Of a DNA stretch of 64,000 bases, positions 1 through 64,000 are shown in pieces. This DNA is from Clostridia bacterium (GTDB taxonomy: Bacteria > Bacillota > Clostridia > Oscillospirales > CAG-272): the NCBI GenBank assembly GCA_017483305.1, contig JAFULC010000044.1, positions 127,866 through 191,865 on the forward strand. Direction: 5' to 3'. The position numbers were made by a program, and so were the translations under genes. A model generated the notes under the pieces. That model had not been told where the DNA came from. It worked only from the letters and a program-made list of their open reading frames with translations, and made no database searches. The first letter of the stretch is position 1; each line of letters begins with the position of its first letter.

Positions 1-84
1 AGCGAGCTTAACATCATCGTTGGCGTTGAGGAGCACGATTTCAACGTCGCTCTCAATGCGATCTATAACGAGTTCGTTAAATAA
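1..84 (+). CDS. 3' end of a CDS cut by the window edge (...SELNIIVGVEEHDFNVALNAIYNEFVK*); ACT-domain-like tail, possibly aspartate kinase
   Basis: Frame open from nt 1 to TAA 82-84, followed by a strong terminator. The C-terminal pattern resembles ACT-domain ends of aspartokinases. Weak call. Confidence 0.3.
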   Translation, partial: SELNIIVGVEEHDFNVALNAIYNEFVK

Positions 85-92
85 TCAAATAT

Positions 93-127
93 AAAAAGGA
101 GAAGGCTTTTGAAGCCTTCTCCTTTTT
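93..127. terminator. Bidirectional rho-independent terminator between convergent genes
   Basis: AAAAAGGAGAAGGCTT-ttga-AGCCTTCTCCTTTTT, a perfect stem flanked by A-run and T-run. Confidence 0.85.
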
Positions 128-130
128 GCG

Positions 131-1054
131 TTACAACTCAAAGATCTTGACCGATCTTATAGCGCTTCCCTCCTCGCGCTCGACCACCTCGCCCAATGCG
201 AAAAAGTGACCGTTCTCGGAGCAGACGCGCACTCTCTGACCGACCTTGAAATCGGTCTTTATTTTTTTCTGATATATGGGGCAACCGTCACGGAAAAGCT
301 TTTCAAAAAACGCGGGAAGCTTTGTCGAGTCAAGCTCGGCAAAGAGTCTTTCTGTCGGCAAAAGCAGATCCTTGCGGTCGTTTTCAGGCATATTTTCGAT
401 ATCTTCAAGCGTATGACAGTCGTCGATCGATATGCCGCAAGCTTCGGTGCGCTCAAGCGCCGCCATCACGCCGCCGCAGCCAAGCTTTGAACCAATATCG
501 GCACACAGTGTTCGGATATACGTGCCTCCGCTACAGGTGACAGTCAAAATATAGTCGGTCTTGCTCTCGGTCGCCTCGCAGTCAAGGGAAAATACCGTAA
601 TATCCCTCGCCTCGCGCTCAACGGTCACTCCCTGCCTTGCTAAGTCGTAAAGCTTCTGACCGTTAACCTTCAATGCCGAATACATGGGAGGGGTCTGCTT
701 CAACTCTCCCACAAATTCACGGCACACAGCCTCTACCTGCTCGGAAGACGGAATATCGTCGCTTTTCGTCAAGACCTCACCCGTAATATCCTCGGTATCT
801 GTAGTGATTCCCAAGCGCAAGGTCGCCTTGTAGGTCTTTCTGTCCGACGAAATATACTCGCAAGCCTTCGCCGCCCTGCCAACAAGCACGACAAGCACGC
901 CCGTTGCCATCGGGTCAAGCGTGCCCGCGTGACCAACTCTCTTTGTGTTGTAAAGTCTTCTGATCTTGTTTACAACGTCGTGGGAGGTCATCCCTGCCGC
1001 CTTTTTTATCGCAAGAACACCGCCCGGGAGATTGTCGATTTCGGAATGTTTCAT
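131..1054 (-). CDS. truB: tRNA pseudouridine-55 synthase TruB
   Basis: 307 aa. GVLAIKKAAGMTSHDVV...VGHAGTLDPMATGVLVVLVGRAAK is the TruB catalytic-Asp motif region, with a C-terminal PUA-like tail. Confidence 0.93.
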   Translation of the reverse strand: MKHSEIDNLPGGVLAIKKAAGMTSHDVVNKIRRLYNTKRVGHAGTLDPMATGVLVVLVGRAAKACEYISSDRKTYKATLRLGITTDTEDITGEVLTKSDDIPSSEQVEAVCREFVGELKQTPPMYSALKVNGQKLYDLARQGVTVEREARDITVFSLDCEATESKTDYILTVTCSGGTYIRTLCADIGSKLGCGGVMAALERTEACGISIDDCHTLEDIENMPENDRKDLLLPTERLFAELDSTKLPAFFEKLFRDGCPIYQKKIKTDFKVGQRVRVCSENGHFFALGEVVEREEGSAIRSVKIFEL

Positions 1055-1068
1055 ATTGCCTCGTTTCC

Positions 1069-1094
1069 CCTACTTTTCTTGCAAGAAAAGTAGG
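1069..1094. repeat. Perfect 26-nt palindrome CCTACTTTTCTTGCAAGAAAAGTAGG followed by CAAAAGAACT; same hairpin+tag family as 31992-32025 and 32171-32197
   Basis: Read directly. Related hairpin plus GCAAAAGAACT tag recurs in the serC-serA spacer. Confidence 0.8.
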
Positions 1095-1213
1095 CAAAAG
1101 AACTCCAATAAGGATAGTGATTGAGTCTACGGTTTAGGTTTTAAAATGATGAGGGCACAAATATGCAAAAGAACTCCAATTAGGATAGTGATTTTGGATA
1201 CGGTTATTAAAAT
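1095..1213. repeat. Tandem direct repeat (~71-nt period): CAAAAGAACTCCAAT(A/T)AGGATAGTGATT at 1095-1122 and 1166-1193, each followed by a TACGGTT...TTAAAAT tail
   Basis: Two 28-nt copies with 1 mismatch read in the truB-trmB spacer. The second tail runs into the trmB stop codon. Confidence 0.8.
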
Positions 1214-1857
1214 CTAACTATAGCCGAATTTATGGTAAAGCCCTTTTCGGAAAAGTTCTTTTCGTACTCGGTCATTACGTTCCCCTCTGCGCGATCGCTA
1301 TTGTGCAGGTCGCGGGTCATCCATTCGACAGCCAGACCGAATTCGGCAAACTCCTCCAGCGAAAAGTCGAAAAGACCTACGTTATCGGTCTTGAAGATCA
1401 GAAGCCCGCCGTCCTTAAGGAGCTTTTTGTACTTCGAGAGGTAATTTCTGTGGGTCAAACGGCGCTTCGCGTGCCCCGCCTTGGGCCACGGATCGCTGAA
1501 ATTGAGGTATATCCTATCGAGGCATTTTTCAGGAAACCAATCTTCAAGGTTGTCGGCGTTACCGATAATAAAGCGTAGGTTGTCGGGTCTTGAATCCTTG
1601 CAAGCCATCGCCTTTTCAAGCGCAAGGCAGCAGACGTCTCTGACTCTTTCCATCGCTATAAGGTTAATATCGTGCTCTTTGGCTGTAGTGCCGACTGCAA
1701 AGTTGCCCTTGCCGCATCCGATCTCAAGGCAAAGAGGCTTTTCCTTATCGGAAAAGGGCTTTTTGGGATCATCCTTCAGCGTTTCAGGGGCTTCTATAAG
1801 TAATTCCGCACAGGCGAGTATTCTCTCGTCGCCGTGCTTCTTTTTTCTCATTCTCAT
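1207..1857 (-). CDS. trmB: tRNA (guanine46-N7)-methyltransferase TrmB
   Basis: 216 aa. LEIGCGKGNF SAM-binding motif and YLNFSDPWPK signature. Confidence 0.9.
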   Translation of the reverse strand: MRMRKKKHGDERILACAELLIEAPETLKDDPKKPFSDKEKPLCLEIGCGKGNFAVGTTAKEHDINLIAMERVRDVCCLALEKAMACKDSRPDNLRFIIGNADNLEDWFPEKCLDRIYLNFSDPWPKAGHAKRRLTHRNYLSKYKKLLKDGGLLIFKTDNVGLFDFSLEEFAEFGLAVEWMTRDLHNSDRAEGNVMTEYEKNFSEKGFTINSAIVRF

Positions 1858-1935
1858 ATCTTTATTCCTGAATTTTTATTATGAATAACATTTTCCAAAA
1901 AATGATTTGGAAGGTTTTTGAAGATGAGGGGAGAG

Positions 1936-1990
1936 TGCAGAGAGGGGAGAAGAACGCTTTTTACAAAAAGGTTCTTCTCCCCTCTCTGCA
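1936..1990 (-). terminator. Terminator hairpin downstream of ychF (20-bp perfect stem)
   Basis: TGCAGAGAGGGGAGAAGAAC-15 nt loop-GTTCTTCTCCCCTCTCTGCA, immediately 3' of the ychF stop on the minus strand. Confidence 0.7.
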
Positions 1991-2004
1991 TCTATCGCCT
2001 ATCA

Positions 2005-3099
2005 TTACACATTAAATCTGAACAGAACGATGTCGCCGTCCTTCATCACGTACTCTTTACCTTCGCTGCGAACGAGACCCTGCTCCTTTGCCGCGACCAT
2101 ATTGCCGCAGGCTACGAGGTCGTCGAACGCTATGACCTCAGCTCTGATGAATCCGCGCTCGAAGTCACTGTGTATCTTGCCCGCCGCCTGAGGAGCTTTA
2201 GTTCCTCTTGTGATGGTCCAGGCGCGGACCTCTTCGGGTCCTGCGGTAAGGTAGCTGATAAGACCAAGCAGCGAGTAGCTTGCCTTAATGAGCTTATCAA
2301 GTCCGCTCTCCTCGATTCCCATATCCTCGAGGAACATCTGCTTTTCTTCGCCCTCAAGCTCTGCAATCTCGGACTCGATGCCTGCGCAGACTGCGATAAC
2401 GCCGCTCTTTTCGGTCTCGGCGAACGCCTTGAGCTTCATGTAAGCCTCGTTGTCAACGGGTTCGGCGGTCGCGTCGTCCTCACTGACGTTTGCTACGTAA
2501 ATGACCGGCTTCATAGTAAGCAGAGGGGTGTCGTAAAGACAAGCCAGCTCGTCGTCGCTCAGCTCCATGGTGCGCGCGCACTTACCCTCCTCCAAGGTTG
2601 CGTAGATGCGTTCGAAGAGTGCGAGCTCGCCTGCGAGGGTCTTGTCGCCCTTCATAGCCTTTTTTGTTCTGTCTATTCTTCTTTCGACCATTTCCATGTC
2701 CGAGAAGATGAGCTCCATGTTTATTGTCTCGAGGTCGCGCATAGGGTCGACCGAGCCGTCGACGTGAATGATATTATCGTCCTCAAAGCAACGGACAACG
2801 TGAATTATCGCGTCACACTCGCGGATATTAGACAAAAACTTGTTGCCTAGACCCTCTCCCTGCGATGCGCCCTTAACAAGTCCCGCGATGTCAACAAACT
2901 GAATGATTGCGGGGGTGTATTTCTTGGGATCGTACATCTTCGCCAGCACGTCAAGGCGGCTGTCGGGAACGGTGACAACGCCCACGTTGGGCTCGATGGT
3001 GCAGAAGGGATAGTTTGCCGATTCTGCTCCCGCGTTGGTCAGCGCGTTAAAAAGAGTTGATTTTCCTACGTTTGGAAGTCCCACTATACCGAGCTTCAT
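2005..3099 (-). CDS. ychF: Ribosome-binding ATPase YchF (Obg-family GTPase)
   Basis: 364 aa. [22 protein letters not shown]-loop, with a TGS/YchF C-terminal domain ending ...[11 protein letters not shown]. Confidence 0.95.
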
Positions 3100-3152
3100 A
3101 TAAAAATTACCTGCTTTCCGTAAAAATACGCATAATTACCTATTATAAATAC

Positions 3153-3181
3153 ATTATAATACATTTTTGCGGATTTTTCAA
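3153..3181 (-). promoter_or_regulatory. Sigma-A promoter of ychF (TTGAAA-17-TATAAT on minus strand), copy 1 of a duplicated ~40-nt promoter segment
   Basis: Minus strand reads TTGAAAaatccgcaaaaatgtatTATAAT. -35 is complement of 3176-3181 and -10 is complement of 3153-3158. Confidence 0.75.
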
Positions 3182-3388
3182 GGGGGTCGGGGAAATTAAG
3201 GCAAGAAATAGTATAAAGCCGCTATCGCGGCGTGTAAAAACGCTTTGATGGCGACCAATAGTTTGTCTTTTAGACAATTGCTCTAATTTGTTTACGAACA
3301 TTTACGGATCAATGGATATTTGCGAATTTGATAAAATATTTCGGCAACAAACAAAGGCGAGCTATAAAAATCTCGCCTTTGTTGAGAT

Positions 3389-4156
3389 TTAGTTTTCGGT
3401 CTTTGCAAAATTGAAAATTTCATCTCCTATTACAGACAAGTGATATTCGAGATTGTCAGAAAAAGAATAGTCTTTTGATGTGAAAACTGTTCCATCCTGA
3501 TATTCAATTTTCACACCTATAATTTTCACACAGTATGCTTGAGAATTATACCAAACTGAATCCCAATATATTCCTTCCCAACCGTTTCTGTTATCATTTT
3601 TATATTCAGAATAGGGCACATCTGGACGAAACGGTCTTCTTGCGAAATCGCTATTATAAGCGAGTACGTTATACATTCCCTTTCCTTGTGGAATAGGTCC
3701 TGTTTGACATATCCATATATCCTGTTTACCTGTAATATCGCAAGTTAAGGCATCGCCTACCCTATTATATAATTCAAGGTTGAAATGCATATATTTGATT
3801 TCTTTTTCGCTTAAATTTTCCCAATCCACATACACATTGACACCATCTGCAGAGGTTATTGTCATTTGTAATCCATACACTTTTATCAATTCTTTTATCA
3901 AATTGGGATCATCCATTTTTTCCGATCCGTCATTTTCGTTACTAGTTTCATCCGAATCGGATGTATTGAATTGAGAATTGCCTTGATTTTCTATTGAATC
4001 ACCGCAAAATTGACAAAAATTACTAAAAGAAGATATTTGTTCTCCGCAAGCAACACACACAATGGTATTATCAATTGACGAATCACAAGAAGCAAGCACA
4101 AATAGCAATATAACAATAATAACGACCGAAATCTTTTTCATTTTTGTTTCCCCCAA
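3389..4156 (-). CDS. Lipoprotein with an N-proximal CxxC...CxxC zinc-ribbon-like motif, function unknown
   Basis: 255 aa. Signal peptide plus lipobox (VLASC), then CVACGEQISSFSNFCQFCG. The gene is clearly more AT-rich than its neighbours. Confidence 0.7.
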   Translation of the reverse strand: MGETKMKKISVVIIVILLFVLASCDSSIDNTIVCVACGEQISSFSNFCQFCGDSIENQGNSQFNTSDSDETSNENDGSEKMDDPNLIKELIKVYGLQMTITSADGVNVYVDWENLSEKEIKYMHFNLELYNRVGDALTCDITGKQDIWICQTGPIPQGKGMYNVLAYNSDFARRPFRPDVPYSEYKNDNRNGWEGIYWDSVWYNSQAYCVKIIGVKIEYQDGTVFTSKDYSFSDNLEYHLSVIGDEIFNFAKTEN

Positions 4157-4258
4157 TAGCGTGTTGACTTAAAAATGCGTCGACCAGATCCGATGCACAA
4201 AACCGCCCCGATTTATCGATTAATAGTTTTTCTGCAAAAAACAACTATTTATAAAAAC

Positions 4259-4287
4259 ATTATAATACATTTTTGCGGATTTTTCAA
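4259..4287 (-). promoter_or_regulatory. Sigma-A promoter of the lipoprotein gene, copy 2 of the duplicated promoter segment
   Basis: Same TTGAAAaatccgcaaaaatgtatTATAAT as at 3153-3181. The shared stretch is about 3141-3186 versus 4249-4291. Confidence 0.75.
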
Positions 4288-4722
4288 GGGGTGTTTGAAC
4301 AATTTGGTGTCAAAGATCGGTTTTTTTCGGATTTAACGGGAAACGGAGCAAAAAAGCTTGAAAACGAATCTTTTTTTGCTTCAAAGCTATGCCCGCGAGC
4401 AAATTGTGAATATTTAGGGGGCGAATTTTGAATTATTTTTTAAGTCTGTCTGAATTTTATTAAAAAATTGCTCGAAAATTTTTAAAAAAGACTGTACAAA
4501 TCGAATTTTTTGTGGTATAATTATTAACAAGAATTGAAATTTAATCTGCTTTCGTGTGTCGGCAAATTTAACGGCATTGAAAATTCGTTCAAAATTCAGC
4601 CATTTTTCACACAAATTACCCAAGCTTGTGTTATAATGTCTTTATTAAGAGCGGCGAAGCCTATCGCACAAAATCAGATCAATAGAAAAATTTAACTTTT
4701 ACATATCCGGAGGACACAAAAA

Positions 4723-5415
4723 ATGATGGATACAAAAATTCTCGTCATCGAGGACGAGGCGGCGCTTTCCGAATCTATCAAAACTTACTTTGAAAACGAG
4801 GGCTATGAGGTCAAGATTGCGACCGACGGCTCCGAGGGCATCAACTTCTTCAAGATGTACGATCCCGACATAGTCATTCTCGACATCACGCTTCCCAAGA
4901 AGGACGGCTGGCAGGTCTGCCGCGAGATCCGCGAGAACTCCTCCAAGCCGATCATTATGGTCAGCACCAAGGGCGGTGTTTTCGACAAGGTTCTCGGTCT
5001 CGAGCTCGGTGCGGACGACTATATGGTCAAGCCCGTTGACAACAAGGAGCTTTCGTCGAGAATCAAGGCGGTGCTTCGCCGCTGCCAGTCTCACGTTCCG
5101 CAGGCGGACGATGAGGTCATCAGATTTGAAAATATTGAGATCAGCCTTCAGAAGTACGAGCTTAAGCTCCGCGGAAGAAGCATCGATATTCCCCCCAAGG
5201 AGCTCGAGCTTCTTTACTTCCTCGCGTCCAACTACAACCGCGTATTCACCCGCGATCAGCTGCTTGACAAGGTCTGGGGCTTCGATTACCTCGGCGACTC
5301 GCGTACCGTAGACGTTCACATCAAGCGTTTGCGCGAAAAGCTTGAAAAGGCTTCGGAAAAGTGGGTCATCAAAACCGTTTGGGGCGTTGGATACAAATTC
5401 GAGCTTGTAGACTGA
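4723..5415 (+). CDS. OmpR/PhoB-family response regulator (receiver + winged-helix)
   Basis: 230 aa. KILVIEDE...DIVILDITLPKKDG receiver, with C-terminal ...TVDVHIKRLREKL...VWGVGYKF winged helix. Confidence 0.9.
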   Translation: MMDTKILVIEDEAALSESIKTYFENEGYEVKIATDGSEGINFFKMYDPDIVILDITLPKKDGWQVCREIRENSSKPIIMVSTKGGVFDKVLGLELGADDYMVKPVDNKELSSRIKAVLRRCQSHVPQADDEVIRFENIEISLQKYELKLRGRSIDIPPKELELLYFLASNYNRVFTRDQLLDKVWGFDYLGDSRTVDVHIKRLREKLEKASEKWVIKTVWGVGYKFELVD

Positions 5416-5482
5416 TATTAAATCAACATTCTTACGCCAACCTTGAATATGAGGTTGGCGTATTATTACAAAGGAACCTGAA

Positions 5483-6907
5483 ATGAGCAATACAAATACG
5501 GAATCCACCACACATAACGTCGAGCCTCGCTCGGCGAATACTCTGCAAAGATCCGAGAGGATCAGAAAAAAGAGCCTACGCATCGCCGAAAAGAGCAAGA
5601 AGATCTCCGAGCGCAACGCGCTTCTTTATCCGAGCTTTGCGCAATCGACAGTCGAGGATGCTCCCGATGAATCAGTGGCACCGGGGTCAACTGAGCAAGA
5701 GAACAAGCCAACAGCCAAAAAGACTCGTAGAGAGCGTTTGAGCAACAGCAAAAAGCACGACAGTATAGGCTTCAGCGTCTCCGCGATCCTGTCCGCCGTG
5801 GCAATAATTCTGCTTGTCTCGCTTGCTGTCGGTCTGATCTTCGATCTCATCCCATCGGGCAGAAGAGATCTGGCATTTATCAACATATCGGGCAGCAACG
5901 ACACCCTCGAGGGCGAATATGCCGATTCAAGCACTCTGACCAAGGCTATGAGCTCGGTAGTGGTCGTCAGCGCCACCTCCTCGACAGGTGCAAGCACGGG
6001 CGCGGGATTTATCGTCGCGGTCTCCGAGGACGGCAACTGCGATTACATAGCGACCAACTATCACGTTGTCGCAAATATGGAAAATATTCACGTCAGACTT
6101 TATGAGTCGGGCGATTACGTCGAGGCAACGCTCGTCGGCTTCTCCGAGGAGGACGACATTGCCGTCCTGAAGGCCGCTCGCTCTGGGCTCCCTGCTCTGA
6201 CCATGGCAAACTACAAGACCTGCCGCATCGGTGACGCGGTCTACGCGATCGGAACGCCCGAGGGCGAAAACTTCTCCTGGTCGGTCACTCAGGGTATCAT
6301 ATCGGCAATCGACAGAATTCTTTGGGACTTCGATGACAACGGGACTCTTGAAAAGACGATGAGGGTCCTCCAGACCGACACTCCCGTCAATCCCGGTAAC
6401 TCGGGCGGCCCGCTCATCAATGCCGCGGGAGAGGTCGTAGGAATAGTCACCCTGAAGCTTGGTGAGAGCGAGGGCATGGGCTTTGCCCTTCCCATTGACG
6501 GTGCGATAGAGATCATCTCCGCGATCATTGAGGTGGGCAGTGCGGATAGCATTCAGTCCACGATCTCGAACAAACGAGGTCTGCTTGGAATAACCTGTGT
6601 CGGCGTTACTGAGGGGCATTGGTACAAGCTTTTCTCGGATAAGATCACCGAGTCCGATGCGATCAACGGCTCGTTCCGCGCCGACGCAAGCGGAGTTTAC
6701 GTCATGTCGGTCCAGGCAAACACCGCCGCACACGGCAAGCTGAAGGCGGGCGACATAATAACCGAGATCAACGGCATGCGGATTCACAATCTTGCGCAGC
6801 TTTCAAATATAATTTACAATATGAAGGTCGGAGACGAGGTCACACTTACTTACTGCAGGGGCGGCAAATATTATTCCGCAGCCTTCACTCTCGGCGGTCA
6901 GTCCTGA
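5483..6907 (+). CDS. htrA: Membrane-anchored HtrA/DegP-family serine protease with C-terminal PDZ domain
   Basis: 474 aa. One TM segment. Triad context is TNYHVV / DIAVLK / GNSGGPLIN, followed by a PDZ-like tail. Confidence 0.85.
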   Translation: MSNTNTESTTHNVEPRSANTLQRSERIRKKSLRIAEKSKKISERNALLYPSFAQSTVEDAPDESVAPGSTEQENKPTAKKTRRERLSNSKKHDSIGFSVSAILSAVAIILLVSLAVGLIFDLIPSGRRDLAFINISGSNDTLEGEYADSSTLTKAMSSVVVVSATSSTGASTGAGFIVAVSEDGNCDYIATNYHVVANMENIHVRLYESGDYVEATLVGFSEEDDIAVLKAARSGLPALTMANYKTCRIGDAVYAIGTPEGENFSWSVTQGIISAIDRILWDFDDNGTLEKTMRVLQTDTPVNPGNSGGPLINAAGEVVGIVTLKLGESEGMGFALPIDGAIEIISAIIEVGSADSIQSTISNKRGLLGITCVGVTEGHWYKLFSDKITESDAINGSFRADASGVYVMSVQANTAAHGKLKAGDIITEINGMRIHNLAQLSNIIYNMKVGDEVTLTYCRGGKYYSAAFTLGGQS

Positions 6908-6920
6908 TCTGCCCGGCATA

Positions 6921-6957
6921 AAAAAACAGAGCGTGTATACACACGCTCTGTTTTTTT
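6921..6957. terminator. Bidirectional terminator between htrA-like gene and MFS gene
   Basis: AAAAAA-CAGAGCGTGT-atac-ACACGCTCTG-TTTTTTT. Confidence 0.85.
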
Positions 6958-8254
6958 ATTGTATCATTACCTTTTGCTTGCCGACCACGAAGTGCGCGAA
7001 TATGATCGCGCAGAGGATCAGGACGAACGAGATCGCAAACAATATCTGCTGACCGTAGACGGTATATCCGAACACCGTGTTGTTATTCGCCTGAACCGCT
7101 GCTAATATCCTTCCGCCAACAAGCGACGCCCCGAAGCCAAAAACTCCCGAAATACAGTTTTTGATCGCCGACGCCTCGGCAAAATAGCGACTGTCGACGT
7201 AGCTATACGTGACGTTTACGAAATTACCCTCCACGCCTGCCATACATACGTGGAACAGAACCGTATGCACGATGATGAAGAATCTTGTGGACGGGGTTGC
7301 GAAAATTCCCGAAAGAAATGCCGCTGCCGCGATGACAAGTCCGAGCTCTATTCCCTTGGCAAACGAACGCTTATCACTATATTTTCCGAACGGCTTTGAG
7401 ATCAGCGCGCGAGCGAGACAAGCCGATATATTTATGATCTGAATTACCGTCATAGTATACGCGAGATCCTCGGTCTTATACGTTCCGAGAAAGCCTACCG
7501 TGATAAATCTCGCGCAATTCCAAAGGATCGCTAGAATGATGACGTTGCGAAAGCTTTTGTTGCCAAGCGTATTTTTTAAGATCACCCGCATCGGCACCGT
7601 GTCCTTCTTCTCCTGCTTTTCTCTGATCTCGTTTTTCATAATAAGAAGCATCGCGAGATCAAATGCAAAGAATATCAGAACGGCGGTCGCAATAAACAGA
7701 AAGCTTCCCTTTGTGTTACCAGATTTATCAAACTTATCAACGGCAATTCCGACGGTGATAGACACCACCACGCCCGTTAAAAGCGACAGCATTTCCTTGC
7801 CCGAATTGAAACGGCCCCTCTTGGTCGGCTCGACGAAGGAATTTCCCCATCTGTAAATAAGAGTAGAGACCATATAGTTTCCGAAATAGGCTATAAGCAC
7901 ACATACTATCGTGAACGCCTTGCCAAACGCCCTTGTAAACGGCATAAACGGAACGAGAAAGATCACGACGCAGACCATCTGACCCAGCGAGTGAAAAAGC
8001 ACAGCAAAGCGTTTAGTGTTGGTGATCTTCCTGATAACGAATATTGAAATTATCTGAAACAGAAACGCCAACGTGATAAACGACGACAAAATTCCCGTTT
8101 CGGCATCGGAAAAACCTATCGAGGTCAAAAGCTTTGCAAGGAGGCTGTCAGCCACCATAAGCGAAGCAAAATATTCGAAGGCGCATTCCAATTTATACGC
8201 GGTACGAGAGCGCTTAAATTCGCGCGACTCGTATAAATTTATATTTTCTTCCAT
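6956..8254 (-). CDS. Major-facilitator-type (GPH/MFS-like) transporter, about 12 TM segments
   Basis: 432 aa, hydrophobic throughout with a central charged loop (KNEIREKQEKKD). Substrate unknown. Confidence 0.6.
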   Translation of the reverse strand: MEENINLYESREFKRSRTAYKLECAFEYFASLMVADSLLAKLLTSIGFSDAETGILSSFITLAFLFQIISIFVIRKITNTKRFAVLFHSLGQMVCVVIFLVPFMPFTRAFGKAFTIVCVLIAYFGNYMVSTLIYRWGNSFVEPTKRGRFNSGKEMLSLLTGVVVSITVGIAVDKFDKSGNTKGSFLFIATAVLIFFAFDLAMLLIMKNEIREKQEKKDTVPMRVILKNTLGNKSFRNVIILAILWNCARFITVGFLGTYKTEDLAYTMTVIQIINISACLARALISKPFGKYSDKRSFAKGIELGLVIAAAAFLSGIFATPSTRFFIIVHTVLFHVCMAGVEGNFVNVTYSYVDSRYFAEASAIKNCISGVFGFGASLVGGRILAAVQANNNTVFGYTVYGQQILFAISFVLILCAIIFAHFVVGKQKVMIQ

Positions 8255-8279
8255 GAGATCCTGCTACTTTTCTTAAATT

Positions 8280-8305
8280 ACCCTCCCCGAGAGCTCGGGG
8301 AGGGT
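8280..8305 (-). terminator. Hairpin downstream of the nucleoside-hydrolase-like gene
   Basis: ACCCTCCCCGA-gagc-TCGGGGAGGGT. The T-tract on the minus strand is weak. Confidence 0.5.
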
Positions 8306-8312
8306 TCTCTGA

Positions 8313-9278
8313 TTATAATACGTATTCATCCATTCTCGCCTGAATGCTCTTGGCGATATCCTCGTCGGAGGCGGTCTTGATCATAAAGTAGATCTTGCCG
8401 TTTTCGTCCTCAACATATCTGGTTGCGTCCGCCTCGAATTGCTCGGGGTCGGCGTTGTAGAATTCAAGTCTGCCGGGGGCGGTCAGCGAATACAGCTCCC
8501 CCTCTCCCTCAAACGCAAACTGAACCGCGGTAAGATCGAACGTGCAATTAAAGCCCTCTCTCACAAAGCCCTTTGTATAAAGCTGATAGGACTCAACGAT
8601 AGGATTATGCGGGTGCTTTGCTGCTTCCTCGGGAGAATATCCCGTAAGCACGGGCGCTCCGATATGGAAATCCGAAAGATACATAGGTACGGGGCAGTTT
8701 TCAAAGCAGAATTTTGCCGAAGGATAATCGGTCACAACGTTAAACTCTCTTCCCTCGGGCAGAATTGCCGCCATAGACACCACCGCGTGTATCTTTTTTG
8801 CCGCAAGCTCAAGTCCGCTAAGCTCACTGTACTTGTCGGGTCCGCTTCTCAAGAAGTCCGCAAAGGTGTTGAACATTCCGATGGTTACGACCACGACGCC
8901 GTCATCCTCCGCATCCGCAAGCAAGCTGCGATAGAAGGAAACGTGAGGCAGTATTTCAAGCGTACCGTCATTGTATTTTTTCGAATAGGCTTCGGCAACG
9001 TACTGACTGTATTTTACACGCGGAGCCTCATAGCTGACGAATCCGGGCTTGGAATACATTCCTATCTTGAAATCGGGCGCGTTGCAAAATTCCTTTAACG
9101 CATCGACGGTAGCACTTCCGTAAACGTTTGACGTGCAGTTGCAGACTCCCAGTATATCGGTATTATATTCTTTGGCGTAGGAAAACAACACCGCCAGAGC
9201 GCCAACGTCATCACAATCGGGGCCGATATCGGTGTCGAGAATTATGCTTCTTTTTTTCATTTTCAAGGACTCAAACAT
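8313..9278 (-). CDS. Inosine-uridine-preferring nucleoside hydrolase-like protein
   Basis: 321 aa. N-terminal IILDTDIGPDCDDVGALAVL matches the DxDxxxDD aspartate cluster of the IUNH family. Confidence 0.55.
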   Translation of the reverse strand: MFESLKMKKRSIILDTDIGPDCDDVGALAVLFSYAKEYNTDILGVCNCTSNVYGSATVDALKEFCNAPDFKIGMYSKPGFVSYEAPRVKYSQYVAEAYSKKYNDGTLEILPHVSFYRSLLADAEDDGVVVVTIGMFNTFADFLRSGPDKYSELSGLELAAKKIHAVVSMAAILPEGREFNVVTDYPSAKFCFENCPVPMYLSDFHIGAPVLTGYSPEEAAKHPHNPIVESYQLYTKGFVREGFNCTFDLTAVQFAFEGEGELYSLTAPGRLEFYNADPEQFEADATRYVEDENGKIYFMIKTASDEDIAKSIQARMDEYVL

Positions 9279-9471
9279 TTGATCTCACCTCGTGATAAAG
9301 TATTTTTTGCTTTTCGCTGACATAGGCTATTGTCAGATATATCAACTGCTCTCATTATAATACAAAAATCCCCGTCTGTCAACCAAAATGGGAAAAATCA
9401 GGAATAAAACAGAATTACAGTGTTCAAATTTTCAAAAAATGTCACTTTTTATGTTTTTTCAGCAATTTCCA

Positions 9472-9500
9472 TTGACTTTTGATTAAAAATGTGTTAAAAT
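9472..9500 (+). promoter_or_regulatory. Sigma-A promoter of the ACP gene (TTGACT-17-TAAAAT)
   Basis: -35 at 9472-9477 and -10 at 9495-9500. Confidence 0.65.
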
Positions 9501-9555
9501 AATTTAAACACAGTTAATCGTAGCAAAAAAACAAACTTATCAGAGGAGAACTCGT

Positions 9556-9762
9556 ATGGAACAGAAAATAATTGAAATTATCGCGGAATATCAGGGTCGC
9601 CCTGTTGAGAACTACAGACCCGACCAGAAATTCACCGAAATGGGTCTCGACTCGCTTGACCTTGCAGAGCTCGTGATCCAGCTGGAAAACGAGGGCATGA
9701 CCGTGGAGCTTTCCCCCGAGATCAACACCCCCGCAAAGCTTGCTGAGGCAATTCAGAAATAA
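9556..9762 (+). CDS. Acyl/peptidyl carrier protein (phosphopantetheine attachment site)
   Basis: 68 aa. MGLDSLDLAELV contains the DSL serine motif. Monocistronic, with its own promoter and terminator. Confidence 0.8.
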   Translation: MEQKIIEIIAEYQGRPVENYRPDQKFTEMGLDSLDLAELVIQLENEGMTVELSPEINTPAKLAEAIQK

Positions 9763-9771
9763 TATTGAAGC

Positions 9772-9807
9772 AAAATGGCTTGCTATCGTTTGATAGCAAG
9801 CCATTTT
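9772..9807. terminator. Bidirectional terminator (ACP gene / convergent surface protein gene)
   Basis: AAAATGGCTTGCTATC-gttt-GATAGCAAGCCATTTT. Confidence 0.85.
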
Positions 9808-9816
9808 TATTTGAAA

Positions 9817-11457
9817 TTACTGTTTACTTTTCTTCTTGTCCTTTGCTCTTATGGTAACTACAGATGCAATCGACGCCACGCTTAGCGCCGCAAGCGAGCC
9901 GCAGGCTATATGGAACGGAAGCTCCGAGCCCTTGTCGGTCGGTGTGTTCGTGTCGCCGCCGATGCCTCCGGGCAGAGTGATCTCTGTCCTCGATTCGTCC
10001 TCATCTGAGGTCTCGCTGTTCGTGGTCTCTTCTGTTATTTCCTCGGTGGTCTCCTCCGAGCTATCATGGGTAGTCTCCTCGTCGTTATCGTATTCGGGAA
10101 CCGTTTCCTCGGTCGTCTCTTCGGTGGTCTCCTCCTCGGTCTCCCACGGAAACTCGCCGCCGGTCTCCTCCTCAGTCTCGGTCTCATCGGTGTCGATGCC
10201 CCAATACAAATCTTCACCAAGCGTCAAGGAGGTTAACGCCATTGATACATTTCTTGCAGCAGTCTCATCTGCGTAAAACATAAAGTCGGAGATCTCCATA
10301 TAGTCGCCGAGCGAGCCTCTTGCGCACCAGTCTATGCGAACACCCTCAAAGGTCCTGTCTCCGTCCTCTCGCATCCAACCGTATTTCAATCCCGTGTTTT
10401 CGGGAAGGCCGTCGTCCTCCGCCATATCGAGCACCATTGCGCTCCAGGCGTTAGAGGCGTCATACCCGGTCGATGCCGAGTGGCACACGTATGTGTCCTC
10501 GATCCTTATCATGTCAAACAAGCTTTGCGCATCGCCCGTCAGGGTAAACAGCTCCATAACCGAGCTCGGTATCGATGGAGCTCTGTATCTTATTACGGTA
10601 TAACGGAAATCGTCGGTCGTAAGCGCCGTGATCCCCTTATGCTGCGCATATCCGAGGTAATCAAAGGTGACTCGGGGGTCGTTAAGCTCGGGATGGCTTA
10701 CGTAAGAATAGATCAGCGAGCCATTCGACACGGTGACCCTTGTGTTGACCGGCTCTGCGCCGTATTTCGGCGAATTGAAGAACTGAACGTCGGTCTCGTC
10801 AAAATCGCCGATAGTCTGAACAGGAGGATATATCTCGAGCATCAGCTGATATGCCGCCTCGTGCACCGCCTTCGCATCAGACGAAAGTATTACCGCGGCA
10901 ATATCGCATCGCGTGCCCGCGGGGAACGTGCCGCGCTCCATATAATCAAACCTGAGCTTATACATCTCGCCGCCCCAGTTTTGCTCACGGCTCATATCGA
11001 ACTCCAAAAACTGCCATCCGGTCATTATTTCGTAAAGCGAGTTTCCCTTGGCATCCTCGCCGTAATGCATATCCGCAGGACCTCTGGTTCCCGTATGGTG
11101 GTAAATGCCGAAGTTGACGGGATCGGTAATATCTGCGTATGTCAGAATTGCCACGTATTTATACTTGCTTGCGCTATATCCCGTCATATTCACGGAAACA
11201 AAGCCGTCGTTATGGTCGGTCGTAAAGGTCAGGTTAACAACAGGAAAGCCGTCGCGGGAGTCAAGCGTGAAGGATGTAGCCTGTGGATTGCTCATTCTTC
11301 CCAAGAGCTCATCCGCGCGCAGAATAACGTAAGGGCTCTCGCTTTCTCCGCCGTCCGCAAGCGCGGGAAAGCAGGACAGTACTCCTATAAGCAACAAAAC
11401 CGACAGTATTACCGCCGTTATTTCGCGCATTCTCTTTTTTGCTACGTCCTTGTTCAT
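9817..11457 (-). CDS. Secreted, C-terminally membrane-anchored protein: two copies of the KY..I.YR...W....D... module, an acidic Thr/Glu-rich stalk and a TM anchor
   Basis: 546 aa. N-terminal signal peptide. Modules lie around ASKYKYVAILTYADI... and FRYTVIRYRAPS.... The ETTEETTEET stalk is followed by the C-terminal hydrophobic helix PFHIACGSLAALSVASIASVV plus KDKKKSKQ. Confidence 0.7.
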   Translation of the reverse strand: MNKDVAKKRMREITAVILSVLLLIGVLSCFPALADGGESESPYVILRADELLGRMSNPQATSFTLDSRDGFPVVNLTFTTDHNDGFVSVNMTGYSASKYKYVAILTYADITDPVNFGIYHHTGTRGPADMHYGEDAKGNSLYEIMTGWQFLEFDMSREQNWGGEMYKLRFDYMERGTFPAGTRCDIAAVILSSDAKAVHEAAYQLMLEIYPPVQTIGDFDETDVQFFNSPKYGAEPVNTRVTVSNGSLIYSYVSHPELNDPRVTFDYLGYAQHKGITALTTDDFRYTVIRYRAPSIPSSVMELFTLTGDAQSLFDMIRIEDTYVCHSASTGYDASNAWSAMVLDMAEDDGLPENTGLKYGWMREDGDRTFEGVRIDWCARGSLGDYMEISDFMFYADETAARNVSMALTSLTLGEDLYWGIDTDETETEEETGGEFPWETEEETTEETTEETVPEYDNDEETTHDSSEETTEEITEETTNSETSDEDESRTEITLPGGIGGDTNTPTDKGSELPFHIACGSLAALSVASIASVVTIRAKDKKKSKQ

Positions 11458-11475
11458 ATTCCTACCTCTTAAAAT

Positions 11476-12390
11476 TTATTCGTATGAGCCGATCGGCTCG
11501 ATCTCCGATCCGCTTACCAAAAAGCAATACTTTTCTTCGGATACGGTCACTTCTCTTGCAGAATAAGCAACCTGCCGTATTCCAACGCAGAATTGCTCAC
11601 GCATCGGCAGGAAAATAATGACCGAATATTTTTGCTTTTCGTCCGCCTTGGCAGGCAGAATGCAAGTGACCGTATAAAATTCGGTTATATTTTCACAACT
11701 GACCGAAATCTCAGCGCCCGCCGCAAAACTGTCTTTTTCGGCAAAGCCCGAAAGACTCAGAGCACAATACCCGTCAAAAATCGTGCCAAAATCTATCCAA
11801 TCCGCCACAATTGCGGCAGTATTTGTTTCCTCATTTTTGTCCTGATTCGGTTTTTCGTCAAGCTCAAGCAAAACACTCTCATCCTCAAAGCCAATCTCGC
11901 TGTATCCGTTATCCGACAGGAAATACGACGACTCGACCGATACGGCAAACTCAAGAAAGCAAGCCTCCGTTAAGGTGTCGGGGATGTAATCTTCGTTTAT
12001 CGCAAAGAAAAATCTGCACCAGCCATCGCTCTCAAAATTCTCTTCCCCGTCAACAAGAAATCTCAACCTGCCGCCCATATCGGTGCAGGAGACGTTAGCC
12101 GATTCTTTCATGCCGTCACCCTTGGCAAAGGTCAGAAACGTGAGCTTTTCCGAGTCGTAAAAAAGCGTTGCCAGCACGCCGCAAATTACTTGCGCCGAGC
12201 CCACCGAAATCTCGACGTATCTGCCGTCATCGGATAGCGACACGGTCACAATCAACCGTGAACTTTCACTGTTTTTCTCTGCCTCGCCGTCGGCGGAAAG
12301 ACATCCAACCGTCAGCTTTCCGAACAAAATCATACCTGCGAGGACAAGCATCGCGAGCTTAAAACAATACCTATTAAAATTATATCTCAT
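11476..12390 (-). CDS. Secreted/lipoprotein-like protein with a cohesin-like N-terminal beta domain (weak)
   Basis: Start set at ATG 12390 (MRYNFNRYCFKLAMLVLAG..LTVGC signal). The ORF track extends to a TTG at 12450. The VICGVLATLFYDSEKLTFLTF pattern is cohesin-like. Confidence 0.55.
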   Translation of the reverse strand: MRYNFNRYCFKLAMLVLAGMILFGKLTVGCLSADGEAEKNSESSRLIVTVSLSDDGRYVEISVGSAQVICGVLATLFYDSEKLTFLTFAKGDGMKESANVSCTDMGGRLRFLVDGEENFESDGWCRFFFAINEDYIPDTLTEACFLEFAVSVESSYFLSDNGYSEIGFEDESVLLELDEKPNQDKNEETNTAAIVADWIDFGTIFDGYCALSLSGFAEKDSFAAGAEISVSCENITEFYTVTCILPAKADEKQKYSVIIFLPMREQFCVGIRQVAYSAREVTVSEEKYCFLVSGSEIEPIGSYE

Positions 12391-12607
12391 ATTATTGCGA
12401 TTGTCAATACGGTAGTCCAAATTATTCTTTTGTGCAAGGGTTTCCTCCAAAATCTGTTCTTTATGAAAATTTATTGCCGCAAATTTCGTTATATTCCAGA
12501 CTTTGCCTCAAAAAAGCGGGATTGAAAAGCAAAAAATCGGATAAACTAATTTTGCGCCGAACCAAACGGTCAAATTGGCGCAAAGAGACGAATACGGAGC
12601 ACATGCT

Positions 12608-12940
12608 ATGTTAAACAAGAAGATCATCATTTCCGTTATTTCCGCACTGGCGCTGACTATGTGCACAAGCGTTATGTTGGCATCCTGCGGAGGAAACGGA
12701 GACAACATGGGCGGCAACGGATCGGAGTCGACCGTTGAAACCACGAAAAAGGAAACGAACAGCGGTGTTATTGACGAGGTCGGCAGCGGCATCGGCAGCA
12801 TCGTTGACGACGTGACCGACAAGGATAATCTTGAGGACGCCACACACGGCACAACGGAATCTGAATCCGAAACGGAAACCGAAACCGAGACCGAAAGCGA
12901 CAGCGCGCGTCATCACAGAACCTATCCTAGCGGCAAATAA
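12608..12940 (+). CDS. Small acidic lipoprotein (ESESETETETETESDS tail)
   Basis: MLNKKIIISVISALALTMCTSVMLASCGG signal/lipobox. The start was moved to 12608 from the track's 12575. Confidence 0.65.
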   Translation: MLNKKIIISVISALALTMCTSVMLASCGGNGDNMGGNGSESTVETTKKETNSGVIDEVGSGIGSIVDDVTDKDNLEDATHGTTESESETETETETESDSARHHRTYPSGK

Positions 12941-12959
12941 GTCGGTTTTTTCAATTATC

Positions 12960-12989
12960 AGCCGTCTGTCTGAGGACAGGCGGCTTTTT
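12960..12989 (+). terminator. Terminator of the small lipoprotein gene
   Basis: GCCGTCTGTC-tgag-GACAGGCGGC followed by TTTTT. Confidence 0.75.
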
Positions 12990-13100
12990 GCGCTTGTCGG
13001 GTCATACCAAAATAAAGGGCAAGGAGTTGACAAAATTGCCCTATGTTGTTATAATAAAAGTGTAATCTTTATGTCGGAAGCAAAAAGGAGAATTCCCTTT

Positions 13101-14417
13101 ATGATAAAAGTTCACGCGAATTTTAATAAGAGCATCGGCAAGATCAAGCCGATGCACGCGATAAACAATATGCCCACCGTGCCTAACGATTGGAACGGCA
13201 CTCTTTTCGGCAAGCTTCGCGAGGCGAACGTGCCCTACAGCCGTCTGCACGACACGGGCGGTTACTTCGGCGGCGCGCATTACGTTGATATTCCTAATAT
13301 TTTTCCCTGCTTTGACGCGGACGAAAACGATCCCGAGTCCTACGATTTCGCCTTCACCGACGCGCTTCTCTCCGAAATATGCGCCAACGGCATCAAGCCA
13401 TATTACCGACTCGGCGTTTCGATCGAAAATCACCAATACATAAAGCCTTACCATATCTTTCCACCCCGTGACTACGAAAAATGGGCGCGCATCTGCGAGC
13501 ACGTGATCCTGCACTATAACGAGGGCTGGGCAAACGGCTTCCATATGGGAATAGAATATTGGGAGATCTGGAACGAGCCCGACAATCAGCCCGACGTCAA
13601 GGACAACGTGATGTGGAAGGGCTCGATGGAGGACTATTTCAGGCTCTATGAGGTCACGGCAAGGTATCTGAAGCAAAAATTTCCGCAGCTGAAGTTTGGC
13701 GGATACGGCTCGTGCGGATTTTACGCGATAAACTCGGTCGACGTTTCTCAAATTGCAAATTCGTCGTCAAGAACCGAGTATTTTATCGAGTTTTTCGTCA
13801 AATTCGTTGAATATATACGCTCGCGCAAGCTACCGCTCGACTTTTTCAGCTGGCACAGCTACGCGGGAATAAAGGATATGGTCGATTTTGCAAAATTCCC
13901 GAGAAAAGCGCTCGACGAGGCGGGATATACGGACTGCGAGATACACCTGAACGAGTGGAACCCAAGCTTTCATCTGCGCGGCAAGGCAGAGGACGCGGCA
14001 AACGTAATGGCAAATATGATCGCTATGCAGAATTCGCCCGTCGATATGCTGATGTACTACGATTCAAACGTAATGTCTCCCTATTGCGGCATTTTCGATC
14101 CCGTAGGCGGTGGGGTGTTCAAGACCTACTATTCGTTCTATATATTCGGTCAGCTTTACTCGCTTGGAGAGCAGGTCAGATGTGTCGCGGATAGTGGGGA
14201 CGTTTATGCTCTTGCGGCAAAGGGAGAGCAAGGCGCGGCGATAGTGCTGGCAAATCTGAGCGATGCCGAGCAGGAGATTTCACTCTCGATCGATGGGACT
14301 TCGATCGAAAATGCTCGCATATTTGCGGTCGATGAAAGCTGCGAATTTTGCGAGGTTGCAGGAGATGTTGGTAGCATGAGAATTTGTGCCAAGGGCATAA
14401 AATTCATTAAATTGTAA
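13101..14417 (+). CDS. Clan GH-A glycoside hydrolase, GH39-like (beta-xylosidase/iduronidase type), cytoplasmic
   Basis: AAGGAG RBS lies 10 nt before ATG 13101. YWEIWNEPD (acid/base NEP) and HLNEWNP (nucleophile Glu context). No signal peptide. The track's N-terminal extension from 12831 overlaps the upstream gene and terminator. Confidence 0.65.
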   Translation: MIKVHANFNKSIGKIKPMHAINNMPTVPNDWNGTLFGKLREANVPYSRLHDTGGYFGGAHYVDIPNIFPCFDADENDPESYDFAFTDALLSEICANGIKPYYRLGVSIENHQYIKPYHIFPPRDYEKWARICEHVILHYNEGWANGFHMGIEYWEIWNEPDNQPDVKDNVMWKGSMEDYFRLYEVTARYLKQKFPQLKFGGYGSCGFYAINSVDVSQIANSSSRTEYFIEFFVKFVEYIRSRKLPLDFFSWHSYAGIKDMVDFAKFPRKALDEAGYTDCEIHLNEWNPSFHLRGKAEDAANVMANMIAMQNSPVDMLMYYDSNVMSPYCGIFDPVGGGVFKTYYSFYIFGQLYSLGEQVRCVADSGDVYALAAKGEQGAAIVLANLSDAEQEISLSIDGTSIENARIFAVDESCEFCEVAGDVGSMRICAKGIKFIKL

Positions 14418-14499
14418 GATTTTTAAACTTTTGGTTTATTTTTCTACAAATTGTTGCGCGGATGTTTTTGAAAAACACAAATTTTTTCCCAAAAAGGTA

Positions 14500-14528
14500 T
14501 TGACAACGACGGGAGAGCATGGTATAAT
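14500..14528 (+). promoter_or_regulatory. Consensus sigma-A promoter (TTGACA-17-TATAAT) of the 41-aa peptide gene
   Basis: -35 at 14500-14505 and -10 at 14523-14528, both perfect consensus hexamers. Confidence 0.8.
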
Positions 14529-14604
14529 GATACTGAATTATTGGCAGGTGTTACGACTATGCCCTGCACAACAGAGATCGAAACAGATTGGAGATGTACC
14601 CGAT

Positions 14605-14730
14605 ATGAAAAACGAAAAGCTCGTATATTCTGCGCCTTCTATCAAGGTGTCGCTTGTAGAGGAAGACATCCTCACCTGGAGCGAGACAGAGTTCGAAACC
14701 GGTATAGAAGTTCCCGGCGAAGATCAGTAG
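14605..14730 (+). CDS. 41-aa highly acidic peptide MKNEKLVYSAPSIKVSLVEEDILTWSETEFETGIEVPGEDQ, no signal peptide, no Cys
   Basis: GGAGA RBS lies 10 nt upstream. It sits between a consensus promoter and a strong terminator. Upstream in-frame Met codons fall inside the promoter. Confidence 0.6.
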   Translation: MKNEKLVYSAPSIKVSLVEEDILTWSETEFETGIEVPGEDQ

Positions 14731-14745
14731 TAATAAGCATTTAAC

Positions 14746-14781
14746 AAAAAGCCCTGCCTATGTGAGCAGGGCTTTTTGTTT
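14746..14781 (+). terminator. Terminator of the peptide gene
   Basis: AAAAAGCCCTGC-ctatgtga-GCAGGGCTTTTT. Confidence 0.85.
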
Positions 14782-14895
14782 TTCAAGATCGTTTCTCGAT
14801 AAAAAATTCGTCAAATCACACATCTTGCCGAAAACCGCATTGTTTTTCTCGCCTTTTTTGTGAAATGTGGCAACAAAAAAAACCACGCCCAAGGA

Positions 14896-14924
14896 TTGAC
14901 TTAGAGAGCGTTTAGTGATATAAT
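14896..14924 (+). promoter_or_regulatory. Sigma-A promoter of giant protein 1 (TTGACT-17-TATAAT)
   Basis: -35 at 14896-14901 and -10 at 14919-14924, leaving a ~90-nt leader. Confidence 0.75.
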
Positions 14925-15016
14925 TAATAATGTAGCATCGCACAGACAAATATTCCTTTAATATACGGGGATGTGTAGTCTCGCGATAAATTCATTTCAA
15001 CGACAGGAGACAGACT

Positions 15017-18000
15017 ATGAAGAAATTTTTTGCAAAAGCGCTCGCCATTTTGCTAGTATGTCTGTTTGCATTATCGGCGGTTAATTTTTCGATAATCGCA
15101 GACGACAGCTCCCCTCTCGGCGAAAAGCTTGCGGCAATGAACGTAAAAATCAGGGGAAGCAACCGCCTGATGTTCTATTTCACAAACATCGACAACGTTG
15201 AGTTCTTTGAGGTCAAGATCCCTCAGGCAAACGGCTCTGTGGAGGCGTTCAAGATCTACAAGAACAGGCTTACATACGAAAAGGAAAAGGATAGATATCT
15301 GCTCGAAGTGCCCGTTGCAGCGGCTCAGCTCTCTGATCAGGTAACGATTCAGGCATTTGACGCGGCAGGAAAAGCAGGAAAGCTCCGCAGCTATTCCATA
15401 AAGGATTATGCAGACCAGCTTTTTGAGCTCGCCGGCACTAATCCCGACAACGCAAACTATGTCAATGCCGCAAAGGCGGTTGAAGCCATGCTCAACTACG
15501 GCGCCATGGCGCAGATCTTCTTTGACTACGAGACTGATAACTTGGCAAACGCTGGACTTAATACCGACAGCATTACATCCGGCGGCATATACGGAGTTGA
15601 TAGCTCCTACCACGATCCTATCGACAATATCAAATTTACCGAGGTCAGCGCTTATCTCGAGGACACTGTTTCGCTTCGATTCTATTTCGAGTACACCGGA
15701 ACAAGAAAGGATTCTCCCAAGGAGCTTTCCGTTAAGATTGAAGGCACAGAGTATAAGAACGAAGTCATCCGCGATTCAAACGGCAAGTACTACATTCTTA
15801 TAAGCAACATCCCCGCATCGCTTTTCAACAAGCAGTACGAGGTGTGTCTGAGTGAGGATGGAACGAACTATGCGAGCATCAGATACAGCGTGTTCAACTA
15901 TCTTCAGGCAAAGCTGGAGATCGATGACAGCCAGAAATTTGAGGATCTCGCTCATTCCGCGTTCGACTTCTACGTATGGACCAACCAATACCGCGGCAGC
16001 GGCAGCGCAGAGACCGAGTCCGTTACCGTCAATGCGGCAAACGGCTTTGGCTACACAGTAAGCGGTGGCAGAGTTAACGGAACCAACAACAACGGAGCGC
16101 TCGCCGATGACAAAACCGGATTTACCGCAAATAAGGGTGAGACTATCACCATCAAGGTAAACTCGTTGCCCTCCTCCGAGACCTACAGCTTCAAGCTCTA
16201 TGCGTCCGACGAGGTCAAGGTAACGGTAGCAGGCAGCTCTTACGATCTCAGTGCAGGAGAAAACACTATTGATTTGACCAATCCCACAGCTACCGAGATC
16301 AAGGTTGAGGCCGTTAACGGCTCCACTTTCGTGCTCTTCTCCTGCGACACCAGCTCAAACGACACCGGTTATTCCGATATGTCCTCGATAGACTTCTCAA
16401 ACAGAAACAACCTCGACTTTATCGAGTCCGTAAACAATGCAGACCTTTCTTATGACTTCACCAAGGAAGCTGCAAAGCTCAACGTAAGCGCAACCGGCCT
16501 GCAGTTCGCAATCAAGGCGCCCGAGGGTGCTTCCGTTACCGCAGGAAATTATGCATACATCGAGTTCACGTACATGATCCCCGCAAGCTCCAAATTCGTA
16601 GCAACGCAGAATATCTCCTGCCGGGTAGGTGCGAACACGATCGATCTCGGTACCGCGGCTCTGACAGCAGACGGCAGATGGCATACCGCTAAAATTGACA
16701 TTTCGAGCTTCGCTCCCTCCTTGGCAGGAAGCATCGATTCTCTCTGCCTCATCTTCGTCAACGACGATTTGAGCGCAGGACACGAATTTTATCTTAAGTC
16801 TCTTAACCTCAAGGAAGCAACCGATACAAGCATAAGCATCGTTGACGATCTCCTCGGAAAGCTTACCGACGGAGAGTTGGATATTGCAACGAGAGACAAT
16901 AATGGCAATGTTACTGACACATTGGCTGTCAACAAAAATAGCTCCATCGAAAACTGCGATGGATACTTTACCAGAATTGTTGTTGGCAACGGCGCCGAGG
17001 TGACCAAAGACGACGACTCCGTCACATATGACAGATACGTTGGATTTACACTTGGCGGAGAAACCGTAACTGGCAAGTACATGGTAATCAAGTACAGAAC
17101 CGACGCAATTCCCCAGAGGGTGAGATTTGAGGTATTCGCAACCGTAGGAGAAAATACCATTTCAGGCTTTGATAATCCCGAAAAGGAATGCGGCGGTCAC
17201 GCATACGGCGTGGTTTCTGACGGAAAGTGGCACACTCTCGTTATCGACCTTGCAGAGATCTCCGCTGACGTTAAGGCGGCAGGAGACGAGGTAAAGCTTA
17301 ACGACGTACGAATAGACCTCTTTGACTGCTTCAACACCGGCGACATTATCGACATCGCATATATTGGCTTCTGCGAAGACATAAACGCCTTCAGAGCAAC
17401 ACTTGATGAAGGTGAGTACCTCGAATTCAGCGACTGTGAATGGCACGCGTCCGTAGACTCGATCAAGACGGACGAAATCAAAAAAACATCAACCGGATTG
17501 GGCTATGACTTCGGAGCAAACCATCTTGAGAGCGCATCCAACAGAGTTGCTGTCACCCTTAACGGATCAGTTTGGACCTTCGCCGGCTGGTTTATAGTAG
17601 GAAATCAGAAGGTAAGCAATCTTCAGTATTGCGTAACAGAGGAGGACGGCACCGAGCACTGGTTCACCGTCCACGAGTCTACCTCCGGCGCAAACAGATA
17701 CTGTAAGGCAGAGCAAGAGGTAATAAATTACGTAGCGAACACCTACGGGTTCGAGAACTCCGGCGACGCAAAGCGTTTGTATATGCAGACAGACCTTCTC
17801 AAGTACGCCGGGCAGACAGTCCGCATCTCGGTAAGAGCAACCACCGAGGATGGCAACGCGGTCATGCTTTACACCGCCGAGGTCAAGGTTACCGCTCCCA
17901 AGTACAACTCCCTTAACTACGTTCTCACGGGCGATGAGCTTTACAGAGAGATGTTCGGCGGCGACCACGACGCGATCGGACAAATAAACCAAGTTCCTCA

Positions 18001-20293
18001 CGCGGTTGTTAAAAACGAGGACGGAACCGTTTCCGTAAGGGTTACAACCCTGAGATCGGGCGGAACCGCAAGAAAGTGGTTAGGTGTTCAGCCCAACGCC
18101 TCTACGCCGACCGGAAAATACATGGTCATCAAGTACAGAACGAACGGACTTCCCACAAAAGGACATTTCTACGTCTATGCTACATCCGTCGGAAAGATCA
18201 AAAACGAAGACAACCGAATGTCCTCCGCCGGATTCGTGGGAGACGGAAACTGGCACACCCTTGTAATCGACCTTTCCTCCGCACCCGCGGCAGGAGCTAA
18301 CGCAAACTTCGATTATTGCATAACCGACGTACGTCTCCAGATGCTCGATCACCTTGCCGACGGAGAGGTCGTTGACTTCGAGTACATTGGCTTCTGCGAT
18401 AGCATCAACGACATCCCCCTCAGCGATGGCGAGCACCTCGAGTACAGCTGGCAGAAGTGGTCCGCCTCTGTCGACACCGTAACCATGGACGGACAGACTG
18501 CTGCCAAGAACAGCACTGGAGAAGTTCTCGGAGCATCTCAGCACGGTCTGTTGTCAGGCGGACAATGGGCTTGGAGCGGCGGTTGGTTTGCCATTGACGG
18601 ACAGTCCGCAAAAGAGGTCTCGGTCTGCATAACAGAAGAAGACGGCACAGCACATCGCACGACCGTCACCAAGGGTGCAACCAACACAAACGCCCCCAAC
18701 ACCTGGTGGGAGGCGACCGATATAACCAGCTATGTTAAAACAACCGACGGATATTCCGAGAGCACCGTCGGATACAGAGTTAACCTCTCCGCAAATCTTC
18801 TCGAATTCCTCGGACAGACAGTTTCGGTTTCTGTAAGAGCTCTCACAAGCGACGATCGCACCGTTACCGTTTACTCCGCATCCGTTTACGTTCCCATGTC
18901 TGCAACTCCCCAGTGGATCACGGGCATCGAGCTGCAGAAATACATCAACAACGCGTTCCACAGCAAGACACCCAATAGCGACGGATCCCTGACGCTTTCT
19001 GCTCAACCCGGCGCGGGAACCGACAACTATACCAACGAGCTTCAGAGCGAGCTCGCCGGTGTCAAGGCTCCCAGATACGCAATCATCAGATACAAGACCA
19101 CCAACAAGACCACGCTTGGTATGTATGCGCGCACAACGTCCAGCACGGGCTACGTGAAGCTGCATAGTTCCATAATCAACGACGGAAAGTGGCACACCGT
19201 AGTATTTGACCTTACAGCCAGCGGTCAGTACACCTTGGGAGAGGATATAACCTTCCTCCGCGTCGATCCTTGTCTGCTGCAGGGCGAATCGATCACCATT
19301 GATTACGTATACCTTTGCGACACGATAGGCGACTCTGGACTCGACTATAGCGTTGATCTTATAGAAAAGAACAACTCCTCCCTGAGCTCCAGCATGGGAA
19401 CAATAGACAGAACTCCCGACGGCCTCAGGATCACAAGTGCCGGATTTACCGCGGACGCTACGAGAATGAGCATCAATCTCAACGGTGCAACGACAGGCAA
19501 GTATCTCGTCCTGAGATACAGATACGCTGCCACCAACCAGAAGAACGCCGGTCTGCCCTACATCAACGTATGGACCTCCACGATAAACGGCGGAGCGACC
19601 GCCGGTGACAACCAGCAGGCAAACGTCCTTGCAGACGGAAGATGGCACACCGTAGTTGTAGATATCTCGAAGAATAAGACTGTAACCGCAAACGATGATG
19701 GAACTTATTCTCTTAAGTACCTCTCGCTTGACGTATTCTCCCCTGCTTCAGCTTGCGCAGGCGATTATCTTGATATCTCCTATATCGGATTCTCCGATGA
19801 TTTCAACGAAATAGCAGATGAGTTCGGCGAGACCAAGTATAGCGTTGCTTATCAGCTTAACAACAACGGAACACTCGGATCCGGTCAGGTTCACTCCTGG
19901 ATGTCCAGCTCTACGACCGTTACCAGATCTAAGACAGCGACAAGCAACATCACCGGTTTCGCAACCGTGAACGGCAAGATCACAGACGTCTATTACCAGA
20001 TCGTCGCTGCTGACGGAAGCACTGCGGGATGGACCAACGCTACAAGCGGAATCTTCAACCCCGGAGACGACGGCTACGAAACGTACAACAGCCAATCCGG
20101 AACAGCGCAGACAATCTGGCTGGGTGCGGGCGGCAGCATCGAGAATGCGGCAACCTTTGAGATCCCCGCATCCGCGCTCGAGGGATATTCTGCAGGAGAC
20201 GTTATCACCGTCCTTGTCGCGGTCAAAACCACCGACATGGTCGAAGGATCCTTCGCAGTTCTCGTATCCTGCACGATGATCTTCACCGAATAA
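15017..20293 (+). CDS. Giant secreted multi-module protein, paralogue 1 (1758 aa)
   Basis: Signal peptide MKKFFAKALAILLVCLFALSAVNFS. A ~330-aa N-domain is shared with paralogues 2 and 3. Then come alternating modules (TGKYMVIKYRT...DGKWHTLVIDL...DIAYIGFCED, and W.ASVDS...GW..V.....YC.TEEDGTEHW...GQTV..SVRA). No recognisable wall or membrane anchor. Confidence 0.85.
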   Translation: MKKFFAKALAILLVCLFALSAVNFSIIADDSSPLGEKLAAMNVKIRGSNRLMFYFTNIDNVEFFEVKIPQANGSVEAFKIYKNRLTYEKEKDRYLLEVPVAAAQLSDQVTIQAFDAAGKAGKLRSYSIKDYADQLFELAGTNPDNANYVNAAKAVEAMLNYGAMAQIFFDYETDNLANAGLNTDSITSGGIYGVDSSYHDPIDNIKFTEVSAYLEDTVSLRFYFEYTGTRKDSPKELSVKIEGTEYKNEVIRDSNGKYYILISNIPASLFNKQYEVCLSEDGTNYASIRYSVFNYLQAKLEIDDSQKFEDLAHSAFDFYVWTNQYRGSGSAETESVTVNAANGFGYTVSGGRVNGTNNNGALADDKTGFTANKGETITIKVNSLPSSETYSFKLYASDEVKVTVAGSSYDLSAGENTIDLTNPTATEIKVEAVNGSTFVLFSCDTSSNDTGYSDMSSIDFSNRNNLDFIESVNNADLSYDFTKEAAKLNVSATGLQFAIKAPEGASVTAGNYAYIEFTYMIPASSKFVATQNISCRVGANTIDLGTAALTADGRWHTAKIDISSFAPSLAGSIDSLCLIFVNDDLSAGHEFYLKSLNLKEATDTSISIVDDLLGKLTDGELDIATRDNNGNVTDTLAVNKNSSIENCDGYFTRIVVGNGAEVTKDDDSVTYDRYVGFTLGGETVTGKYMVIKYRTDAIPQRVRFEVFATVGENTISGFDNPEKECGGHAYGVVSDGKWHTLVIDLAEISADVKAAGDEVKLNDVRIDLFDCFNTGDIIDIAYIGFCEDINAFRATLDEGEYLEFSDCEWHASVDSIKTDEIKKTSTGLGYDFGANHLESASNRVAVTLNGSVWTFAGWFIVGNQKVSNLQYCVTEEDGTEHWFTVHESTSGANRYCKAEQEVINYVANTYGFENSGDAKRLYMQTDLLKYAGQTVRISVRATTEDGNAVMLYTAEVKVTAPKYNSLNYVLTGDELYREMFGGDHDAIGQINQVPHAVVKNEDGTVSVRVTTLRSGGTARKWLGVQPNASTPTGKYMVIKYRTNGLPTKGHFYVYATSVGKIKNEDNRMSSAGFVGDGNWHTLVIDLSSAPAAGANANFDYCITDVRLQMLDHLADGEVVDFEYIGFCDSINDIPLSDGEHLEYSWQKWSASVDTVTMDGQTAAKNSTGEVLGASQHGLLSGGQWAWSGGWFAIDGQSAKEVSVCITEEDGTAHRTTVTKGATNTNAPNTWWEATDITSYVKTTDGYSESTVGYRVNLSANLLEFLGQTVSVSVRALTSDDRTVTVYSASVYVPMSATPQWITGIELQKYINNAFHSKTPNSDGSLTLSAQPGAGTDNYTNELQSELAGVKAPRYAIIRYKTTNKTTLGMYARTTSSTGYVKLHSSIINDGKWHTVVFDLTASGQYTLGEDITFLRVDPCLLQGESITIDYVYLCDTIGDSGLDYSVDLIEKNNSSLSSSMGTIDRTPDGLRITSAGFTADATRMSINLNGATTGKYLVLRYRYAATNQKNAGLPYINVWTSTINGGATAGDNQQANVLADGRWHTVVVDISKNKTVTANDDGTYSLKYLSLDVFSPASACAGDYLDISYIGFSDDFNEIADEFGETKYSVAYQLNNNGTLGSGQVHSWMSSSTTVTRSKTATSNITGFATVNGKITDVYYQIVAADGSTAGWTNATSGIFNPGDDGYETYNSQSGTAQTIWLGAGGSIENAATFEIPASALEGYSAGDVITVLVAVKTTDMVEGSFAVLVSCTMIFTE

Positions 20294-20320
20294 CAAAAAA
20301 CGATCAAATCGTTAAAAATA

Positions 20321-20352
20321 AAGCATCCGCCCACACGTGGGTGGATGCTTTT
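20321..20352 (+). terminator. First terminator hairpin after giant gene 1
   Basis: AGCATCCGCCCAC-acgt-GTGGGTGGATGCT followed by TTT. Confidence 0.65.
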
Positions 20353-20369
20353 ACTATATATGCATACGA

Positions 20370-20397
20370 GAGCCCTGACAAAGCAGGGCTCTTTTTT
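20370..20397 (+). terminator. Second terminator after giant gene 1
   Basis: GAGCCCTG-acaaag-CAGGGCTC followed by TTTTTT. Confidence 0.8.
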
Positions 20398-20531
20398 ATA
20401 AGCCGCACCTTGTTTCAAAAGCAACAAAAGGCTTTTTGCACAAAAAAGGAAGTTTTTTAGGGCTAAAAGGGTCGATTTTATGAAAATTGTTATACAAAAT
20501 ATACAAATCGTGCTAAATTTAGCCAAATCGC

Positions 20532-20560
20532 TTGACTTTTTTGAGATGCCATTGTATAAT
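20532..20560 (+). promoter_or_regulatory. Sigma-A promoter of giant protein 2 (TTGACT-17-TATAAT)
   Basis: -35 at 20532-20537 and -10 at 20555-20560. Confidence 0.75.
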
Positions 20561-20644
20561 ATTTAATGTAGCGTCGCACGCTTACGGATGAACCTGCGTT
20601 CTCACACATCGTGCGATGCAAACTATTTTAACGAGAGGTGGATT

Positions 20645-23600
20645 ATGAAAAAAATTTTCGCAAAATCCCTTGCCGTTTTGCTTGTTTGTCTGTTCGTAAT
20701 ATCGGGCATTAATTTCTCGATATCTGCGGCAACAACCACCGACCACGGTGAAACGCTTTCGGCAATGAACATCAGTATATCGGGAAATATATCCTTGATG
20801 TTCTACTTCAAAAACCTGGATAATGTTTCTTATTTCCAGGTAACCGTTCCTCAGAAGGACGGCTCTGACAAGGTTACTACGGTCGACAAGAACGACCTTA
20901 AGTACGATTCCTCTACGGGCAGATATCTGCTTACCGTCAAGCTTCCTGCCGCGCAGCAAGCAGACCTCGTTACCGTGCAGGCATTCAACTCTGCCGGACA
21001 GGGCGGCAAGATCCGCCAGCATTCTGTCAAGGGCTACGCTGAGAAGCTTTTTGCACTCGGACGCTCGGATGCTACGTATCTCGCAGCGGTCGAGGCGGTT
21101 AAGTTCATGCTTAACTACGGTGCAATGGCGCAGAGGTATTTTAACCACAATACGTCCTCGCTTGCAAACGACGGATTGTACTACAGAAGCACCAACCCCC
21201 TTGACGCCATGAATTACGAGGACCTTTACGGTATTACGGATTCTTCGTATGTGACCGCAGGCTCAGGTGTAGCCATCTCAAACGTAAACGCTTATCTTGA
21301 AGACACCGTATCCATTCGTTGCTATATCGATTTGACCGGTTACTCGGGTACTGTTAATGATCTTTCGGTAGCGATAAACGGAACTCTCTATGACAACCAA
21401 ATCTTGCAAGACGAAACGGGATATTACGTTCTTATAAACAACATCCCCGCAACTAAGTTCAACACACGGTACAAGGTTGCCGTCGGCGACGGAACAAACA
21501 TAGCAGAGGTCGAGTACAGCGTTCTCAACTACCTGCAAGCAAGACTTGCCAAGACCGATGACGAGAACCTCAAGAACGTCGCTTACTCAATGTTCCAGTT
21601 CTACGTTGCGACATCCAAATATGTCGGCAACACCGTTACCGGTGCAGATGCACACACGACCGCGTGCAGACACGACCGCACATATATCGATATACATCTT
21701 GGCAACAAGATCCTCTGCTCAGACTGCAGCGGCGACCGCGGCACCTCCGGCACGTATAATCTGAACGGTTCCACTGTAACCACCAACAGCGGTATGTCCT
21801 ACACCGTTGGCGGCGGCAACTTCGAGGCTGATGCAGAAGATGGTATGTTTATCCCCTACGGAAGCACGATGAATCTTACGGGAAGTGCGATTACAAGCTC
21901 CTATACAACCAACTATTTCACGTTGAATTATTATGCATCGGCTCCCGTCAAGGTTACGTTGAATTACACTTATGGATCAAACGGACAGAATTCCGCTTCA
22001 GAATATTATTATCTTGAAGCGGGAGAAAATATGTTCTCTGCATTCGAATACAGCGCTTTTGCATACGCCACGGCTTACAGCACCGCTACAAGCGCAAACC
22101 CGCAGAGAGATAAACAGCAAAATTACGGCAGCTACACAAACTTCACTCTTAAATCGATCGACGTTACGCCTTTGACAGAGGACGGTGCAAGCTTTGTTCT
22201 GTTTAACTATTCCAACGAAGGCAAAACTACTACTGTTACGAAAAAGACCATAAGTGGCGCCAACACTGTTTATCATAGCTTTGTCTACGCCGAAAACAGC
22301 CGTTACAAGCTCGGTATATCTCTTACCTACGGTGGAGCTGTAACAGAGCTCTACGATCTTGCCGCAGGCACCAGCACCTCGGACAGCACTAACGGCAAGA
22401 TCACCAAGAACACAAACCTCATCAACAACTACGATACAGGTCGTCTTATCCAGCAGTCCTATTACGGAACACTTGGAGAAAACGACGACTACGTTCCGAG
22501 ATATTACTCTCCTGACGGCATATGTAAGTGGCACTACAACCCCGTACAGGCGGGCGATGAGTACCAAAACAGAGCTCGTCTTATAGATCTCGAAACCGGC
22601 ACAGATGCAAGCGGAAATCCCTATGTATACGTAAAGGTACAGCCTTACGACTGGGCGGGCGAAGAAGTGTCCGAGTGGAATTCCGACGGAACACCGAAAA
22701 CAACTCAAAAAGCCTCCAGCGGTCGCTTCACCGAGTGTTATATGGAAAACCGTTATACCCTCGCAGGCGATTACATCCAGGTTGACAATAGGATGGTAGA
22801 CTTCTCTGGATACGATCATCCCTTCACCGGCCAGGAGCTTCCTGCGTTCTATACTCTTGCATACTTTAACGATTACTACTGGTACAGCGGAAGCAACCCT
22901 TGGACAAACGACACTCTCACTCTCGAGGAAGATCTTCCCTTCTGGGGTTATTTAGCCAATGCTAGCAGGACCACGTTTAACTATCAAGCAAGTAACACGG
23001 AAACATGGGGCGCATTTGTAGACGATTCGACGGGATACGGACTTGGTATGTACGTCCCCAACACCGACATCTTCAAGGGCGGTATTACCACATCCAGCAA
23101 CAACGGATCAAGTGACTCCGATTGGAAGTCGACCAGCTCAACGGTTGTTGCGTCCAGTTACTTTACCGCACAAAAGATACTGAAGATGGTTTGCTATGAG
23201 CCTATAGAATACAGTTATTTGATTTGTGCGGGCAACATTTCGGCTATTCGTAGCACCTTCACTGCAAATAAGGATTTCGCAAGCAATATTTCTCTTAACA
23301 AAAACGACATTCCCCAGAAGCTTCCCGACGAGCAGGATATGACCTCCATAGATTTCTCGGTTGAGGATAATCTTCTGTTCCTCCAAAGCGTGAACAATGC
23401 TGTTCCCACTTACGACGACATCCAGAAAGCCGCAAAGCTTACCGTTGAGGGTGACGACTCGTATTTCCACATAACTTATAATCTGTACGACACCGTATAT
23501 ACAACCACAAATTACAGTTGTATCGAATTCGAGTACATGATTCCCGCTGACTCCAATCTGTATCCTTACGGAATGGTAAGCGGTCAGGAGCTGTACTATC

Positions 23601-25291
23601 AGGTCGGAACAAACGAGCTTCCCAGCGCAAGTGCTTGGGCAGGCAACCCTGTAACGCTCATTGCCGACGGACAGTACCATACCGCGAAGATCTATACTGC
23701 AAATCTCTCCGGTTGGTCAGGCCAGCTCAATTCGCTGAGAATAGACTTCCTCAACGACGGAATCACGTCGGGTCAGGTAATGTATCTCAAGTCCTTCAGC
23801 ATCACAAACTCGGTTGAAACCAACGCTAATAGCCAGTACGTTACTAATCTCGAGCATAGCTACGTCGGTGCGGAGCTCGCTACGCAGATCTCCGACGGAG
23901 GTTGGGAGCCCGTAGACAGCGTTCCAATGTCCAGCGTTCTTGACGATGACTTTGTAAGAGTAATCAGCGGAAACGGCAGCGACAGATACTTCGGTCTTAT
24001 TCCCGGCGGCTCTGTCGTAACAGGTCAGTACATGGTTGTTAGATATAGAACCTCCGCCACCCCGACTTCCGGTGGTATGAACGTATTTGTAACCGCTAAC
24101 ACTACCGAGATCTCCGGAAGCGGTGACGTTTTCACGGCATACGGCCTTGTAGGAGACGGAAGATGGCACACTCTTGTAATAGACCTCACCAACTCCAGCA
24201 AGGTTGTTCAAAAGAACGGAAAGTACTACATCAATCAGGCAAGATTGGATATGTTCAATGCTTTGCCCGCGGGAGCCGTGGTTGACTTCGCATACATAGG
24301 ATTCTGCGACAGTCTCAGCGACGTTAAGGTTCCTGACGGCGAATACGTTTCCTATTCTTCAGATATCTGGACCAGCGCAATAGACAGTATGGTCATTGAC
24401 AATTCTTCTGTACTTAGCGCAAGCGGCAAGGATTATGCGACAGGCGCAACCCATGCGGCTACAATAGGCGGAAACGTTCTCAAATACGGCGGATGGTTTG
24501 CCGTTGCAAATCAGGATATTACAGACGTCAGCTATTGTGTAGTTGATGAGGGCGGCGTCGAGCACTGGACGGCTCTTCCCTTCGATAACCAGAGCGGATT
24601 TGTGCTGAACGTTCACGGTTGGTATACCGGAGAAGAAGGCGTTCAAAACGCTGTTGCACCATACAATGCAACCGGATACAGACTTTACGCCAACATCGAC
24701 CTCGGGGAATATGCCGGTCAAACGGTACAGGTTTCTATAAGAGCAATTACCAGCGACGGCAGAGAGGTTGTTCTCCTCGCCACAGACGTATTGGTTAAGG
24801 AATACGTTCAGGTCGATGCGCATTGGAATATGAATGTTGATTCTCTTCTTTACGCTCTTGGAGACGCGTCTACGGGATGGAACGGTCTTACTGTTGCCTC
24901 CGGTGTCGCGAATTCCGATGTGGCTGACAGCTGGGCACCCACCGTAACTGCTAATTACATAGCACTCATGGCGACTGATGGAACAAACGGCGGTTGGGTT
25001 GCGGTTCACGAATATGATCTGTCAGGAATGTCTTATGTCGCATACAAATCCAACGGAACGACGCTTGTATCCGGCGGCTGCGACTTAGCCGTCGCAGAGC
25101 AAGAGGTACAGGACAATGCAGCATCATTGGGATATACCAATTTCACTGCATACAGAGTTCTTTCGCCTGTCATCGACCTTACCGGTGCTGCGGGAGACAC
25201 TGTAACCGTGAAGTTCTTTGTTACACTTACGGACGTTAACACTGATCCTGTAAATGTTCTTACTGTAACTGTTAACGTTCCCGCAGCTTAA
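20645..25291 (+). CDS. Giant secreted multi-module protein, paralogue 2 (1548 aa) with a central ~330-aa globular core
   Basis: Start at MKKIFAKSLAVLLVCLFVISGINFS (GAGAGGTGG RBS), not the track's 20588. It has the shared N-domain, a C.H...C..C motif, the core KLGISLTYGGAVTELYDL...DTGRLIQQSYYG...WHYNPVQAGD, then KY..V.YRT modules. Confidence 0.85.
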   Translation: MKKIFAKSLAVLLVCLFVISGINFSISAATTTDHGETLSAMNISISGNISLMFYFKNLDNVSYFQVTVPQKDGSDKVTTVDKNDLKYDSSTGRYLLTVKLPAAQQADLVTVQAFNSAGQGGKIRQHSVKGYAEKLFALGRSDATYLAAVEAVKFMLNYGAMAQRYFNHNTSSLANDGLYYRSTNPLDAMNYEDLYGITDSSYVTAGSGVAISNVNAYLEDTVSIRCYIDLTGYSGTVNDLSVAINGTLYDNQILQDETGYYVLINNIPATKFNTRYKVAVGDGTNIAEVEYSVLNYLQARLAKTDDENLKNVAYSMFQFYVATSKYVGNTVTGADAHTTACRHDRTYIDIHLGNKILCSDCSGDRGTSGTYNLNGSTVTTNSGMSYTVGGGNFEADAEDGMFIPYGSTMNLTGSAITSSYTTNYFTLNYYASAPVKVTLNYTYGSNGQNSASEYYYLEAGENMFSAFEYSAFAYATAYSTATSANPQRDKQQNYGSYTNFTLKSIDVTPLTEDGASFVLFNYSNEGKTTTVTKKTISGANTVYHSFVYAENSRYKLGISLTYGGAVTELYDLAAGTSTSDSTNGKITKNTNLINNYDTGRLIQQSYYGTLGENDDYVPRYYSPDGICKWHYNPVQAGDEYQNRARLIDLETGTDASGNPYVYVKVQPYDWAGEEVSEWNSDGTPKTTQKASSGRFTECYMENRYTLAGDYIQVDNRMVDFSGYDHPFTGQELPAFYTLAYFNDYYWYSGSNPWTNDTLTLEEDLPFWGYLANASRTTFNYQASNTETWGAFVDDSTGYGLGMYVPNTDIFKGGITTSSNNGSSDSDWKSTSSTVVASSYFTAQKILKMVCYEPIEYSYLICAGNISAIRSTFTANKDFASNISLNKNDIPQKLPDEQDMTSIDFSVEDNLLFLQSVNNAVPTYDDIQKAAKLTVEGDDSYFHITYNLYDTVYTTTNYSCIEFEYMIPADSNLYPYGMVSGQELYYQVGTNELPSASAWAGNPVTLIADGQYHTAKIYTANLSGWSGQLNSLRIDFLNDGITSGQVMYLKSFSITNSVETNANSQYVTNLEHSYVGAELATQISDGGWEPVDSVPMSSVLDDDFVRVISGNGSDRYFGLIPGGSVVTGQYMVVRYRTSATPTSGGMNVFVTANTTEISGSGDVFTAYGLVGDGRWHTLVIDLTNSSKVVQKNGKYYINQARLDMFNALPAGAVVDFAYIGFCDSLSDVKVPDGEYVSYSSDIWTSAIDSMVIDNSSVLSASGKDYATGATHAATIGGNVLKYGGWFAVANQDITDVSYCVVDEGGVEHWTALPFDNQSGFVLNVHGWYTGEEGVQNAVAPYNATGYRLYANIDLGEYAGQTVQVSIRAITSDGREVVLLATDVLVKEYVQVDAHWNMNVDSLLYALGDASTGWNGLTVASGVANSDVADSWAPTVTANYIALMATDGTNGGWVAVHEYDLSGMSYVAYKSNGTTLVSGGCDLAVAEQEVQDNAASLGYTNFTAYRVLSPVIDLTGAAGDTVTVKFFVTLTDVNTDPVNVLTVTVNVPAA

Positions 25292-25315
25292 TGCTATTTT
25301 CAAGCATTAACAAAT

Positions 25316-25355
25316 AAAAAACAGGAGCCCCGCTTCGGCGGGGCTCCTGTTTTTG
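25316..25355 (+). terminator. Terminator after giant gene 2
   Basis: AAAAA-ACAGGAGCCCCGC-ttcg-GCGGGGCTCCTGT-TTTTT. Confidence 0.9.
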
Positions 25356-25482
25356 ATCCTGTATGGTGCGATGGCTTTTTGTAATTCAAAAAACAAGAAG
25401 GCAGGTCGCCATAGTCTTGTTGACAAATACCAACAAGCTCCATCAAATTGACCGATTTAAATGTTAATATTTTACAAAGCGC

Positions 25483-25511
25483 TTGATTTTTCCTTCAAAT
25501 TAGTATATAAT
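25483..25511 (+). promoter_or_regulatory. Sigma-A promoter of giant protein 3 (TTGATT-17-TATAAT)
   Basis: -35 at 25483-25488 and -10 at 25506-25511. Confidence 0.7.
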
Positions 25512-25595
25512 ATATAGGCAAGCGGCGCGCATCGTTCTATTTTTCTTTTGGAAGCGTAGCCGTATAATCAAATTAATTAAAAGAAGAGGTAGCAC

Positions 25596-28500
25596 ATGAA
25601 GAAACTTATCACAAAAGCGCTTGCCGTACTGCTGATATGTTTATTTGTGATATCGGGCTTCAATTTCTCGATATTGGCAGACAACACAGTACAGACGGAC
25701 GAAAAGCTTGCTGCAATAAACCTCGGTATATCGGGCAAGATATCGCTGATGTTCTATTTTACCAACATAGACGAGATTTCCGGCTTCAGAGTCACGGTCG
25801 GCTCGGGGGAGGTATCCTTTGTTGACAAGAGCGAGCTGAAATACGACTCTGCCAAAGGCAGATATCTGCTCACCGTCAAGCTTGCCGCGGCGCAACAGAC
25901 CGACTTAGTCACCCTTCAGGCGATCGACAAAAACGGCAATGCAAGCTCGACAGTCCGCCAGTATTCTATAAGAGATTATGCCAATAAGCTTTTGAACTTG
26001 GCAAGCTCCAATTCCGCATACGCTGTAGCGGCTGAGACGGTCAAGTTTATGCTCAATTACGGAGCTATGGCTCAAAAGCACTTTAACTATAACGCAGGTA
26101 ATCTCGCCAACGAGGGCTTGTATTACCGCGGCACCAATCCCGTTGATGACATGTCGTATGAGGATATGTACGGTATTGCAGCCCCCTCATCCTACCCATT
26201 AAAGGAAAACGCGTCGCAAAAGCCTATTTGGGACGTTATCCACTTTACTCACGTAAACGCGTATCTTGAGGACACGGTGTCTCTGCGTTTCTATTTCGAG
26301 TACAATGGCACAAAGGAGCTTGAGGTTTGGATCGGATATATAGACAGCAACGGTAATACCGCCGACTCTACCAAGTATGAAAATGAGATTCTTCAGGACG
26401 AAAACGGAGATTATTACGTTCTCATAAACAATATCCCCTCTACATGCTTCAACAAGCAATATTCTGTTCTGATAAGCGAAGGCACGGACAACTATGCAGT
26501 AATGAATTACAGCGTGCTCAACTACGTTCAGGCGGCTCTTGCAAGCACGGATAGCGAAACCTTGAGAAACGTTGCGTATTCGATGTTCCAATTCTACGTC
26601 TGCTCCTCCGCGTATGCAGGCACCCCCGCCCCTGGATTTACTGCTATGTCGAGCGCGTGCTCGCACGAGCGCACGTATACCGATGCGCATCTCGGCAACG
26701 CGGTTCTCTGCTCCGACTGTGCGTATAACAAGGGAGCTTCGGGATATTTCAATCTGGAAGGCAATACTATTACCGCAAACAGGGGTACTGCAAACGAGTT
26801 CGCATATCAGGCAACGGGTTATACAGAAGCCTACGGAGAAACCGGTCTGTACGTTCCCGCAGGCCAAAAGCTGGTTATTACAGGCGACAAAATTTACAGC
26901 TCAACCTTAACAAACCGTTTTCACCTGCAATACTATGCTTCAGTTCCCGTTAAGCTTACCATGACATATTCTCACGGAGGCACCACAACAGACGAGATCT
27001 ACTATATGGAAGCCGGCGAAAACACTTTTTCTGCTGTTGATTACAGCTTCCTTGCTTCCAACGGCGGAGGTGCAGAGAATGATAAGGTCACTTACTATAA
27101 AGACTCCTCAAACTTCACGCTGAGTAAAATTACCGTTGAGCCCGTAGAAAGCGGCAAGGATATGAACTTTGTTCTGTTCCATTACTATGCCGAAACAGTA
27201 AATCCCTCTTTGACTCAGGTTAAATACAACGAAAAAACCTGCTATTTGTCGTACGTGCAGGATGCACACTACAAGCTTGGCATCAATCTCACCTGGGGAG
27301 GCGCTATATCCGAGCTTTACGATCTGACCGCAAGCAGCGGAAGCATCAACTCGGGCACAAACCTTATCAATGCGAGCGATACGGGTCGTCTTATCCAGCA
27401 GTCCTATTACGGAACTAACGGAGACAGCGATCCCAATTATACTCCGCACTATTGGAAATCGAGAGACGATCTGCCCTATGCAAAGTGGTCCTACAACCCC
27501 GTTCAGGGCGGAGATGCCAATAACAACCAAAGCCGAATCATTGACTTTGAGACGGGATCCGATTACATTTACATAAAGGCTCAGCCTCTAGACTGGGCAA
27601 ACCATGTGCTCAACGCAAACGGAACATATACACAGACAGATTCCCGTTTCACTTTCTGCTATATTGAAAACCGCTACACGCTCAAGGGTGACTACATTCA
27701 GGTCGACAACAGAATGGTCGATTTTTCGGGATACACTCACCCCTATACAACGCAGGAGCTTCCTGCATTCTACACTCTCGCGTACTTTGACGACTATTAT
27801 TGGTACAACGGATCGGATCCTTGGAATCTGACGAGCGGAACCGCCAACCTGACACGCGAGGATAATCTTCCCTTCTGGGGCGACACTGCGAAGTTCGCTG
27901 AAACCACATTCAATTATCAAGTGAGCAACACGGAGACCTGGGGCGCATTCGTAAACGAAAGCACTCTGTACGGTCTCGGTATGTACGTGCCCAATATAGA
28001 TGTAATAAAGGGCGGAAGACTTGACGGATCGGAAGAAAACAAGGTCGCGGACGCAACCTCCGGTTACACCAGCTACTTTGCTCCCCTGAAAACCTTAAAG
28101 ATAGTCTGCTATGAGCCTATCGAATACAGCTATCTGCTCTGCGCGGGTAATATTAATACGATCCGTAGCGTTTTCACTGCAAATCAGAATTTTGCAAGCA
28201 ACTATTCGCTCAACGAGAACTCTATTTCTCAGAAGATCCCTGACGAGATCAATCTTGAGTATATTGATTTCTCGGACAAAACCAACGCGTTATTCGTCCG
28301 TGATATGACCAACACGATCTCCTCATTTGATGCGTCCGTTGGAGCCGTCAGACTCGACGTGACCGCGGGAGACCCGTATTTCCATCTCAACTACTCATTG
28401 TATGACACGGTATATACCGCAGACAACTATGATTACATAGAATTCGAGTATATGATCCCCGCAGGCGTTGCGGGCAGAAATTATCAGGCACAGCTTTTCT

Positions 28501-30671
28501 ACTGCGTCGGCAACGTTCTTGCCGTTGACGGTGCTTACAATTATTTCCCCATAAACCTCACCGCAGACGGTCAATTCCATACCGCAAGGATCAACACAAG
28601 CGACCTCGGTGCCGCTTGGACGGGCAAGCTCAATCAGCTGAGAGTCGACTTCTTGCACGAGGCAGCTGCAGGCGACGTATTCTACATCAGATCCGTAAAG
28701 CTCGGAAAGGCAAATTCTTATATTCTCAACTCGGGCTTTGCTGATGATGCTCTCAGATCACAGATAGTCGACGGATACGGCGAGCACGATAACTCCTCGA
28801 TCTCCGCAACCGTTAACACAAATTACGTTACTGTTACTAAATCCCACGCAAACGGCGCATACTTTACCGTTCGCACCAATACCGAATCGACAAACAACGA
28901 AACGGGTCAATATCTCGTTATGAAGTACAGAACGGACAGTGCAAGCCTCAAGAATTTCAATATTTTTGCAAGCACCTCCGAATATTCCGCCAAGGACGGA
29001 GCTGTCAGATTTGACAACTCACACCTGATCTCCGACGGAGAGTGGCATATAACCTATATCGATCTGTCGCAGATGAGCTCCGTAGTTCCTTCCGCTGACG
29101 GAAAGTATTACCTCAAGTATTTCAGACTCGACATGACCGAAGCGATGGCTGTTGGAGAATCAATCGATATCGCCTACGTAGGTCTTTGTAACGCAGATGC
29201 GCTCAAGATGCTTTCGGCGGATAGCGATTTTGGCTATCTCGAGGGCAACCACAGGTATCATTTCCAGATAGATGGGCTTACCAACGGTACGACTGACTAC
29301 ATTACCAATGGTTTCGTGAATTCGACAACGATGCTTTCAACCCCCGTTATGTCTACTAACGACAAGTGGCAGCTGGCAATAAGTAGCGGTTGGATCGCAC
29401 TCGACAATCCGGATGAGCTTGCGGGGCTGTACTATCAGGTAATTGACGCAAAGGGCAATCACAGCGCATGGATGGCTGCAGACGGGGCGTTGAGAGAGCC
29501 GGAGGATACGCTCGTACCGTACGTCAACAGCACTGCTCCGATGAACACTTATACCGACCCCACTGTAAAGAGAGTATCCTATAACCTTGATCTCAGCAAC
29601 TTCGGCGGACAGGTAACCGTGGTCGTTGCCGCTGCTTTCTGGGATAACGCGGTCAGCGGAGGAGTATCTATTCAGAATCTGTGGGAATTTGACGTAGATC
29701 TCCCCACGTTTGCTCCTCAAAGCATCGTTACAAATGCGACCACCGCGGGACAGGGACATCTCATAGGAGCAGAAAACCTAGAGGCAGCAAAGCTAACCGA
29801 TGGATATTTGACTCTGACAAAGAAATCCAATACTGCCGGAGAGACCTACTTCTCGCTCCTGATCAATTCGGCTTCGGACACCGTAAAGATAGCGACCGGC
29901 AAATATCTTGCGATCAAGTACAGAGGCAACACGTCGGGTGCCGCATACTCGCAGACGTATAATATCTACGCAAGCACCAACATTTACGCCGCAGAGAACG
30001 GCAATCAGTGCCTCTCCAATAACAAGCTTACAGTCGATAACGAATGGCACGTAGCTTACTTCGATCTCTCGCAGATCAGCGATGTAGCGGCAGTAAACGG
30101 CGAGTATTACATTAACTTTGTAAGATTTGATTTCCTGACAAGTCTTCGCGTGGGCGACAGCGTTGATATTGCGTATATCGATTTGTTTGATGCGACATGG
30201 CATGCTTCTATTGACCAATTCTTATATGACGTAGACGGCAATTTTGAAGTTGTAGAGGGCACGATCAACGGAGCAAGCACCAATAATGTAAACGGAAACA
30301 CTATATCCGTCGGTGAAACTAAGTATTCAAATATAACGGCTAACTACGTTTGTATCTCGGCTGGCTGGCTTGCTGTTGACGGATACGATATTTCGGCTTT
30401 GAACTGTAAGATCTATAACGCTGACGGAACACTTCTTAGCACCGTCGCATGTAATCTTGATCCCGCCGAGTCCGGTGTGGTAACTCACGTTTCCGGAATG
30501 GGCTACGGAGAAGGCACAGTTCCTTATAGAATCGTGAGTGCAAATGCCCCGTTCGTAGTCGTTGATCTCAACGCATACAAGGGTCAGACCGTAACGGTCG
30601 TTTACGAGGCTACCCTCGTCGGAGCAAGAGAAGCCATCGAAATAATCCGCATTAATGCAACAGTTTCGTAA
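25596..30671 (+). CDS. Giant secreted multi-module protein, paralogue 3 (1691 aa), same architecture as paralogue 2
   Basis: Signal peptide MKKLITKALAVLLICLFVISGFNFS. Core is KLGINLTWGGAISELYDL...DTGRLIQQSYYG...WSYNPVQGGD. C-terminal modules include TGQYLVMKYRT...DGEWHITYIDLS. Confidence 0.85.
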   Translation: MKKLITKALAVLLICLFVISGFNFSILADNTVQTDEKLAAINLGISGKISLMFYFTNIDEISGFRVTVGSGEVSFVDKSELKYDSAKGRYLLTVKLAAAQQTDLVTLQAIDKNGNASSTVRQYSIRDYANKLLNLASSNSAYAVAAETVKFMLNYGAMAQKHFNYNAGNLANEGLYYRGTNPVDDMSYEDMYGIAAPSSYPLKENASQKPIWDVIHFTHVNAYLEDTVSLRFYFEYNGTKELEVWIGYIDSNGNTADSTKYENEILQDENGDYYVLINNIPSTCFNKQYSVLISEGTDNYAVMNYSVLNYVQAALASTDSETLRNVAYSMFQFYVCSSAYAGTPAPGFTAMSSACSHERTYTDAHLGNAVLCSDCAYNKGASGYFNLEGNTITANRGTANEFAYQATGYTEAYGETGLYVPAGQKLVITGDKIYSSTLTNRFHLQYYASVPVKLTMTYSHGGTTTDEIYYMEAGENTFSAVDYSFLASNGGGAENDKVTYYKDSSNFTLSKITVEPVESGKDMNFVLFHYYAETVNPSLTQVKYNEKTCYLSYVQDAHYKLGINLTWGGAISELYDLTASSGSINSGTNLINASDTGRLIQQSYYGTNGDSDPNYTPHYWKSRDDLPYAKWSYNPVQGGDANNNQSRIIDFETGSDYIYIKAQPLDWANHVLNANGTYTQTDSRFTFCYIENRYTLKGDYIQVDNRMVDFSGYTHPYTTQELPAFYTLAYFDDYYWYNGSDPWNLTSGTANLTREDNLPFWGDTAKFAETTFNYQVSNTETWGAFVNESTLYGLGMYVPNIDVIKGGRLDGSEENKVADATSGYTSYFAPLKTLKIVCYEPIEYSYLLCAGNINTIRSVFTANQNFASNYSLNENSISQKIPDEINLEYIDFSDKTNALFVRDMTNTISSFDASVGAVRLDVTAGDPYFHLNYSLYDTVYTADNYDYIEFEYMIPAGVAGRNYQAQLFYCVGNVLAVDGAYNYFPINLTADGQFHTARINTSDLGAAWTGKLNQLRVDFLHEAAAGDVFYIRSVKLGKANSYILNSGFADDALRSQIVDGYGEHDNSSISATVNTNYVTVTKSHANGAYFTVRTNTESTNNETGQYLVMKYRTDSASLKNFNIFASTSEYSAKDGAVRFDNSHLISDGEWHITYIDLSQMSSVVPSADGKYYLKYFRLDMTEAMAVGESIDIAYVGLCNADALKMLSADSDFGYLEGNHRYHFQIDGLTNGTTDYITNGFVNSTTMLSTPVMSTNDKWQLAISSGWIALDNPDELAGLYYQVIDAKGNHSAWMAADGALREPEDTLVPYVNSTAPMNTYTDPTVKRVSYNLDLSNFGGQVTVVVAAAFWDNAVSGGVSIQNLWEFDVDLPTFAPQSIVTNATTAGQGHLIGAENLEAAKLTDGYLTLTKKSNTAGETYFSLLINSASDTVKIATGKYLAIKYRGNTSGAAYSQTYNIYASTNIYAAENGNQCLSNNKLTVDNEWHVAYFDLSQISDVAAVNGEYYINFVRFDFLTSLRVGDSVDIAYIDLFDATWHASIDQFLYDVDGNFEVVEGTINGASTNNVNGNTISVGETKYSNITANYVCISAGWLAVDGYDISALNCKIYNADGTLLSTVACNLDPAESGVVTHVSGMGYGEGTVPYRIVSANAPFVVVDLNAYKGQTVTVVYEATLVGAREAIEIIRINATVS

Positions 30672-30748
30672 TCTCCTTACGCGTTGACGAACTTTAAACA
30701 AATGCAAAACCCCGAGTCCCGCTTCGGCGGGGCTCGGGGGGAAAATTT

Positions 30749-30781
30749 AAAAGGAGCTTTGCTTCAGCAAAGCTCCTTTTT
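30749..30781. terminator. Bidirectional terminator (giant gene 3 / serA); preceded by a second GC hairpin at 30710-30740
   Basis: AAAAGGAGCTTTGC-ttca-GCAAAGCTCCTTTTT. Confidence 0.85.
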
Positions 30782-30789
30782 CTGTTTAT

Positions 30790-31950
30790 TCACTTCAAAA
30801 TTCTGACTCTGATGACGCCTTCGATGGCTTTGAGCTTATCAAGAGAATCGGCGCTTGCCTCGCCCGTGATATCAAGAATGGTATACGCAACCTCTCCGCG
30901 AGATTTGTTGGTCATATTCTCGATATTGATTCCCTGCTCCGAGAAGCAGGTGGTAATGCTCGAGAGCACTGCGGGAACGTTCTTATGAAGCATACATATT
31001 CTCGCGTCTCCGCTGCGAGCCATTGAGATCGCGGGGAAATTGACGCTGTTGCGGACGTTTCCGTTGGTAAGATAATCGGCGAGCTCCTGCGCCGCCATGA
31101 CTGCGCAGTTGTCCTCGCTCTCCTCGGTGGATGCGCCGAGGTGGGGGATAGCAACCACGCCCTTGACGTTTATTACCTCTTCGGTGGGGAAATCGGTCAC
31201 GTATGCGGCTACCTTTCCGCTTCCAAGCGCTTCCTTGAGGTCTGCCGCGTTTACGAGGTCTGCGCGCGAGAAATTGAGAATTCTCACACCGTCCTTCATC
31301 TTCGCGATGGTCTCTTTGTTTATCATTCCCTTGGTCTGCGGTGTGGAGGGCACATGGAGGGTAATATAATCCGCGCAAGCATAAATATCGTCATACGATA
31401 CCGCCTTGGTCACGTGGTGATTGAGGTTCCAAGCCGCCTCTACCGACAGATAGGGATCACATCCAACGACGTTCATACGAAGATGGACTGCCGTATTCGC
31501 TACCATACCGCCGATAGCGCCAAGTCCGATAACGCCAAGAGTCTTGCCTGCGACCTCAACGCCCGCAAACTTACTCTTGCCCTTCTCTACCTGCTTGGCT
31601 ACGTCTTCGGTAAGCGTGCCTGCCCACTTCACGCCGCCGACCACATCTCTCGACGCGAGCATAAGTCCGCAAACGACCAGCTCCTTGACCGCGTTCGCAT
31701 TAGCTCCCGGGGTGTTGAATACGACAACGCCGTGCTCGGTACACCTGTCTATCGGTATGTTATTTACTCCCGCACCCGCTCTTGCGATAGCGCGAAGCTC
31801 GGGATTGAATTCCATATCAAGCATATTTGCCGAACGCACCATTATGCCGTAGGGCGCATCTACGTCCTCGCCTACGTTGAAAAGCTCTCGGTCAAGCTTG
31901 TCTGTGCCGACCTTGGCTATTTTGTTGAGTAATTTTATGTTTTTGATCAT
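30790..31950 (-). CDS. serA: D-3-phosphoglycerate dehydrogenase with C-terminal ACT domain
   Basis: 386 aa. GKTLGVIGLGAIGGMVA NAD-binding motif, 2-hydroxyacid dehydrogenase core and an ACT tail. Confidence 0.9.
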   Translation of the reverse strand: MIKNIKLLNKIAKVGTDKLDRELFNVGEDVDAPYGIMVRSANMLDMEFNPELRAIARAGAGVNNIPIDRCTEHGVVVFNTPGANANAVKELVVCGLMLASRDVVGGVKWAGTLTEDVAKQVEKGKSKFAGVEVAGKTLGVIGLGAIGGMVANTAVHLRMNVVGCDPYLSVEAAWNLNHHVTKAVSYDDIYACADYITLHVPSTPQTKGMINKETIAKMKDGVRILNFSRADLVNAADLKEALGSGKVAAYVTDFPTEEVINVKGVVAIPHLGASTEESEDNCAVMAAQELADYLTNGNVRNSVNFPAISMARSGDARICMLHKNVPAVLSSITTCFSEQGINIENMTNKSRGEVAYTILDITGEASADSLDKLKAIEGVIRVRILK

Positions 31951-31991
31951 AACAACGAGCTCCTTAATAGTTAGTTTGTGCGATGGATTAT

Positions 31992-32197
31992 CTTCTTTTC
32001 TTGAAAGAAAAGAAGCAAAAGAACTTTCCCGATATTTGGGTTCTACATAGTATCAATGCAACATCGGAGAGCAGGCTAAAATTCGGCTTGCTGAATTTTA
32101 GCGTTTTCAGCTTGCTGAAAACAGGTCACATTCACCTTTGTTAGAACCCAAAATGCCGGAAGTTTCTTTGCCTACTTTCTTTTCCAAAGAAAGTAGG
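31992..32197. repeat. ~206-bp MITE-like palindromic element in the serC-serA spacer: terminal hairpins plus ~30-nt imperfect inverted repeats and two internal hairpins
   Basis: Left end is CTTCTTTTCTTgaAAGAAAAGAAG + CAAAAGAACTTTCCCGATATTTGGGTTCTA. Right end is TAGAACCCAAAATGCCGGAAGTTTCTTTG + CCTACTTTCTTTtccAAAGAAAGTAGG. Internal hairpins are GCTAAAATTC-N8-GAATTTTAGC and GTTTTCAG-cttg-CTGAAAAC. Confidence 0.7.
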
Positions 32198-32227
32198 TCG
32201 CCGAAGGCACGCAGCCCCCGCTTCCCT

Positions 32228-33325
32228 TTACGCCTTAGGATTCTCCTCGGCAAATTTCTTCATAAACGCGACGAGCGCTTCTACGCCCTCATAGGGCATA
32301 GCATTGTAAATAGAGGCTCTCATACCGCCAACGCTTCTGTGTCCCTTGAGGTTTTTAAGTCCTGCCTTGGATGCTTCACTTGCAAATTTCTTATCGAGGT
32401 CGGCGTCGCCCGTAACAAACGTGACGTTCATCAAGGAACGCGACTCGGGCTTAACGGGAGCGAGGTAATAGCTCTGGCTGTCGAGGTAATCGTAAAGGAG
32501 CTTTGCCTTTTTTTCGTTAATTTCCTTCATCGCTTCAAGACCGCCGAGATTTTCGATCCACTTATATACAAGTCCTGCAACGTATATAGCGTAGCAGGGG
32601 GGAGTATTGTACATCGAGTCGTTGTCCGCCATGGTCTTCCAATCGAGCATTGTGGGGATGCTTTCGTCGGCATAGCCGAGAAGGTCCTCGCGGACGATTA
32701 CGAGAGTAACTCCTGCGGGTGCCATGTTCTTCTGCGCGCCTGCGTAGATCACTCCGAATTTAGTCACGTCGATCGGCTCGGAGATAATGCAGGACGAAAG
32801 GTCTGCAACCAGCGGAACGTCTCCGGTCTCGGGGATATAGGGATATTTTGTTCCGTATATAGTGTTATTGAAGCAGATGTGGAGATAGGACGCGTCCTGA
32901 TCGACCATATCCTTGGTGATCATAGGGACGTGATCGAAATTATCGTCCTTTGTGGTGGCGATGCATTTCGCGTTATATCCCATCTTCTGCGCTTCCTTAT
33001 ACGCCTTGCCCGAGAACTGTCCCGAAACGGCGTAAAGCGCCTTTTTTGCGGGCTTGAGGTTGATCAGATTCATGGGAACCGATGCAAACTGTGTGGATGC
33101 GCCGCCCTGAAGGAAAAGAACCTTGTAGTTATCGGGTATGTTCATAAGCGTGCGAAGGTCTGCCTCCGCCTTTTTGATTATCGCGTCGTAGTCCGGAGAT
33201 CGATGGCTCATTTCCATTACCGACATTCCCGACTCTCCATAGCAGACCATTTCGCTTGCTGCTTGTTCGAGCACGGGCAGGGGGAGCATAGAAGGGCCTG
33301 CAGAAAAATTATAAACTCTGTTCAT
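32228..33325 (-). CDS. serC: Phosphoserine aminotransferase
   Basis: Start at MNRVYNFSAGPSMLP (GGAGG RBS). The track's extension to 33418 is rejected. Class-V aminotransferase pattern throughout. Confidence 0.92.
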   Translation of the reverse strand: MNRVYNFSAGPSMLPLPVLEQAASEMVCYGESGMSVMEMSHRSPDYDAIIKKAEADLRTLMNIPDNYKVLFLQGGASTQFASVPMNLINLKPAKKALYAVSGQFSGKAYKEAQKMGYNAKCIATTKDDNFDHVPMITKDMVDQDASYLHICFNNTIYGTKYPYIPETGDVPLVADLSSCIISEPIDVTKFGVIYAGAQKNMAPAGVTLVIVREDLLGYADESIPTMLDWKTMADNDSMYNTPPCYAIYVAGLVYKWIENLGGLEAMKEINEKKAKLLYDYLDSQSYYLAPVKPESRSLMNVTFVTGDADLDKKFASEASKAGLKNLKGHRSVGGMRASIYNAMPYEGVEALVAFMKKFAEENPKA

Positions 33326-33443
33326 AACAACCTCCGTTCGCCGCTTGCAGCGGCTTAAATGAAATTTGCGATAATTGACCAAATAAGCGTTACGGCCATT
33401 GAAAATCGCCGTTCGCAAGACGTCAAAAATCTAATTACTAATT

Positions 33444-33472
33444 ATTATATAGCAAAAAATTCTTCCCGTCAA
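33444..33472 (-). promoter_or_regulatory. Sigma-A promoter of serC-serA (TTGACG-17-TATAAT, minus strand)
   Basis: Minus strand reads TTGACGggaagaattttttgctaTATAAT. Confidence 0.7.
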
Positions 33473-33825
33473 GACGTTTTAGTAAATTAAAGCGGAAAGT
33501 CGCGATTTTTTGTTACAATTCACAGAAAACTTTTCCGTGTGAAATCTATTTTGTAAGTCTTGCCGTCCCAAAATATCTATCGGTCAAAAATCCTTGTACT
33601 CAAAGCTTGTTTGTCGGGCACGGTTCAAGCCCTTTGCATATAATGATAACGAAGAGCTCTCTCCTCGCAGCTCTTCACAATCGCCCGGGCTCACGGCGCG
33701 ATTTCTTGGAAAAGAGAAAGGATATTTTATCTTTTCGTGTTTAAAAGCCCCTTAATTGCGGCAAAAATATTTCCGAAGGATAAAGCGCGTCGCAGACGGC
33801 ATTAAAGCGAAAGGAATTTTTGAAA

Positions 33826-34284
33826 ATGATATCGAATATAAAACGGGGAGATATATTTTACGCCGATCTGAGTCCTGTGGTCGGCAGCGAGCAAGGCGGC
33901 CTGCGCCCTGTTCTGATAATTCAGAATGATGTCGGAAACAGGTACAGTCCTACGGTCATCGCCGCTGCGATCACCTCGCGCATGGGAAAGACCAAGCTGC
34001 CCACTCATATAGATATTCACGCCGACAGAGTGGGGCTCGCAAAGGATTCGGTCATTCTCCTCGAACAGATAAGAACGCTCGACAAGCGCAGACTCAAGGA
34101 AAAAATGGGGCATCTTGACGGCGCGGTGATGACTCAGGTGAACAGTGCCATCGCTGTCAGCTTCGGGCTTGGCAGCTCTTACGAGGGCGCCCCCGATGTG
34201 ACCACCACGGGCACTCACTCCGCCGTAGCATCGGTGGCAAACGCTTATTCCGACGGCGAGGGCAATCCAAGCGTTCTCGGATGA
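33826..34284 (+). CDS. mazF: MazF/PemK (EndoA-type) endoribonuclease toxin with a ~38-aa C-terminal extension
   Basis: [47 protein letters not shown]...[11 protein letters not shown] is the MazF signature. AAGGA RBS lies 10 nt before ATG 33826. 152 aa versus the usual ~115. Confidence 0.85.
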
Positions 34285-34294
34285 TCTTTTTTCG

Positions 34295-34333
34295 GGCGAC
34301 TCGCGCCAAAGGGCGTCGGGTCGCCTTTTGAGA
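34295..34333 (+). terminator. Terminator after mazF (GGCGAC...GTCGCC-TTTTGAGA)
   Basis: GGCGAC-19 nt-GTCGCC followed by TTTTGAGA. The same GTCGCCTTTTGAGA tail recurs at 34579-34592. Confidence 0.6.
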
Positions 34334-34458
34334 CCGCCGAAAAAGCTGTTCTACCGCAAGCAGAGAAAAAGCAGAAATGGGAAGGCAGCATAAAAAACAG
34401 CTCAGAAAAGAGATAAGCACAAGAATTTCATCGAGAAATCCTTGTGCTTGCTTGCTTT

Positions 34459-34510
34459 TTCCGTTCTTACACTCTGGCGTACCCTCGTACGCCAGAGTGT
34501 AAGAACGGAA
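34459..34510. repeat. Perfect 24-bp-stem palindrome (TTCCGTTCTTACACTCTGGCGTAC-cctc-GTACGCCAGAGTGTAAGAACGGAA)
   Basis: Read directly. It lies in a 435-bp ORF-poor spacer with at least 4 further hairpins. Confidence 0.85.
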
Positions 34511-34570
34511 AATATACCTACCTTTTTCGAGGTCTCCCAGCGTGTCGAGACTTTCTCGACACGTAAAAAG

Positions 34571-34592
34571 GGCGACCAGTCGCCTTTTGAGA
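34571..34592 (+). terminator. Second terminator-like hairpin GGCGAC-ca-GTCGCC-TTTTGAGA
   Basis: Near-duplicate of the mazF terminator tail. May end a short transcript from the spacer. Confidence 0.45.
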
Positions 34593-34653
34593 CTTTTACA
34601 GTCGATCACTGTGCGTTTTTTTCAAAAAACTTGGAAAAAGTTTGATCTTACTA

Positions 34654-34682
34654 TTGATTTTAACGCTTTTATGTGATAAAAT
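34654..34682 (+). promoter_or_regulatory. Sigma-A promoter of fba (TTGATT-17-TAAAAT with TGn extension)
   Basis: -35 at 34654-34659 and -10 at 34677-34682, preceded by TGA. Confidence 0.7.
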
Positions 34683-34750
34683 ACTAATGTATATAAAAAA
34701 TTCAATGCTTCGGTCTTTTTCCGTTAAAGCCGAAGAGGAAAGGTGATAAA

Positions 34751-35710
34751 ATGGCACTTGTAAACACAAAGGAAATGTTTAAAAAGGCATACGAGGGCGG
34801 CTACGCTATCGGTGCATTCAACATCAACAATATGGAGATCGTTCAGGCGATCACCGAGGCTGCAGGTGAGCTTCGCTCCCCCGTTATCCTTCAGGTATCG
34901 GCAGGCGCGCGCAAGTACGCAAAGCAGGAGTATCTTATGGCTCTCGCTAACGCGGCGATCAAGGATAGCGGCGTTGATCTCGCGCTCCATCTCGACCACG
35001 GCGCAGATTTTGAGATCTGCAAGGCTTGTATCGACGGTGGATTCACCTCTGTTATGATCGACGGCTCTCACCACTCCTTCGAGGACAACATCGCTCTTAC
35101 CAGAAAGGTCGTTGAGTACGCTCACGAGCGCGGAGTCGTTGTCGAGGGTGAGCTCGGAGTTCTCGCAGGTGTTGAGGACGACGTGGTTGCAGAGCACTCC
35201 TCCTACACCCGTCCCGAGGAGGTTGAGGAGTTCGTTACCCGCACCGGAGTTGACTCTCTCGCGATTTCGATCGGTACATCTCACGGAGCATACAAGTTCA
35301 CTCCCAAGCAGTGCACCAGAAACGAAAAGGGTATTCTCGTTCCTCCCCCTCTCCGCTTCGATATTCTCGAGGAGATCGAAAAGAGACTTCCCCAGTTCCC
35401 CATCGTTCTTCACGGCGCTTCCAGTGTGCCTCAGGAGTACGTTCAGGAGATCAATGCTATCGGCGGCAAGCTTCCCGACGCGGTAGGCATCCCCGAGGAG
35501 CAGCTCAGAAAGGCAGCTTCGATGGCAGTTTGCAAGATCAACATCGACTCCGATATCCGTCTTGCTATGACCGCAGGAATCCGCCGTGTGCTGACCGAAA
35601 AGCCCGACGTATTTGACCCCAGAGCATACCTCACCGTTGCAAGAGCAGAGGTCAAGAAGATGGTCGCTCACAAGATCCAGAACGTTCTCGGTTCTGCAAA
35701 TACTCTTTAA
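34751..35710 (+). CDS. fba: Class II fructose-1,6-bisphosphate aldolase
   Basis: 319 aa. YAIGAFNINNME...PVILQVS...LHLDHG...SVMIDGSH signature. Confidence 0.93.
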   Translation: MALVNTKEMFKKAYEGGYAIGAFNINNMEIVQAITEAAGELRSPVILQVSAGARKYAKQEYLMALANAAIKDSGVDLALHLDHGADFEICKACIDGGFTSVMIDGSHHSFEDNIALTRKVVEYAHERGVVVEGELGVLAGVEDDVVAEHSSYTRPEEVEEFVTRTGVDSLAISIGTSHGAYKFTPKQCTRNEKGILVPPPLRFDILEEIEKRLPQFPIVLHGASSVPQEYVQEINAIGGKLPDAVGIPEEQLRKAASMAVCKINIDSDIRLAMTAGIRRVLTEKPDVFDPRAYLTVARAEVKKMVAHKIQNVLGSANTL

Positions 35711-35722
35711 TCTTAGAAACTC

Positions 35723-35756
35723 AAAAAAGGCTAAGTATACATACTCAGCCTTTTTT
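35723..35756 (+). terminator. fba terminator
   Basis: AAAAAAGGCTAAGTAT-ac-ATACTCAGCCTTTTTT (one mismatch). Confidence 0.8.
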
Positions 35757-35813
35757 GGCTTATAGAAAAGACTCCCGCGCTGTCGCGGAAACACCACATA
35801 ATCGGAGAATTAA

Positions 35814-37202
35814 ATGTTAAGAATCACACAAGAGGCGCTTCTTGCCGCAAAGCAAAAGCTTATTGACGAGAAGGTCTCCACACTCAAAACACCACAGAAC
35901 AGTGAATATTATTATCTTTCCGAGCTTGGAGAGAGCGATATTTATCTGAAGCCCGAGTTCGTGCACTACGGCAGACCCCTGATCGAGTACAAGGCCGAGG
36001 GGCTCTATAACTCAACGCTTGAGAATAAGCAGGGCAGCACCACCTACAAATCCTCCGCAAGCATTGGAGAAATGGCAGGATATCTGGTCAAGGAAAGCGA
36101 AAATTGGCAATCGATCCCCGAGCGACACCTTTCCACTGTTCCCACTTGGGTATCCAACAACGAGCACAATTCGCACGACGCGGATCACTTTATAATTCAG
36201 GATGCAACGCCCAAGCTTCGCGGCAAGATCCGTCGAAGCGGCGACCCGATCAAGCCCGAGGACCTTTACAGCGTTAAGGTCCTGTCCAAGCAGATCCCCG
36301 AGCGCGCGGTCGCATACGGTGTAGAATGGGCGCAAATAATCCGCCGCGATACCGGCGAGATGATCGGCGAGGCATATTGCTACAACAACGATGCTCCCGT
36401 GTTTGATTTTCTTTGCGACGAATCGAAAACAGGTCTCGACCATTCTCTGAGCAAGGCAACTCTTGCGGCTCAAAAGGAAGCGGCTCGCGAGGCGGAAAAG
36501 GTGCAGAAGCAAAAGGAAGCCGATATCCAAAAGGCAAAGAAGGATGCCGCGGCGGCAAAAAAGAAGACAGCCAAAAAGAAGAAAAGGTCCAAGATCTCCT
36601 TTATGGATGCTTTGGCGCAGGTCATCGCGGGAATTCTCATCGCCGCGGTTATTCTTGCGGCTGAATTTGTCGTGATACTTATGGTAAACAAGGGTGTTAT
36701 CGACAAGAGGGACCCCGGAATCTACGCGATAGACGTCGAAAACTGGGACGATTATTTCTTCTTCACAGCAAGCAATAGCACGGGGCAGTACAGAGAAAAG
36801 GCGAAGGAGGGAGAGAAACGCACCGCTTCAGGTCACTTCAAGGGCTACGAGCCCGGAGAGGTTCCCCTGCTTGCCATTGCTCCGCGAGCATCAAAATTCT
36901 ACATTTTCGATATTTCGGAAACCCGAAACAAAATGCCCAAATATCAGATAACCGATCTGTACGTAAGAGTCAAGGTGACCTATTCCTTCAACGGCGTTGA
37001 AAATTATACGGTCGAGGAAAAGCGCATAGATCTGCTCTCTTCAAGCTCTGACTTTCTGGTCTTCTCCCTTCCGGTCGAGTCTATACAGCAGAGTACGTTT
37101 ATGGGAGAGCCGACGGGCAGCTATCTTGCGGCTCTTGATTATTGGTATTTTGAGGTCCTCGAGATATCGGGCACAGTCGAAGTAAAGGAGGAAGCGAAAT
37201 AA
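35814..37202 (+). CDS. Hypothetical bitopic membrane protein (N-terminal ~260-aa cytoplasmic region, Lys/Ala-rich coil, one TM, ~190-aa outside domain)
   Basis: 462 aa. KKDAAAAKKKTAKKKKRSK is followed by the TM segment ALAQVIAGILIAAVILAAEFVVILMV. No family recognised. Confidence 0.6.
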   Translation: MLRITQEALLAAKQKLIDEKVSTLKTPQNSEYYYLSELGESDIYLKPEFVHYGRPLIEYKAEGLYNSTLENKQGSTTYKSSASIGEMAGYLVKESENWQSIPERHLSTVPTWVSNNEHNSHDADHFIIQDATPKLRGKIRRSGDPIKPEDLYSVKVLSKQIPERAVAYGVEWAQIIRRDTGEMIGEAYCYNNDAPVFDFLCDESKTGLDHSLSKATLAAQKEAAREAEKVQKQKEADIQKAKKDAAAAKKKTAKKKKRSKISFMDALAQVIAGILIAAVILAAEFVVILMVNKGVIDKRDPGIYAIDVENWDDYFFFTASNSTGQYREKAKEGEKRTASGHFKGYEPGEVPLLAIAPRASKFYIFDISETRNKMPKYQITDLYVRVKVTYSFNGVENYTVEEKRIDLLSSSSDFLVFSLPVESIQQSTFMGEPTGSYLAALDYWYFEVLEISGTVEVKEEAK

Positions 37203-38401
37203 TGAGCAAATCTTCTTCAAACGAAGTAAAGCTTTCTGACGTCGGCATAACGTTCCTGACAATGTTCCTTGTCATTGCTCTGGTAAACTGCGCTTTCTTC
37301 TTCAGAAACGTCGGTCAGAAGACCGCAATCAAGGTAGACAGTGTTGGAAACACGGTTTATCTGCAATATGCCGCTCAGAACGAAAGCTACTCGATCGACG
37401 GCATAGACAATTCCAACTTCAACAATTCAAACGGCATCTTCTCATTCTTTGATATCAATTACGAGGTCTCCGACAACGGTCAGCCCTATTGCATCGTCAA
37501 CTCCAAGGGCAAAACGGTCGGCACGGTCAAGCTTGCAAGACGCGACCCGATGGAAGCAAGTGTATACCGCATAGACGTTGCAAATCTTGAAAGTCCGCTC
37601 GTGTCGGTTTCCGGCGACTATGACACAGTTTACGTATATTCCTCCGTTACGGACATGAGCTTCCCCGTATCGATCCAGATCGAGCAAAGAAACCGCCCGA
37701 TCGACGTGATCTTTGAGGACGTCCGCATCTGCGCGCCCGATCTCGCCCCCGTTCTCTATTGCGTTCACGACGTGGACGTCAACCTTGAGGCAAAGGGCAC
37801 AGTCTGGCTCGAGGCGGGAGCAAACCCCTACACAAAACAGCACGTCTCCGAGATCGAAAACCTCTTCTCCACCGTCAACGTTGCCGCAAACGCGTACTAC
37901 GTCTGCATGCTTTCTGCGGTCGGAACGGCGGCCTCGATAATGTACGGCGTGGACTATTACGCGGATATGTTCATGGGCGTGACCGCTCTGCAGCTCAACG
38001 TCATGGAAAACGCGTGGGGCAAGGTTGAAAATCTTTTTAACGGTCAGGACGGAGCGGACGGACTTGACGGCGTTCCCGCACTTCAGATCGCAGGCGGTCT
38101 CAATTTCGTGATAGCTGAAAACGCCAGCGTTACGGTCATTGGCGGCTCGGGATCGGACGGCGGCGACGGAACGAACGCGCTGACGATGAAAAACAACGGC
38201 GGCGACGGCGGCGACGGAGCCTCCGCGATCGTTTGCGGAAGCCTCGCAACTCACTCCTACGGAACGCTGACGCTTTATGCAGGCGCAGGCGGACAGGGCG
38301 GTGAGCCCGGATACACTCCGCTCGGAGACCACGGAAATCAAGGCAACCGTGGCGGTCAGCACGAACCCAAAGTCGTTCTTGACGTAGAAATTACCGAATA
38401 A
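37202..38401 (+). CDS. Hypothetical N-terminally anchored protein with C-terminal Gly/Asp-rich repeats
   Basis: 399 aa. Its ATG overlaps the upstream TAA (ATAATG). TM segment is VGITFLTMFLVIALVNCAFFF. The tail is GGSGSDGGDGTNA...NNGGDGGDGAS...GAGGQGGEPG...GNQGNRGGQ. Confidence 0.6.
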   Translation: MSKSSSNEVKLSDVGITFLTMFLVIALVNCAFFFRNVGQKTAIKVDSVGNTVYLQYAAQNESYSIDGIDNSNFNNSNGIFSFFDINYEVSDNGQPYCIVNSKGKTVGTVKLARRDPMEASVYRIDVANLESPLVSVSGDYDTVYVYSSVTDMSFPVSIQIEQRNRPIDVIFEDVRICAPDLAPVLYCVHDVDVNLEAKGTVWLEAGANPYTKQHVSEIENLFSTVNVAANAYYVCMLSAVGTAASIMYGVDYYADMFMGVTALQLNVMENAWGKVENLFNGQDGADGLDGVPALQIAGGLNFVIAENASVTVIGGSGSDGGDGTNALTMKNNGGDGGDGASAIVCGSLATHSYGTLTLYAGAGGQGGEPGYTPLGDHGNQGNRGGQHEPKVVLDVEITE

Positions 38402-38413
38402 CTAAAAATAAAA

Positions 38414-38443
38414 ATATATGCCGTGACTTCACGGCATATATTT
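38414..38443 (+). terminator. Terminator of the 35814-38401 operon
   Basis: ATATATGCCGTG-actt-CACGGCATATAT followed by TT. Confidence 0.7.
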
Positions 38444-38461
38444 ACGGTCAACAGGAATAGT

Positions 38462-39211
38462 ATGAAATTCATAAACAAAATCAAAACCAACTGGCACGAT
38501 ACGGATGCTCACCGAAACGTGCGCGCCAGCAAAATAATCGAATATATGCAGGAAACCGCCAACGCGCAGTGCGAGTCCTCGGGGCTTCCGCTCGAAAAGC
38601 TTCGCGACGAGAAAAAGCTTGCCTTCATTCTTGGTGCGCTTTCGGTCAACATTTACTCTCCCCTGCACGCGTATGAGGACATCGAGGTAAGGACCTGGTG
38701 CAAGGAGGCAAAAAGCTATATCTTCAACCGTTATTTCGAGATATACCGCGGAGACGAGAGGATAGCCGAGGCGGCTACGACCTGGGTTCTCATCGACCTG
38801 AACACAAAGAGTATGGTTCGTGCGAGCAATTACGAGTTCATGTCAGGCTGCTTCTACTACGACGAGCCCGTCGACCTCTCCTCCCTGCCTCCCAAGGCTC
38901 GAATCGATAAGGATGCGCAGCTATACGAGGTCGGCAAAAGAAGGATCGTTTATTCGGACATAGACTACAATATGCACATGAATAACACTCACTATCCCGA
39001 TATGATCTGCGATTTTCTCTCGGAAATGACCGATGAGAGCTCCTCGTACAGAGTCTGCTCGATGTCTCTTTCTTACGTAAAGGAATCGCATCTCGGAGCT
39101 CTGCTCACGGTCGAAAGAAGCGAGCTTTCCGACGGAAAAATTCTCGTCAGAACGCTTAACGAGAACGGTGAGACCTGCCTTGACGCTATCATCGGCTTGT
39201 GTAAGGAATAA
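38462..39211 (+). CDS. Acyl-ACP thioesterase (FatA/B-like double hotdog)
   Basis: Start at MKFINKIKTNWHDTD (the track's GTG at 38423 lies inside the terminator). The ...HVNN-like motif is DYNMHMNNTHY. Confidence 0.75.
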   Translation: MKFINKIKTNWHDTDAHRNVRASKIIEYMQETANAQCESSGLPLEKLRDEKKLAFILGALSVNIYSPLHAYEDIEVRTWCKEAKSYIFNRYFEIYRGDERIAEAATTWVLIDLNTKSMVRASNYEFMSGCFYYDEPVDLSSLPPKARIDKDAQLYEVGKRRIVYSDIDYNMHMNNTHYPDMICDFLSEMTDESSSYRVCSMSLSYVKESHLGALLTVERSELSDGKILVRTLNENGETCLDAIIGLCKE

Positions 39212-39257
39212 GCAAAAAAATGGGGCATTCATCACCATCGGGGAAAGTCTCATGAAA

Positions 39258-39300
39258 TAACGCAAAAGCACTTATGACAAACGATTTGTTCGTTGTCATA
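39258..39300. terminator. Bidirectional terminator
   Basis: GCACTTATGACAACG-atttgtt-CGTTGTCATAAGTGC, flanked by AAAA and TTTTT. Confidence 0.85.
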
Positions 39301-39350
39301 AGTGCTTTTTCAAAGCTTAGTGGTGGCGCATCAACCAAGGCGATGCTTCC

Positions 39351-39860
39351 TTATTTAAGCTTTATCCAGCCGATACTCTCATAAAACTTTTCAAATTCTT
39401 CTATCAGTCCATCGCCAAAAACCCACGCCTCTTCTCGCCACGGATGCGTTAAATATCCAAATCGAAAGTCCTCGGAAATGAAGAAATAGTAATCTCCGTC
39501 CGGGTAGAAACCGGGAAAATAAGCGTCATATCCGCCTCCCATATATTTCTCGTCAGACACAAAAACAGATTGTTGTTCGTCTGCCTTCCTCGGATCGTAT
39601 AGAAATGCGGAATGCTGCCAATCAAGGGCAAATATGCGCTCGCCGGGATTTGTGCATTTTATGAAGGCATTTGTTATTAGCGAGTTCATTTGCGAAATTT
39701 CGTCATCTGTGTTTTCTATACCGTAAATAACGTGATTTTTATTGATTACAAAAGGCGGAAAAAGAGCGCCCGAATTTCTGTCGGAACAATTTGGAAAAAA
39801 TCTCAATTCCTTTTTAACTCTGTCCCAAACCGAATCGTATTGTTCGTCGTTTAATATCAT
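39351..39860 (-). CDS. Hypothetical cytoplasmic protein (169 aa), AT-rich gene appended to the mannosidase operon
   Basis: AAGGA RBS lies before ATG 39860. Motifs are FALDWQHSAFLYDP and YPDGDYYFFISEDFRFGYLTHPW. No confident family. Confidence 0.55.
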   Translation of the reverse strand: MILNDEQYDSVWDRVKKELRFFPNCSDRNSGALFPPFVINKNHVIYGIENTDDEISQMNSLITNAFIKCTNPGERIFALDWQHSAFLYDPRKADEQQSVFVSDEKYMGGGYDAYFPGFYPDGDYYFFISEDFRFGYLTHPWREEAWVFGDGLIEEFEKFYESIGWIKLK

Positions 39861-39873
39861 AGTTAGTCCTTTT

Positions 39874-42258
39874 TTATCCAAGCATCGACTCAGATTGTGT
39901 CAATTCTCCGTTCTTATAGATCAGAGTCTTGACCTCATAGCGACCAAACGACAGCGACAGAGTCTTGTCAAATACTCTGCACTCGCATTCAGCGCTTTCC
40001 TTATAGTTGTTGATAAGACGCGCCATATAGCTGCCGTCCGCCATCATTCTGAATGCTGTGAGCGCAATATTATTGTTCGAAAGCTCAATGGGGCTATGCT
40101 CTCTCTTTTTTCCCTTGCCGTGAGGATAAGCATTGAGGGTGTACGGCTTCTGGATAAACTCTGCCGCCTTGCTCTCAAGCTCCCTCTCCTTGCAGACCGC
40201 GAGTCTGAACGAAAACTCGTGTCTGCCAGTGTCGAGATAATAATTGAATCTTTCCTCGTCGATTATCGGCAGGTTGCCTACGGGGTGAGCGCAGTATACC
40301 GAGCCGTTGAGCAACGTCAGATAGAGCTTGCCGTTCTCAACCGAGCAGCCGTACGTGCCGTCCTTGAATACCGCAAGAACCTCTCCGTCAGACTCAAGTC
40401 CGCAGAATCTGTGTGAGCACTGCTCAAGGTCGTGCTCGTATTCCTGCGTTCCAAAGGAGGTCTGACCGATAAAGCGGCGAGCATCGGTTGCGGGGATCTC
40501 AAGCTTGAGTCCCTTACCGGGATCGTTCCAGCAAACGTTGACGGTCACGTCGACGTAATCGTAGTCCTTGTACAGCTTATAAGCCACGCGGATCTCGCTC
40601 TTGCCCGTGTCATAAATGCTTTCAACCGTCGTCAGAAGATCTCCGCGCTCGATCACGCGCAAGGAGGTCTTGACATCGGCGTACTTGTAGTTCTTTCCAA
40701 CGGTTCTCATGTTCCAGCCCCACGGGTCAGCATTGTCCTCGAACATCACGGGAGCAAACGCGCCGCCTGCGAGATATTCCTTACCGTCTACCACGAAGGA
40801 GCTAAGGCATCCCGTCTCCTTGTCGAATTTGGCAACAACTCCGCGCCCGAGGTCGAACTCGGTCTGGGGGGTTCTGTCAAGGAAGGTCTTTTCCTTCTTA
40901 CTGATTACAACGTCAAATCTCGTAAGCGACATAGGATTGAGCTCTGCCTTGATTGCAAAGCGCTTTCTTCTGTCCATATTTATGGTCGAGCCCTCCTTCA
41001 CGGTCTGATAGGGGACTTCCTTGCCGTCCTTTATGATTCTGAAATCGTAAGCCTCGGTGTCCGAAACTATGCCAACAAGGAGGAATATCTCGCACTCGAA
41101 TATGCCGTCGACCTTGTAGGGCATCGGGTTGTAGACGAAGACGGGATAGTCGCCGTCCGCCGCCTTTTCGTATCCTGAGCAAAGATCAAGAAACGCCTTG
41201 GTAAACTGCTTGTCAAGGATCTCCATAGCGTAATCCGCCTTGCGAAGGCTGCTCTGCTCGCCGTCAAGAATACTTGTTCCCGACAAAACGTCATGGAACT
41301 GTATCGCGCTCATATTCTTCTGTGCCTCGGCAAATGCCCTGTGATCATATTTCGTTCCGCATTCGCTTGCCGCGTAAGCGCAGATCTTCTCGGTTACTAC
41401 AAGCTTGTTTTCAAGCTCTGCATACTTGAATTTGAGTCTGCTGTCAGAGGAATAGCACTTAACGAAGCAAGGCTCAAGTGCACGGTTGAATTCTGCCGTC
41501 GGATTAACCTTGGAGAAGAACGCCTCGGGTGTGCTGTGGATGACCGTAACGCCGTTTTGCTTGCTTTCCTCGATATACTCCTTGATGTCAGCAAGGTCCT
41601 TTCTCGAAGCTCCGCCGCCGTGGTTTCCAACGCCCCAGAGAGCGAACGCGATGTCGCTTTCTTGCCAAGGGAGGAGCTTGCGCTTGATATCCTCAACCGC
41701 ACTTCCAAGCTCTGAGCAATATATAGTCATATCCTCGAAGCGTGACGCCTTGACCGCGCTTCCGTCAAATCCTACCCAGTTGAAGACTCTGTCGGGCAGC
41801 TCCATCAGTCCTGTCATCGGTCTGCAGAAAATATATCCCTCGTATCCGCACTTCTTGAGGATCTGCACAAGTCCCTGCGTGTGCCCGAAGGAGTCGAAGT
41901 TTACGGCAACGGTCGGTCTTACGCCGAACTTTTCCTTGAAATAGGAAAGTCCCGTCTCGATCTGACGGACAAAGCCCTCGCCCGAGGGCACGGTGCAGTC
42001 GGGCTGGACGTACCAACCGCCCATAATGTGCCATTTACCCGCCTTTACAAGCTCGCGGATACGCTCAAAGAGCGCAGGGTCGTATTCCTCGATCCACTCG
42101 TAAAGCAAAGCCTCGTTGTGACAGAAAATATAGTCGTATTCGTCTGCAAGCTGAACTGCGGAATAAAACGTGGCAAGCGCCGCGGTCGCGCCCTCGTTCC
42201 AATCCCACTGCCATACGGGGTCAAGATGGGCGTTACAAATCAAATGAAGCTCTTTCAT
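39874..42258 (-). CDS. GH38 alpha-mannosidase
   Basis: 794 aa. MKELHLICNAHLDPVWQWDW...GKWHIMGGWYVQPDC is the GH38 N-terminal catalytic signature. Confidence 0.88.
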   Translation of the reverse strand: MKELHLICNAHLDPVWQWDWNEGATAALATFYSAVQLADEYDYIFCHNEALLYEWIEEYDPALFERIRELVKAGKWHIMGGWYVQPDCTVPSGEGFVRQIETGLSYFKEKFGVRPTVAVNFDSFGHTQGLVQILKKCGYEGYIFCRPMTGLMELPDRVFNWVGFDGSAVKASRFEDMTIYCSELGSAVEDIKRKLLPWQESDIAFALWGVGNHGGGASRKDLADIKEYIEESKQNGVTVIHSTPEAFFSKVNPTAEFNRALEPCFVKCYSSDSRLKFKYAELENKLVVTEKICAYAASECGTKYDHRAFAEAQKNMSAIQFHDVLSGTSILDGEQSSLRKADYAMEILDKQFTKAFLDLCSGYEKAADGDYPVFVYNPMPYKVDGIFECEIFLLVGIVSDTEAYDFRIIKDGKEVPYQTVKEGSTINMDRRKRFAIKAELNPMSLTRFDVVISKKEKTFLDRTPQTEFDLGRGVVAKFDKETGCLSSFVVDGKEYLAGGAFAPVMFEDNADPWGWNMRTVGKNYKYADVKTSLRVIERGDLLTTVESIYDTGKSEIRVAYKLYKDYDYVDVTVNVCWNDPGKGLKLEIPATDARRFIGQTSFGTQEYEHDLEQCSHRFCGLESDGEVLAVFKDGTYGCSVENGKLYLTLLNGSVYCAHPVGNLPIIDEERFNYYLDTGRHEFSFRLAVCKERELESKAAEFIQKPYTLNAYPHGKGKKREHSPIELSNNNIALTAFRMMADGSYMARLINNYKESAECECRVFDKTLSLSFGRYEVKTLIYKNGELTQSESMLG

Positions 42259-42287
42259 ATCGGGTCTCCTTTATGGTATATATCGTT

Positions 42288-43154
42288 TTATAAGATGTTT
42301 TTAGCCAGCCTGTGACCGATAAGCGCAAGCTCGCGCTCCTGTCGGTCTCGCGCCTCTCCGTGCGGCATATCCCAAGAAACCATAGTCTCGAAGCTCAGCA
42401 CACCGTTAAATTTGATCTCGGCAAGCGCGTCTGAGAAATCGGTCCAATTTATGTTTCCGCGTCCGGGAATTTGATGAGAGTCCGCAGTTCCGTCGTTATC
42501 GTGTACGTGCAACGCGCCGAGATATGTGCCAAGCATTCTTACCGCATCGGCAGGCTTTTCGCCGCAGAAGTTGCAATGCCCCGTGTCGAGACATACGCGA
42601 AAAATATCGCTATTTGTTTCCCTGTTCATCAGACTTGCAAAATCAAGGCATTGGCGGGGACTGTTTATCGGGAGCTTAGGGAAAGGAAGAGTTTCAATAT
42701 TTATGTGCTTGACACCGTATTCCCTTGCAACCTCGGCAAGTGCACCCATAAACTCTATGTTCATCTGCACCACCCCCTCGGGATTCTCGGAGCTATCCTC
42801 GCCATACGGCATAAGCATGTGAATGACAAGATCGGTCGCGCCGATATACGCCGCCCCTCTCAACGCCTTTGATGCCTTCTCGAGCTTTATAGCTCGCTCC
42901 TCGGCACTGACACACTTCACGGGCGCTTCCCAAGGCGCGTGCGCTTGATTTACGCGTATTCCCTCTGCCTCTATAAGCCTTCTTTGCCTTGACAGCTCTT
43001 TTTCAAATTCGGATTCGGGGAGATTGAAAAATTCGGTATCGGTATGCATAAAGCTTGAATAATCGAAGCAATCAAACCCGTGCTCCCTCGCGCGTCTCGC
43101 GCCCTCTTCGACTCCGTATCTCAGATATGCGGGAGATTCAATTCCTATTCTCAT
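42288..43154 (-). CDS. Sugar phosphate isomerase/epimerase (xylose-isomerase-like TIM barrel)
   Basis: 288 aa. LDTGHCNF...LHVHDNDGTADSHQIPGRGNINW pattern. Confidence 0.75.
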   Translation of the reverse strand: MRIGIESPAYLRYGVEEGARRAREHGFDCFDYSSFMHTDTEFFNLPESEFEKELSRQRRLIEAEGIRVNQAHAPWEAPVKCVSAEERAIKLEKASKALRGAAYIGATDLVIHMLMPYGEDSSENPEGVVQMNIEFMGALAEVAREYGVKHINIETLPFPKLPINSPRQCLDFASLMNRETNSDIFRVCLDTGHCNFCGEKPADAVRMLGTYLGALHVHDNDGTADSHQIPGRGNINWTDFSDALAEIKFNGVLSFETMVSWDMPHGEARDRQERELALIGHRLAKNIL

Positions 43155-43178
43155 AACAAGTCTCCTTTTGCAAAGATC

Positions 43179-43709
43179 TTATAATATTTTTTCGTAGGCA
43201 ACCCTTTTGTCACCGTCGTTCAGATAAATAGTTCCGCAATGGACGAAATGATTTTTCTCCAGCATCCGTCTCATAACAACGTTTCCCTCGTGGGTGTCTA
43301 TTCTCAAGGACTTTTTCCCGAGAAAACGTGCAATATCTGCGGCAAAATCGATTATTTTGCCCGAAATTCCGCTCCCTCGGCTCGAGATCGCGATCGCAAC
43401 GCGATGGATCGCTATATATTGCCCCTTTTCGTCACCCGTAAGCCAATTTCCGTCGAAAATCTCGTCATACGTCGGCTCGCCGTGCAAAATCAGGGCAAAG
43501 GTGGCTATGATCTTGCCGTCGGACAGGACGCAATAGGACTGTTCCCTTTTTACGTCCTCCTCGATAATCGACCTTGACGGATAGCCGTTCTGCCATTGGT
43601 CGATTCCAAGCAAAGCGATCGTTTTTCTTGCCTCGGAGAATATCGGCATAATGCTATCAAGGTCTTTTGTCTCTGTTTTTCTGATGACTGTCACACCGTT
43701 ATCCTCCAC
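43179..43709 (-). CDS. GNAT-family N-acetyltransferase
   Basis: 176 aa. IAIHRVAIAISSRGSGISGKII is acetyl-CoA binding motif A. Confidence 0.8.
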   Translation of the reverse strand: MEDNGVTVIRKTETKDLDSIMPIFSEARKTIALLGIDQWQNGYPSRSIIEEDVKREQSYCVLSDGKIIATFALILHGEPTYDEIFDGNWLTGDEKGQYIAIHRVAIAISSRGSGISGKIIDFAADIARFLGKKSLRIDTHEGNVVMRRMLEKNHFVHCGTIYLNDGDKRVAYEKIL

Positions 43710-43812
43710 ACATAAAAGCTGTTTTACTTTGCTGAATTAATTGTACTATAAAGATAAATTTATGTCAATAAATATTGAAAATAAAAAATTTTAATTATTT
43801 TTCGAAAACCTA

Positions 43813-43841
43813 TTGAATTTTGAATTGGTTTATGGTATAAT
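43813..43841 (+). promoter_or_regulatory. Sigma-A promoter of the tRNA gene (TTGAAT-17-TATAAT)
   Basis: -35 at 43813-43818 and -10 at 43836-43841, about 30 nt before the tRNA 5' end. Confidence 0.75.
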
Positions 43842-43871
43842 GTTATGGTCGTAATAAAAACGGCATAATAC

Positions 43872-43947
43872 AGGGGTATAGCTCAGTTGGTAGAGTACTG
43901 GTCTCCAAAACCAAGGGTCGTGGGTTCAAGTCCTTCTGCCCCTGCCA
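43872..43947 (+). tRNA. trnW: tRNA-Trp (anticodon CCA), CCA-3' encoded; solitary gene with own promoter and terminator
   Basis: Hand fold: acceptor AGGGGTA/TGCCCCT, D arm GCTC-AGTTGGTA-GAGT, anticodon loop CTCCAAA, T loop TTCAAGT. Two non-Watson-Crick stem positions were noted (27-43 C/A, 50-64 T/T). Confidence 0.85.
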
Positions 43948-43950
43948 AGA

Positions 43951-43983
43951 AAAAAGCCATTCGCGTAAGCGGATGGCTTTTTT
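43951..43983 (+). terminator. tRNA-Trp terminator
   Basis: AAAAAGCCATTCGC-gtaa-GCGGATGGCTTTTTT. Confidence 0.85.
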
Positions 43984-43988
43984 CAACT

Positions 43989-44160
43989 AAATCCGTCCTT
44001 ACGGACGGGATAAATCCCACTAACGTGGGATGAAATCACATCGTGATGAAATCCCGCTTCGCGGGGAGAGAGGACGGATTTAATTTCATCTGAAGCCACA
44101 GGCTGAAGATTTCATCCGAACGGAGTGAGGATTTCATCGTGCGCAGCGCGATTTCATTTT
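43989..44160. repeat. Mirror-symmetric motif/hairpin array A: GAT(G/A)AAATC x3 forward, then GATTTCAT(C/T) x4 reverse, interleaved with unrelated short GC-rich hairpins
   Basis: Forward copies at 44009-16, 44029-37 and 44045-53. Reverse copies at 44083-90, 44108-16, 44130-38 and 44150-58. Intervening hairpins include CCGTCC-ttac-GGACGG, CCCAC-taac-GTGGG, CCCGC-ttc-GCGGG and ATCGTGC-gca-GCGCGAT. Confidence 0.8.
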
Positions 44161-44196
44161 CGTTACACGCCTTCGGCGCAATTTACCGCGAAACGG

Positions 44197-44225
44197 TTGA
44201 AATGTCCACGGATTTGTGCTATAAT
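44197..44225 (+). promoter_or_regulatory. Sigma-A promoter (TTGAAA-17-TATAAT), left copy of the island-bracketing promoter/leader module
   Basis: TTGAAAtgtccacggatttgtgcTATAAT. About 85 percent identical to 63474-63502. Confidence 0.75.
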
Positions 44226-44248
44226 GGGGAAAAGAAAGGGGCGAGAAT

Positions 44249-44689
44249 ATGCAAATACTTGAAGGAACAGAATATTTAGCAATTAAGGAATTGTTCGTTG
44301 AGCAATTTGTTGATCAGAGCTCAAGCTTCTATGTAGAACGCATCAAGAATAAACACCGTTTTTCGGACGGACTATTTCAAACGGGATATTTTTGGGATTG
44401 CTTGAAAAAATACAATCGAAAGACCGAAAAATATTGTATCGACGTATTATCAAGCAAGCATGAATTTTATGTCATATGGGACATTTTGAGTTCGGAGCAT
44501 ATACGCATACCGAATTATTATAAATATCCGACGGAGTCCTGTTTGAAACTTTCGTTCCAAGAGTATTTAGAAAAGTCGGATACTTTTCCCGAAGATATTT
44601 ATTTCTTTGACGATACTTTGTCTTGGTGCGTTATTCTAACACACGAAGATAATGGAAAAAGAAGATATTGCCTATCGATTGGATGTTAA
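44249..44689 (+). CDS. Hypothetical cytoplasmic protein (146 aa)
   Basis: RBS AAAGGGG. Motifs are FYVIWDILSSEHI and PEDIYFFDDTLSWCVILTHED. It resembles small immunity-type DUF proteins, but no confident family was recognised. Confidence 0.6.
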   Translation: MQILEGTEYLAIKELFVEQFVDQSSSFYVERIKNKHRFSDGLFQTGYFWDCLKKYNRKTEKYCIDVLSSKHEFYVIWDILSSEHIRIPNYYKYPTESCLKLSFQEYLEKSDTFPEDIYFFDDTLSWCVILTHEDNGKRRYCLSIGC

Positions 44690-45018
44690 GCGAAATACTT
44701 ACATAGCTTCGTTTCCAAGCATGGCGTTGCACCCCGGAAGATAGCGGTCAAGTGCAACTCCCATCATCGCCAAGGGATAAATCTGCCCTCACGGCAAAAA
44801 TCATGGACTGTTTTTGTACGATAGACTTATATGGATCTGTTTTGTAGTGGTATCACAAACCAAAAGGGATGGCAATCGTCTCTGCATTCTTAGCGGAGAA
44901 ATAGACGGCGGAAGTACCGAGTGTAATAAACGCCGTGTGGCTCAAAACGTTCAGAATCACCGCAAAAAGAAGAAAATCGCCGCATTACAGACGAAGGGCG
45001 TGGCGGCCGAATAAAGAA

Positions 45019-45067
45019 AATAGGCACCGAGCGAGAAATCCCTCTCGCACGGTGCCTATTCTTTTTT
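45019..45067 (+). terminator. Strong nested-hairpin terminator ending an apparently non-coding 330-nt stretch
   Basis: AATAGGCACCG-[GCGAG..CTCGC]-CGGTGCCTATT followed by CTTTTTT. Confidence 0.7.
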
Positions 45068-45178
45068 AGCAAACTCAGAAAGTATTAGAATCTTCTTGAA
45101 CAAGATAAAATTATCGTCAAGTACATCAACTTCTTGCGAAAGTTGGCTAAATTTTATTCAAATTATCTATAAAATCTA

Positions 45179-45233
45179 TTGTAATTTATATAATTATGTG
45201 CTATAATGATAATTGCAAGAACTTATTCTTGCA
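45179..45233 (+). promoter_or_regulatory. Promoter (TTGTAA-17-TATAAT) of the XRE gene plus inverted repeat TGCAAGAA-ctta-TTCTTGCA at the predicted transcription start
   Basis: -35 at 45179-84 and -10 at 45202-07, with the IR at 45214-45233. Confidence 0.65.
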
Positions 45234-45297
45234 CGATAAACAGAAAAATTATGACTATGAATGTTTAAGTCTTTCAAAAAGAGGGAGAGCATCAGCA

Positions 45298-45513
45298 ATG
45301 AAAATCAGTTACAATAAGCTTTGGAAAGTACTCGTGGATAAGAAAATGAGCAAAGCGGATCTTAGACGAGCAACAGAGATGGCTTCCAACACGATGACAA
45401 GCCTAAGACGTGACAAAAAAGTTTCACTCGACGTCTTGCTTCGTATCTGTGAGGCTCTCGATTGTGACATTGGTGATATAATGAGCGTTTATAAAGAGGA
45501 ACAGAACGCATAA
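45298..45513 (+). CDS. XRE-family helix-turn-helix transcriptional regulator (71 aa)
   Basis: MKISYNKLWKVLVDKKMSKADLRRATEMASNTMTSLRRDKKVSLDVLLRICEALDCDIGDIM is a typical short Cro/C1 HTH. GAGGGAGAG RBS. The track's start at 45196 is rejected. Confidence 0.85.
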   Translation: MKISYNKLWKVLVDKKMSKADLRRATEMASNTMTSLRRDKKVSLDVLLRICEALDCDIGDIMSVYKEEQNA

Positions 45514-45573
45514 CACAAGGACGAAAAAAGCCGTCCTTTGAAGCAATAATCTACTTCAGCAGACGGCGTGAAA

Positions 45574-45765
45574 TTATGAATTGGTATCGGTAGGATCGGA
45601 GTCGCTATCGGATATGTTCTCAAGTGCGTATTCCAAGCACTGAACAACGATCTTATTCATAGACGTGTTGTATTTTCCTGCAAGCATCTCGAGCTGTTCA
45701 ACGATGTGTACGGGAATACGGAACGTTTTGTTTACTGATTCAAAGCCTTTTTCAAATTCTAACAT
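45574..45765 (-). CDS. Ribbon-helix-helix (CopG/Arc-like) DNA-binding protein with acidic tail (63 aa)
   Basis: The beta strand FRIPVHIV is followed by helices EQLEMLAGKYNTSMNKIVVQCLEYAL. Confidence 0.6.
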   Translation of the reverse strand: MLEFEKGFESVNKTFRIPVHIVEQLEMLAGKYNTSMNKIVVQCLEYALENISDSDSDPTDTNS

Positions 45766-45840
45766 AATTGCACCTCACTATATACACTATTATGCACTAA
45801 AAATCGCCAAAAATAAATAAGCAAAATATATTCACTTATT

Positions 45841-45859
45841 CTTGCAAAGCGATTGCAAG
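45841..45859. promoter_or_regulatory. Perfect palindrome CTTGCAA-agcga-TTGCAAG in the divergent RHH / operon-1 control region
   Basis: Each arm is a -35-like TTGCAA facing outward. Plus strand reads TTGCAA(45853-58)-17-TATATT(45876-81). It shares the 13-mer ACTTATTCTTGCA with 45221-45233. Confidence 0.6.
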
Positions 45860-45886
45860 CGCATAGATATTATTATATATTAAAAT

Positions 45887-45930
45887 GTCGCTGTAAAAGC
45901 GACCACAATAGGCGAAAAATGTTAGATAAT
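45887..45930 (+). promoter_or_regulatory. GTCGC-N7-GCGAC palindrome exactly 21 nt upstream of a GATAAT hexamer (copy 1)
   Basis: GTCGCtgtaaaaGCGAC at 45887-45903 and GATAAT at 45925-45930. Same architecture at 56274-56317. Confidence 0.55.
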
Positions 45931-45972
45931 TAGAATGAAAATAATACAACCTGATAAAAAGCGGAGGGACGA

Positions 45973-48048
45973 ATGATGGCTGATAAGAAATATAGCGTTA
46001 TTTTAGAAAAGGTTGGCAATCAGCCCCTGATGACTACCAAGATATTATGTGGAGAGTTAGAGCTTGGACTCGCTAAGGCGAAAGGTCTGGTGGACAAGGT
46101 TCCGTCTACCATTGCGACCGATCTTGAAAGCGCAAAGGCTCTTGAACTGAAGAAAAAGCTTGAAGATGCTGGAAATACTGTGTCTATCCCCGGCTTGAAG
46201 ATTGAAGCCGAGCCCACTGCTAAAAAGAATGTGAAGTCGTCAGCGGTATCATCGGACGACGCCTTTGCTGCTATCTTTGGCGGTAGCACAACACCGAAGA
46301 CTACTACTGTCAAAAAGCAAAGCACATCAGGTACGACACCTAAAACAACCGCGGCAAAGGCAGAGCCGAAGAAAACTACGAGCAAAGCCCCGGCTTCCTC
46401 GAGTGATTCCTTTGATTCACTTTTCGGCGGTGCTGCTCCCCAAAAAGAGACAAAAACGCAGCCTAAAGCATCTGTGGCGAAGACTATGCGCAAGGAATAC
46501 AGCAATGGTAGCTACGAAGGTGAGATGAAGGACGGCGAGCCCCACGGATTCGGCACGTACCGTTGGAATGACGGCGACATTTACACAGGTGAGTACGTAA
46601 ACGGCACTCGTCATGGAAAGGGCAAGTTTGTTTTCGCAAGCGGTAACTATTACGATGGCGAATGGGCCAATGGAAAATATCACGGTCATGGCATTTTCCG
46701 TTGGAGCGACGGAGACGAATTTGACGGCGAATGGCAAAATGGCCAGCGCCACGGCAAAGGCAAATGGACATATTCCGACGGCAGATATTATACGGGCGTT
46801 TGGGAAAACGGTGAGAGTATTAGTTCTTCTTCAATCGTATATCCCTCAACCTCAAATGCCACGACTGCAACAAAAACTGCCCCGAAAGCTACAACCACCA
46901 AGGGTCGAATTCAATACGAACACAGCTATTACGAAGGTGACCTCGTGGATGGAATTCAGCACGGCAAAGGCGTGTACGTTTGGGATAACGGAACAAGATA
47001 CGAGGGAGATTTCTTTGAAGGAAATATAACGGGTCGCGGTATTTGTTATTACACAAACGGCAATCGCTTCGAGGGCTGTTGGAAGAATGGCATAAGGAAC
47101 GGTGATGGCACATTTTACGAATATGACGCAGGCATCAAACAGTTTCGTTACAAACACGTAGGCGTATGGTCGAATGGCAAGCGCGAGGGCGTTTTTGAAT
47201 GTTATCTTTATGACGAGGACGATGCGTCTAAGCTGCGCTCTTACGATTTCTATAAAAACGACGAAATGAAGATAGCTTATATGGTGCGTGCATTGTACGA
47301 AAAAGGGATCACCACCAAGGAGGGCGTGCTGCGTTATCACGAGGAGCAGACCTCGCACAGATCGAAAAGAGCCACGCCATCTGTCTCTACCCGATCATCA
47401 AGTTCTAAAGACTATGCACTGGATTGCGCCGACAAAGCAATGCAAGCGTATACCAACAGAGACTATTTCCGAGCGGCTTATTACTTGTATCAATGCGGTA
47501 GTAGTGGAAGCACGTTTTATCGTGACGTAGCAGAAAGATGCTATCATCCCTCGGGTGCTACGGGATATTCGTACGTAGAAAACATCTTAACCGGAGATAG
47601 CTTGGGTAACGTTTCCGACGATGAAATCAATATTTGCGCATTCGTTCTTGACAAATTTGTTCCGAAAGGCACTAAGAACAGCAAAACGTATCGCGCTTGG
47701 TGCTATTATAGATCGGGAGATGTTAAGAAGGCTGCCGGGATGATACCGAATAGGGGCTTGATGTTCTACGACGGAAGGATACAAGACATAAACGAAATCA
47801 TGGGCGGAAAACCGCTTTCCAAAATCACCCCGTATAGCGATGAGATTATGGCAAACCTGCTTATATGTAAATTATGGGCGAAGTTAGATATGGAGCACGA
47901 TTGGGTAAGCCAGCTTCGCAGAAACGAGCATCTCAAGGAGAAGCTTTTGCTTGCGGAAGCATATATAAAATTTGCCAAAAAGGAAAGATGGCAATATGAA
48001 GTTGCCGAGATTGAAAAGGATATGCTCACATTTAAGGCGGCGCTGTGA
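45973..48048 (+). CDS. Ribosomal L7/L12 C-terminal-domain homologue fused to two MORN-repeat blocks and a ~270-aa helical C-terminal domain
   Basis: 691 aa. KYSVILEKVGNQPLMTTKILCGELELGLAKAKGLVDKVPSTIATDLESAKALELKKKLEDAGNTVSI aligns with the L12 CTD consensus (FDVIL..aG.kKI.vIK.VR.iTGLGLKEAKdLVd.aP..v...vsKeeAe.iKkkLEeaGA.V). Thr/Lys-rich linkers. MORN repeats such as YEGEMKDGEPHGFGTYRWNDGDIYTGEYVNGTRHGKGKF. The ATG at 45976 is an alternative start. Confidence 0.8.
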   Translation: MMADKKYSVILEKVGNQPLMTTKILCGELELGLAKAKGLVDKVPSTIATDLESAKALELKKKLEDAGNTVSIPGLKIEAEPTAKKNVKSSAVSSDDAFAAIFGGSTTPKTTTVKKQSTSGTTPKTTAAKAEPKKTTSKAPASSSDSFDSLFGGAAPQKETKTQPKASVAKTMRKEYSNGSYEGEMKDGEPHGFGTYRWNDGDIYTGEYVNGTRHGKGKFVFASGNYYDGEWANGKYHGHGIFRWSDGDEFDGEWQNGQRHGKGKWTYSDGRYYTGVWENGESISSSSIVYPSTSNATTATKTAPKATTTKGRIQYEHSYYEGDLVDGIQHGKGVYVWDNGTRYEGDFFEGNITGRGICYYTNGNRFEGCWKNGIRNGDGTFYEYDAGIKQFRYKHVGVWSNGKREGVFECYLYDEDDASKLRSYDFYKNDEMKIAYMVRALYEKGITTKEGVLRYHEEQTSHRSKRATPSVSTRSSSSKDYALDCADKAMQAYTNRDYFRAAYYLYQCGSSGSTFYRDVAERCYHPSGATGYSYVENILTGDSLGNVSDDEINICAFVLDKFVPKGTKNSKTYRAWCYYRSGDVKKAAGMIPNRGLMFYDGRIQDINEIMGGKPLSKITPYSDEIMANLLICKLWAKLDMEHDWVSQLRRNEHLKEKLLLAEAYIKFAKKERWQYEVAEIEKDMLTFKAAL

Positions 48049-48076
48049 TAGCTTTGATACGGCAGAAGGAGAAATT

Positions 48077-49981
48077 ATGAACGGTGAAGTAATATTATCA
48101 ATATGCGCGATACTGACACTGCTGATTTTCGCAGTGGGTGTGGCGCTCGTCATACTGAATAGAAAGGATCTCAAGCGCGTGGTGCGCGTTCTCGGTGTGT
48201 GCGTCTTTCTGATGCTGATGTCGGGAATCTATCCGTATTATCACGAGGAAACCTATGCCATTGGTCTGACACTGGTTGAGAGTATGTGCGCGATGCTGTT
48301 AAACTCCAATCCCGGAGAGATCCTTGCGGGATTTAACGGCTTTGATGTGGCGTATCTCGGTATTTATAAAACAGCACTCCTCGTGCTCTTAATTATCGCA
48401 CCGCTTTTCACCGTTGGTATTACCTTGTCCTTCTTCTCGGAAAAGTTCACAAGAATAATTTACCGTATCCGCTCGGAGTTCAGCGATTCTTATTTGTTTT
48501 CGGCAATCAACGAGCGTACCCTGTGTATCGCCGAGGACGTTGCCGAAACCGACAGAAAGGCAGTTATCGTTTTTGCCCTGCGCATTTCCGAGGATGATAT
48601 CGATGCAGAATCACTTGCTCGCATTAAGGACATAGGCGCATATATAATAAGCGATGACGTATCGCAGCTGAAGCATAGTCTGCGTCGCACGCGCAATTAT
48701 TACCTTCTTGATACCAACAATAGCGAAAATCTTGAAGCAGGACTGCGAATATACCAAAAGTACAACAAAGAGCATACCGATAAGGTAAATATGTGGATCT
48801 ACACAAAAAATGAGATCACGGAGGTTATCTTCGACTACCTATACGAGACCTTCAACGTCAGACTTATCAATGAGGAAGGACTGATTGCAAGAACTCTTGC
48901 TACCGATTACCCCGTCTTTGACGCGGTTAAGGACGGAAGACTTTCAATATTGATTGTGGGTGGTGGTCATATCGGGCTTGAAATCCTTCGCACTATGACT
49001 ATGTGCTCCTGTCTTGGAGATGACGTTGACGTTGACATCAACGTAATAGACTTGAACGGAGAAAAATCGAGAGATATATTTGAAAAAGACTCCCCCGGTC
49101 TTGCAGATAAATGGAAGGTTAAATTCCATAGCGCAGACGTAAAATCTGTTGCTCTTGCAAAAGTACTTGAAGGCTTAGACCCCTCGTATATCGTGATCTG
49201 CCTTGGCAATGAAACACTTAATATGGAAACCGCAATTTATATTCGCCGTAAATACGGCATCGAGAACGGTCTGCCCCTCATTCACACCCTCGTGGATCAT
49301 AAGAGCATTGACGAGCAGATCATTCCGAATCTTTGCGTTTCGGATTGGAAGTACAATACAGAACACCGAAGATTTGAAAGTACGCCTATTTGCTCATTTG
49401 AAATCAAGACCTTCGGCAGCTACGAGGATACCTACAAGGGACTTCGCATCGGTGCATCCTATCGGGACTGTCTCGCTGTTGCGGTGAACGCCGCTAACCG
49501 CGGTATTACGGCGGTGGATAGTCAAAACAACGCCGAGTGGCTTACCGATCTGTACAACCAGGTTGATTTTTACAAGGATTATTCCGACGCCTTTGCAGTA
49601 TCCATTCCCTATAAGCTGTGGCTTCTCGGTCTTGAGCTTGTTGATGACGGAGACGGAGAGGTTTCGGATCTGGAAAACCTTCTCGAAGCTAATATAGACA
49701 GACTTCGCAGGAACGAAAACAAACGCTATGAAGCTTTTATGCGCAGTAAAGGGTGGACACAGATGATGCCGAGCGAGGTCAGAGACGGAAGAATGGGCAA
49801 TAAGCTTCAAAAGAAGCACGCAAGAATTGATCCGCAGTATACCAAGGAGCTTGAAGAGATGACAGGACGGGATTTTTCTAAGGAGGACGTTCGTTCCATT
49901 ATGAACCTTCCCACCGTGATCCGCATTGCAAATGCTCTTTACGGCAGAAATTATTCTGTCAGAAAAAACAAGATTAAATAA
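48077..49981 (+). CDS. Membrane protein: 4-5 N-terminal TM helices, Rossmann/TrkA-N-like region(s) and a C-terminal RyR-like domain
   Basis: GAAGGAG RBS lies before ATG 48077. LSILIVGGGHIGLEILR is a GxGxxG motif. The C-terminal NENKRYEAFMRSKGWTQ...KKHARIDPQYTKELEEMTGRDFSKEDV resembles bacterial RyR domains (weak). Confidence 0.6.
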   Translation: MNGEVILSICAILTLLIFAVGVALVILNRKDLKRVVRVLGVCVFLMLMSGIYPYYHEETYAIGLTLVESMCAMLLNSNPGEILAGFNGFDVAYLGIYKTALLVLLIIAPLFTVGITLSFFSEKFTRIIYRIRSEFSDSYLFSAINERTLCIAEDVAETDRKAVIVFALRISEDDIDAESLARIKDIGAYIISDDVSQLKHSLRRTRNYYLLDTNNSENLEAGLRIYQKYNKEHTDKVNMWIYTKNEITEVIFDYLYETFNVRLINEEGLIARTLATDYPVFDAVKDGRLSILIVGGGHIGLEILRTMTMCSCLGDDVDVDINVIDLNGEKSRDIFEKDSPGLADKWKVKFHSADVKSVALAKVLEGLDPSYIVICLGNETLNMETAIYIRRKYGIENGLPLIHTLVDHKSIDEQIIPNLCVSDWKYNTEHRRFESTPICSFEIKTFGSYEDTYKGLRIGASYRDCLAVAVNAANRGITAVDSQNNAEWLTDLYNQVDFYKDYSDAFAVSIPYKLWLLGLELVDDGDGEVSDLENLLEANIDRLRRNENKRYEAFMRSKGWTQMMPSEVRDGRMGNKLQKKHARIDPQYTKELEEMTGRDFSKEDVRSIMNLPTVIRIANALYGRNYSVRKNKIK

Positions 49982-50006
49982 AATATAAAAAAGCGAGGAA
50001 ATGATA

Positions 50007-50633
50007 ATGGATATTATTAATGGGGTTAGAGAACTTTGTAAGGGCGAAAACGGTTTCGTAAATATGTTTGACAAGGCAAAAAGCGGCGGTAAGCTTGGAC
50101 AACTCACTGACGGCGACCGAGAAGCTGACCTTTTTGAAACGCTTCTTTACGGCAGCGCAAGAGAGACTCTCGTCGAAATGATAAACGATGCCTACAATTT
50201 CAAGCAATATGCGGTAGAGGCACACGGCTTGCTTGTGGAAGACGGTCTTGATGCTATGGATGCCAAGAGAGCGCTTGAGATATTCTTTATAGCATTTGGC
50301 TTCCCCGGATACAGAACTATGGGAGCACAGGAAACCATCGTTGACGAGAGCGGAAACTCTAAAACTGTGTATGAGGGTGAGGTAAAGAACGGCAAGCCTC
50401 ACGGATGCGGTTCGCGCAACTTCTATTACGAAGGAAAATGGTCTGCTCTTGACGAATGTGTATGGATTGACGGTATAATGATTGGCTATGATTATGCCAA
50501 AGAGCTCGAATTCGACGCATTTGAAGATCAGAAAATTGGCTTCGTTATTAACGATCGCTTCGTAGGAAATATAAGAATTATTGCAAGTGACGGCGAGGAA
50601 TTCGACGACGGCGGTACAAAGTTTACCGTTTAA
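50007..50633 (+). CDS. Hypothetical protein with a short MORN-like segment
   Basis: YEGEVKNGKPHGCGSRNFYYEGKW. GAGGAA RBS favours ATG 50007 over 50001. The antisense ORF 49974-50639 is rejected. Confidence 0.6.
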   Translation: MDIINGVRELCKGENGFVNMFDKAKSGGKLGQLTDGDREADLFETLLYGSARETLVEMINDAYNFKQYAVEAHGLLVEDGLDAMDAKRALEIFFIAFGFPGYRTMGAQETIVDESGNSKTVYEGEVKNGKPHGCGSRNFYYEGKWSALDECVWIDGIMIGYDYAKELEFDAFEDQKIGFVINDRFVGNIRIIASDGEEFDDGGTKFTV

Positions 50634-50666
50634 AATCACACATTACTTATGCTTTAAGGAGTTATT

Positions 50667-51065
50667 GTGAGCAATTTAAAATGCTTGAAAAAGGCAAATG
50701 AGGGTGACACCGAGGCTATGCGCATTGGTGAGAAGCTCTATAATTTGCAGGATGCGACCGAGGATGAGGTAGAGGCAGGTACGCTTTGCCTTAACAAATG
50801 GTATGTAGAGCGCAAATATAAAACTCAGGTATGCGAGCCCGGTCGTTCAAGTCCTTATTACGATATGAGAAGCGAAATGCAGGAGCTCTCTTTTGAAGAA
50901 TTGATCTTCAATGGAGGAGAATGCATTGGAGCATACCACGACGAGCTGGTTTTCCTGTTCGACGATGAAAAAACTCATTATCATCAAAAGTATCTTGGTG
51001 AAATGAAGATCAGCTACGACCAAGGAATCGATTTCTACGACTATTACTATCTGCACATCAGATGA
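50667..51065 (+). CDS. Hypothetical protein (132 aa), GTG start
   Basis: AAGGAG lies 5 nt before GTG 50667. The N-terminal KKANEGDTEAM resembles a Sel1 half-repeat. Confidence 0.5.
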   Translation: MSNLKCLKKANEGDTEAMRIGEKLYNLQDATEDEVEAGTLCLNKWYVERKYKTQVCEPGRSSPYYDMRSEMQELSFEELIFNGGECIGAYHDELVFLFDDEKTHYHQKYLGEMKISYDQGIDFYDYYYLHIR

Positions 51066-51085
51066 TGCAGTGAAAGGAGCAGACT

Positions 51086-51214
51086 ATGTTTGATGCTATG
51101 AAGGTTAAAAATGATTGCGTAAACTGGATACGAGAGTTCTTCCGTGAGAACGGTCCCGACTGTAATGCCGTTCTCGGCATTGAAATTGTAAACCGGGAGG
51201 GATACATAAAATGA
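51086..51214 (+). pseudogene. 42-codon ORF that looks like the N-terminal stub of an NH3-dependent NAD+ synthetase (PP-loop ATPase), ending just before the SGGxDS motif
   Basis: MFDAMKVKNDCVNWIREFFRENGPDCNAVLGIEIVNREGYIK. The VNWIRE..(6-7 aa)..AVLGI pattern matches NadE N-termini (..wlr......g.k.vvlGlSGGiDS). AAAGGAG RBS. Its stop overlaps the next start (ATGA). Confidence 0.4.
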
Positions 51215-53448
51215 AAAAACTAATGAAAATAACGTCATTGCTGCTTTCCATAGTCATGCTTACGTCAACATTCACAGGCTGCGGATTTATGTTCGGCGGC
51301 ACCGAGGAGCAGGAGGATGAATTTAATCCGCCGTATCTTGAAAATTACTATGTGAATAAGCATGATCCCGTCGTTGTTTCGGGCGGAATCGAAATACATA
51401 AATACGACGAGGATGCCGAAGCCTTATGGATGGGCGGATATCCTTATCACGGCGGATTTGAGTTCAGAGGCAGCACGTTCGGTGAGAATAAAGCCATAGT
51501 AGATCTGCCCCTTGACGGACTTTATGAGAATATCAGCTTTGTCATCGGTGGCAGATGCGGACACATTACCGAGGTGATCGATGAAGACGGCAATGTTACG
51601 TATCCCTATGATGCCAGTCAGTATAACTGCTCGCCTCCCACGCTTTACGGATATGCGAAAGAGCAAAAGGTAGGTCTTCAGTTCTGGGTGGATGACAAGA
51701 TGGTACAGGAGGTTATTTTCTCCAACTATCAGGTACCTGTCCGTTATACCTTCAACGTTTCGGGTGCACAGAAATTTACCTTCAAGCAGGTAGCGGCAGA
51801 ACCCATTGTTATACCCGTTCTTGAGCTTACTGTTTGGGAGGGAGAAGCCCACGAAACGGGACACATTACCGAACCTGCCGGAAGCGAGCCGGTTCAGCTT
51901 ATCAAGGATCTGAAGCCATATCAGATTCCCGCTACGTCGAGCGCGGTGTATTATCCCAACGTTGACCCTACCTACGAGGGCAGAAACCACATCAATATGA
52001 GCACCATTCGATACGAGAACGTAATAGCAACCTACGTGTCGCAGGGACTTATGACCGATGACGAGGAAGATATTTATTTTAACCTTGAGGGCAAATACAA
52101 TTATCTGACCTTTACCGCGGGTGTAGCAGACAGAACCACGAACAACAGTGATGGCTCGGCATGGCTGACCGTCTATGCCGACGGCAAGATCATTCACGAG
52201 GAGGTCTATTCCTCCCACGAGCTTCCGAGAAGGACAACGGTCAATGTCGAGGGCTGTCATCAGCTCAAATTTGCATGGCTCACTGACGAAGGAAACCTGG
52301 AGTACGGAGACGGAACGGGTAATTTCTTCGGTATCGGCGACGCTTACGTTGCTACCACCGAGGCGGCACTCGAAACGATCAAATATTCTTCCCGTGATCT
52401 GCCCGACAGACCCGTAAAAATGGTATCCGAGCTTGGCGCGTTCGCAATTTCCAGCAGTGTTGAGCAAGCCGTATTTGACGGTTCTTCCCAGCTTAGCACC
52501 TTCTCTATGGGCGGTGTGAAGTACAACGAAGGTATTATTCTCATCGCATCCAACAGTATGCTTGAAACCAGACCTGCGTGCGTATCCTTCAATCTTGGCG
52601 GAAAATACGATACTATCTCCTTTATTGCAGGTCATATTGCCAACAGTGATGTTTACAAGAACGATCAGATCGAGATTTACGCCGACGGCGTTCTGATAAA
52701 GACAATCAATGTGGATTGTACCATGTTGCCTGAGAAATATGTGGTGGACGTAACGGGCTGTCAGCATCTTGAATTTATTTCCGGTAAGGCAACCAACGGT
52801 AGTTGGTATCGCCCTGCGCTGGGTATTGTAAACTTAATTGCTTATCCCGACGGATATGTGGAAACTGATCTCTTCCCCGAGAGAAGTCCCGCAGATTATG
52901 GTAAATCTTGTGATCTGATCGAAACTTTCGGCTTTTATGACGTACATAGCGGAGGACGTACGGAGACCGATATCGGCGGTGTTGACGTTGAGGACGGTTA
53001 TTATGACGGCTCGACTCAGAAAAACTATTTCACAATCGGCGACAGAAAGATTAATAGTGGCGTACTTCTCCGAACCAGCGTGCATTTAAGCTTGGATACA
53101 GATATGATACAAGATGCCATTTTCTTCACTGGATTGGTTGTTTTGGCAGGAGAGGAGGCGCACGAATCGGCGTTTGCTCTGGCGAATATCAAGGACAGCG
53201 GCTATACTTCCGTGACCTTCACTGTTGCAATGCAAAAAGAAACAGGCTATGAGGATGAAACGATCTTAAAGATCGGTGCTGATGACAAATGCGTGAAAGA
53301 GATTACGCTTTTCAAGGATATGAAGCCCACCACGTATACAGTAGAGCTTGGCGAAGATTGCGGAAGACTTTTGTTCTTCCTTGAATGCACCATTGAGGAC
53401 GACACCTCGCATACCTATGCGATCTACGATATTAAACTGAATAAATAA
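51211..53448 (+). CDS. Lipoprotein with four NPCBM-like (putative carbohydrate-binding) repeats
   Basis: 745 aa. Signal/lipobox is LLSIVMLTSTFTGC. Four repeats follow the pattern Y..(I/L)(S/T)F.(A/I)G.......(V/I)..(Y/W).D......(V/I)........(V/Y).V.(V/L).G...L.F, as in NPCBM/F5_F8-like modules. Confidence 0.6.
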   Translation: MKKLMKITSLLLSIVMLTSTFTGCGFMFGGTEEQEDEFNPPYLENYYVNKHDPVVVSGGIEIHKYDEDAEALWMGGYPYHGGFEFRGSTFGENKAIVDLPLDGLYENISFVIGGRCGHITEVIDEDGNVTYPYDASQYNCSPPTLYGYAKEQKVGLQFWVDDKMVQEVIFSNYQVPVRYTFNVSGAQKFTFKQVAAEPIVIPVLELTVWEGEAHETGHITEPAGSEPVQLIKDLKPYQIPATSSAVYYPNVDPTYEGRNHINMSTIRYENVIATYVSQGLMTDDEEDIYFNLEGKYNYLTFTAGVADRTTNNSDGSAWLTVYADGKIIHEEVYSSHELPRRTTVNVEGCHQLKFAWLTDEGNLEYGDGTGNFFGIGDAYVATTEAALETIKYSSRDLPDRPVKMVSELGAFAISSSVEQAVFDGSSQLSTFSMGGVKYNEGIILIASNSMLETRPACVSFNLGGKYDTISFIAGHIANSDVYKNDQIEIYADGVLIKTINVDCTMLPEKYVVDVTGCQHLEFISGKATNGSWYRPALGIVNLIAYPDGYVETDLFPERSPADYGKSCDLIETFGFYDVHSGGRTETDIGGVDVEDGYYDGSTQKNYFTIGDRKINSGVLLRTSVHLSLDTDMIQDAIFFTGLVVLAGEEAHESAFALANIKDSGYTSVTFTVAMQKETGYEDETILKIGADDKCVKEITLFKDMKPTTYTVELGEDCGRLLFFLECTIEDDTSHTYAIYDIKLNK

Positions 53449-53460
53449 GGAGGCAACACC

Positions 53461-54180
53461 ATGAGGTATTTGACTTGGGATGAAGTAAAAAGCCTTGACA
53501 AATTCTTGGTCGAGGACAATGACGATGCCGTCGGCATCGAGATCCATACCGGATTCTATGATCTATCAGCGGACAACCGCTACAGCAAGCCGGAAACAGT
53601 AAAGGCTTATTCTCTGGAGGAACTGGCCGGCGGTGATTTTATCCAGATGGGAACAGAAACCCTGCGTGCAGTGGTGAGCAATCGTCTTTATTGGACGGAT
53701 AGTCGGAATTGGGTTGAAAATTCGGGCACGGATGCTGCCTATATCGGTGCCCGCCGGGGGAACGGATACGAATATGAGCGGGCGATACTGACCTTCAAGG
53801 ATACGCTGGAACGGCTGCCGGACGAGGAAGTGATTTCCCTGAAACGCTTCCTGGTCAGGGACAACAAACGGGTCAAAGCGGTGCGCATCATGCCCGGCTA
53901 TATGGGCATCGGCGGCTCCAATACCTCCGGTTTTTCATCGGATAGTGAGCGGATTCGAGATTACCCTCTGGAATATCTGAAAAACAACGAATTTATATGG
54001 GTCCAGGGCGTTTCTGTTCGGGCGCTGGTGGATGACGTGCTGTATTTCTGCCGCAAGGGCGCTGACGGAAACAGCAAGGTGTTTACCCTGAATTATAGAG
54101 AACGGGATACCATTTTTCATGGTGAGGGTGTCGCCTATGATACGATCGCTGCAACGGAAGTTGTATTGCTGCTTAAGTAA
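53461..54180 (+). CDS. Hypothetical protein (239 aa) with an internal duplication; deviant codon usage
   Basis: LDKFLVEDNDDAVGIEIHTGFYD... is repeated as LKRFLVRDNKRVKAVRIMPGYMG.... CTG/CGG/GTG codons dominate from about 53580. Confidence 0.6.
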   Translation: MRYLTWDEVKSLDKFLVEDNDDAVGIEIHTGFYDLSADNRYSKPETVKAYSLEELAGGDFIQMGTETLRAVVSNRLYWTDSRNWVENSGTDAAYIGARRGNGYEYERAILTFKDTLERLPDEEVISLKRFLVRDNKRVKAVRIMPGYMGIGGSNTSGFSSDSERIRDYPLEYLKNNEFIWVQGVSVRALVDDVLYFCRKGADGNSKVFTLNYRERDTIFHGEGVAYDTIAATEVVLLLK

Positions 54181-54201
54181 GAGAAAGTGAGGAATAACAA
54201 T

Positions 54202-54723
54202 ATGGCTTGGAGAAGTTACTATATTAACTGTGAAAAAATATATGGCATAGACGAAGAAGAAAAAGACGTTTGCATTATGTACGACTTAAATATCCCACCC
54301 CACGGCGGCATCCGAGAGGAATGGACAACAAGGGGAATGAAGAACGGCTCGTCCAAGGTTTTATTTGTGGAGTATTGCAAGGAGGATGACGATCCCGACG
54401 GTGTATGGGAAGCTTTTGGTATGAAGGCAGAATCGGTATATACCTTTACGGTAAATGCGAAAGAGGCAGATCCCGAGAAGCTGTTTGTTTACACCCTTTA
54501 TAAGGACGGCAAGCTTGGTGTCGGATTTGACATCGATACCAACACCGCCCGCGCTATTTTAGTATTTCCCTTCCCTCAGAATATAACCGCAGAGCAATTG
54601 CTTGCCGTTGCGAAAAAAGCAGAGGATGCTCCGCGAGACTTGGAAGCAGTTGAGCAGTTCGTCGTTGAAAATCTGTTGTGTGGTGCGAAAGACGTGACGT
54701 GCCTTGCATTTTTCAACTTGTAA
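54202..54723 (+). CDS. Hypothetical protein (173 aa)
   Basis: GAGGA RBS lies 8 nt before ATG 54202. No family recognised. Confidence 0.55.
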   Translation: MAWRSYYINCEKIYGIDEEEKDVCIMYDLNIPPHGGIREEWTTRGMKNGSSKVLFVEYCKEDDDPDGVWEAFGMKAESVYTFTVNAKEADPEKLFVYTLYKDGKLGVGFDIDTNTARAILVFPFPQNITAEQLLAVAKKAEDAPRDLEAVEQFVVENLLCGAKDVTCLAFFNL

Positions 54724-54768
54724 TCATACAGAATAAAGGCAACTAACCGAAAAAAGGGAGTGATGCTT

Positions 54769-55767
54769 ATGGCAAAGAAGCTTTATTTACATATTAAATG
54801 GGATGAAACAAGAGAAAAAAACGGTTCAAGAGCAGGCGATGACGGCATTTATGACGTAGAGATAAACGAGGGTGATGAGTTTAAGCTCATCTGCCACCTG
54901 AAAAAAGCAACCGTTACGAAGCTCACCGATGACGAGGTAACTCTTGATATTCCCGATAAGGGCGAGTATTTACTTAGGTTGAACGAGACCGCAACGATCC
55001 GTTATAGCGACGGACATCAGTCTTGCGGTGACTGGGTCGACGAGAGATTGACCTACGAGATCAAGCTGTCGAATATGAGCCTTGACGAGTACGAGGCATC
55101 CTTGCCCGAGTTCGATATTAAAGACGGAGTGCTCATAAATGCTCGTCCTAAAGGAGAGGTGGCGGTTGTACCCGAGGGAGTTGTTGAAATCGGGCACAAG
55201 GCCTTCTGTGAGACAAAGATCAAAGAGGTAGTTTTGCCGTCAACTCTTAAAAAAATCAGTTCGTTCGCCTTTTCGAAGTGCCGTTATTTGAAACGTGTAA
55301 CGCTCCCCGAAGGACTGGAAGAATTAGGATTCTACGCCCTTTCTGATACAGCCATCGAGGAGATCAATTTCCCGAGGAGCCTTCGATATATCGACGATAG
55401 CGTCTTTCGCGGAACTCCCTTCCTTAAAAGGATAAAGGACGATAGATTTGTCATACTGGGAGAGCGTTTCCTCTACGGCTACAATGGCTATGACGACACG
55501 GTGGAGATTCCCGACGGTGTTGAGGTTATATGCTCCTGCGCCTTTGACTCAAGAGAGAAAGACAAGGACTATTATTACGTTACACCGAAAAAAATCATTC
55601 TGCCAGATAGCGTAAAACAAATTGATGGATGCGCATTCAGATATCAGTATGGTCTTAGGGAAATTAATTTGCGTGCAGATATGGACATCTCTGCCACAGC
55701 CTTTGACAAATCGGGATATGAGGAAAGCTTTAAGGCGTTCCTCGCCGCTAAAGGTGAGAAAAAATGA
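54769..55767 (+). CDS. BspA-type leucine-rich-repeat (LRR_5) protein with N-terminal small beta module
   Basis: VVPEGVVEIGHKAFCETKIKEVVLPSTLKKISSFAFSKCRYLKRVTLPEGLEELGFYALSDTAIEEINFP are typical ~23-aa BspA LRRs. No signal peptide. Confidence 0.75.
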   Translation: MAKKLYLHIKWDETREKNGSRAGDDGIYDVEINEGDEFKLICHLKKATVTKLTDDEVTLDIPDKGEYLLRLNETATIRYSDGHQSCGDWVDERLTYEIKLSNMSLDEYEASLPEFDIKDGVLINARPKGEVAVVPEGVVEIGHKAFCETKIKEVVLPSTLKKISSFAFSKCRYLKRVTLPEGLEELGFYALSDTAIEEINFPRSLRYIDDSVFRGTPFLKRIKDDRFVILGERFLYGYNGYDDTVEIPDGVEVICSCAFDSREKDKDYYYVTPKKIILPDSVKQIDGCAFRYQYGLREINLRADMDISATAFDKSGYEESFKAFLAAKGEKK

Positions 55768-56234
55768 AGGATTTAGTTATACAATGTAAAGAATACATTG
55801 CAAAAGGCGGCGAATCCATCATAAAAAGAGCGTTCGGAAGAATGCCCCGTATGGCAGAAATCAATATGAGTGAAGTGGAACTCTATATGTTGGAGAATAA
55901 GGACGCTTCATTCAACGAGCTGCTTTTTATGATGATAGACCGAACGGGACAGAAAGACAGCGACGTGTATAAGAGGGCACGAATAGACCGCAGGCTCTTT
56001 TCAAAAATCCGTTCAAGTAAAAAATACGTTCCGTCAAAGAAAACTGTCATTGCGTTGTGCCTCGCTCTTGAGCTTTCGAGAGATGATGCAAATATACTAC
56101 TTGCCTCGGCAGGATACAGCCTGTCAAGGTCGGATGATTACGATCTCGCTATTGCCTTTTGCATATCAAGGGGAATATTTGATTTTAACGATATAAACGA
56201 GCTTTTATATGAATTAGGCTTTGAGGTTTTTTAA
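55764..56234 (+). CDS. HTH-domain protein (XRE-like fold), probable DNA-binding regulator
   Basis: 156 aa. Its ATG overlaps the upstream TGA. DSDVYKRARIDRRLFSKIRSSKKYVPSKKTVIALCLALELSRDDANILLASAGYSL is a recurrent Firmicutes HTH module. Confidence 0.55.
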   Translation: MKDLVIQCKEYIAKGGESIIKRAFGRMPRMAEINMSEVELYMLENKDASFNELLFMMIDRTGQKDSDVYKRARIDRRLFSKIRSSKKYVPSKKTVIALCLALELSRDDANILLASAGYSLSRSDDYDLAIAFCISRGIFDFNDINELLYELGFEVF

Positions 56235-56273
56235 ATAATGCCGACGCATTAAAAAACAGGACAGATCGTAAAT

Positions 56274-56317
56274 GTCGCCGTAAAAGCGACCAAGTAAAAG
56301 CCAAGGTGTGAGATAAT
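56274..56317 (+). promoter_or_regulatory. GTCGC-N7-GCGAC palindrome exactly 21 nt upstream of a GATAAT hexamer (copy 2)
   Basis: GTCGCcgtaaaaGCGAC at 56274-56290 and TGaGATAAT with GATAAT at 56312-56317. About 50 nt of similarity with 45883-45935. Confidence 0.55.
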
Positions 56318-56341
56318 ATAGGCGTAAAGGAGAGTACAATT

Positions 56342-56965
56342 ATGAATAGTATAAGACTTAAAACAAAATACGCAGAAAACGAATTACCAATAGGCGCATC
56401 AAAGCTTTTCGGCAATCCCGACGTCCCCCAAGGCTTCGAGTGGCCGTACATTGAGGTGGATGGTGAGGAGTACGATCTTTCCTTCATCGGGCAGATAAAT
56501 CTTTCCGAGGTTGCAAAGTACGATAAGGACGGTCTGCTTCCGGGGAAAGGTATGCTGTATTTCTTCTACGACCTTGACGAAATGCCTTTTAGCCCCGATA
56601 ATCTTAACGCTTGCAGAGTTATCTATCACGAGAGCGATGAAAACCTTGAGCCTATACGCTTTGTTGACGAGGATGGAGAGGATCTTTCCTTCAGAGAAAT
56701 GCAGGTAGAATTCGAGTGTGTAGAAGCAGGATTTTTGGGCGATGAAGGAGAAACCCACCTGCTTCTCGGTGAACCCTCTATGGATAACGGGTTCTTTTAT
56801 GAGTGCATTGACGGCTGGCAGATGCTATTCCAGCTTGACTCGCTTGAAACCGACGATATTTGCATCAACTTCACCGACGAGGGCTTCCTGTGCTTCTATA
56901 TTGACAAGGAAAAGCTTTCGGAAAAGGATTTTTCCGACGTAAGAATTATGCAGATATACTCTTAA
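56342..56965 (+). CDS. DUF1963 / YwqG-family protein
   Basis: SKLFGNPDVPQGFEWP...LSFIGQINLSEV...LPGKGMLYFFYDL...HLLLGEP...LFQLDS...GFLCFYI is the family hallmark order. Confidence 0.8.
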   Translation: MNSIRLKTKYAENELPIGASKLFGNPDVPQGFEWPYIEVDGEEYDLSFIGQINLSEVAKYDKDGLLPGKGMLYFFYDLDEMPFSPDNLNACRVIYHESDENLEPIRFVDEDGEDLSFREMQVEFECVEAGFLGDEGETHLLLGEPSMDNGFFYECIDGWQMLFQLDSLETDDICINFTDEGFLCFYIDKEKLSEKDFSDVRIMQIYS

Positions 56966-56977
56966 AGGAGGCTTATT

Positions 56978-57181
56978 ATGGCTGAAAAATTAAAATGCCC
57001 ATACTGCGGTAGCGAAAACCTAACCCGTATGGACGGCAGCGGAACTCTAAAGAAATACGGCAACGACGTTATGATCGATATCGCTCCCGACATCGTTTAC
57101 TGTAACGATTGCAAAAAGGATTTCAGAGCACCGTTCTTTGACGATCTGACGCTCGACGAGGCGATTTTAGATCAAGAGTGA
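56978..57181 (+). CDS. Zinc-ribbon mini-protein (67 aa)
   Basis: CPYCGS...CNDCKK, with RBS AAAGGAGG. Confidence 0.6.
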   Translation: MAEKLKCPYCGSENLTRMDGSGTLKKYGNDVMIDIAPDIVYCNDCKKDFRAPFFDDLTLDEAILDQE

Positions 57182-57191
57182 GGTGATTACG

Positions 57192-57473
57192 ATGAAATTA
57201 AAAATCATTGATTATTTCTGGGCAGTTGGACACAGGACGAAAAGAAAGGGCTCTCACAAAATTCCCCTTGCCGAAGGCGAGTTGCGTGAAATTAACTATG
57301 TGCAGTTCAGAATTGACAAGGTGGAAAAGGATAAGGCGCAGATTTCGGTTATCCGTCGTGACGGAACGGTTATAAAGGAAATCACCGTAGAAAAAGGCCG
57401 ACGTTCCTACTACCATCCAAGGTCTATGGATGCAGGACACGAATATACACTGAAGCTTACAAAATTTTTCTAA
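57192..57473 (+). CDS. Small beta-module protein (93 aa), member of the island's recurrent mini-domain set
   Basis: VQFRIDKVEKDKAQISVIRRDGTVIKEITVEKGRRSYY, with RBS GAGGTG. Confidence 0.55.
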   Translation: MKLKIIDYFWAVGHRTKRKGSHKIPLAEGELREINYVQFRIDKVEKDKAQISVIRRDGTVIKEITVEKGRRSYYHPRSMDAGHEYTLKLTKFF

Positions 57474-57492
57474 ACATAAAAGGAGAAAAATC

Positions 57493-57720
57493 ATGGATAA
57501 GAAGGAATTTAAGAATTTACTTGCAAAAGCTGAAGGCGGCGATGCGGAAGCAATGTATCTTGTAGGACTTGAGTATGAAGCAGGTGAGGTCGTTACAGCC
57601 GACGGCGAAAAGGCTATCGAATGGATGAATAAGGCTGCCGACCTTGGACATAAGGAGGCGCTTGATTGGCTCAAGCAGTATTACTTTGATGATGATGCCG
57701 GCACACAGGCTTATTCTTAA
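57493..57720 (+). CDS. Sel1-repeat protein (75 aa)
   Basis: AEGGDAEAMYLVGLEYEAGEVVTADGEKAIEWMNKAADLGHKEA. Confidence 0.75.
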   Translation: MDKKEFKNLLAKAEGGDAEAMYLVGLEYEAGEVVTADGEKAIEWMNKAADLGHKEALDWLKQYYFDDDAGTQAYS

Positions 57721-57735
57721 CAGGAGGTGAATGCC

Positions 57736-57999
57736 ATGGAGAGAGAAAAAGCTCGCTGTACAAAATGCGGTGCCTTTGAAGTGGTATTCGTGGATCGAAG
57801 CGCCAATCCATTCAATACCAAGCCCCCAAGATTCGTTTGTCAGAAATGCGGTTGCGAATACGAGCTTGATTCGGGCATCGGCGTAATGAATCGCAATACG
57901 ATAAATCCCTTCCCATGCCCCGAGCGTGACCTTGACATTGACGATCCGTTTACAGCAGAGATGAAAGAAAGGATCAAGTCAATGAGAAAAACCGATTAA
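57736..57999 (+). CDS. Zinc-ribbon mini-protein (87 aa)
   Basis: CTKCGA...CQKCGC. AGGAGG lies 8 nt before ATG 57736. Confidence 0.6.
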   Translation: MEREKARCTKCGAFEVVFVDRSANPFNTKPPRFVCQKCGCEYELDSGIGVMNRNTINPFPCPERDLDIDDPFTAEMKERIKSMRKTD

Positions 58000-58017
58000 G
58001 CATAGGAGGAAGAAGAT

Positions 58018-58596
58018 ATGTCAAGAGAATTTGATTATGCAATGGAGCTGAAAAAGAACAGCAACGTCGAAGAAGCAAAGGCTTATTTTGAAAAAGCTGC
58101 GCAGGGTGGCGAGCCCGAGGCATATATGGAGCTTGCAAGGCTTGCAGTTCCCGAGGCGGGTGAGCATTATTACAACTATTCAAAGCTTGACGTAACCCTG
58201 CTGCCTCTGGGCTATCACAAAACTGAATTTGAATATTATCTCAAGGCGAGTGAGCTCGGTCACACAAGAGCCATGGTTTACGTCGGAATTGCCTATAAGC
58301 AAGGATATCTCGTAAACCGTGACTACGATATGGCATTTAATTATTTTGCAAAGGCGACTGAATTAGGTGACGATTATCTCGCTCCCTACTATCTTGCCGA
58401 ATGCTATGAAAATGCGCTCGGCACCGAGATGGACGAAAACGCAGCGGTGCTTTACTACACAATGTGCGCCGAGCACGGTAACATCCCTGCAATGCTTGCT
58501 CTTGCAAGAATTTATAAAGAGGGTCTTGGTAGTATTGAAAAGGATGAACAAAAATCAACAAGATACTTCTTTATGAGTGGTATTGGAAGAAATTGA
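58018..58596 (+). CDS. Sel1-repeat protein (192 aa)
   Basis: AAQGGEPEAYMELARL, ASELGHTRAMVYVGIAYKQG, ATELGDDYLAPYYLAECYENALG and CAEHGNIPAMLALARIYKEGLG. Confidence 0.8.
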   Translation: MSREFDYAMELKKNSNVEEAKAYFEKAAQGGEPEAYMELARLAVPEAGEHYYNYSKLDVTLLPLGYHKTEFEYYLKASELGHTRAMVYVGIAYKQGYLVNRDYDMAFNYFAKATELGDDYLAPYYLAECYENALGTEMDENAAVLYYTMCAEHGNIPAMLALARIYKEGLGSIEKDEQKSTRYFFMSGIGRN

Positions 58597-58661
58597 TATC
58601 AGCTATCAGTATAAAAACATAATTATTACAAGGTTTTGAAATCTTTAGAGGAGAATGTGTG

Positions 58662-59786
58662 ATGAAAGAGGAAATCAAAAATCAAATCCTCGGTTTGTCG
58701 ATATATAACGCGCGTACCGAAAAAGAGGACATCGTATGGATTGCAAAAGAGCTTTGCGAAAAGTACGGTTGGAGAACCGATGATATGATATATACACGCA
58801 CTGGTTTCGATCCGGTCGAGCACCGTCAGTACAGCGAGGTCGTTCGTGATGAACGCAAGGCTTGGAATTACACTGTTGATGCGGCGCTTGAGGAAAAGGA
58901 CGTTTATGCCATCGCAACTCTGCTGTTTTTCAAGAAATACGGCACGATTGACGAGACTGCTTTCTATGTAACCAAGGAGTCGCTTTTGAGGGATATAGTA
59001 GAAATACTTGAAAGCATCGAGGAAAAGGACGCATTTGTTTATTTCCTTATCGGCAAAGCGAATTTCATAGCGCGCGGAGTAGAATATGACTTTGATAAAG
59101 CGCACGAGTGCTTCCTTTTGGCGGCTGACGGCGGTATTGAGATTGCAAAACTGTTTGCCCTCGAGATCGAAGACGATTTTGAGGGAATCTTCAAGGAAGC
59201 GAGTAAGTTGATTGAGAAGTATCCCGATAGTCACATTATTAAGTTCTACCTCGCATTCTGCTGTTATTACGGTTACGGAACCGAGAAGAATTATGAAAGG
59301 GTAGTAGAGCTCGTCAAATATACCGAAACAATAGAAAACTATAACGACGATCCCATAGATTACTATTTTCTTTCAAGCAGATATTTGCTTGGACTTTGCT
59401 ACTTCCACGGCTATGGTGTGGAGAAAAATCTCAGCCGAGCGGAGCTGCTGTTCAGATATTCTGCCAGCGCAGGCACTCCCGAAGCGTATTACTGCCAGGC
59501 AATAACCAAACTTTTATCGGATGACAGTAAACATACGGGGTATATATACGATCTTTTGAAGAAAAGCGCGTACGGTTATTATCTCCCGGCGATCAGAAAG
59601 TTTATGCTTTGTCTCCGAAAGGGCTACGGCACCACACCCGACAAGGAGCAGTATGTTGCATTCTCGGACTATTATGATCACTACAAAGAAACTCAAAAAA
59701 ACACCTCTGATCTTGGAGTTGAAGCGGATCATTGCAATCTTATCGATCACGAAAACAACATCATCGAGGACGATGAAATAGACTAA
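58662..59786 (+). CDS. Sel1/TPR-like repeat protein (374 aa)
   Basis: AADGGIEIAKLF, YYGYGTEKNYERVVEL, LGLCYFHGYGVEKNLSRAELLFRYSASAGTPEAYY. The antisense ORF 58626-59234 is rejected. Confidence 0.7.
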   Translation: MKEEIKNQILGLSIYNARTEKEDIVWIAKELCEKYGWRTDDMIYTRTGFDPVEHRQYSEVVRDERKAWNYTVDAALEEKDVYAIATLLFFKKYGTIDETAFYVTKESLLRDIVEILESIEEKDAFVYFLIGKANFIARGVEYDFDKAHECFLLAADGGIEIAKLFALEIEDDFEGIFKEASKLIEKYPDSHIIKFYLAFCCYYGYGTEKNYERVVELVKYTETIENYNDDPIDYYFLSSRYLLGLCYFHGYGVEKNLSRAELLFRYSASAGTPEAYYCQAITKLLSDDSKHTGYIYDLLKKSAYGYYLPAIRKFMLCLRKGYGTTPDKEQYVAFSDYYDHYKETQKNTSDLGVEADHCNLIDHENNIIEDDEID

Positions 59787-59803
59787 ATTCAGGAGGAAAC
59801 GCT

Positions 59804-60028
59804 ATGGAGAACAAAAGAAATTACAAATACGATCCTGTCGAGGATACTTCCGAATATCTTGCAATAAAGGACGAGCTTGAGGCAAAAATCATTGAAAGAA
59901 TGGGCGGCGAAATGACAAGAGGTAACGCACATCTGTACACCACTCTCAAAAAGGAAATTTTGAAGAAGGATTACGGCATTGATTGGAAGTCGCCTCAGGA
60001 GTTAAATCCGAGGATAAAATTTAACTGA
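59804..60028 (+). CDS. Hypothetical protein (74 aa)
   Basis: AGGAGG RBS, helical and charged. No family. Confidence 0.5.
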   Translation: MENKRNYKYDPVEDTSEYLAIKDELEAKIIERMGGEMTRGNAHLYTTLKKEILKKDYGIDWKSPQELNPRIKFN

Positions 60029-60029
60029 T

Positions 60030-60320
60030 ATGAAATTAACGTATAAGTATACCGTGCACGGCTTCTCCGGCGGTATGATGCTCTCTAACACCGTATACGG
60101 CGAATGGGATTTTAATTCGTTTGAGGTCGGTTCACAGCTCGAGAGCGTAAACACCGAAGTGAAAATAACCGTGCTTGAAAAGAATAGCGACAGCGTAACT
60201 ATAAAGGTCGCGTATCGTAAAAATGAAAAAACGATGACCGTTTCCACCGTGAGTGAGGAATGGTTTAAGGATGATGCCAACGCTTACGGATTTGCCTTTG
60301 CGTTTACCGTGAAGGAGTAA
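60030..60320 (+). CDS. Small beta-module protein (96 aa)
   Basis: The start lies 1 nt after the upstream stop. EVKITVLEKNSDSVTIKVAYRKNEKTMTVS. Confidence 0.5.
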   Translation: MKLTYKYTVHGFSGGMMLSNTVYGEWDFNSFEVGSQLESVNTEVKITVLEKNSDSVTIKVAYRKNEKTMTVSTVSEEWFKDDANAYGFAFAFTVKE

Positions 60321-60334
60321 GGAGGTGTAGAGGA

Positions 60335-61402
60335 ATGATCAAAAAAATCAGCACGGAGTATCCTCATATTGACGCATATCGAGATGTGAAGCCCGAAATT
60401 GATGCTGCAATAAAAAAGGTTAAGTTTTTGCTTGGCTACCAAAAAACCTATTTTGCAGTTCAAAGGGATCTGAGAGTGGCTTTGCGCCGTATGACTAATG
60501 ATGCGCTTATTGAAAAAATGCAAGCGGAGAAAAACACGGCTTTTCTTGATGAAATCAGAAGATCAACACCTCATAAGGCTACCATAGAAAAGCTGATTGG
60601 GGACATAGACGTCTTTGAAGCGGAAAACAAAAAGCTCCTCTCTGCAATTATTAAAAACGGTAAGCTTGACAGCAAAGAATTTGCCGTAATCTATCCGTAT
60701 CTTTACACGCTTGCCGAGGACAACACCTCGCACGATAGAATTTCCCCCGAGCTCATACTGTTCTTTGCTGAAAACACGAAGGAAAAATGCTATCTTTCAT
60801 CCGTAGATGAATACGCAATTTTTTACTATCTGCTCATTAAGATAAAGGCTAAAGGCAGATATGGATTTGCATATCCTCACTTGGCTGATGAGCTTGTCTC
60901 GTGTATTGAGAACTCGGCGAATATGCCAATGAAGAGCCGTATGGAATTTTATCTTGAGGCAGGCGATTATTACTTAAAATCTTGTCAAAGAGATAAAGCA
61001 ATGTCTTGCTATAAAAAAGCAGCTCTCACCGCCAAGGAAAGTGGCGACGTTGAAGGCTCGGCATATGCTATGCAAAAGTATTACAGAGTGAATCAGAGCT
61101 TTCCCGAACCAATGCAGATAAAACCCAACGTGGAAGAAATTCAAGCGGAATACGGAAAATACTCTCCGATTGTATTGCAAGGTATAACCGCTCCCACGTT
61201 CAAGGTAGATCCTATTGAATTTACCGAAAACTTTGCTGAAAAATACCAAGCGGTTATGTGGAAGGTTGAAGCGGAAATCGATAAGACCAGAGATCTTAAT
61301 TCGGTTTATCAACGCTGGAACCTGATGGAAAAATATTTTGCTGAAATAAATACTCCGTGGAGATGCCCTAAGGCTATGAATCCCGGTATGATGTTTGACT
61401 GA
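60335..61402 (+). CDS. Hypothetical helical (TPR-like) protein (355 aa)
   Basis: YLEAGDYYLKSCQRDKAMSCYKKAALTAKESGDVEGSAYAMQKYY. Confidence 0.55.
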   Translation: MIKKISTEYPHIDAYRDVKPEIDAAIKKVKFLLGYQKTYFAVQRDLRVALRRMTNDALIEKMQAEKNTAFLDEIRRSTPHKATIEKLIGDIDVFEAENKKLLSAIIKNGKLDSKEFAVIYPYLYTLAEDNTSHDRISPELILFFAENTKEKCYLSSVDEYAIFYYLLIKIKAKGRYGFAYPHLADELVSCIENSANMPMKSRMEFYLEAGDYYLKSCQRDKAMSCYKKAALTAKESGDVEGSAYAMQKYYRVNQSFPEPMQIKPNVEEIQAEYGKYSPIVLQGITAPTFKVDPIEFTENFAEKYQAVMWKVEAEIDKTRDLNSVYQRWNLMEKYFAEINTPWRCPKAMNPGMMFD

Positions 61403-61409
61403 GGTGAAT

Positions 61410-61763
61410 ATGGAAAAAATCAGAGTAAGCGTATATTGGGAAGTAGGAAAAGATGAAGCCGGAAATCAGCTTATCAGCTATTTAAGAGATGACCTTGCCG
61501 AAATCAAGCTCGGTGTCCTCGATAAAGAAGAGGATATTGGGGTGGAAATCATCGAAATTTCCAATGATGAGATCACCGTTAAGGCAGACGGCAAGAAATA
61601 TCCCCTCAAGAAAGGCGAACGTGTGGAGTTTGATTGCTGGACGGGCTACTACGGCGATAGTAGCGATAACCAATATTTCTTCATCATCTCTTGGGAGGAT
61701 GAAGCGATAAGCAATTACACCGAAACTATGCTGGATCTAAAAAAAGATTACATAAAGAATTAA
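61410..61763 (+). CDS. Small beta-module protein (117 aa)
   Basis: GVEIIEISNDEITVKADGKKYPLKKGERVEFDCW...YFFIISW. RBS GAGGTG. The track's TTG at 61395 is rejected. Confidence 0.55.
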   Translation: MEKIRVSVYWEVGKDEAGNQLISYLRDDLAEIKLGVLDKEEDIGVEIIEISNDEITVKADGKKYPLKKGERVEFDCWTGYYGDSSDNQYFFIISWEDEAISNYTETMLDLKKDYIKN

Positions 61764-61776
61764 GGAGAAGCGCGAA

Positions 61777-62667
61777 ATGGAAGATAAAAAGTTTTTAAGA
61801 GTAACAGGTAAACGAGTAGAAAAGAACGGAAATATCGTAGCTGAGGCAACGGCAGTTGTGCCATATATTAAGGGTGGCGCAGCCAAGCTGCCCGACGTGG
61901 CTCCCTTTAACACAAACGTATGGCTCTGCGGCGACGATGGATTCAATATGAAGTGGATCGAATATACCAGCACCGGTAAGATTGCATATTTTTACGACAA
62001 GTATTACGACCTTGTTGACGGAAAAGCGCACGCAGAGTGCGAGATCAAGGGCGATAATATGATTTTCGACTTTGAGCTTATCGACCTTCGCAAAAACGCT
62101 GATTACGCAATCGCAATGAAGGTTAGAAAGGTAGAGCCCGGTGAAAAGATCGACGAGGGCTGTAGCAAGTTCTTCGGCAGTCCCTGTCTCCCCACGGCAG
62201 ATGATCCATATCCCGATGACGGTGTGTTCTTTGCACAAATTAGATGTGAGGATCTCAAGGATCTTGATCCCGACAACAGACTTCCTCACGAGGGATATCT
62301 TTACTTCTTCCTTGATGCCGAGATGTATCCCTCCGATGACCTTTATATGATGGTTAAGCATACCCTTGAAGAGCCTAAGTATATTCTTGACGATTACAAC
62401 GAGGAGTGTAACATCAAGGGTTTAACCGATACCTACGTTATTACCTTTGAAAAGGTTGATGCAGGATATAGCGGAACAAAGCTCCTCGGCTATCCGAGCA
62501 ACGACGTTGACGATAACGGAGACAGGGGCGGTCTGCTTCTTCAGTACGATCCGCTTGATTTTGACGTACCCTTCCTTTCAACCTGTGACGGATACGCATT
62601 CGTATTCTTTGGTGACAGCGAGGAAAACAAGTTCTCCGGCGCAGATTACGTTGTCTGGGGATCTTAA
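61777..62667 (+). CDS. DUF1963 / YwqG-family protein with ~130-aa N-terminal extension
   Basis: SKFFGSPCLP...FFAQIRCEDL...LPHEGYLYFFLDAEM...KLLGYPS...LLLQYDPLD...GYAFVFF. Confidence 0.75.
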   Translation: MEDKKFLRVTGKRVEKNGNIVAEATAVVPYIKGGAAKLPDVAPFNTNVWLCGDDGFNMKWIEYTSTGKIAYFYDKYYDLVDGKAHAECEIKGDNMIFDFELIDLRKNADYAIAMKVRKVEPGEKIDEGCSKFFGSPCLPTADDPYPDDGVFFAQIRCEDLKDLDPDNRLPHEGYLYFFLDAEMYPSDDLYMMVKHTLEEPKYILDDYNEECNIKGLTDTYVITFEKVDAGYSGTKLLGYPSNDVDDNGDRGGLLLQYDPLDFDVPFLSTCDGYAFVFFGDSEENKFSGADYVVWGS

Positions 62668-62838
62668 ATTCTCTACGCATTTATCTCAAAAATGGTGTTA
62701 TATTAATAAGCTTAGGAAAAAATTATGTCAATTTATTTTAGCAACGCTGGGGCATCTTTGTAAACGGTGAATATCAGCCCGATATGACTTGGGAAGAATT
62801 CTTTGATGCATACAGCGATGTAAAAAAGGTTTAAAGAT

Positions 62839-63195
62839 ATGAATGTAAAGCCGATTATTCACGTTCACTACATTAACGACGACTATAAATCATGGAATCC
62901 TCCACGTGAAGCTAACTTTGAAAAGTATTTATTGGCAACTCCCGGAAGAATTTTTGAAAGTTGCGGAGGATTTGATCCGTTGGACGTGCTTTCCGTTTCC
63001 TCTGACGAGATTGTTATTAGGTTGGATGAAAAAACAAAATCACTCCACCCCGGCGAAACTATTACTATGCACTATGAGTTGCCGGGACTGATCGCTGACG
63101 GCAGCGGATTTGAGTATTTCACCTTAACCGTCCACTGGCTTACAGAAGAGGAAGCGAAATCAGTCGTCGCCGAGCCGATGGGAAAACAAGGATAA
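62839..63195 (+). CDS. Small beta-module protein (118 aa)
   Basis: DVLSVSSDEIVIRLDEKTKSLHPGETITMHYE...YFTLTVHW, the same pattern as 61410-61763. Confidence 0.55.
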   Translation: MNVKPIIHVHYINDDYKSWNPPREANFEKYLLATPGRIFESCGGFDPLDVLSVSSDEIVIRLDEKTKSLHPGETITMHYELPGLIADGSGFEYFTLTVHWLTEEEAKSVVAEPMGKQG

Positions 63196-63253
63196 AATGC
63201 ACCATTTCCGATTTCGGCAGTTCATTGTATTAACGAATGGGTTATTACACAAG

Positions 63254-63288
63254 AAAAAAGCCAAGTCGAATTTCGACTTGGCTTTTTT
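63254..63288 (+). terminator. Terminator closing the island's second operon
   Basis: AAAAAAGCCAAGTCGAA-TTTCGACTTGGCTTTTTT. Confidence 0.9.
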
Positions 63289-63290
63289 CA

Positions 63291-63473
63291 GTGAAATTCG
63301 TTCCTGCGGAACGAGTGAAATACGCTGGCGCGTGTGAAATTGCCTGCGGCAGTGAAATACGCCTACGGCGTGTGAAGGAACGAATTTTATTTCACATTGC
63401 GACCAACGGGAGCAATATTTCACCATTTCCGCAAGGAAATTATTTCACATTCGGCGCAAGCCGAATATTTCAC
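63291..63473. repeat. Mirror-symmetric motif/hairpin array B: GTGAAAT x4 (+1 degenerate) forward, then ATTTCAC x4 reverse, interleaved with unrelated short hairpins
   Basis: Forward copies at 63291, 63315, 63334 and 63352, with a degenerate one at 63372. Reverse copies at 63389, 63417, 63442 and 63467. Hairpins include TCGTTCC-tgc-GGAACGA, ACGCC-tac-GGCGT, ATTTCC-gcaa-GGAAAT and ATTCGGC-gcaa-GCCGAAT. Confidence 0.8.
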
Positions 63474-63502
63474 TTGAAATGTTCACAGATTTGTGATATA
63501 AT
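63474..63502 (+). promoter_or_regulatory. Sigma-A promoter (TTGAAA-17-TATAAT), right copy of the island-bracketing promoter/leader module
   Basis: TTGAAAtgttcacagatttgtgaTATAAT. Confidence 0.75.
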
Positions 63503-63526
63503 GAAGCCAAGAAAGGCGGGAACAGA

Positions 63527-64000
63527 ATGAGAGATGATTTGAAATTATATAAGCATCATAAAAATTATTCTATCTATAAATCTGAACAAGGATGGCTAAA
63601 TTACTATTCCGACGGTGCAATTGAATCGTTGCAAATGGTTCCCGGTGAGTTTGATCCAAAAACTTATAAATTCTCTCCAAGCAAAATAACCGTTCAATAT
63701 AGAACCGGAGAAATATATCAATGGGAAACCTTGTACATAAACGGTTATAACATGGGACAGTTCGGGATTGCAGTTACGACTGACGGCAAGATGGTCTTTG
63801 CTCAAACTTGGGAAAATGGACTATTTTGTTTTGACGCTAAAACAGGTGAACGGATTTGGCGAACTAAGAGTCGTCGCGGTATAACTAACATATTTGTGGG
63901 TGATAACACCATTACAGCGCAGTTGCACGATTACGCAATGCAACTGATCGACATCAAAACGGGGGATGTTTTGATGGAAAAGCGCCCTTGTACCGCTTGG
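63527..64000 (+). CDS. 5' part of a CDS running off the window; PQQ/beta-propeller-like repeats
   Basis: MRDDLKLYKHHKNYSIYKSEQGW...GLFCFDAKTGERIWRTKS...AQLHDYAMQLIDIKTGDVL. Open to nt 64000. RBS AAAGGCGGG. Not in the ORF track because it has no stop. Confidence 0.6.
   Translation, partial: MRDDLKLYKHHKNYSIYKSEQGWLNYYSDGAIESLQMVPGEFDPKTYKFSPSKITVQYRTGEIYQWETLYINGYNMGQFGIAVTTDGKMVFAQTWENGLFCFDAKTGERIWRTKSRRGITNIFVGDNTITAQLHDYAMQLIDIKTGDVLMEKRPCTAW

What the first reader, a model, noticed from the sequence alone, without database searches (positions are those of the whole stretch)
43989..63526. 19-kb tRNA-Trp-adjacent island of repeat-protein and mini-protein genes with no mobility, toxin or enzyme gene: orphan poly-immunity locus or an undescribed conflict system
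Seen: directly after a solitary tRNA-Trp there are ~26 ORFs, all but one on the plus strand. They are packed tightly (ATGA overlaps at 51211 and 55764; 1-20-nt gaps from 56965 to 61777) and are visibly more AT-rich than the 30-43 kb core genes.
Content by motif:
- an L12-CTD-MORN fusion
- a TM-Rossmann-RyR-like protein
- 3-5 Sel1 proteins
- 2 DUF1963/YwqG proteins
- a BspA-type LRR protein
- 2 Zn-ribbon minis
- 5 small beta modules
- a 4x NPCBM-like lipoprotein
- 3 HTH/RHH regulators
I could not recognise any integrase, transposase, phage, secretion or toxin domain.
Established: DUF1963/YwqG and Sel1/LRR-type repeat proteins accumulate in polymorphic-toxin immunity loci, for example the B. subtilis ywq LXG locus.
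Inference: this is a heterogeneous orphan-immunity / anti-effector island, or a new multi-gene defence module.
Basis: partly seen in the sequence, partly recalled or inferred. Interest (0 to 1): 0.78.

Follow-up and report, generated by a model that had tools for sequence, protein, structure and literature searches.

The report
Variable binder-protein gene array beside tRNA-Trp
Next to a tRNA-Trp gene, this uncultured gut Oscillospiraceae bacterium carries a 19-kb operon-like array of small protein-binding proteins that its sister species lack; similar arrays recur elsewhere in the family, probably for defence or immunity, but none of its genes belongs to a family with a proven role of that kind.

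Summary
After a solitary tRNA-Trp (43872-43947) come 24 credible plus-strand genes and one minus-strand RHH gene (44249-63195). They are tightly packed and lower in GC (0.44 vs 0.49; GC3 about 0.49 vs 0.61). No integrase, transposase, phage, toxin or PADLOC defence hit was found, including 10 kb past the window.

Four sister species keep the flanks tRNA-Trp/GNAT/AP-endonuclease/GH38; three that reach far enough also keep DUF5722/F420-ligase. All hold 2-5 kb of unrelated cargo instead, so this is a true accessory island.

It is not a one-off. Arrays of the same families (Sel1, MORN, LRR_5, DUF1963/TYPP, Zn-ribbons, NPCBM lipoprotein, new beta modules) recur at other sites in ruminant and human gut Oscillospiraceae. 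Some lie beside a tRNA, a retron or transposon remnants, and some include a kinase-vWA-PP2C triad. Often they share a conserved head: an HTH, an L12-CTD-like protein and a membrane tandem-RCK protein.

The organisation fits a heterogeneous polyimmunity locus, but no gene belongs to a documented immunity family, and the cited DUF1963 and Sel1 precedents were not borne out.

Best reading (about 0.4): a diversifying array of binder or neutraliser proteins used in conflict. A sensor-effector defence system and an ordinary physiological role remain open.

The parts
43872..43947 (+). tRNA-Trp (cca); conserved left border of the variable slot
   Evidence: ARAGORN; Rfam 59.6 bits; same tRNA next to GNAT/AP-endonuclease/GH38 in relatives L008-L012
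43949..44225 (+). Left border module: terminator hairpin (43949-43984), Gut-1-like hairpin array (43984-44057, second weak copy 44104-44165 on the - strand) and a strong promoter (44197-44225)
   Evidence: (Gut-1 47 bits, E 2e-8, just under the 50-bit gathering score); orthologous module after tRNA-Trp in L008 and L012
44249..44689 (+). 146-aa protein of unknown family; the most AT-rich gene (GC 0.35). Separate from the main operon and followed by hairpin 45013-45066
   Evidence: called on public contigs
45298..45513 (+). Cro/C1-type HTH regulator (HTH_26, 71 aa), own promoter at 45179-45207; first gene of the conserved head
   Evidence: Pfam 73 bits; 72-76% identical homologs at the start of the arrays in L020 and L038; promoter
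45574..45765 (-). 63-aa RHH (Arc/CopG-like) protein, divergent from the main operon
   Evidence: Weak Arc hit, E 0.047; sequence read; called on public contigs
45853..45905 (+). Promoter-like site (45853-45881) followed by a 23-nt hairpin AAATGTCGCTGTAAAAGCGACCA; a second copy lies at 56270-56292
   Evidence: (repeat D9, 96% identical); found only in same-strain contigs
45973..48048 (+). 691-aa fusion: L7/L12 C-terminal domain without the stalk-binding N-domain, a linker with two DxxFxxhFGG motifs, 6 MORN repeats and a helical C-terminal domain
   Evidence: Pfam MORN 131 bits, Ribosomal_L12 41 bits; TIGR00855 only 32 bits vs an 84-bit cutoff; homologs are mostly standalone ~153-aa proteins with the same motifs
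48077..49981 (+). 634-aa 'anchor': N-terminal helical, hydrophobic region taken to be transmembrane (5 modelled helices; no TM predictor run), two tandem RCK (Rossmann) domains and a helical C-terminal domain; the most conserved gene of the locus family
   Evidence: No Pfam model; AF2 pLDDT 89; Foldseek GsuK/TrkA/Slo1, E 2.6e-6; more than 130 homologs at 41-94% identity; 2282 clusters at 50% identity
50001..51065 (+). Two small acidic proteins: 210 aa (one sub-threshold MORN repeat) and 132 aa (no family)
   Evidence: orthologs in L020 (78%) and L022 (67%, directly after the anchor)
51211..53448 (+). 745-aa putative lipoprotein (signal peptide with ...FTGC) with four NPCBM-like repeats; the only exported protein of the array
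   Evidence: Pfam NPCBM 63 bits; internal repeats z 7-19 between neighbours; orthologs in L020 (70%) and L027 (68%)
53461..54723 (+). 239-aa protein with an internal duplication and a 173-aa protein; no known family
   Evidence: halves z 13.6; 239-like genes follow the anchor in L020 and L026
54769..55767 (+). 332-aa protein: N-terminal ~130-aa module plus BspA-type LRR_5 repeats; no obvious signal peptide by eye (no predictor run)
   Evidence: Pfam LRR_5 93 bits
55764..56234 (+). 156-aa HTH-like protein (ATGA overlap with the LRR gene), followed by the second 23-nt hairpin at 56270-56292
   Evidence: Weak HTH_26, E 0.044; PHROG 4031 C-terminus, 3.8e-6; 55-57% orthologs in L027 and next to HTH_26 in L038
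56342..56965 (+). 207-aa DUF1963/TYPP (YwqG-like) protein, pI 4.05
   Evidence: Pfam 98 bits; weak match to YwqG 1PV5; 44-62% orthologs in L029-L040 and L044
56978..57999 (+). Four mini-genes: Zn-ribbon 67 aa, basic 93-aa module (pI 9.9; presumed beta, not modelled), single-repeat Sel1 75 aa, Zn-ribbon 87 aa
   Evidence: the ZnR + 93-aa module pair is conserved in L044
58018..59786 (+). Two Sel1-repeat proteins (192 aa and 374 aa)
   Evidence: Pfam Sel1 66 and 41 bits; 35-38% homologs in all arrays
59804..61402 (+). 74-aa protein, 96-aa presumed-beta module (not modelled) and 355-aa helical protein; the 74-aa protein resembles the C-terminus of the 355-aa protein (...W+xPxxxNPxxxF[DN])
   Evidence: weak, E 0.089; homologs of the 74-aa domain in L020, L022 and L027
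61410..63195 (+). 117-aa beta module; 296-aa protein (N-terminal module + DUF1963/TYPP); 118-aa all-beta module (last gene of the array)
   Evidence: Pfam DUF1963 29 bits; AF2 of the 118-aa protein pLDDT 86, 8 strands, no PDB or viral neighbour; 117 vs 118 hhalign E 3.4e-5; the 118-aa module is fused to DUF1963 in L027 and is also terminal in L044
63253..63502 (+). Right border module: terminator hairpin (63253-63289), Gut-1 RNA (63289-63363) and a strong promoter (63474-63502); a second copy of the tRNA-proximal module
   Evidence: I6, D5; Gut-1 56.4 bits, above the 50-bit gathering score
63527..64000 (+). Start of a 255-aa PQQ_2/beta-propeller-like gene. Together with an NT5C/guanylate-kinase gene beyond the window it completes the ~22-kb variable slot before the core gene DUF5722

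Best explanation
What it is:
- The region is an accessory, recombination-shuffled, operon-like array. It is one member of a family of loci that recurs in gut Oscillospiraceae.
- The head holds the regulators (HTH_26 and a divergent RHH), an L12-CTD-like protein carrying two DxxFxxhFG docking-type motifs (here fused to MORN repeats), and a membrane protein with tandem RCK domains. Most of this head is conserved in related arrays.
- The tail is hypervariable. It consists of mostly small, mostly acidic proteins with no obvious signal peptide, built from protein-binding scaffolds (Sel1, MORN, LRR, DUF1963/TYPP, Zn-ribbons, new all-beta modules), plus one NPCBM lipoprotein.

Most likely mechanism (inferred, not shown):
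- The tail is a co-transcribed stockpile of stoichiometric binders.
- Each binder sequesters or neutralises a foreign protein, either an interbacterial toxin or a phage protein. In function this makes it a polyimmunity- or decoy-like conflict locus.
- The repertoire turns over by cassette exchange between arrays.

What is shown: the anatomy, accessory status, recurrence, mosaicism and purifying selection.
What is inferred: the binding targets, the protective effect and the role of the head.
For: Accessory status:
- Four sister species (flanks 80-93% identical at protein level) keep tRNA-Trp/GNAT/AP-endonuclease/GH38; the three loci that extend far enough (L008, L010, L012) also keep DUF5722 and F420-ligase. 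In all four the slot holds unrelated cargo and none of the island proteins.
- GC and GC3 are lower than in the rest of the window.

Operon-like layout:
- All genes of the main run share one orientation, with gaps of -4 to 65 nt in most cases.
- The best promoters lie only at the head, and no strong + strand terminator occurs between 46 kb and the hairpin at 63253.

Recurrence:
- Arrays of the same families occur at other loci: L020, L022, L027, L038-type and L044 (tblastn).
- L027 lies by tRNA-Pro. L020 lies by a retron RT (PADLOC 8e-126). L038 lies by TnpV, a DUF4368 recombinase remnant and a DUF4011 helicase.
- The solitary anchor homologs lie by tRNA-Val (L024) and near a TIR_2 gene (L026).

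Diversification:
- Within one human-gut species the MORN and Sel1 cassettes are replaced or present/absent, while the neighbouring genes stay 93-99% identical.
- Between the window and L020, adjacent orthologs differ in dS from 0.30 to more than 2, while dN/dS stays at 0.06-0.24. The genes are therefore functional and the array is mosaic.

Protein properties:
- Most products are small and acidic, pI 4-5.
- They are made of known protein-binding folds, and each family has several paralogs per locus.

Fit to the published concept:
- These features match the organisational criteria of heterogeneous polyimmunity loci in PMC3482391.
Against: - No island gene belongs to SUKH, SuFu, Imm1-73 or any other documented immunity family.
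- DUF1963/TYPP has been interpreted as a chaperone-like adaptor, not as an immunity protein.
- No toxin or secretion gene was seen in any of the roughly 9 contexts examined, so no cognate threat is identified.
- A head conserved at 48-88% identity, regulators, and a kinase-vWA-PP2C triad in L022 and L038 are not expected in a mere heap of immunity genes.
- The anchor also occurs alone in housekeeping contexts (L024, L046).
- There is no experimental evidence of any kind.
Confidence: 0.4

Rival explanations
1. A previously undescribed sensor-effector defence system. The variable Sel1, MORN, LRR and TYPP proteins act as sensors or adaptors for invader proteins. They signal to the membrane tandem-RCK protein, which changes ion flux or membrane integrity in an abortive-infection-like response. 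This may run through the L12-CTD-like protein and its DxxFDxhFG motifs. In fuller versions a kinase-vWA-PP2C switch would take part.
For: - The head (HTH, L12-CTD-like protein, RCK membrane protein) is conserved across arrays whose anchors are 48-88% identical.
- The gene just upstream of the anchor (MORN) is the hypervariable one within a species.
- A kinase-vWA(-PP2C) module of TerY-P type lies inside the arrays of L022 and L038.
- Neighbours are typical of defence islands: an Ec107-like retron, a PD-T4-6-like kinase, TIR_2 and a DUF4011 helicase.
- The anchor has the fold of ligand-gated channel gating rings.
Against: - No PADLOC hit for any island protein scanned (20 of 24).
- No NTPase, nuclease or other classical effector is present.
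- The window copy lacks the kinase-vWA-PP2C triad.
- The anchor occurs alone among housekeeping genes in L024 and L046 and belongs to a very large superfamily, so it may be an ordinary membrane protein.
- A pore function is not shown: there is no K+ selectivity filter, and the conserved FTVGIT segment is modelled with low confidence.
Confidence: 0.25
2. A lineage-specific physiological module with no role in conflict. The RCK membrane protein would be an ion-transport or signalling protein. The repeat and TYPP proteins would be its expanded scaffolds, chaperones or regulators, for example for envelope or ion homeostasis. The variability would reflect relaxed, niche-specific expansion.
For: - The anchor family is broad and is sometimes embedded among core genes, such as tig-clpPX-lon/msrA and the glycogen genes.
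- TYPP domains are proposed chaperone-like adaptors, and tandem copies within operons have been described.
- All compared genes are under purifying selection.
Against: - The array is absent from the same slot in sister species and moves between genome sites.
- Cassettes are replaced at strain level.
- Composition is atypical.
- Arrays are repeatedly adjacent to tRNAs, mobile-element remnants and defence genes.
Confidence: 0.2
3. Decaying cargo of a former integrative or conjugative element at a tRNA hotspot, with no coherent function today.
For: - The position next to a tRNA, the low GC and the absence from relatives.
- Recombinase and TnpV remnants next to the L038 array.
Against: - All reading frames are intact, and the proteins are identical on contigs from several samples.
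- dN/dS is 0.06-0.24.
- The same families recur in at least 6 independent arrays.
- There is no integrase, no att-like repeat derived from the tRNA and no conjugation gene.
- No relatives were found in viral contigs or plasmids.
Confidence: 0.1

Closest known systems
Heterogeneous polyimmunity loci (Zhang, de Souza, Anantharaman, Iyer, Aravind 2012, PMC3482391)
   Same: - A long tandem, same-strand, tightly spaced array of mostly small, structurally diverse proteins.
- No toxins interspersed.
- Content differs between strains and species.
- Found in dense gut communities.
- LRR proteins are listed there as constituents of such loci.
   Different: - None of the defining immunity families (SUKH, SuFu, Imm1-73, Imm-ank) is present.
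- This array includes regulators, a membrane tandem-RCK protein and an L12-CTD-like protein as a conserved head.
- No recombinase is adjacent in this genome.
- No cognate toxin is known for any of its families.
Acquired interbacterial defence (AID) clusters of Bacteroidales (bioRxiv 10.1101/471110, found)
   Same: Accessory arrays of protective genes in gut bacteria, variable between strains, without their own toxins.
   Different: From my own knowledge of that work, beyond the abstract seen:
- AID clusters hold orphan homologs of known T6SS immunity genes.
- They are associated with recombinases or mobile elements.
Here there is no homology to known immunity genes and no recombinase.
DUF1963/TYPP (YwqG) operons (Burroughs & Aravind 2014, PMC4275035)
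   Same: - Several YwqG-like TYPP genes in one operon.
- Fusion or association with LRR and other peptide-binding modules.
- Predicted protein-protein interaction or chaperone-like role.
   Different: That study describes neither the array context found here (Sel1, MORN, NPCBM, RCK membrane protein, L12-CTD-like protein) nor any role in conflict.
TerY-P triad (vWA + PP2C phosphatase + Ser/Thr kinase), a candidate anti-phage system
   Same: Related arrays carry the same domain set in the same compact arrangement: kinase, vWA and PP2C in L022, and kinase plus vWA up to the end of the sequence held in L038.
   Different: - The triad is absent from the window's island.
- The vWA and PP2C proteins of L022 gave no PADLOC hit, so membership in the validated TerY-P family is not shown.
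RCK gating-ring proteins (GsuK channel, TrkA, Slo1)
   Same: The anchor's cytoplasmic part folds as two tandem RCK/Rossmann domains (Foldseek E 2.6e-6 to 1e-5).
   Different: - No recognisable K+ channel pore or TrkH-type partner.
- Only 10-14% sequence identity and no Pfam or PDB sequence hit.
- It has an extra C-terminal helical domain.

Membership tests
Heterogeneous polyimmunity locus (PMC3482391) | Four or more tandem genes from families documented or predicted as toxin-immunity proteins (SUKH, SuFu, Imm1-73, Imm-ank, LRR...) | tested here: not met
   Pfam scans of all ORFs, down to E 5 for those without hits, found no SUKH/SMI1_KNR4, SuFu or Imm family. Only one LRR_5 protein falls in a listed class.
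Heterogeneous polyimmunity locus (PMC3482391) | Genes in one orientation with small intergenic distances, not interrupted by toxin genes | tested here: met
   Gaps are -4 to 65 nt within the main run. No toxin domain was found in Pfam.
Heterogeneous polyimmunity locus (PMC3482391) | Number and type of genes differ between strains and species | tested here: met
   The array is absent from sister species at this slot. Related arrays differ in content and order. Cassettes are replaced at strain level.
Heterogeneous polyimmunity locus (PMC3482391) | Members neutralise cognate toxins | not testable with these tools
   No toxin partner was found in any context examined. This needs co-expression or competition assays.
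tRNA-integrated genomic island / integrative element | Integrase or recombinase at one end | tested here: not met
   None lies between the tRNA-Trp and the core gene DUF5722, nor in the 10 kb beyond the window.
tRNA-integrated genomic island / integrative element | Direct repeat of the tRNA 3' end at the distal border | tested here: not met
   The flanking repeat is the terminator + Gut-1 + promoter module (about 60% identical), not tRNA sequence.
tRNA-integrated genomic island / integrative element | Adjacent to a tRNA, atypical composition, absent from close relatives | tested here: met
Known anti-phage defence systems (PADLOC-DB 2.0) | At least one protein matching a system model | tested here: not met
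   20 of the 24 island ORFs were scanned. The only hit was a marginal HTH_VI match (E 0.005) for the HTH regulator. Not scanned: 56978-57181, 57493-57720, 58018-58596 and 62839-63195.
TerY-P triad | Co-located vWA, PP2C phosphatase and Ser/Thr kinase genes | tested here: not met
   Absent from the window. Pfam finds the full triad in L022; in L038 the kinase was identified by eye from its sequence and its similarity to the L022 arrangement, and the vWA likewise, with the sequence held ending there. PADLOC hits only generic kinase models.
DUF1963 / TYPP (YwqG-like) | Match to PF09234 above the gathering score | tested here: met
   56342-56965: 98.2 bits against a cutoff of 23. 61777-62667: 29.2 bits against 23, N-terminal part of the model only. 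The two are 31% identical to each other.
Ribosomal protein bL12 | Full-length match including the N-terminal L10-binding/dimerisation domain | tested here: not met
   Only the C-terminal domain matches (residues 8-72). TIGR00855 scores 32 bits against a cutoff of 84.4. It is an L12-CTD paralog, not the stalk protein.
RyR domain protein | Match to the RyR domain (PF02026) or to solved RyR-repeat structures | tested here: not met
   No Pfam hit at E up to 5. No PDB sequence hit with a 47-sequence profile.
RCK / TrkA-type nucleotide-binding gating ring | Tandem Rossmann-like RCK folds | tested here: met
   AF2 pLDDT 89. The best Foldseek matches are GsuK 4gx1 and TrkA 4j9v, E 2.6e-6 to 1e-5. Ligand binding was not tested.
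Gut-1 RNA (RF01706) | Score at or above the Rfam gathering threshold (50 bits) | tested here: met
   Right border copy 63289-63363: 56.4 bits. Left copy 43984-44057: 47 bits, E 2e-8, just below the threshold.

The most novel reading that the evidence does not exclude
The island is one instance of an undescribed multi-gene conflict system of gut Oscillospiraceae. It would comprise a regulator, a ribosomal-L12-CTD mimic with conserved docking motifs and a membrane tandem-RCK effector, served by a hypervariable set of Sel1, MORN, LRR, TYPP and beta-module sensors or adaptors. Some versions would add a kinase-vWA-PP2C switch. The system would detect invader proteins and respond at the membrane.
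Probability: 0.25. Interest if true: 0.8.

Novelty: new variant of a known kind. Interest (0 to 1): 0.55.

Why it matters
- Gut Clostridia are rich in uncharacterised accessory genes, and most catalogued immunity and defence families come from Proteobacteria, Bacteroidota and Bacilli.
- This locus family is common. The anchor alone has more than 130 clusters at 90% identity, one with 1166 member sequences from human guts.
- If these arrays protect against toxins or phages, they would add a whole set of unrecognised families to the inventory of bacterial conflict genes. These are DUF1963/TYPP, Sel1 mini-proteins, cytoplasmic MORN and LRR_5 proteins, several new beta modules and an L12-CTD mimic.
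- That would also give a first bacterial role to TYPP domains and to the large TM-plus-tandem-RCK family, which has no Pfam model.
- If they are not protective, the report at least corrects the assumption that DUF1963 and Sel1 are established markers of immunity loci.

Tried and rejected
Family searches:
- PADLOC (20 of the 24 island ORFs), and PHROGs and NCBIfam on ten of them (the unannotated proteins plus the L12-CTD/MORN fusion), found nothing useful.
- Pfam at E up to 5 for the unannotated ORFs gave only noise.
- PDB sequence searches of the 146-, 239-, 355- and 745-aa proteins and of the anchor profile found nothing. DUF1963 matched YwqG only weakly.

Mobile-element origin:
- Viral contig scans with the anchor profile and with DUF1963 found no relatives.
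- Plasmid tblastn with the anchor and with the beta+DUF1963 protein found no match.
- A phage or plasmid origin is therefore unsupported.

Structure searches:
- Foldseek of the 118-aa beta module against the PDB and BFVD gave no significant neighbour.

Hypotheses dropped:
- The flanking 'promoter repeat' as a mobile-element signature. The motif is simply the clade's strong extended -10 promoter consensus. Only the Gut-1 hairpin array is a true repeat.
- All five small modules being paralogs. Only the 117- and 118-aa proteins are detectably related.
- The 23-nt hairpin as a conserved operator of the locus family. It occurs only in same-strain contigs.

Other dead ends:
- One look-up failed: ORF 3389-4156 is not on record.
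- The three giant secreted paralogs upstream were checked as possible polymorphic toxins. They have signal peptides and repeated lectin-like modules but no toxin domain.

Full report
**1. What is in the sequence**

ARAGORN and Rfam find a single tRNA in the window, tRNA-Trp(cca), at 43872-43947. A terminator hairpin follows it (43949-43984). Next come a roughly 200-nt array of small hairpins that scores as Gut-1 RNA (47 bits, E 2e-8) and a near-consensus extended -10 promoter (44197-44225).

From 44249 to 63195 I count 24 credible plus-strand genes and one minus-strand gene, 45574-45765. Gene callers made the same calls on public contigs that carry identical proteins.
- 63237-63530 is a second terminator + Gut-1 (56.4 bits, above the gathering score) + promoter module.
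- 44814-45014 starts with TTG and is not called on any public contig.

The genes are tightly spaced:
- There is an ATGA overlap at 55764.
- Gaps from 56965 to 61777 are 1-19 nt, with one of 65 nt.
- The overlap claimed at 51211 is in fact a 145-nt gap.

The island is compositionally distinct. GC is 0.442 against 0.485-0.491 elsewhere in the window. GC3 is about 0.49 against about 0.61.

**2. Gene content**

| Coordinates | Call |
|---|---|
| 45298-45513 | HTH_26 |
| 45973-48048 | Ribosomal_L12 C-terminal domain + six MORN repeats |
| 51211-53448 | NPCBM |
| 54769-55767 | LRR_5 |
| 56342-56965; 61777-62667 | DUF1963 |
| 57493-57720; 58018-58596; 58662-59786 | Sel1 |
| 56978-57181; 57736-57999 | Zn-ribbons, sub-threshold |

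- The NPCBM protein has a lipoprotein-type signal peptide. Self-alignment supports four internal repeats, z 7-19 between neighbours.
- The 239-aa protein is an internal duplication, z 13.6.
- About twelve proteins have no Pfam, NCBIfam, PHROGs or PADLOC family, even at permissive thresholds.
- Most products are acidic, pI 4-5.

The 634-aa protein (48077-49981):
- With 47 homologs in the alignment, AlphaFold2 gives a confident model (pLDDT 89).
- The model has five N-terminal helices, which I take to be transmembrane from their hydrophobic sequence, two tandem Rossmann domains and a helical C-terminal domain.
- Foldseek places the cytoplasmic part with RCK gating rings: GsuK, TrkA and Slo1, E 2.6e-6.
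- The suggested RyR similarity finds no support.

The small modules:
- The 118-aa last gene is a confident all-beta protein (pLDDT 86) with no structural neighbour in the PDB or BFVD.
- It is homologous to the 117-aa protein (hhalign E 3.4e-5).
- The other small modules show no detectable relation to it.

The L12-like domain:
- It lacks the stalk-binding N-domain. TIGR00855 scores 32 bits against a cutoff of 84.
- Its relatives are mostly standalone proteins of about 153 aa. They have the same architecture: the CTD plus a disordered tail carrying two DxxFDxhFG motifs.

**3. It is an accessory island**

The source is a 103.7-kb metagenome contig (ERZ28018951). Identical proteins in the same order occur in several other samples.

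Beyond the window the contig continues with:
- a PQQ-like gene;
- an NT5C/guanylate-kinase gene;
- the core genes DUF5722, F420-ligase and NAD synthase.

No integrase is present.

In sister species, uncultured Oscillospiraceae/Clostridia MAGs from goat and sheep, the flanking proteins are 80-93% identical to the window's. The synteny tRNA-Trp/GNAT/AP-endonuclease/GH38 is kept, and DUF5722/F420-ligase is kept in the three loci that reach that far (NAD synthase in two). There the slot holds only 2-4.7 kb of unrelated cargo:
- a transmembrane protein;
- a four-helix-bundle protein;
- pyruvate formate-lyase plus its activase;
- an APH-like kinase.

None of the island proteins is present.

Relatives carry a single Gut-1 module after the tRNA. 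Here the island is bracketed by two diverged copies of that module, about 60% identical. This is not a tRNA-derived att repeat.

**4. It is one of a family of loci**

The RCK membrane protein (the 'anchor') has more than 130 homolog clusters at 41-94% identity and uniform length. The named ones are all uncultured Oscillospiraceae, Ruminococcaceae, Clostridia or Clostridiales MAGs. A profile search finds 2282 clusters at 50% identity.

Contexts of homologs (tblastn):

| Locus (anchor identity) | Context |
|---|---|
| L020 (88%) | Ec107-like retron RT (PADLOC 8e-126), HTH_26, standalone L12-CTD-like, anchor, 239-like, MORN+LRR_5, HU, then orthologs of the window's 210-aa, NPCBM, 239-aa, 173-aa, LRR_5, Sel1-75 and 74-aa genes at 59-87% |
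| L027 (64%) | tRNA-Pro, HTH, anchor, NPCBM, 156-like, Sel1, a fusion of the 118-aa module with DUF1963, 93-like, Sel1-518, Zn-ribbon, DUF1963, NPCBM |
| L022 (67%) | Sel1, Zn-ribbon, Sel1, DUF1963, kinase-vWA-PP2C, DUF1963, transglutaminase-like, anchor, 132-like |
| L029-L040 (48%; a widespread human-gut species, 12 loci) | TnpV, DUF4368 and DUF6076 remnants and a DUF4011 helicase; then HTH_26, 156-like, Sel1, a small module of unknown family, DUF1963, Sel1+MORN, anchor, two multi-pass TM proteins, Sel1s, Zn-ribbons, DUF1963, kinase, vWA |
| L044 | An array ending in Zn-ribbon, 93-like, DUF1963 and 118-like, as in the window |
| L024, L046 | Anchor alone among housekeeping genes, next to tRNA-Val in L024 |
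| L026 | Anchor with only a 239-like gene, a few genes from a TIR_2 gene |

The family set therefore recurs, but order and content vary and the genomic site changes.

**5. Evolutionary behaviour**

- Within the human-gut species the flanking and core array genes are 93-99% identical. In contrast, the MORN gene upstream of the anchor is replaced by divergent sequence (68% identity or less), a Sel1 cassette is present or absent, and a Zn-ribbon/TM gene is replaced.
- Between the window and L020, all eight ortholog pairs except the HTH (where dS was saturated) have dN/dS of 0.06-0.24. These are functional genes.
- In the same comparison dS ranges from 0.30 to more than 2 in adjacent genes, so the array is a recombination mosaic.
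- The promoter and terminator scan is consistent with one long transcript. It would start at the promoter at 45853 and end at the hairpin at 63253, with separate promoters for the HTH gene and for the 146-aa gene.

**6. Interpretation**

Zhang et al. 2012 give organisational criteria for heterogeneous polyimmunity loci. Three are met: one orientation with tiny gaps, no toxins interspersed, and strain-to-strain variation. The membership criterion is not met. No gene belongs to SUKH, SuFu or any Imm family. Only LRR appears in their list.

- DUF1963 and MORN do not appear in that paper as immunity proteins.
- Sel1 occurs there only as a repeat within toxins.
- The dedicated study of DUF1963 (= TYPP) proposes a chaperone-like interaction role. 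It notes tandem copies and LRR fusions but no immunity role.

Several features are more system-like than a heap of orphan immunity genes would be:
- the conserved head (HTH, L12-CTD-like, RCK membrane protein);
- the regulators;
- the kinase-vWA-PP2C module in two lineages;
- the defence-island-type neighbours (retron, TIR, DUF4011 helicase).

I therefore rank the readings as follows:

| Reading | Confidence |
|---|---|
| Diversifying array of binder/neutraliser proteins used in conflict, polyimmunity- or decoy-like | 0.40 |
| Undescribed sensor-effector defence system centred on the RCK membrane protein | 0.25 |
| Lineage-specific physiological module | 0.20 |
| Decayed mobile-element cargo | 0.10 |

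The anatomy, accessory status, recurrence, mosaicism and selective constraint are shown. All functional statements are inference.

**7. Novelty**

I found no description of this locus type in the searchable literature. If the best reading is right, it is a new variant of the polyimmunity / acquired-defence theme, built from an entirely different family repertoire and with a conserved head. If the sensor-effector reading is right, it would be a new defence system.

The finding is of moderate to good interest. It is common in gut Oscillospiraceae, coherent and testable, but its function is unproven.

Noticed in passing
window 43984-44057 and 63289-63363; L008 9112-9183; L012 4093-4162: Gut-1 RNA (RF01706), a motif of unknown function known from gut metagenomes, sits directly downstream of tRNA-Trp and its terminator in this Oscillospiraceae clade, followed by a strong promoter. 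A second diverged copy closes the island. The right-hand copy resembles the L008 variant and the left-hand copy the L012 variant.
   Followed up: partly
window 15017-20293, 20588-25291, 25596-30671: Three tandem paralogous giant secreted proteins (1758, 1567 and 1691 aa) with signal peptides and repeated modules, almost invisible to Pfam (only a faint Laminin_G hit). They lie next to a GH39 gene and are probably surface carbohydrate-binding or degrading proteins.
   Followed up: partly
window 3000-5000: A low-GC patch (GC 0.367) holding a 255-aa Zn-ribbon ORF (3389-4156, - strand) whose exact product is not on record in the public gene collection. It sits between YchF/TrmB/TruB housekeeping genes and a response regulator.
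   Followed up: partly
window about 33.6-34.3 kb (L017 23239-23697) and 39.3-39.86 kb: A PemK/MazF-type toxin gene with an overlapping antisense ORF, and a DUF2716 gene next to the GH38 mannosidase. Neither is connected with the island.
   Followed up: no
window 45973-46450; proteins P0296-P0414: L12-CTD-like proteins of about 153 aa, with two conserved DxxFDxhFG motifs in a disordered tail, form a family of at least 179 clusters. NCBI names one 'ribosomal protein L7/L12', although the stalk-binding N-domain is missing. In this strain the gene is fused to a MORN protein.
   Followed up: partly
window 45883-45905 and 56270-56292: A 23-nt hairpin (AAATGTCGCyGTAAAAGCGACCA) occurs twice, each time just downstream of a regulator gene and upstream of the next block of genes. 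It may be an operator or an RNA processing site. It was found only in contigs of the same strain.
   Followed up: partly
L020 7828-8745; L020 3509-6759: The closest related array lies directly downstream of an Ec107-like retron reverse transcriptase, an FHA-kinase resembling PD-T4-6 and an HTH-AAA_28-CYTH protein. This is a defence-island-type neighbourhood.
   Followed up: partly
L022 4576-7574; L038 19913-21899: A compact Ser/Thr kinase, vWA and PP2C gene set (TerY-P-like) is embedded between DUF1963 genes in the L022 array. In the L038 array the kinase and vWA genes lie at the end of the sequence held. The vWA and PP2C proteins gave no PADLOC hit.
   Followed up: partly
window 48077-49981: The membrane tandem-RCK protein belongs to a very large family that has no Pfam model: 2282 clusters at 50% identity with E up to 1e-3, and 378 with E up to 1e-30. 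Most members are 600-680 aa. A conserved APLFTVGIT segment lies in the last N-terminal helix of the membrane region.
   Followed up: partly

Follow-up and report, generated by a model that had tools for sequence, protein, structure and literature searches.

Array A, the cluster of short repeats behind the tRNA-Trp gene, is one instance of a repeated module about 210 nt long, of which the Rfam family Gut-1 (RF01706) describes the left half only. The module is a multi-copy element of gut Oscillospirales, usually found directly behind a co-oriented tRNA or tmRNA gene. Its hairpins are kept by compensatory change, its eight linkers stay alike within each array while differing between arrays, and both halves and whole arrays are exchanged between loci and genomes.

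Gut-1 was described as a motif of three hairpins with (G/A)UGAAAU linkers between them, with covarying stems and a gut microbiome source, and was graded 'certainly' RNA from this covariation (Weinberg et al. 2010, PMC2864571). The description comprised human gut sequences only, with no known organism (PMC2864571). A literature search on Gut-1 returned this paper alone (Weinberg et al., Genome Biol 11:R31), and since 2010 the motif has remained an orphan for which neither host nor context nor function was recorded. A host, namely Oscillospirales of human and ruminant guts, and a genomic address directly behind tRNA and tmRNA genes can now be supplied, and the unit is larger than the Rfam model, which covers half of it. 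This context renders the function of Gut-1 testable with respect to the acting strand, the protein partner and movement.

Layout of array A and array B

Within 170 nt array A holds four exact and several degenerate copies of GATGAAATC with GC-rich mini-hairpins between them. The exact copies start at 44029 and 44045 on the forward strand and at 44108 and 44130 on the reverse strand; copies with one mismatch lie at 44082 and 44150 (reverse strand). The window, i.e. the whole stretch of 64 kb that was analysed, contains six exact copies, compared with 0.99 +/- 0.97 in 100 dinucleotide shuffles, none of which gave six. Four of the six are clustered inside 110 nt and the other two, at 47620 and 60548, are within ORFs. 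The array reported by the first-pass annotation does exist.

The module starts immediately past the 3' CCA of the tRNA-Trp (CCA) gene (43872–43947, forward strand; ARAGORN; Rfam tRNA 59.6 bits) with a bidirectional intrinsic terminator (43949–43984) consisting of an A-tract, a 16-nt inverted repeat (I1, 94% complementary) and a T-tract. A position between the tRNA-Trp terminator and a promoter had been noted before, and it holds; the terminator, however, is the first part of the repeated module, and array B and nearly all relatives carry the A-tract, stem and T-tract too. A likeness of the tRNA T-arm to GTGGGATGAAATC (repeat family D3) was judged to be chance.

The left half (43984–44070, forward strand) comprises the linkers AACTAAATC, GGATAAATC, GATGAAATC and GATGAAATC, each followed by a hairpin (h1 43991–44011, h2 44014–44031, h3 44035–44047, h4 44052–44066). 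Its two degenerate copies, read from the sequence, are AACTAAATC at 43985–43993 and GGATAAATC at 44008–44016. The centre (44071–44085, forward strand; AGGACGGATTTAATT) is the 3' strand of a helix, P0, and also holds a fifth, overlapping inverted copy, GATTTAAT. In the right half (44077–44158, reverse strand) four inverted linkers of the GATTTCATC type enclose the hairpins h5 (44088–44110), h6 (44114–44132) and h7 (44136–44152). Together with the T-rich tail TTCATTTTCG, h7 forms a terminator-like element (44136–44165, forward strand) that closes the array. The plan is thus four forward plus four inverted copies: the four inverted copies of the earlier count stand, while its three forward copies become four, plus the overlapping inverted copy at the centre. 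The spacers described as self-complementary correspond to the seven hairpins h1–h7, the single flip of orientation put near 44075 was placed at about 44070–44085, and the judgement that the array is unlike iterons and too short for CRISPR was correct.

Behind the array lies a strong promoter-like site of the sigma-70 type (44197–44225, forward strand; TTGAAA-17-TATAAT with an upstream TG, 11/12 consensus positions), and the first downstream gene is the ORF at 44249–44689. As previously noticed, TTGAAAT at 44197 is the -35 of this promoter and shares the TGAAAT core with the motif. It also mirrors the left-end TTTCAAC (inverted pair I16). No convincing promoter was found inside array A or at its centre.

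A second copy of the module at 63254–63503 (forward strand), absent from the first-pass annotation, was found by a k-mer cluster scan. It is composed of a terminator, array B (63289–63475; linker GTGAAATA, four forward and four inverted copies) with the same plan as array A, and the same promoter in near-identical form (63474–63503). The two arrays of the one window differ in their linker.

Gut-1 identity and distribution of the module

The left half of array A matches Gut-1 at 43984–44057 (forward strand) along the entire model (positions 1–77) with 47.0 bits (E = 2.6e-8), 3 bits below the curated gathering cut-off of RF01706 (50 bits), and the right half matches at 44104–44165 (reverse strand) with 29.8 bits (E = 5.7e-4). 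Array B reaches 56.4 bits at 63289–63363 (forward strand), which is above the cut-off, and 49.3 bits at 63384–63475 (reverse strand). The closest relatives of array A among the matches listed (L129, L130 and L186) score 50.0–53.1 bits, and many copies are missed by the threshold, e.g. L120, L123, L131, L135, L239 and L249. The order of linkers and hairpins and the sequence subtype of array A are as in seed members of the family: the seeds BAAX01002128, BAAV01000542 and BAAY01000031 start with CAACUAAAUCC and have AUGAAAU linkers, the subtype of array A. Furthermore, mirrored copies and tRNAs are visible in the flanks of the original Gut-1 alignment. In contrast to the published motif, the unit joins a terminator to a 4 + 4 dyad closed by a helix, and it stands behind tRNA or tmRNA genes in Oscillospirales MAGs of human and ruminant origin.

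Among the matches listed, Oscillospirales (GTDB genomes) contain more than 119 relatives. They begin with a bidirectional terminator, followed by four linkers with a mini-hairpin each and by a centre able to pair with the first linker and arm; then come four mirrored linkers with three hairpins, and an outward-facing promoter often ends the module. Among the matches listed, four left linkers are present in 69/75 arrays and four right linkers in 58/75. Since this 4 + 4 plan is conserved across arrays, the suggestion that array A represents scars of serial cassette insertions was rejected as unlikely. A co-oriented tRNA (21 anticodons) or tmRNA gene lies 29–44 nt ahead of the array in 45 of 79 arrays, and 85 of the 88 tRNA or tmRNA genes in the array loci share the orientation of the array (both among the matches listed). 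The module begins exactly past CCA or CA. In L194 and L162 the array sits between the terminator stem and the T-tract.

All eight linkers are alike within an array and differ between arrays, the types being ATGAAAT, GTGAAAT, GTGATAT and GTGATGY. Three orthologous GNAT/tRNA-Trp loci have the same terminator but carry ATGAAAT, GTGAAAT and GTGATGT arrays, respectively, and the terminator stem is identical at the orthologous loci L245 and L249. An empty orthologous site was not recovered; different arrays occupy the same site. This is an unusual mode of evolution, in which eight linkers change together and hairpins drift by compensation. For annotation, the arrays mark the border between core tRNA loci and variable accessory clusters in abundant, poorly studied gut bacteria.

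Conservation of the hairpins

The closing pairs of each hairpin of array A, ATC...GAT, come from the flanking linkers, and therefore only GAA (left half) or TTC (right half) remains as unpaired linker residue. Because these pairs take up most of the linkers, readings of GAUGA or GGA as Box C/D, kink-turn or CsrA-type elements were dropped. The check for covariation among homologous loci revealed compensatory changes: arm complementarity is 2.9–3.4 of 4 within one array compared with 1.2–2.3 between arrays, and 17 of 28 RNAalifold pairs show double changes. The inner stems are 88–93% Watson-Crick with only about 1% G.T. At the centre, 15 nt (44071–44085) are 93% complementary to 43985–43999, where the first linker and the 5' arm of h1 lie (pair I3). 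The resulting P0 helix (11 bp) is 98.4% paired across 28 relatives, with double changes from G-C to A-U at two positions in 11 sequences, and competes with the local hairpin h1, itself 93.9% paired. Kissing complementarity between loops of the left and right hairpins of array A is not present.

Several features differ between the strands. In each half, one strand shows GNA or GNRA hairpin loops, and tandem G.A mismatches, absent from the first-pass annotation, occur in h5 and h6 (forward strand) and among relatives in a Y-GA-R context. Judged by loop type and G.A mismatches, the two halves favour opposite strands, and the strand favoured in the left half is opposite to that of Rfam, which does not agree with Gut-1 as a simple one-strand RNA. 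The forward strand folds better than the reverse strand by 5 kcal/mol in arrays A and B. A strand test based on G.U pairs was discarded, its apparent bias being only the closing pair of GTGAAAT versus ATGAAAT, and mismatches of the inner stems (G.T versus A.C, 5 versus 12 in the left and 10 versus 4 in the right half) are too few to decide the strand. Judged from covariation, the scarcity of G.T, the loop types and the Y-GA-R tandem G.A mismatches, selection on the hairpins may act on a single strand and has a DNA-like flavour.

Exchange, copy number and transcript depth

Near-identical arrays are found behind different tRNAs across MAGs, unlike left and right halves are joined in one array in L185 and L192, and tandem copies occur in L137, L180, L191 and L198. 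In gut DNA metagenomes, array pieces exceed their single-copy flanks in depth 2–12-fold (array A) and 10–130-fold (array B). Contigs of unstranded metatranscriptomes cover the stretch from the tRNA to the array end and cross the centre; the depth of array A is 40–330 compared with 2–7 for the neighbouring gene. These RNA contigs are explainable by multi-copy DNA or by a signal at mRNA level, because DNA metagenomes show the same depth excess, and array B exceeds its flanks in RNA no more than it does in DNA. Depth was therefore dropped as a sign of expression, the DNA controls indicating a multi-copy element.

BLAST of 43940–45600 against phage and plasmid collections gave no match, and a search for arrays in 2.9 million viral contigs gave only two true matches. 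The matches of a general direct-repeat pattern search of viral contigs were mostly noise. An exact-protein look-up of contigs returned identical copies of the locus only.

Possible functions of the module

Our favoured but tentative reading is that array A is a REP/MITE-like repeat, selected in single-stranded form and here separating tRNA-Trp from an accessory gene cluster. The module would behave as a palindromic DNA repeat of the REP/BIME (REPIN) or MITE type, whose linkers may serve as repeated recognition sites read by a trans-acting factor. Its hairpins would matter in the single-stranded state, either as ssDNA during spread or replication or in read-through RNA, and the element would spread or be swapped among sites just past terminators. 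At the tRNA-Trp locus, where array A lies between a terminator and the next promoter, it may form a structured spacer that stops transcription from both sides and parts the highly transcribed tRNA-Trp from the first promoter of the accessory cluster, an insulator role that we only infer. The strict unit number of 4 + 4 and the stems that differ within one array argue against a REP/BIME or an ordinary MITE. In addition, the mutually exclusive, conserved helices P0 and h1 are more typical of a regulatory RNA. Also against this reading stand the lack of a transposase, RAYT or integrase linked to the arrays in the 80 loci searched, the ambiguous target-site duplications, the better fold of the forward strand and the published grading of Gut-1 as RNA.

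A structured non-coding RNA, as proposed originally for Gut-1, appears somewhat unlikely. The transcript would arise either as a 3' trailer, when transcription reads through the tRNA terminator, or by synthesis from the opposite strand that stops at the bidirectional terminator. It would adopt a rod or multi-branch fold in which P0 closes h2–h4 and linkers pair with anti-linkers, and it could be a sponge or scaffold for proteins or an element of processing or stability. Such an RNA is suggested by the Rfam match with its compensatory changes, by the conservation of both alternative helices, and by a fold 3.95 sd better than that of shuffles, in which long-range pairing adds 10–18 kcal/mol over the local hairpins. 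GNRA loops and tandem G.A are motifs often seen in RNA, metatranscriptome contigs span the tRNA through the array end at high depth, and the terminator has a conserved A-tract, which would be expected if array-side transcripts must also stop. However, no promoter was found on either strand and a strong terminator lies directly upstream, the variable stems are nearly without G.U pairs, the depth excess recurs in DNA, and the strand preferences of loops and mismatches disagree between the halves and, on the left, with the Rfam strand. Among the readings of the first-pass annotation, the multi-hairpin RNA comes nearest to the recorded family, Gut-1, and its hairpins covary in relatives, while action as RNA stays putative. 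A duplex DNA operator, in which the eight linkers bind a regulator or titrate a sigma factor as pseudo -35 boxes and so control the following promoter, is highly improbable. Candidates for the binding protein would be HTH proteins of the island or the 23S_rRNA_IVP four-helix protein often encoded beside arrays; the gene for this PF05635 protein starts 193–240 nt past the array start in 13/80 loci. Reading of the downstream ORFs revealed no reverse transcriptase beside PF05635 genes, as a DGR-like arrangement would have. One sequence is common to all copies in an array, as for binding sites, TGAAAT is the core of the -35 at 44197, and in 12/64 relatives the last inverted linker overlaps the TTGAAA -35, yielding ATTTCATTGAAA. 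Yet tRNA genes of 21 kinds, and also tmRNA genes, precede the module in many genomes, the genes that follow it are unrelated, the distance to the promoter varies, and 41/64 arrays are without a promoter-like site within 150 nt. The linkers differ between the two arrays of the same window, those of the orthologous tRNA-Trp site of a related species (GTGATGT) and of L159 (GTGATGC) are not -35-like, the motif is absent from other promoters of the island, and covarying hairpin spacers are needless for a duplex operator. The operator for XRE, RHH or HTH proteins proposed before is accordingly not supported, although weakened rather than refuted, and decoy -35 sites are unlikely.

Mobility offers a further explanation, in two forms. 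In the first, which we consider distinctly unlikely, the array would make up the arm or accessory region of an att site for small cassettes, together with the terminator and a companion piece whose end is ...ACA. A recombinase encoded elsewhere would insert these cassettes serially at the CCA end of tRNA or tmRNA genes, with the linkers as arm-type binding sites and crossover at the centre or at a CA|G junction. The exact start of the module past CCA or CA agrees with this, as do the 3' ends of tRNA and tmRNA genes being classical integration sites. The companion piece (ATCT.TTTT.GTAG...ACA) was found 11 times, always co-oriented, and lies past the array, past one or two cargo ORFs (44835–44857 in the window; L140) or just ahead of the next terminator and array. 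Cargo genes are of diverse kinds with a promoter of their own, chimeric arrays break at the centre, and linker variants could mirror different recombinase specificities. On the other side, no repeat of a tRNA 3' end of at least 10 nt was found downstream of 45 tRNA-adjacent arrays, nor any such repeat in 20 kb right of tRNA-Trp, and a 3'-end direct repeat with an integrase inside, as for attL, was found neither at these arrays nor in the window. Neither integrases nor Y1 transposases are enriched near arrays, viral contigs are almost free of the module, and arm sites leave the covarying hairpins unexplained. Both recombinase-bearing elements (L004, L239) and displaced tRNA fragments (L121, L131, L154, L179, L199) sit between the tRNA and the module, which is therefore the older flank. 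The second form is bolder, and we regard it as unlikely: Oscillospirales would possess an undescribed system of mobility or recombination that is aimed just past tRNA and tmRNA genes and uses the Gut-1 dyad module as its recognition platform. A trans-acting protein would read the eight homogenised linkers on folded ssDNA, and promoter-led accessory cassettes, e.g. the immunity-like genes of the window, would be assembled there. If true, this would be a counterpart of integron attC/attI or REPIN-RAYT systems that is anchored at tRNA genes.

Relation to known repeats

REP, BIME and REPIN sequences of Proteobacteria are short extragenic palindromes that occur in both orientations, in clusters shortly behind gene ends and terminators. 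Multi-copy and lineage-specific, they are kept as hairpins and are considered to act single-stranded; their stems have a conserved sequence and carry a 5' GTAG that the RAYT transposase recognises. The module is likewise made of clustered palindromes in both orientations, multi-copy and located past gene ends or terminators. It differs by its fixed 4 + 4 plan and by stems that vary within an array, the linkers of 7–9 nt alone being conserved. Stems differ within and between arrays, and neither a conserved stem nor a 5' tetranucleotide of the GTAG type was found in them. In 80 loci searched by tblastn, the arrays had no linked transposase, RAYT or integrase: an IS200-type Y1 match came from one locus and a tyrosine integrase from two. 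The Y1 match is a single IS200-type pseudogene inserted in array L125, with none in the window or the other loci, and both integrases lie upstream of the module.

The resemblance to attC sites and to the arm sites of tRNA-integrating elements consists in structure conserved above sequence, a location beside cassettes or tRNA 3' ends and short repeats in both orientations. By eye, the ends TTTCAAC and GTTGAAA of array A fit RYYYAAC/GTTRRRY, the pattern of the attC core sites, at 6/7 positions, but seven hairpins in series lie between them. The module has no single R''-L''/L'-R' hairpin as in attC, no adjacent integrase and no bounding tRNA-end repeat, and other elements integrate upstream of it.

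Outward promoter elements are carried by some MITEs, for instance Correia elements, and by IS ends that provide a -35. Like these, the module is small, has many copies and ends in terminal inverted repeats (TTTCAAC...GTTGAAA, pair I16, together with the 15-nt pair I3; in relatives TTTTCAAYNAAATC and GATTTCATTGAAAA). In contrast to MITEs, it lacks a clear target-site duplication, an autonomous relative was not found, and its interior is an ordered series of covarying mini-hairpins. T-runs flank many but not all copies (in L194 on the right only), and target-site duplications are ambiguous. As in the IS ends, the right end of the module often supplies the -35 of a hybrid promoter.

Organisation of the tRNA-Trp array

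The array behind tRNA-Trp (array A) is a real feature and was accurately described in the first-pass annotation. Exact copies of the motif GATGAAATC lie at 44029 and 44045 on the plus strand and at 44108 and 44130 on the minus strand, and copies with one mismatch at 44082 and 44150 (minus strand). Six exact copies are present in the window against 0.99 ± 0.97 in shuffled sequences, and four of them fall inside 110 nt. The annotated arrangement stands at 43985–44165, apart from its count of three forward and four inverted motifs: with the degenerate forward linkers AACTAAATC (43985) and GGATAAATC (44008) the plan is four plus four. The spacers, rightly taken for self-complementary, form hairpins (h1 to h7 in order) closed by ATC…GAT of the adjoining linkers. 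Since these linker bases are the closing pairs, only GAA in the left half and TTC in the right half stay unpaired. Three features went unremarked in the first-pass annotation. Tandem G·A mismatches occur within h5 and h6 on the plus strand. The centre (44071–44085) and the first linker with the first arm (43985–43999) show 93% complementarity, a pairing designated I3. The hairpin at 43949–43984, taken for the tRNA terminator, carries an A-tract on one flank and a T-tract on the other and can therefore act both ways.

A k-mer scan for local clusters revealed only one further site of this design in the window (63290–63475). This array B module (63254–63503, plus strand) comprises a bidirectional terminator, four forward and four inverted copies of the linker GTGAAATA and a promoter that closely matches that at 44197. 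Ahead of both arrays stands a AAAAAAGCC...GGCTTTTTTC terminator, and behind both nearly the same promoter, TTGAAATGTYCACRGATTTGTGNTATAATG. An ORF for a PQQ/beta-propeller-like protein starts downstream of the module at 63527.

Relation to Gut-1 RNA

The plus strand of array B matches the Rfam Gut-1 RNA (RF01706) with 56.4 bits (cut-off 50), its minus strand with 49.3 bits. Array A is recovered under relaxed filters, with 47.0 bits (E = 2.6e-8) at 43984–44057 on the plus strand and 29.8 bits at 44104–44165 on the minus strand. Array A is a Gut-1 family member 3 bits short of the curated threshold: a new member of a known, unexplained family rather than a new kind of element, and unlikely to be a locus-specific regulator site.

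Gut-1 was reported in 2010 as confined to human gut sequences and without a known organism (PMC2864571); the literature on Gut-1 yielded nothing besides this discovery paper. The flanks in its supplementary alignment contain tRNA genes just upstream and mirrored linker copies just downstream, and the alignment holds tandem copies about 240 nt apart, all unremarked by the authors (PMC2864571). The Rfam call is limited to the tRNA-proximal half and succeeds in only some two thirds of the tested arrays; the linker variant GTGATGT escapes it. The family's actual unit is a 4 + 4 dyad anchored at a terminator and closed by a helix. L159 (after tRNA-Leu) and L249 (after tRNA-Trp) carry arrays of this plan with the linkers GTGATGC and GTGATGT, respectively, both sub-threshold in Rfam.

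Distribution and genomic address

In one-per-species genomes the pattern CAACNAAATCC N60–90 GGATTTNATWTCA, which spans the left end to the centre, matches at least at more than 119 places. Among the matches listed, all of the 80 loci are from Clostridia, mostly Oscillospirales MAGs of human and ruminant guts, with labels including Oscillospiraceae, Acutalibacteraceae, Faecousia and Ruminiclostridium. A search of 2.9 million viral contigs with this pattern gave just two true copies. Four left linkers are present in 69 and four right linkers in 58 of the 75 distinct arrays.

A co-oriented tRNA (21 anticodons) or tmRNA gene lies 29–44 nt ahead of the array start in 45 of 79 assessable arrays, a gap of terminator length, and 85/88 tRNA/tmRNA genes in the loci point in the direction of the array. 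Where an intact tRNA is missing upstream, the sequence before the A-tract usually still ends in CA(A)G, and a recognisable tRNA 3′-end fragment often precedes the A-tract. The Gut-1 module is thus multi-copy, tied to tRNA/tmRNA genes and, among the matches listed, specific to Clostridia and mostly to Oscillospirales.

L126 and L178 carry, just past tRNA terminators, contiguous TTCACTNT octamers followed by the inverse (AGTGAA) without hairpin spacers; these tracts may represent another type of tRNA-flanking repeat. On a contig of the viral collection (L016, 5160–5400) tandem GGTAACTTGCC and CTATCTGCTAT units come after a Gut-1 dyad array whose linkers are GTGAAAT; this array has no tRNA nearby.

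Exchange of arrays between sites

The order GNAT acetyltransferase–tRNA-Trp of the window is kept in three metagenome contigs. L245 and L249 have a terminator stem identical to that of the window and different arrays, the linkers being GTGAAAT (L245), GTGATGT (L249) and ATGAAAT (window). Every hairpin differs; common to all are the 4 + 4 plan, the pairing of the first linker and the h1 5′ arm with the centre (helix P0), the promoter and a 5′ leader (AGAAAGGCGGTG). Thus the eight linkers within an array are kept alike and the arrays are unlike, even in one genome (A and B).

Furthermore, near-identical arrays occur behind unlike tRNAs in separate MAGs, halves of unlike type are joined in L185 and L192, and tandem modules exist in L137, L180, L191 and L198. 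Compared with the single-copy flanks, gut DNA metagenomes cover pieces of array A 2–12 times and pieces of array B 10–130 times as deeply. Whole arrays and half-arrays have been swapped between sites.

Structural conservation

Hairpin covariation among relatives, proposed as a check in the first-pass annotation, is found: the arms covary. At four variable positions arm complementarity is 2.9–3.4 within arrays versus 1.2–2.3 between arrays, with 6–18 distinct 5′ arms per hairpin position. For 28 diverse arrays RNAalifold predicted 28 pairs, 17 of them with double compensatory changes, and favoured the long-range P0 over the local h1. P0 is paired to 98.4% over 11 pairs and h1 to 93.9% over 6 pairs, each shows G-C to A-U double changes in 11–12 sequences, and both exceed shuffled and slid controls; therefore both of these mutually exclusive helices are maintained.

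The variable inner stems are 88–93% Watson-Crick with only about 1% G·T. On the plus strand, loops of the left half are pyrimidine-rich (TTC, TGC, TTGC) and those of the right half GNA or GNRA (GAA, GCA, GCAA), and tandem G·A mismatches in Y-GA-R context recur in h5 and h6. As RNA, the plus strand folds with −66.4 versus −60.9 kcal/mol for the minus strand in array A and −75.3 versus −70.5 kcal/mol in array B; long-range pairs gain 10–18 kcal/mol over local hairpins, and the array A fold lies 3.95 sd below shuffles. Hairpins are maintained by compensation and linkers by homogenisation.

Transcription

Unstranded metatranscriptome contigs span the tRNA, the terminator and array A to about 44150, and some pass the centre. 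Depth is 40–330 on the tRNA and array A versus 2–7 on the next gene. A comparable excess is present in DNA metagenomes, because the element is multi-copy, and for array B the RNA excess is not above the DNA excess.

Genes and inserts around the arrays

Downstream of arrays the genes vary (HTH regulators, transporters, small unknown proteins), with one conspicuous association: a gene for a 23S_rRNA_IVP four-helix bundle of about 115 aa (PF05635, E = 5e-26) starts 193–240 nt past the array start in 13/80 loci (L140, L142, L143, L148, L150, L151, L152, L156, L167, L175, L186, L188 and L195; also L239). A TTGAAA −35 box overlaps the final inverted linker in the majority of these loci. Reading the ORFs after five PF05635 genes by eye showed no reverse transcriptase.

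Elements bearing recombinases sit between tRNA and module, not beyond, as in L004 (tyrosine integrase) and L239 (probably a serine recombinase, judging by its C-terminal sequence). On the same side, a displaced 3′ fragment of a tRNA delimits short remnants (for example in L121, L131, L154, L179 and L199), so the module is the older flank. In these five loci and in L123 and L132 the order is intact tRNA, 190–290-nt insert, displaced fragment, and terminator plus array; several inserts open with a long palindromic terminator containing the complement of the tRNA 3′ end, and they look like remnants of tRNA-integrated elements. In L125 (4857–5615) an array behind tmRNA is interrupted in its right half by an IS200-type Y1 transposase pseudogene, and L199 (about 660–710) has an insertion of about 50 nt in the h5 loop.

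Possible nature of the module

What is newly visible of the Gut-1 family, namely its architecture, its genomic address, its hosts and the way it evolves, makes its function testable. The best fit, a tentative one, is a DNA repeat of the REP/BIME/REPIN or MITE kind, on account of the dyad symmetry, high copy number, exchange between loci, near-perfect Watson-Crick stems, GNA loops, tandem G·A, lack of an own promoter and position just past terminators. GNA loops and tandem G·A are known stabilisers of DNA hairpins. In such a repeat the linkers would be sites of a trans-acting factor and the hairpins would matter in the single-stranded state; at the array A locus the module might stop transcription from either side and act as a spacer that sets tRNA-Trp apart from the cluster's first promoter. 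A structured RNA, kept in play by the conserved alternative helices and the better folding of the plus strand, is somewhat less probable.

That the arrays are a recombination platform for tRNA-anchored cassettes is improbable: it is suggested by the exact CA|G junction and by a companion piece in the same orientation, but weakened by the lack of repeats and recombinases. No tRNA-end repeat was found as right boundary of arrays, and near them Y1 transposases and integrases show no enrichment. Still more doubtful is the proposed operator or decoy −35 array, since the downstream context varies and linker variants do not resemble a −35 box. Scars of serial cassette insertions, another earlier suggestion, are excluded by the conserved architecture.

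Surroundings in the window

To the right of array A (44200–63250) MORN-repeat, Sel1, DUF1963, LRR_5 (BspA) and NPCBM proteins, HTH_26 regulators and many proteins without family match are encoded, and the cluster looks accessory and immunity-like. No integrase is among the 24 ORFs scanned with Pfam there, a list which is not exhaustive. A multi-copy element ending in ATCTGTTTTGTAGTGGTATCACA and without match in Rfam follows the first ORF, ahead of the next genes (44696–44860); its depth in gut DNA is 37–117 versus 5–10 on the flanks, and is high in RNA runs too. Related ATCT.TTTT.GTAGCCCATAGACA pieces occur 11 times in the loci, all co-oriented with the arrays, some 57–59 nt ahead of the next module; each is followed by a terminator-like hairpin or, in the window, by an A-rich stretch. 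The cumulative GC skew has its minimum at about 43000–45000, where the genes change from mostly minus-strand to plus-strand.

Follow-up and report, generated by a model that had tools for sequence, protein, structure and literature searches.

A Free-Standing Homolog of the L7/L12 Stalk Head Encoded Next to a Predicted RCK–RyR Membrane Protein in a Gut Clade of Clostridia

What might the C-terminal domain of ribosomal protein bL12 (L7/L12) be doing at the head of a long repeat protein whose gene lies just upstream of a gene for a membrane protein? The question is raised by two genes in a 64,000-nucleotide stretch (the window) from the genome of a gut Clostridia bacterium (GCA_017483305.1, contig JAFULC010000044.1). 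Gene 1 (45973–48048; positions are on the forward strand unless noted) encodes a 691-residue protein composed of an L12 C-terminal domain (CTD), a tether, MORN repeats, and a helical domain. Gene 2 (48077–49981) encodes a 634-residue membrane protein with tandem RCK domains and an RyR domain. Both open reading frames, first described in an earlier note on this sequence, were confirmed at these positions. Given that the stop codon of gene 1 (TGA) occupies 48046–48048 and the start codon of gene 2 (ATG) lies at 48077, the spacer is 28 nucleotides, as the earlier note had it, and a ribosome-binding sequence, GAAGGAG, precedes the ATG. A mechanical call of the gene 2 start at a TTG (47972) was rejected, as homologs start with MNGEV.

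The beginning of the gene 1 product (residues 5–75; 45985–46197) is a homolog of the bL12 CTD over its full length. Residues 8–72 match positions 2–66 of the 67 in the Pfam Ribosomal_L12 model (PF00542) with 41.4 bits (E 1.8e-10; gathering cutoff 25.9 bits). A phmmer search of the PDB with residues 1–80 returned bL12 chains only (best 5e-7, full CTD coverage), and the family profile likewise recovered only bL12 and bL12m (E 1.7e-11). The L12 assignment of the earlier note therefore stands, as does its claim of a missing N-terminal domain: because the protein begins 4 residues ahead of the CTD, the L10-binding and dimerization domain of bL12 is absent. Like bL12, the protein has a long flexible region alongside the head, but the order is inverted, the head preceding the tether, and motifs, MORN repeats, and a TPR-like domain are added. 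Moreover, gene 1 lies outside the rplJL operon and scores only 32 bits against the bL12 equivalog (NCBIfam TIGR00855, cutoff 84.4). The best explanation is that gene 1 encodes a cytoplasmic, nonribosomal paralog of the bL12 head.

Is the face with which bL12 meets translation factors preserved? The L12 residues reported to touch EF-G are V66–V68, K70, L80, and E82 (PMC5887453). Only K70 and L80 are kept in the family; V66 is conservatively replaced, V68 has become Thr, and E82 is Lys, Ala, or variable, half of the EF-G-contacting residues being altered. Other changes are I69 to Thr, K65 to Pro, and R73, mostly, to Cys (a few members hold Arg); K84 and the GLGL loop are retained. With its L12-like face remodeled, the head probably has a partner other than a translation factor docked in the usual way. 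No other segment of the family is as well conserved as the head, where pairwise identity averages 0.84.

The linker region is rich in Thr and Lys, in agreement with the earlier note (16% K, 16% T, 15% A, and 14% S), and family alignment reveals two short acidic-aromatic motifs with the consensus [ND][DE]xFDA[IL]FG. Motif 1 (DDAFAAIFG, residues 95–103; 46255–46281) has F98, I101, F102, and G103 invariant in long and short members alike; the invariant positions of motif 2 (SDSFDSLFG, residues 144–152; 46402–46428) are F147, D148, F151, and G152. At all fetched loci the motif is confined to L12-family proteins, with two copies in each. Most relatives are proteins of about 153 residues that contain the head, the linker, and the two motifs only (more than 100 sequence clusters), and in the 153-residue forms motif 2 is the extreme C-terminus (...NDAFDALFGK). 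Head and motifs are thus the best-conserved parts, and head, tether, and motifs make up the conserved unit. What follows this core may be nothing, MORN repeats plus domain A, an insert plus MORN repeats and domain A, or MORN repeats plus other helical domains. Since the unit stands alone in most relatives, the MORN repeats are an add-on, which contradicts the earlier suggestion that they tether the head. The functional core is best explained as an L12-like head followed by a long, disordered tether rich in Thr and Lys, together with two helix-forming acidic-aromatic motifs; in the present genome this core appears to have acquired MORN repeats and a TPR-like domain by fusion.

The MORN repeats themselves are well supported (Pfam MORN, 130.6 bits, seven significant stretches), but they number about 9–10 in two blocks rather than the 12 or so first counted. 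Block A has 5 units (residues 173–282; 46489–46818); block B, the most variable segment of the family (mean pairwise identity 0.56), has about 4–5 degenerate units (residues 313–410; 46909–47202). The C-terminal 220 or so residues are all-helical, in keeping with the helical domain of unknown family noted previously, and are predicted by AF2 to form a TPR/14-3-3-like solenoid (residues 473–691; 47389–48045). The model has a mean pLDDT of 83.8 over residues 425–691 and about 88–96 per 10-residue block across the helical domain. Foldseek found no significant match for this domain in the PDB (best E 0.05, TM about 0.2), nor was any significant match found among viral folds (best E 0.17).

The product of gene 2 begins with a membrane domain (residues 1–122; 48077–48442), as judged from AF2 secondary structure, hydropathy, and invariant columns. 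It has three long, strongly hydrophobic transmembrane helices and two short helices; the earlier note was right about a membrane protein but had put the number of transmembrane helices at four to five. A conserved P109-x4-G114-xx-LSFF element marks the cytoplasmic end of the third, and a scan of the sequence for a TVGYG-type filter found none. The first of two Rossmann/RCK-like domains (residues 136–265; 48482–48871), recognized from its β-α-β pattern in the AF2 model and by Foldseek, carries a degenerate nucleotide loop, FSAINER, and has F141, N145, E146, and R147 conserved. The second (residues 286–410; 48932–49306) bears the GxGxxG sequence reported earlier (GGGHIG, residues 295–300) and Asp325 at the end of β2. 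G295, G300, and D325 are near-invariant, and GxGxxG and Asp325 are kept across 72 distant homologs, 15 of which match TrkA_N (for example, P0384, residues 306–418, 34.5 bits). The tail (residues 540–625; 49694–49951) is a divergent RyR domain, identified by hhalign and a signature alignment. Gene 2 itself has no direct Pfam match to RyR or TrkA_N, but the superfamily tail profile aligns with canonical RyR domains (PF02026) at a probability of 97.4% (E 1.4e-11), bearing out the RyR-like tail of the earlier note. A homolog, P0376, has a sub-threshold Pfam RyR match at residues 554–623, and the longer superfamily members have a further RyR repeat of the canonical type, which scores as high as 61 bits in Pfam.

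The top Foldseek matches of the gene 2 model (pLDDT 89.5) are the gating rings of GsuK, TrkA, BK (Slo1), and CASTOR (probability 1.0), with the GxGxxG loop and its acidic residue in common. Identity to these tandem-RCK proteins is, however, only 10–14%, and gene 2 differs from them in its three transmembrane helices, its added RyR domain, and its lack of a TVGYG-type filter. From the model, gene 2 is best explained as built along the lines of the gating machinery that GsuK/BK/TrkA-type channels have in the cytoplasm, but without a K+ selectivity filter. The pair is assembled from known domains. Eukaryotic junctophilin is a MORN protein that organizes RyR channels, and the pair may be likened to it, by analogy only, in combining MORN and RyR.

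The pair is real and conserved, and it is clade-specific. At all 18 loci that had upstream sequence available and a gene 2 at least 80% identical, an L12-family gene, short or long, lies directly upstream; spacers are 11–29 nucleotides and contain a ribosome-binding site. Neither of the findings that would have spoken against the earlier note was made: the L12 match is significant, and many other genomes have the two genes side by side. Among gene 2 homologs at 74% identity or less, 0 of 17 have an L12 gene directly upstream, and those at 52–57% are solitary, amid housekeeping genes. The membrane protein therefore works without the L12 protein, and the notion of a dedicated effector does not hold. 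Meanwhile, L12-motif proteins at 55–60% identity (L013, L014, L044, and L045) are followed by an unrelated 391-residue protein, not by gene 2, and so the L12 protein is linked more closely to the array head (HTH_26–Sel1–L12) than to gene 2. A 76-residue Sel1 protein is encoded directly upstream of the L12 gene at 16 of 20 L12 loci.

The pair stands at the front of a co-directional run of uncharacterized genes, an array that varies between loci and is rich in repeat proteins, DUF1963 proteins, and proteins without a Pfam family. At its upstream edge is a tRNA-Trp gene (cca; 43872–43947; ARAGORN; Rfam 59.6 bits), where GC content falls to 0.39 and the GC skew changes sign, a possible island boundary. 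A Cro/C1-type HTH_26 regulator gene follows (45196–45513; Pfam 73.1 bits); the true start is probably an internal ATG near 45298, giving 71 residues as in homologs. Such a gene (70–78 residues) heads the array in L001–L005, L010–L014, and L044–L045. The slot held elsewhere by the Sel1 gene is taken here by a 63-residue open reading frame on the reverse strand (45574–45765; conserved in L001–L003, family F19), divergent from gene 1; a Pfam search gave zero matches, and its ribbon-helix-helix-like character is therefore read from sequence only. Downstream, a 210-residue protein (50001–50633) with one weak MORN unit (19.5 bits, under the cutoff) recurs 3' of gene 2 in related arrays, even at loci without an L12 gene (homologs in L002, L004, L010, L013, L017, and L040).

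How, then, are the two products related? Tentatively, we favor a repurposed stalk-head protein that serves the RCK–RyR membrane protein as an ancillary subunit in the cytosol. KefF and KefG are small cytosolic flavodoxin-like oxidoreductases whose genes immediately precede those of the KTN-bearing K+ efflux systems KefC and KefB and share their transcripts. Gene 1 is likewise placed directly upstream of a KTN/RCK membrane-protein gene, although gene 2 lacks the CPA2 antiporter domain. Which domains are present, how well they are conserved, that the genes are adjacent, and that their pairing is clade-specific are observations; from these we infer physical interaction, regulation, and channel-like activity. 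Speaking against an ancillary subunit, synteny inside one narrow clade may be inherited rather than selected, the more distant gene 2 homologs never accompany an L12 gene, and the more distant L12 proteins precede an unrelated gene.

A rather doubtful alternative is that the L12-like fold is a plain protein-binding or oligomerizing domain heading a variable repeat-protein array (Sel1, MORN, LRR, NPCBM, and DUF1963), such as a poly-immunity-type or scaffold locus, with adjacency to gene 2 a matter of clade inheritance. The constant neighbors of the L12 gene are indeed the regulator and Sel1 genes, downstream partners vary, C-terminal extensions are freely swapped, and the array abounds in repeat, DUF1963, and Pfam-less proteins. 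Against this, adjacency is perfect in the close gene 2 clade despite switching between short and long L12 forms, the spacers are very short, and the strongly conserved helix-4/5 region of the head (QPLxTTKxL...GLGLA) points to a specific partner.

We consider it unlikely that the protein is a stalk decoy, an extension of what the earlier note proposed, its free head (perhaps with the motifs) binding translational GTPases, or stalk-docking toxins or phage proteins, and sequestering them or reporting to the RCK–RyR effector in an accessory conflict island. The head is a genuine L12 CTD that keeps K70, L80, K84, the GLGL loop, and, in a few members, Arg73, but at least half of the factor-contact residues are altered. 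The motifs recall the tails of the archaeal and eukaryotic P-stalk proteins aP1 and P1/P2, in which a flexible tether bears a short acidic-hydrophobic helix ending in ...[LI]FG. The Pyrococcus horikoshii aP1 tail, EALAGLSALFG, binds aEF-2, aEF-1α, and aIF5B through essential L103, L106, and F107–G108 (PMC5887453), and the spacing of F-D-A-[IL]-F-G, extreme C-terminal in short forms, equals that of these residues (chance rate about 5e-4 per 100 residues). However, homology is limited to 6–7 residues, one of the two copies is internal, the likeness was spotted post hoc, and in bacteria factors use the L12 CTD and are not known to be bound by tails of this kind. The motif may therefore resemble the archaeal tail by chance. 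The surroundings look like an accessory island (the adjoining tRNA-Trp, a recombinase/capsid element in L002, smpB in L013, and variable gene content), yet PADLOC defense models matched none of five array proteins, a search of phages for the L12 part found no match, and gene 2 homologs occur alone in housekeeping contexts. In other bacteria, proteins combine MORN modules related to those of gene 1 with a fused TIR or caspase domain, but gene 1 has neither effector domain, most family members lack MORN, and the conserved unit does not use MORN as its tether. L12/ClpS domains inserted in vWA proteins of vWA–MoxR conflict systems of Bacteroidetes (Kaur et al. 2020; PMC7159879) likewise serve off the ribosome in an accessory system, but in another phylum and host protein, without gene 1-type motifs or an RCK–RyR partner, and the gene 1 locus lacks MoxR.

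An alternative ribosomal stalk component, joining the ribosome through, for example, the motifs as substitutes for the lost N-terminal domain and tethering it to the membrane protein, is highly improbable: CTD homology, a tether recalling the stalk hinge, and the NCBI name of one short homolog ("ribosomal protein L7/L12") are outweighed by the absent L10-binding and dimerization domain, the TIGR00855 score, the lack of an rplJ–rplL context, and the confinement of the family to one narrow gut clade.

Under the ancillary-subunit reading, genes 1 and 2 would be co-transcribed, and the tandem RCK module that the gene 2 membrane protein carries along with its RyR domain would bind nucleotides. The L12-like protein would dock on this membrane protein through its motifs or its head and so modulate or localize it, an arrangement modeled on the service of KefF and KefG to KefC and KefB.

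The first gene of the pair, gene 1 (window 45973–48048, plus strand, 691 amino acids), encodes a protein whose head is a homologue of the C-terminal domain of bL12. An earlier note, drawn from the sequence alone, had reported the reading frames of gene 1 and of its downstream neighbor, gene 2 (window 48077–49981, plus strand, 634 amino acids), and both are present as described. It had also aligned residues ~5–75 of the gene 1 product with the L12 C-terminal domain, and this assignment is borne out by the Pfam model Ribosomal_L12 (PF00542), which matches amino acids 8–72 over nearly the whole model with a score of 41.4 bits (gathering threshold 25.9). When amino acids 1–80 were compared with all PDB chains using phmmer, bL12 was the sole match (best, 5e-7), and a profile of 17 family members matched only bL12 and mitochondrial bL12m in the PDB (best, 1.7e-11). 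A ClpS-like identity for the head was dropped, as the PDB profile search returned bL12 only.

The gene 1 product is not, however, a bL12, because three defining features are missing. As its L12 domain begins at residue 5, the protein is without the L10-binding N-terminal domain; in keeping with the earlier claim, no match to such a dimerization and L10-binding domain was found, and the homologues begin at the same point. The NCBIfam equivalog model for full-length bL12 (TIGR00855) scored gene 1 at 32 bits, as against a cut-off of 84.4. Finally, an rplJ–rplL context was not found for gene 1, the neighbors of which are a gene for an HTH_26 regulator, an RHH-like open reading frame (ORF) or a Sel1 gene, and gene 2. 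Neither a leader of the ribosomal-protein type nor a riboswitch was detected upstream of gene 1 in an Rfam scan of 43.7–51.3 kb, the only hits being a tRNA-Trp and a sub-threshold match to Gut-1 RNA. One short member of the family with a source name carries the NCBI label "ribosomal protein L7/L12"; this is an annotation error, and genes of the L12-head family should not be counted as rplL.

The head (amino acids 5–75) is followed by a low-complexity tether, the Thr/Lys-rich linker of the earlier description (K+T+A+S, ~60%), which bears two motifs, DDAFAAIFG (amino acids 95–103) and SDSFDSLFG (amino acids 144–152). Next come five MORN units, a Thr/Ser-rich spacer, and four to five degenerate MORN units. 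The MORN assignment rests on tandem YxGxWxxGxxxGxG units and is supported by PF02493 (130.6 bits, seven significant stretches); the repeats are thus real, but a pattern count gives ~9–10 of them and not the 12 proposed. The C-terminus is an all-helical domain of ~220 amino acids, as had been suspected, and an AlphaFold model of amino acids 425–691 is confident there (mean pLDDT 83.8, with most 10-residue blocks at 88–96). A search for structural relatives of this domain gave nothing significant (best in the PDB, E 0.05 and TM ~0.2, 14-3-3/TPR-like; best among viral models, E 0.17), and the predicted fold may at most be described as "TPR/14-3-3-like." Within the family, conservation is highest in the head (mean pairwise identity 0.84) and lowest in MORN block B (0.56).

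Full-length relatives of gene 1, having both the L12 and the MORN parts, form ~55 clusters and come from metagenomes only. A search with amino acids 1–105 alone recovered 214 clusters, mostly ~153-amino-acid proteins that consist of head, linker, and the two motifs and that terminate ...NDAFDALFGK. Because most relatives are of this short form, we take the head, tether, and motifs to be the conserved unit and the MORN and helical domains to be an add-on. Further add-ons are a ~330-amino-acid insert in forms of 1,040 amino acids and other C-terminal domains in the homologous proteins P0064 and P0086. In all, the family comprises more than 200 sequence clusters, every one of them from gut and rumen Oscillospirales metagenomes. 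In one metagenomic protein of 418 amino acids (P0058), a 75%-identical L12-like head is joined to a mannitol-dehydrogenase C-terminal domain; this is either a further fusion or an assembly chimera.

On the ribosome, the bL12 C-terminal domain is where EF-Tu, EF-G, IF2, and RF3 dock; to our knowledge, little work has addressed this domain in non-ribosomal settings. Its conserved factor-binding face we take to include K65, I69, and R73. The residues of E. coli L12 reported to be in contact with EF-G are V66–V68, K70, L80, and E82 (PMC5887453). Mapping of contact residues onto the family via alignments revealed invariant replacements at K65 (to Pro), V66 (to Leu), V68 (to Thr), and I69 (to Thr). 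Position A67 is Met or Lys, R73 is Cys in most members and Arg in a few, and E82 is variable (Lys, Ala, or other). K70 is retained and invariant, and L80 and K84 are retained. Judged from these alignments, the helix-4/5 face is strongly conserved inside the family yet unlike that of bL12, which argues for a specific partner that would be bound in a mode other than the canonical one between bL12 and factors.

In both tether motifs the F, [IL], F, and G positions never vary, and the motifs are absent from every non-family protein of all the loci that we fetched. They can be likened to the phi-x-A-phi-F-G helix at the tail of the archaeal/eukaryotic stalk. We know of no bacterial factors that use stalk tails of the archaeal type. 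The archaeal tail, EALAGLSALFG, depends on three hydrophobic residues to bind aEF-2, aEF-1alpha, and aIF5B (PMC5887453). The spacing of F-D-A-[IL]-F-G is that of L103-S-A-L106-F107-G108 in the archaeal tail, a comparison made post hoc; the pattern is expected by chance at a rate of ~5e-4 per 100 residues.

Gene 2 begins 28 nt after the gene 1 stop codon with an ATG at 48077 that is preceded by GAAGGAG, in agreement with the adjacency and strong ribosome-binding site noted earlier. A TTG at 47972, taken as the start in a mechanical ORF list, was rejected because the homologues start MNGEV. Direct sequence searches with gene 2 (Pfam, NCBIfam, and PDB) gave nothing significant, and its assignment required fold and distant-homologue routes. 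An AlphaFold monomer model built with 60 homologues as input (pLDDT 89.5) has tandem RCK proteins as its best structural matches in the PDB, namely GsuK (2.5e-6), TrkA (3.6e-6 onward), Slo1, and the CASTOR gating ring, each with a probability of 1.0. Where the earlier note counted four to five transmembrane (TM) helices, there are instead three long TM helices and two short helices; its overall TM–Rossmann–RyR-like layout is correct and is given more precisely as TM–tandem RCK–divergent RyR repeat. The proposed GxGxxG Rossmann region is GGGHIG (residues 295–300), which lies in the second domain together with Asp325 after beta-2, and the AF2 beta-alpha-beta pattern agrees. Both GGGHIG and Asp325 are near-invariant in 72 homologues at only 19–38% identity to gene 2; the loop of the first Rossmann domain is degenerate. 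TrkA_N (PF02254) does not match gene 2 itself and matches eight of the 60 close homologues and 15 of the 72 distant ones (best, 1e-9). The GYG/GFG of a TVGYG-type filter was not found in amino acids 1–135 of gene 2, where FTVGIT sits inside predicted TM helix 3; because the selectivity filter is missing, we rejected an identity as a canonical RCK-gated K+ channel of the MthK/GsuK/BK type. Within the membrane part, conservation is strongest in P109-x4-G114-xx-LSFF, where TM3 ends on the cytoplasmic side. An exhaustive profile search placed gene 2 in a superfamily of 2,242 representatives (at 50% clustering; E ≤1e-3), of which 365 have E ≤1e-30, and whose members are mostly 600–680 amino acids long with a common layout.

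The RyR-like tail of gene 2, also proposed earlier, holds up by profile comparison. Even at E-values up to 1, neither gene 2 nor any of 60 close homologues gave a match to Pfam RyR (PF02026); the model did match six of 72 distant members (best, 1.1e-16). The strong matches (up to 61.3 bits) fall in a further repeat that long members carry at the C-terminus and that gene 2 does not have, and the assignment therefore rests on hhalign. The region at amino acids ~537–618 of gene 2 is common to the long members and has the signature EHxRWNAFMRSEGW...KLHP...W..L...D..I..IP. Alignment of the superfamily tail with the canonical RyR domains of four long homologues (P0498, P0479, P0448, and P0431) gave a probability of 97.4% and an E-value of 1.4e-11 over 87 columns. 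In these four proteins (890–991 amino acids), a canonical second RyR repeat follows the divergent one to make a tandem RyR pair. Tandem RyR pairs are also present in eukaryotic ryanodine receptors.

To what extent is the pair conserved? We compared loci fetched by protein identity and 29 from GTDB species representatives, which together represent a narrow clade. An L12-family gene was directly upstream in 18 of 18 loci in which gene 2 was at least 80% identical to that of the window and upstream sequence was present, with spacers of 11–29 nt; adjacency in other genomes, on which the earlier proposal depended, is thus confirmed. Both short and long forms of the L12 partner occur, including at loci with equal gene 2 identity. 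At gene 2 identities of 74% or less, the L12 gene was present in none of 17 loci. In some of these distant loci gene 2 stands alone amid housekeeping genes (tig–clpP–clpX–lon; spoIIAA–spoIIAB–sigF), in others a MORN-only protein is encoded directly upstream of it (1,150 amino acids in L031–L033; 283 amino acids in L035), and in still others it lies amid DUF1963, Sel1, kinase, PP2C, and vWA genes. Two such loci, L007 (1–17929) and L008, hold a 41%-identical gene 2 homologue with Ser/Thr kinase, PP2C, vWA, NAD-synthase-like, DUF1963, Sel1, and MORN genes and no L12 gene, a gene set of the signaling or conflict type.

The constant partners of the L12 gene are the gene for the HTH_26 regulator and that for a 76-amino-acid Sel1 protein, which is immediately upstream in 16 of 20 L12 loci. 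The latter is a well-conserved single-Sel1 protein (KSKKLRxLIKxAKMGKPYAMYQLGICYQLGR...AEAGYAPAIEWxKDY; for example, L010:6754–6984, L004:625–855, and L044:7082–7312) and a candidate for the receptor of the FDAIFG motifs. In the window and in L001–L003, the Sel1 slot is occupied by a minus-strand ORF of 63 codons (window 45574–45765), divergent from gene 1, with RHH-like sequence and no Pfam match.

Because the adjacency is strict and the spacers short, within one clade, we tentatively favor the view that the L12-motif protein would serve the RCK-RyR membrane protein as an ancillary subunit in the cytosol. There is precedent in KefF and KefG, which serve the KTN-bearing KefC and KefB. Alternatively, the L12-motif protein could be a generic interaction module with no specific link to gene 2. 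L12-motif proteins at 55–60% identity (L013, L014, L044, and L045) are followed by an unrelated protein of 391 amino acids, as this alternative would allow; set against the 18 adjacent pairs, we hold it to be possible and not probable.

The pair stands at the head of an array of co-directional genes, which reaches at least 63.5 kb. The array proteins (window 50001–63530, plus strand) include a 210-amino-acid weak-MORN protein, a 132-amino-acid ORF, a 745-amino-acid NPCBM protein, LRR_5, two DUF1963 and two Sel1 proteins, and many family-less ORFs. Eight of them (236, 415, 228, 166, 113, 392, 483, and 481 amino acids) have no Pfam family and so yield no functional clue. The content of the array differs from genome to genome, as does the chromosomal site of the homologous array, which lies once by a recombinase/capsid/terminase element and once by smpB. 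In the first case (L002:1–5700) the array adjoins a small mobile element that encodes a serine recombinase, a phage capsid, and a small terminase and also has a DUF3987 primase-like gene. In the window, a tRNA-Trp (cca; 43872–43947, plus strand) marks the border between housekeeping genes and the array; there GC falls to 0.39 (44–46 kb) and the GC skew flips sign. A genomic island whose far end is outside the window may have integrated at this tRNA gene. Just past the tRNA gene is a sub-threshold match to Gut-1 RNA (RF01706; 43984–44057, plus strand; 47 bits, gathering score 50), with a weaker inverted copy at 44104–44165 (minus strand). Elsewhere in the window, three consecutive giant ORFs (15017–30671, plus strand; 1,758, 1,567, and 1,691 amino acids) gave only Laminin_G and Filamin traces in Pfam. 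The array looks like an accessory island and resembles poly-immunity or conflict-type islands. None of five array proteins (the products of gene 1 and gene 2 and three encoded farther downstream) matched PADLOC-DB 2.0 at E up to 1. In phage genomes the L12-motif part was unmatched and gene 2 had one weak partial match, and hence the pair is not phage-borne.

The literature has one mention of a non-ribosomal L12/ClpS-type domain, which is inserted into the vWA proteins of conflict systems in Bacteroidetes (PMC7159879). The earlier note had proposed that the L12-like head could act as a decoy; its homology to a factor-docking domain is in line with that proposal and the altered contact face is not, and we consider it unlikely. 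In a broader reading, the family would be a hybrid stalk mimic, with a bacterial L12 head and two tail helices of the archaeal/eukaryotic type on a tether. It would bait stalk-binding proteins, and their capture would be coupled, within an accessory island, to a membrane channel of the RCK-RyR type. The bait targets would be translational GTPases, ribosome-inactivating toxins, or phage factors. The likeness of the tether motifs to the archaeal tail fits this reading and the non-canonical face fits it poorly, and we think it improbable. An alternative ribosomal role, suggested by the bL12 homology, is very improbable for a protein with no L10-binding domain.

We found no description in the literature of the L12-head and motif family, its MORN fusion, or the TM-RCK-RyR superfamily. 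The components are all known domains; their combination is new and conserved. On the membrane side, a large, uncharacterized superfamily of TM–tandem RCK–RyR proteins is now described at the level of fold. On the other side is a family that has no ribosome anchor, has conserved tail motifs, and is locked beside an RCK-RyR membrane protein that is channel-like. Should the head have kept its binding of translation factors, the family would be a first example of a free stalk mimic through which a membrane protein is linked to the state of translation or to attacks on translation; otherwise, it would illustrate the repurposing of a ribosomal domain.
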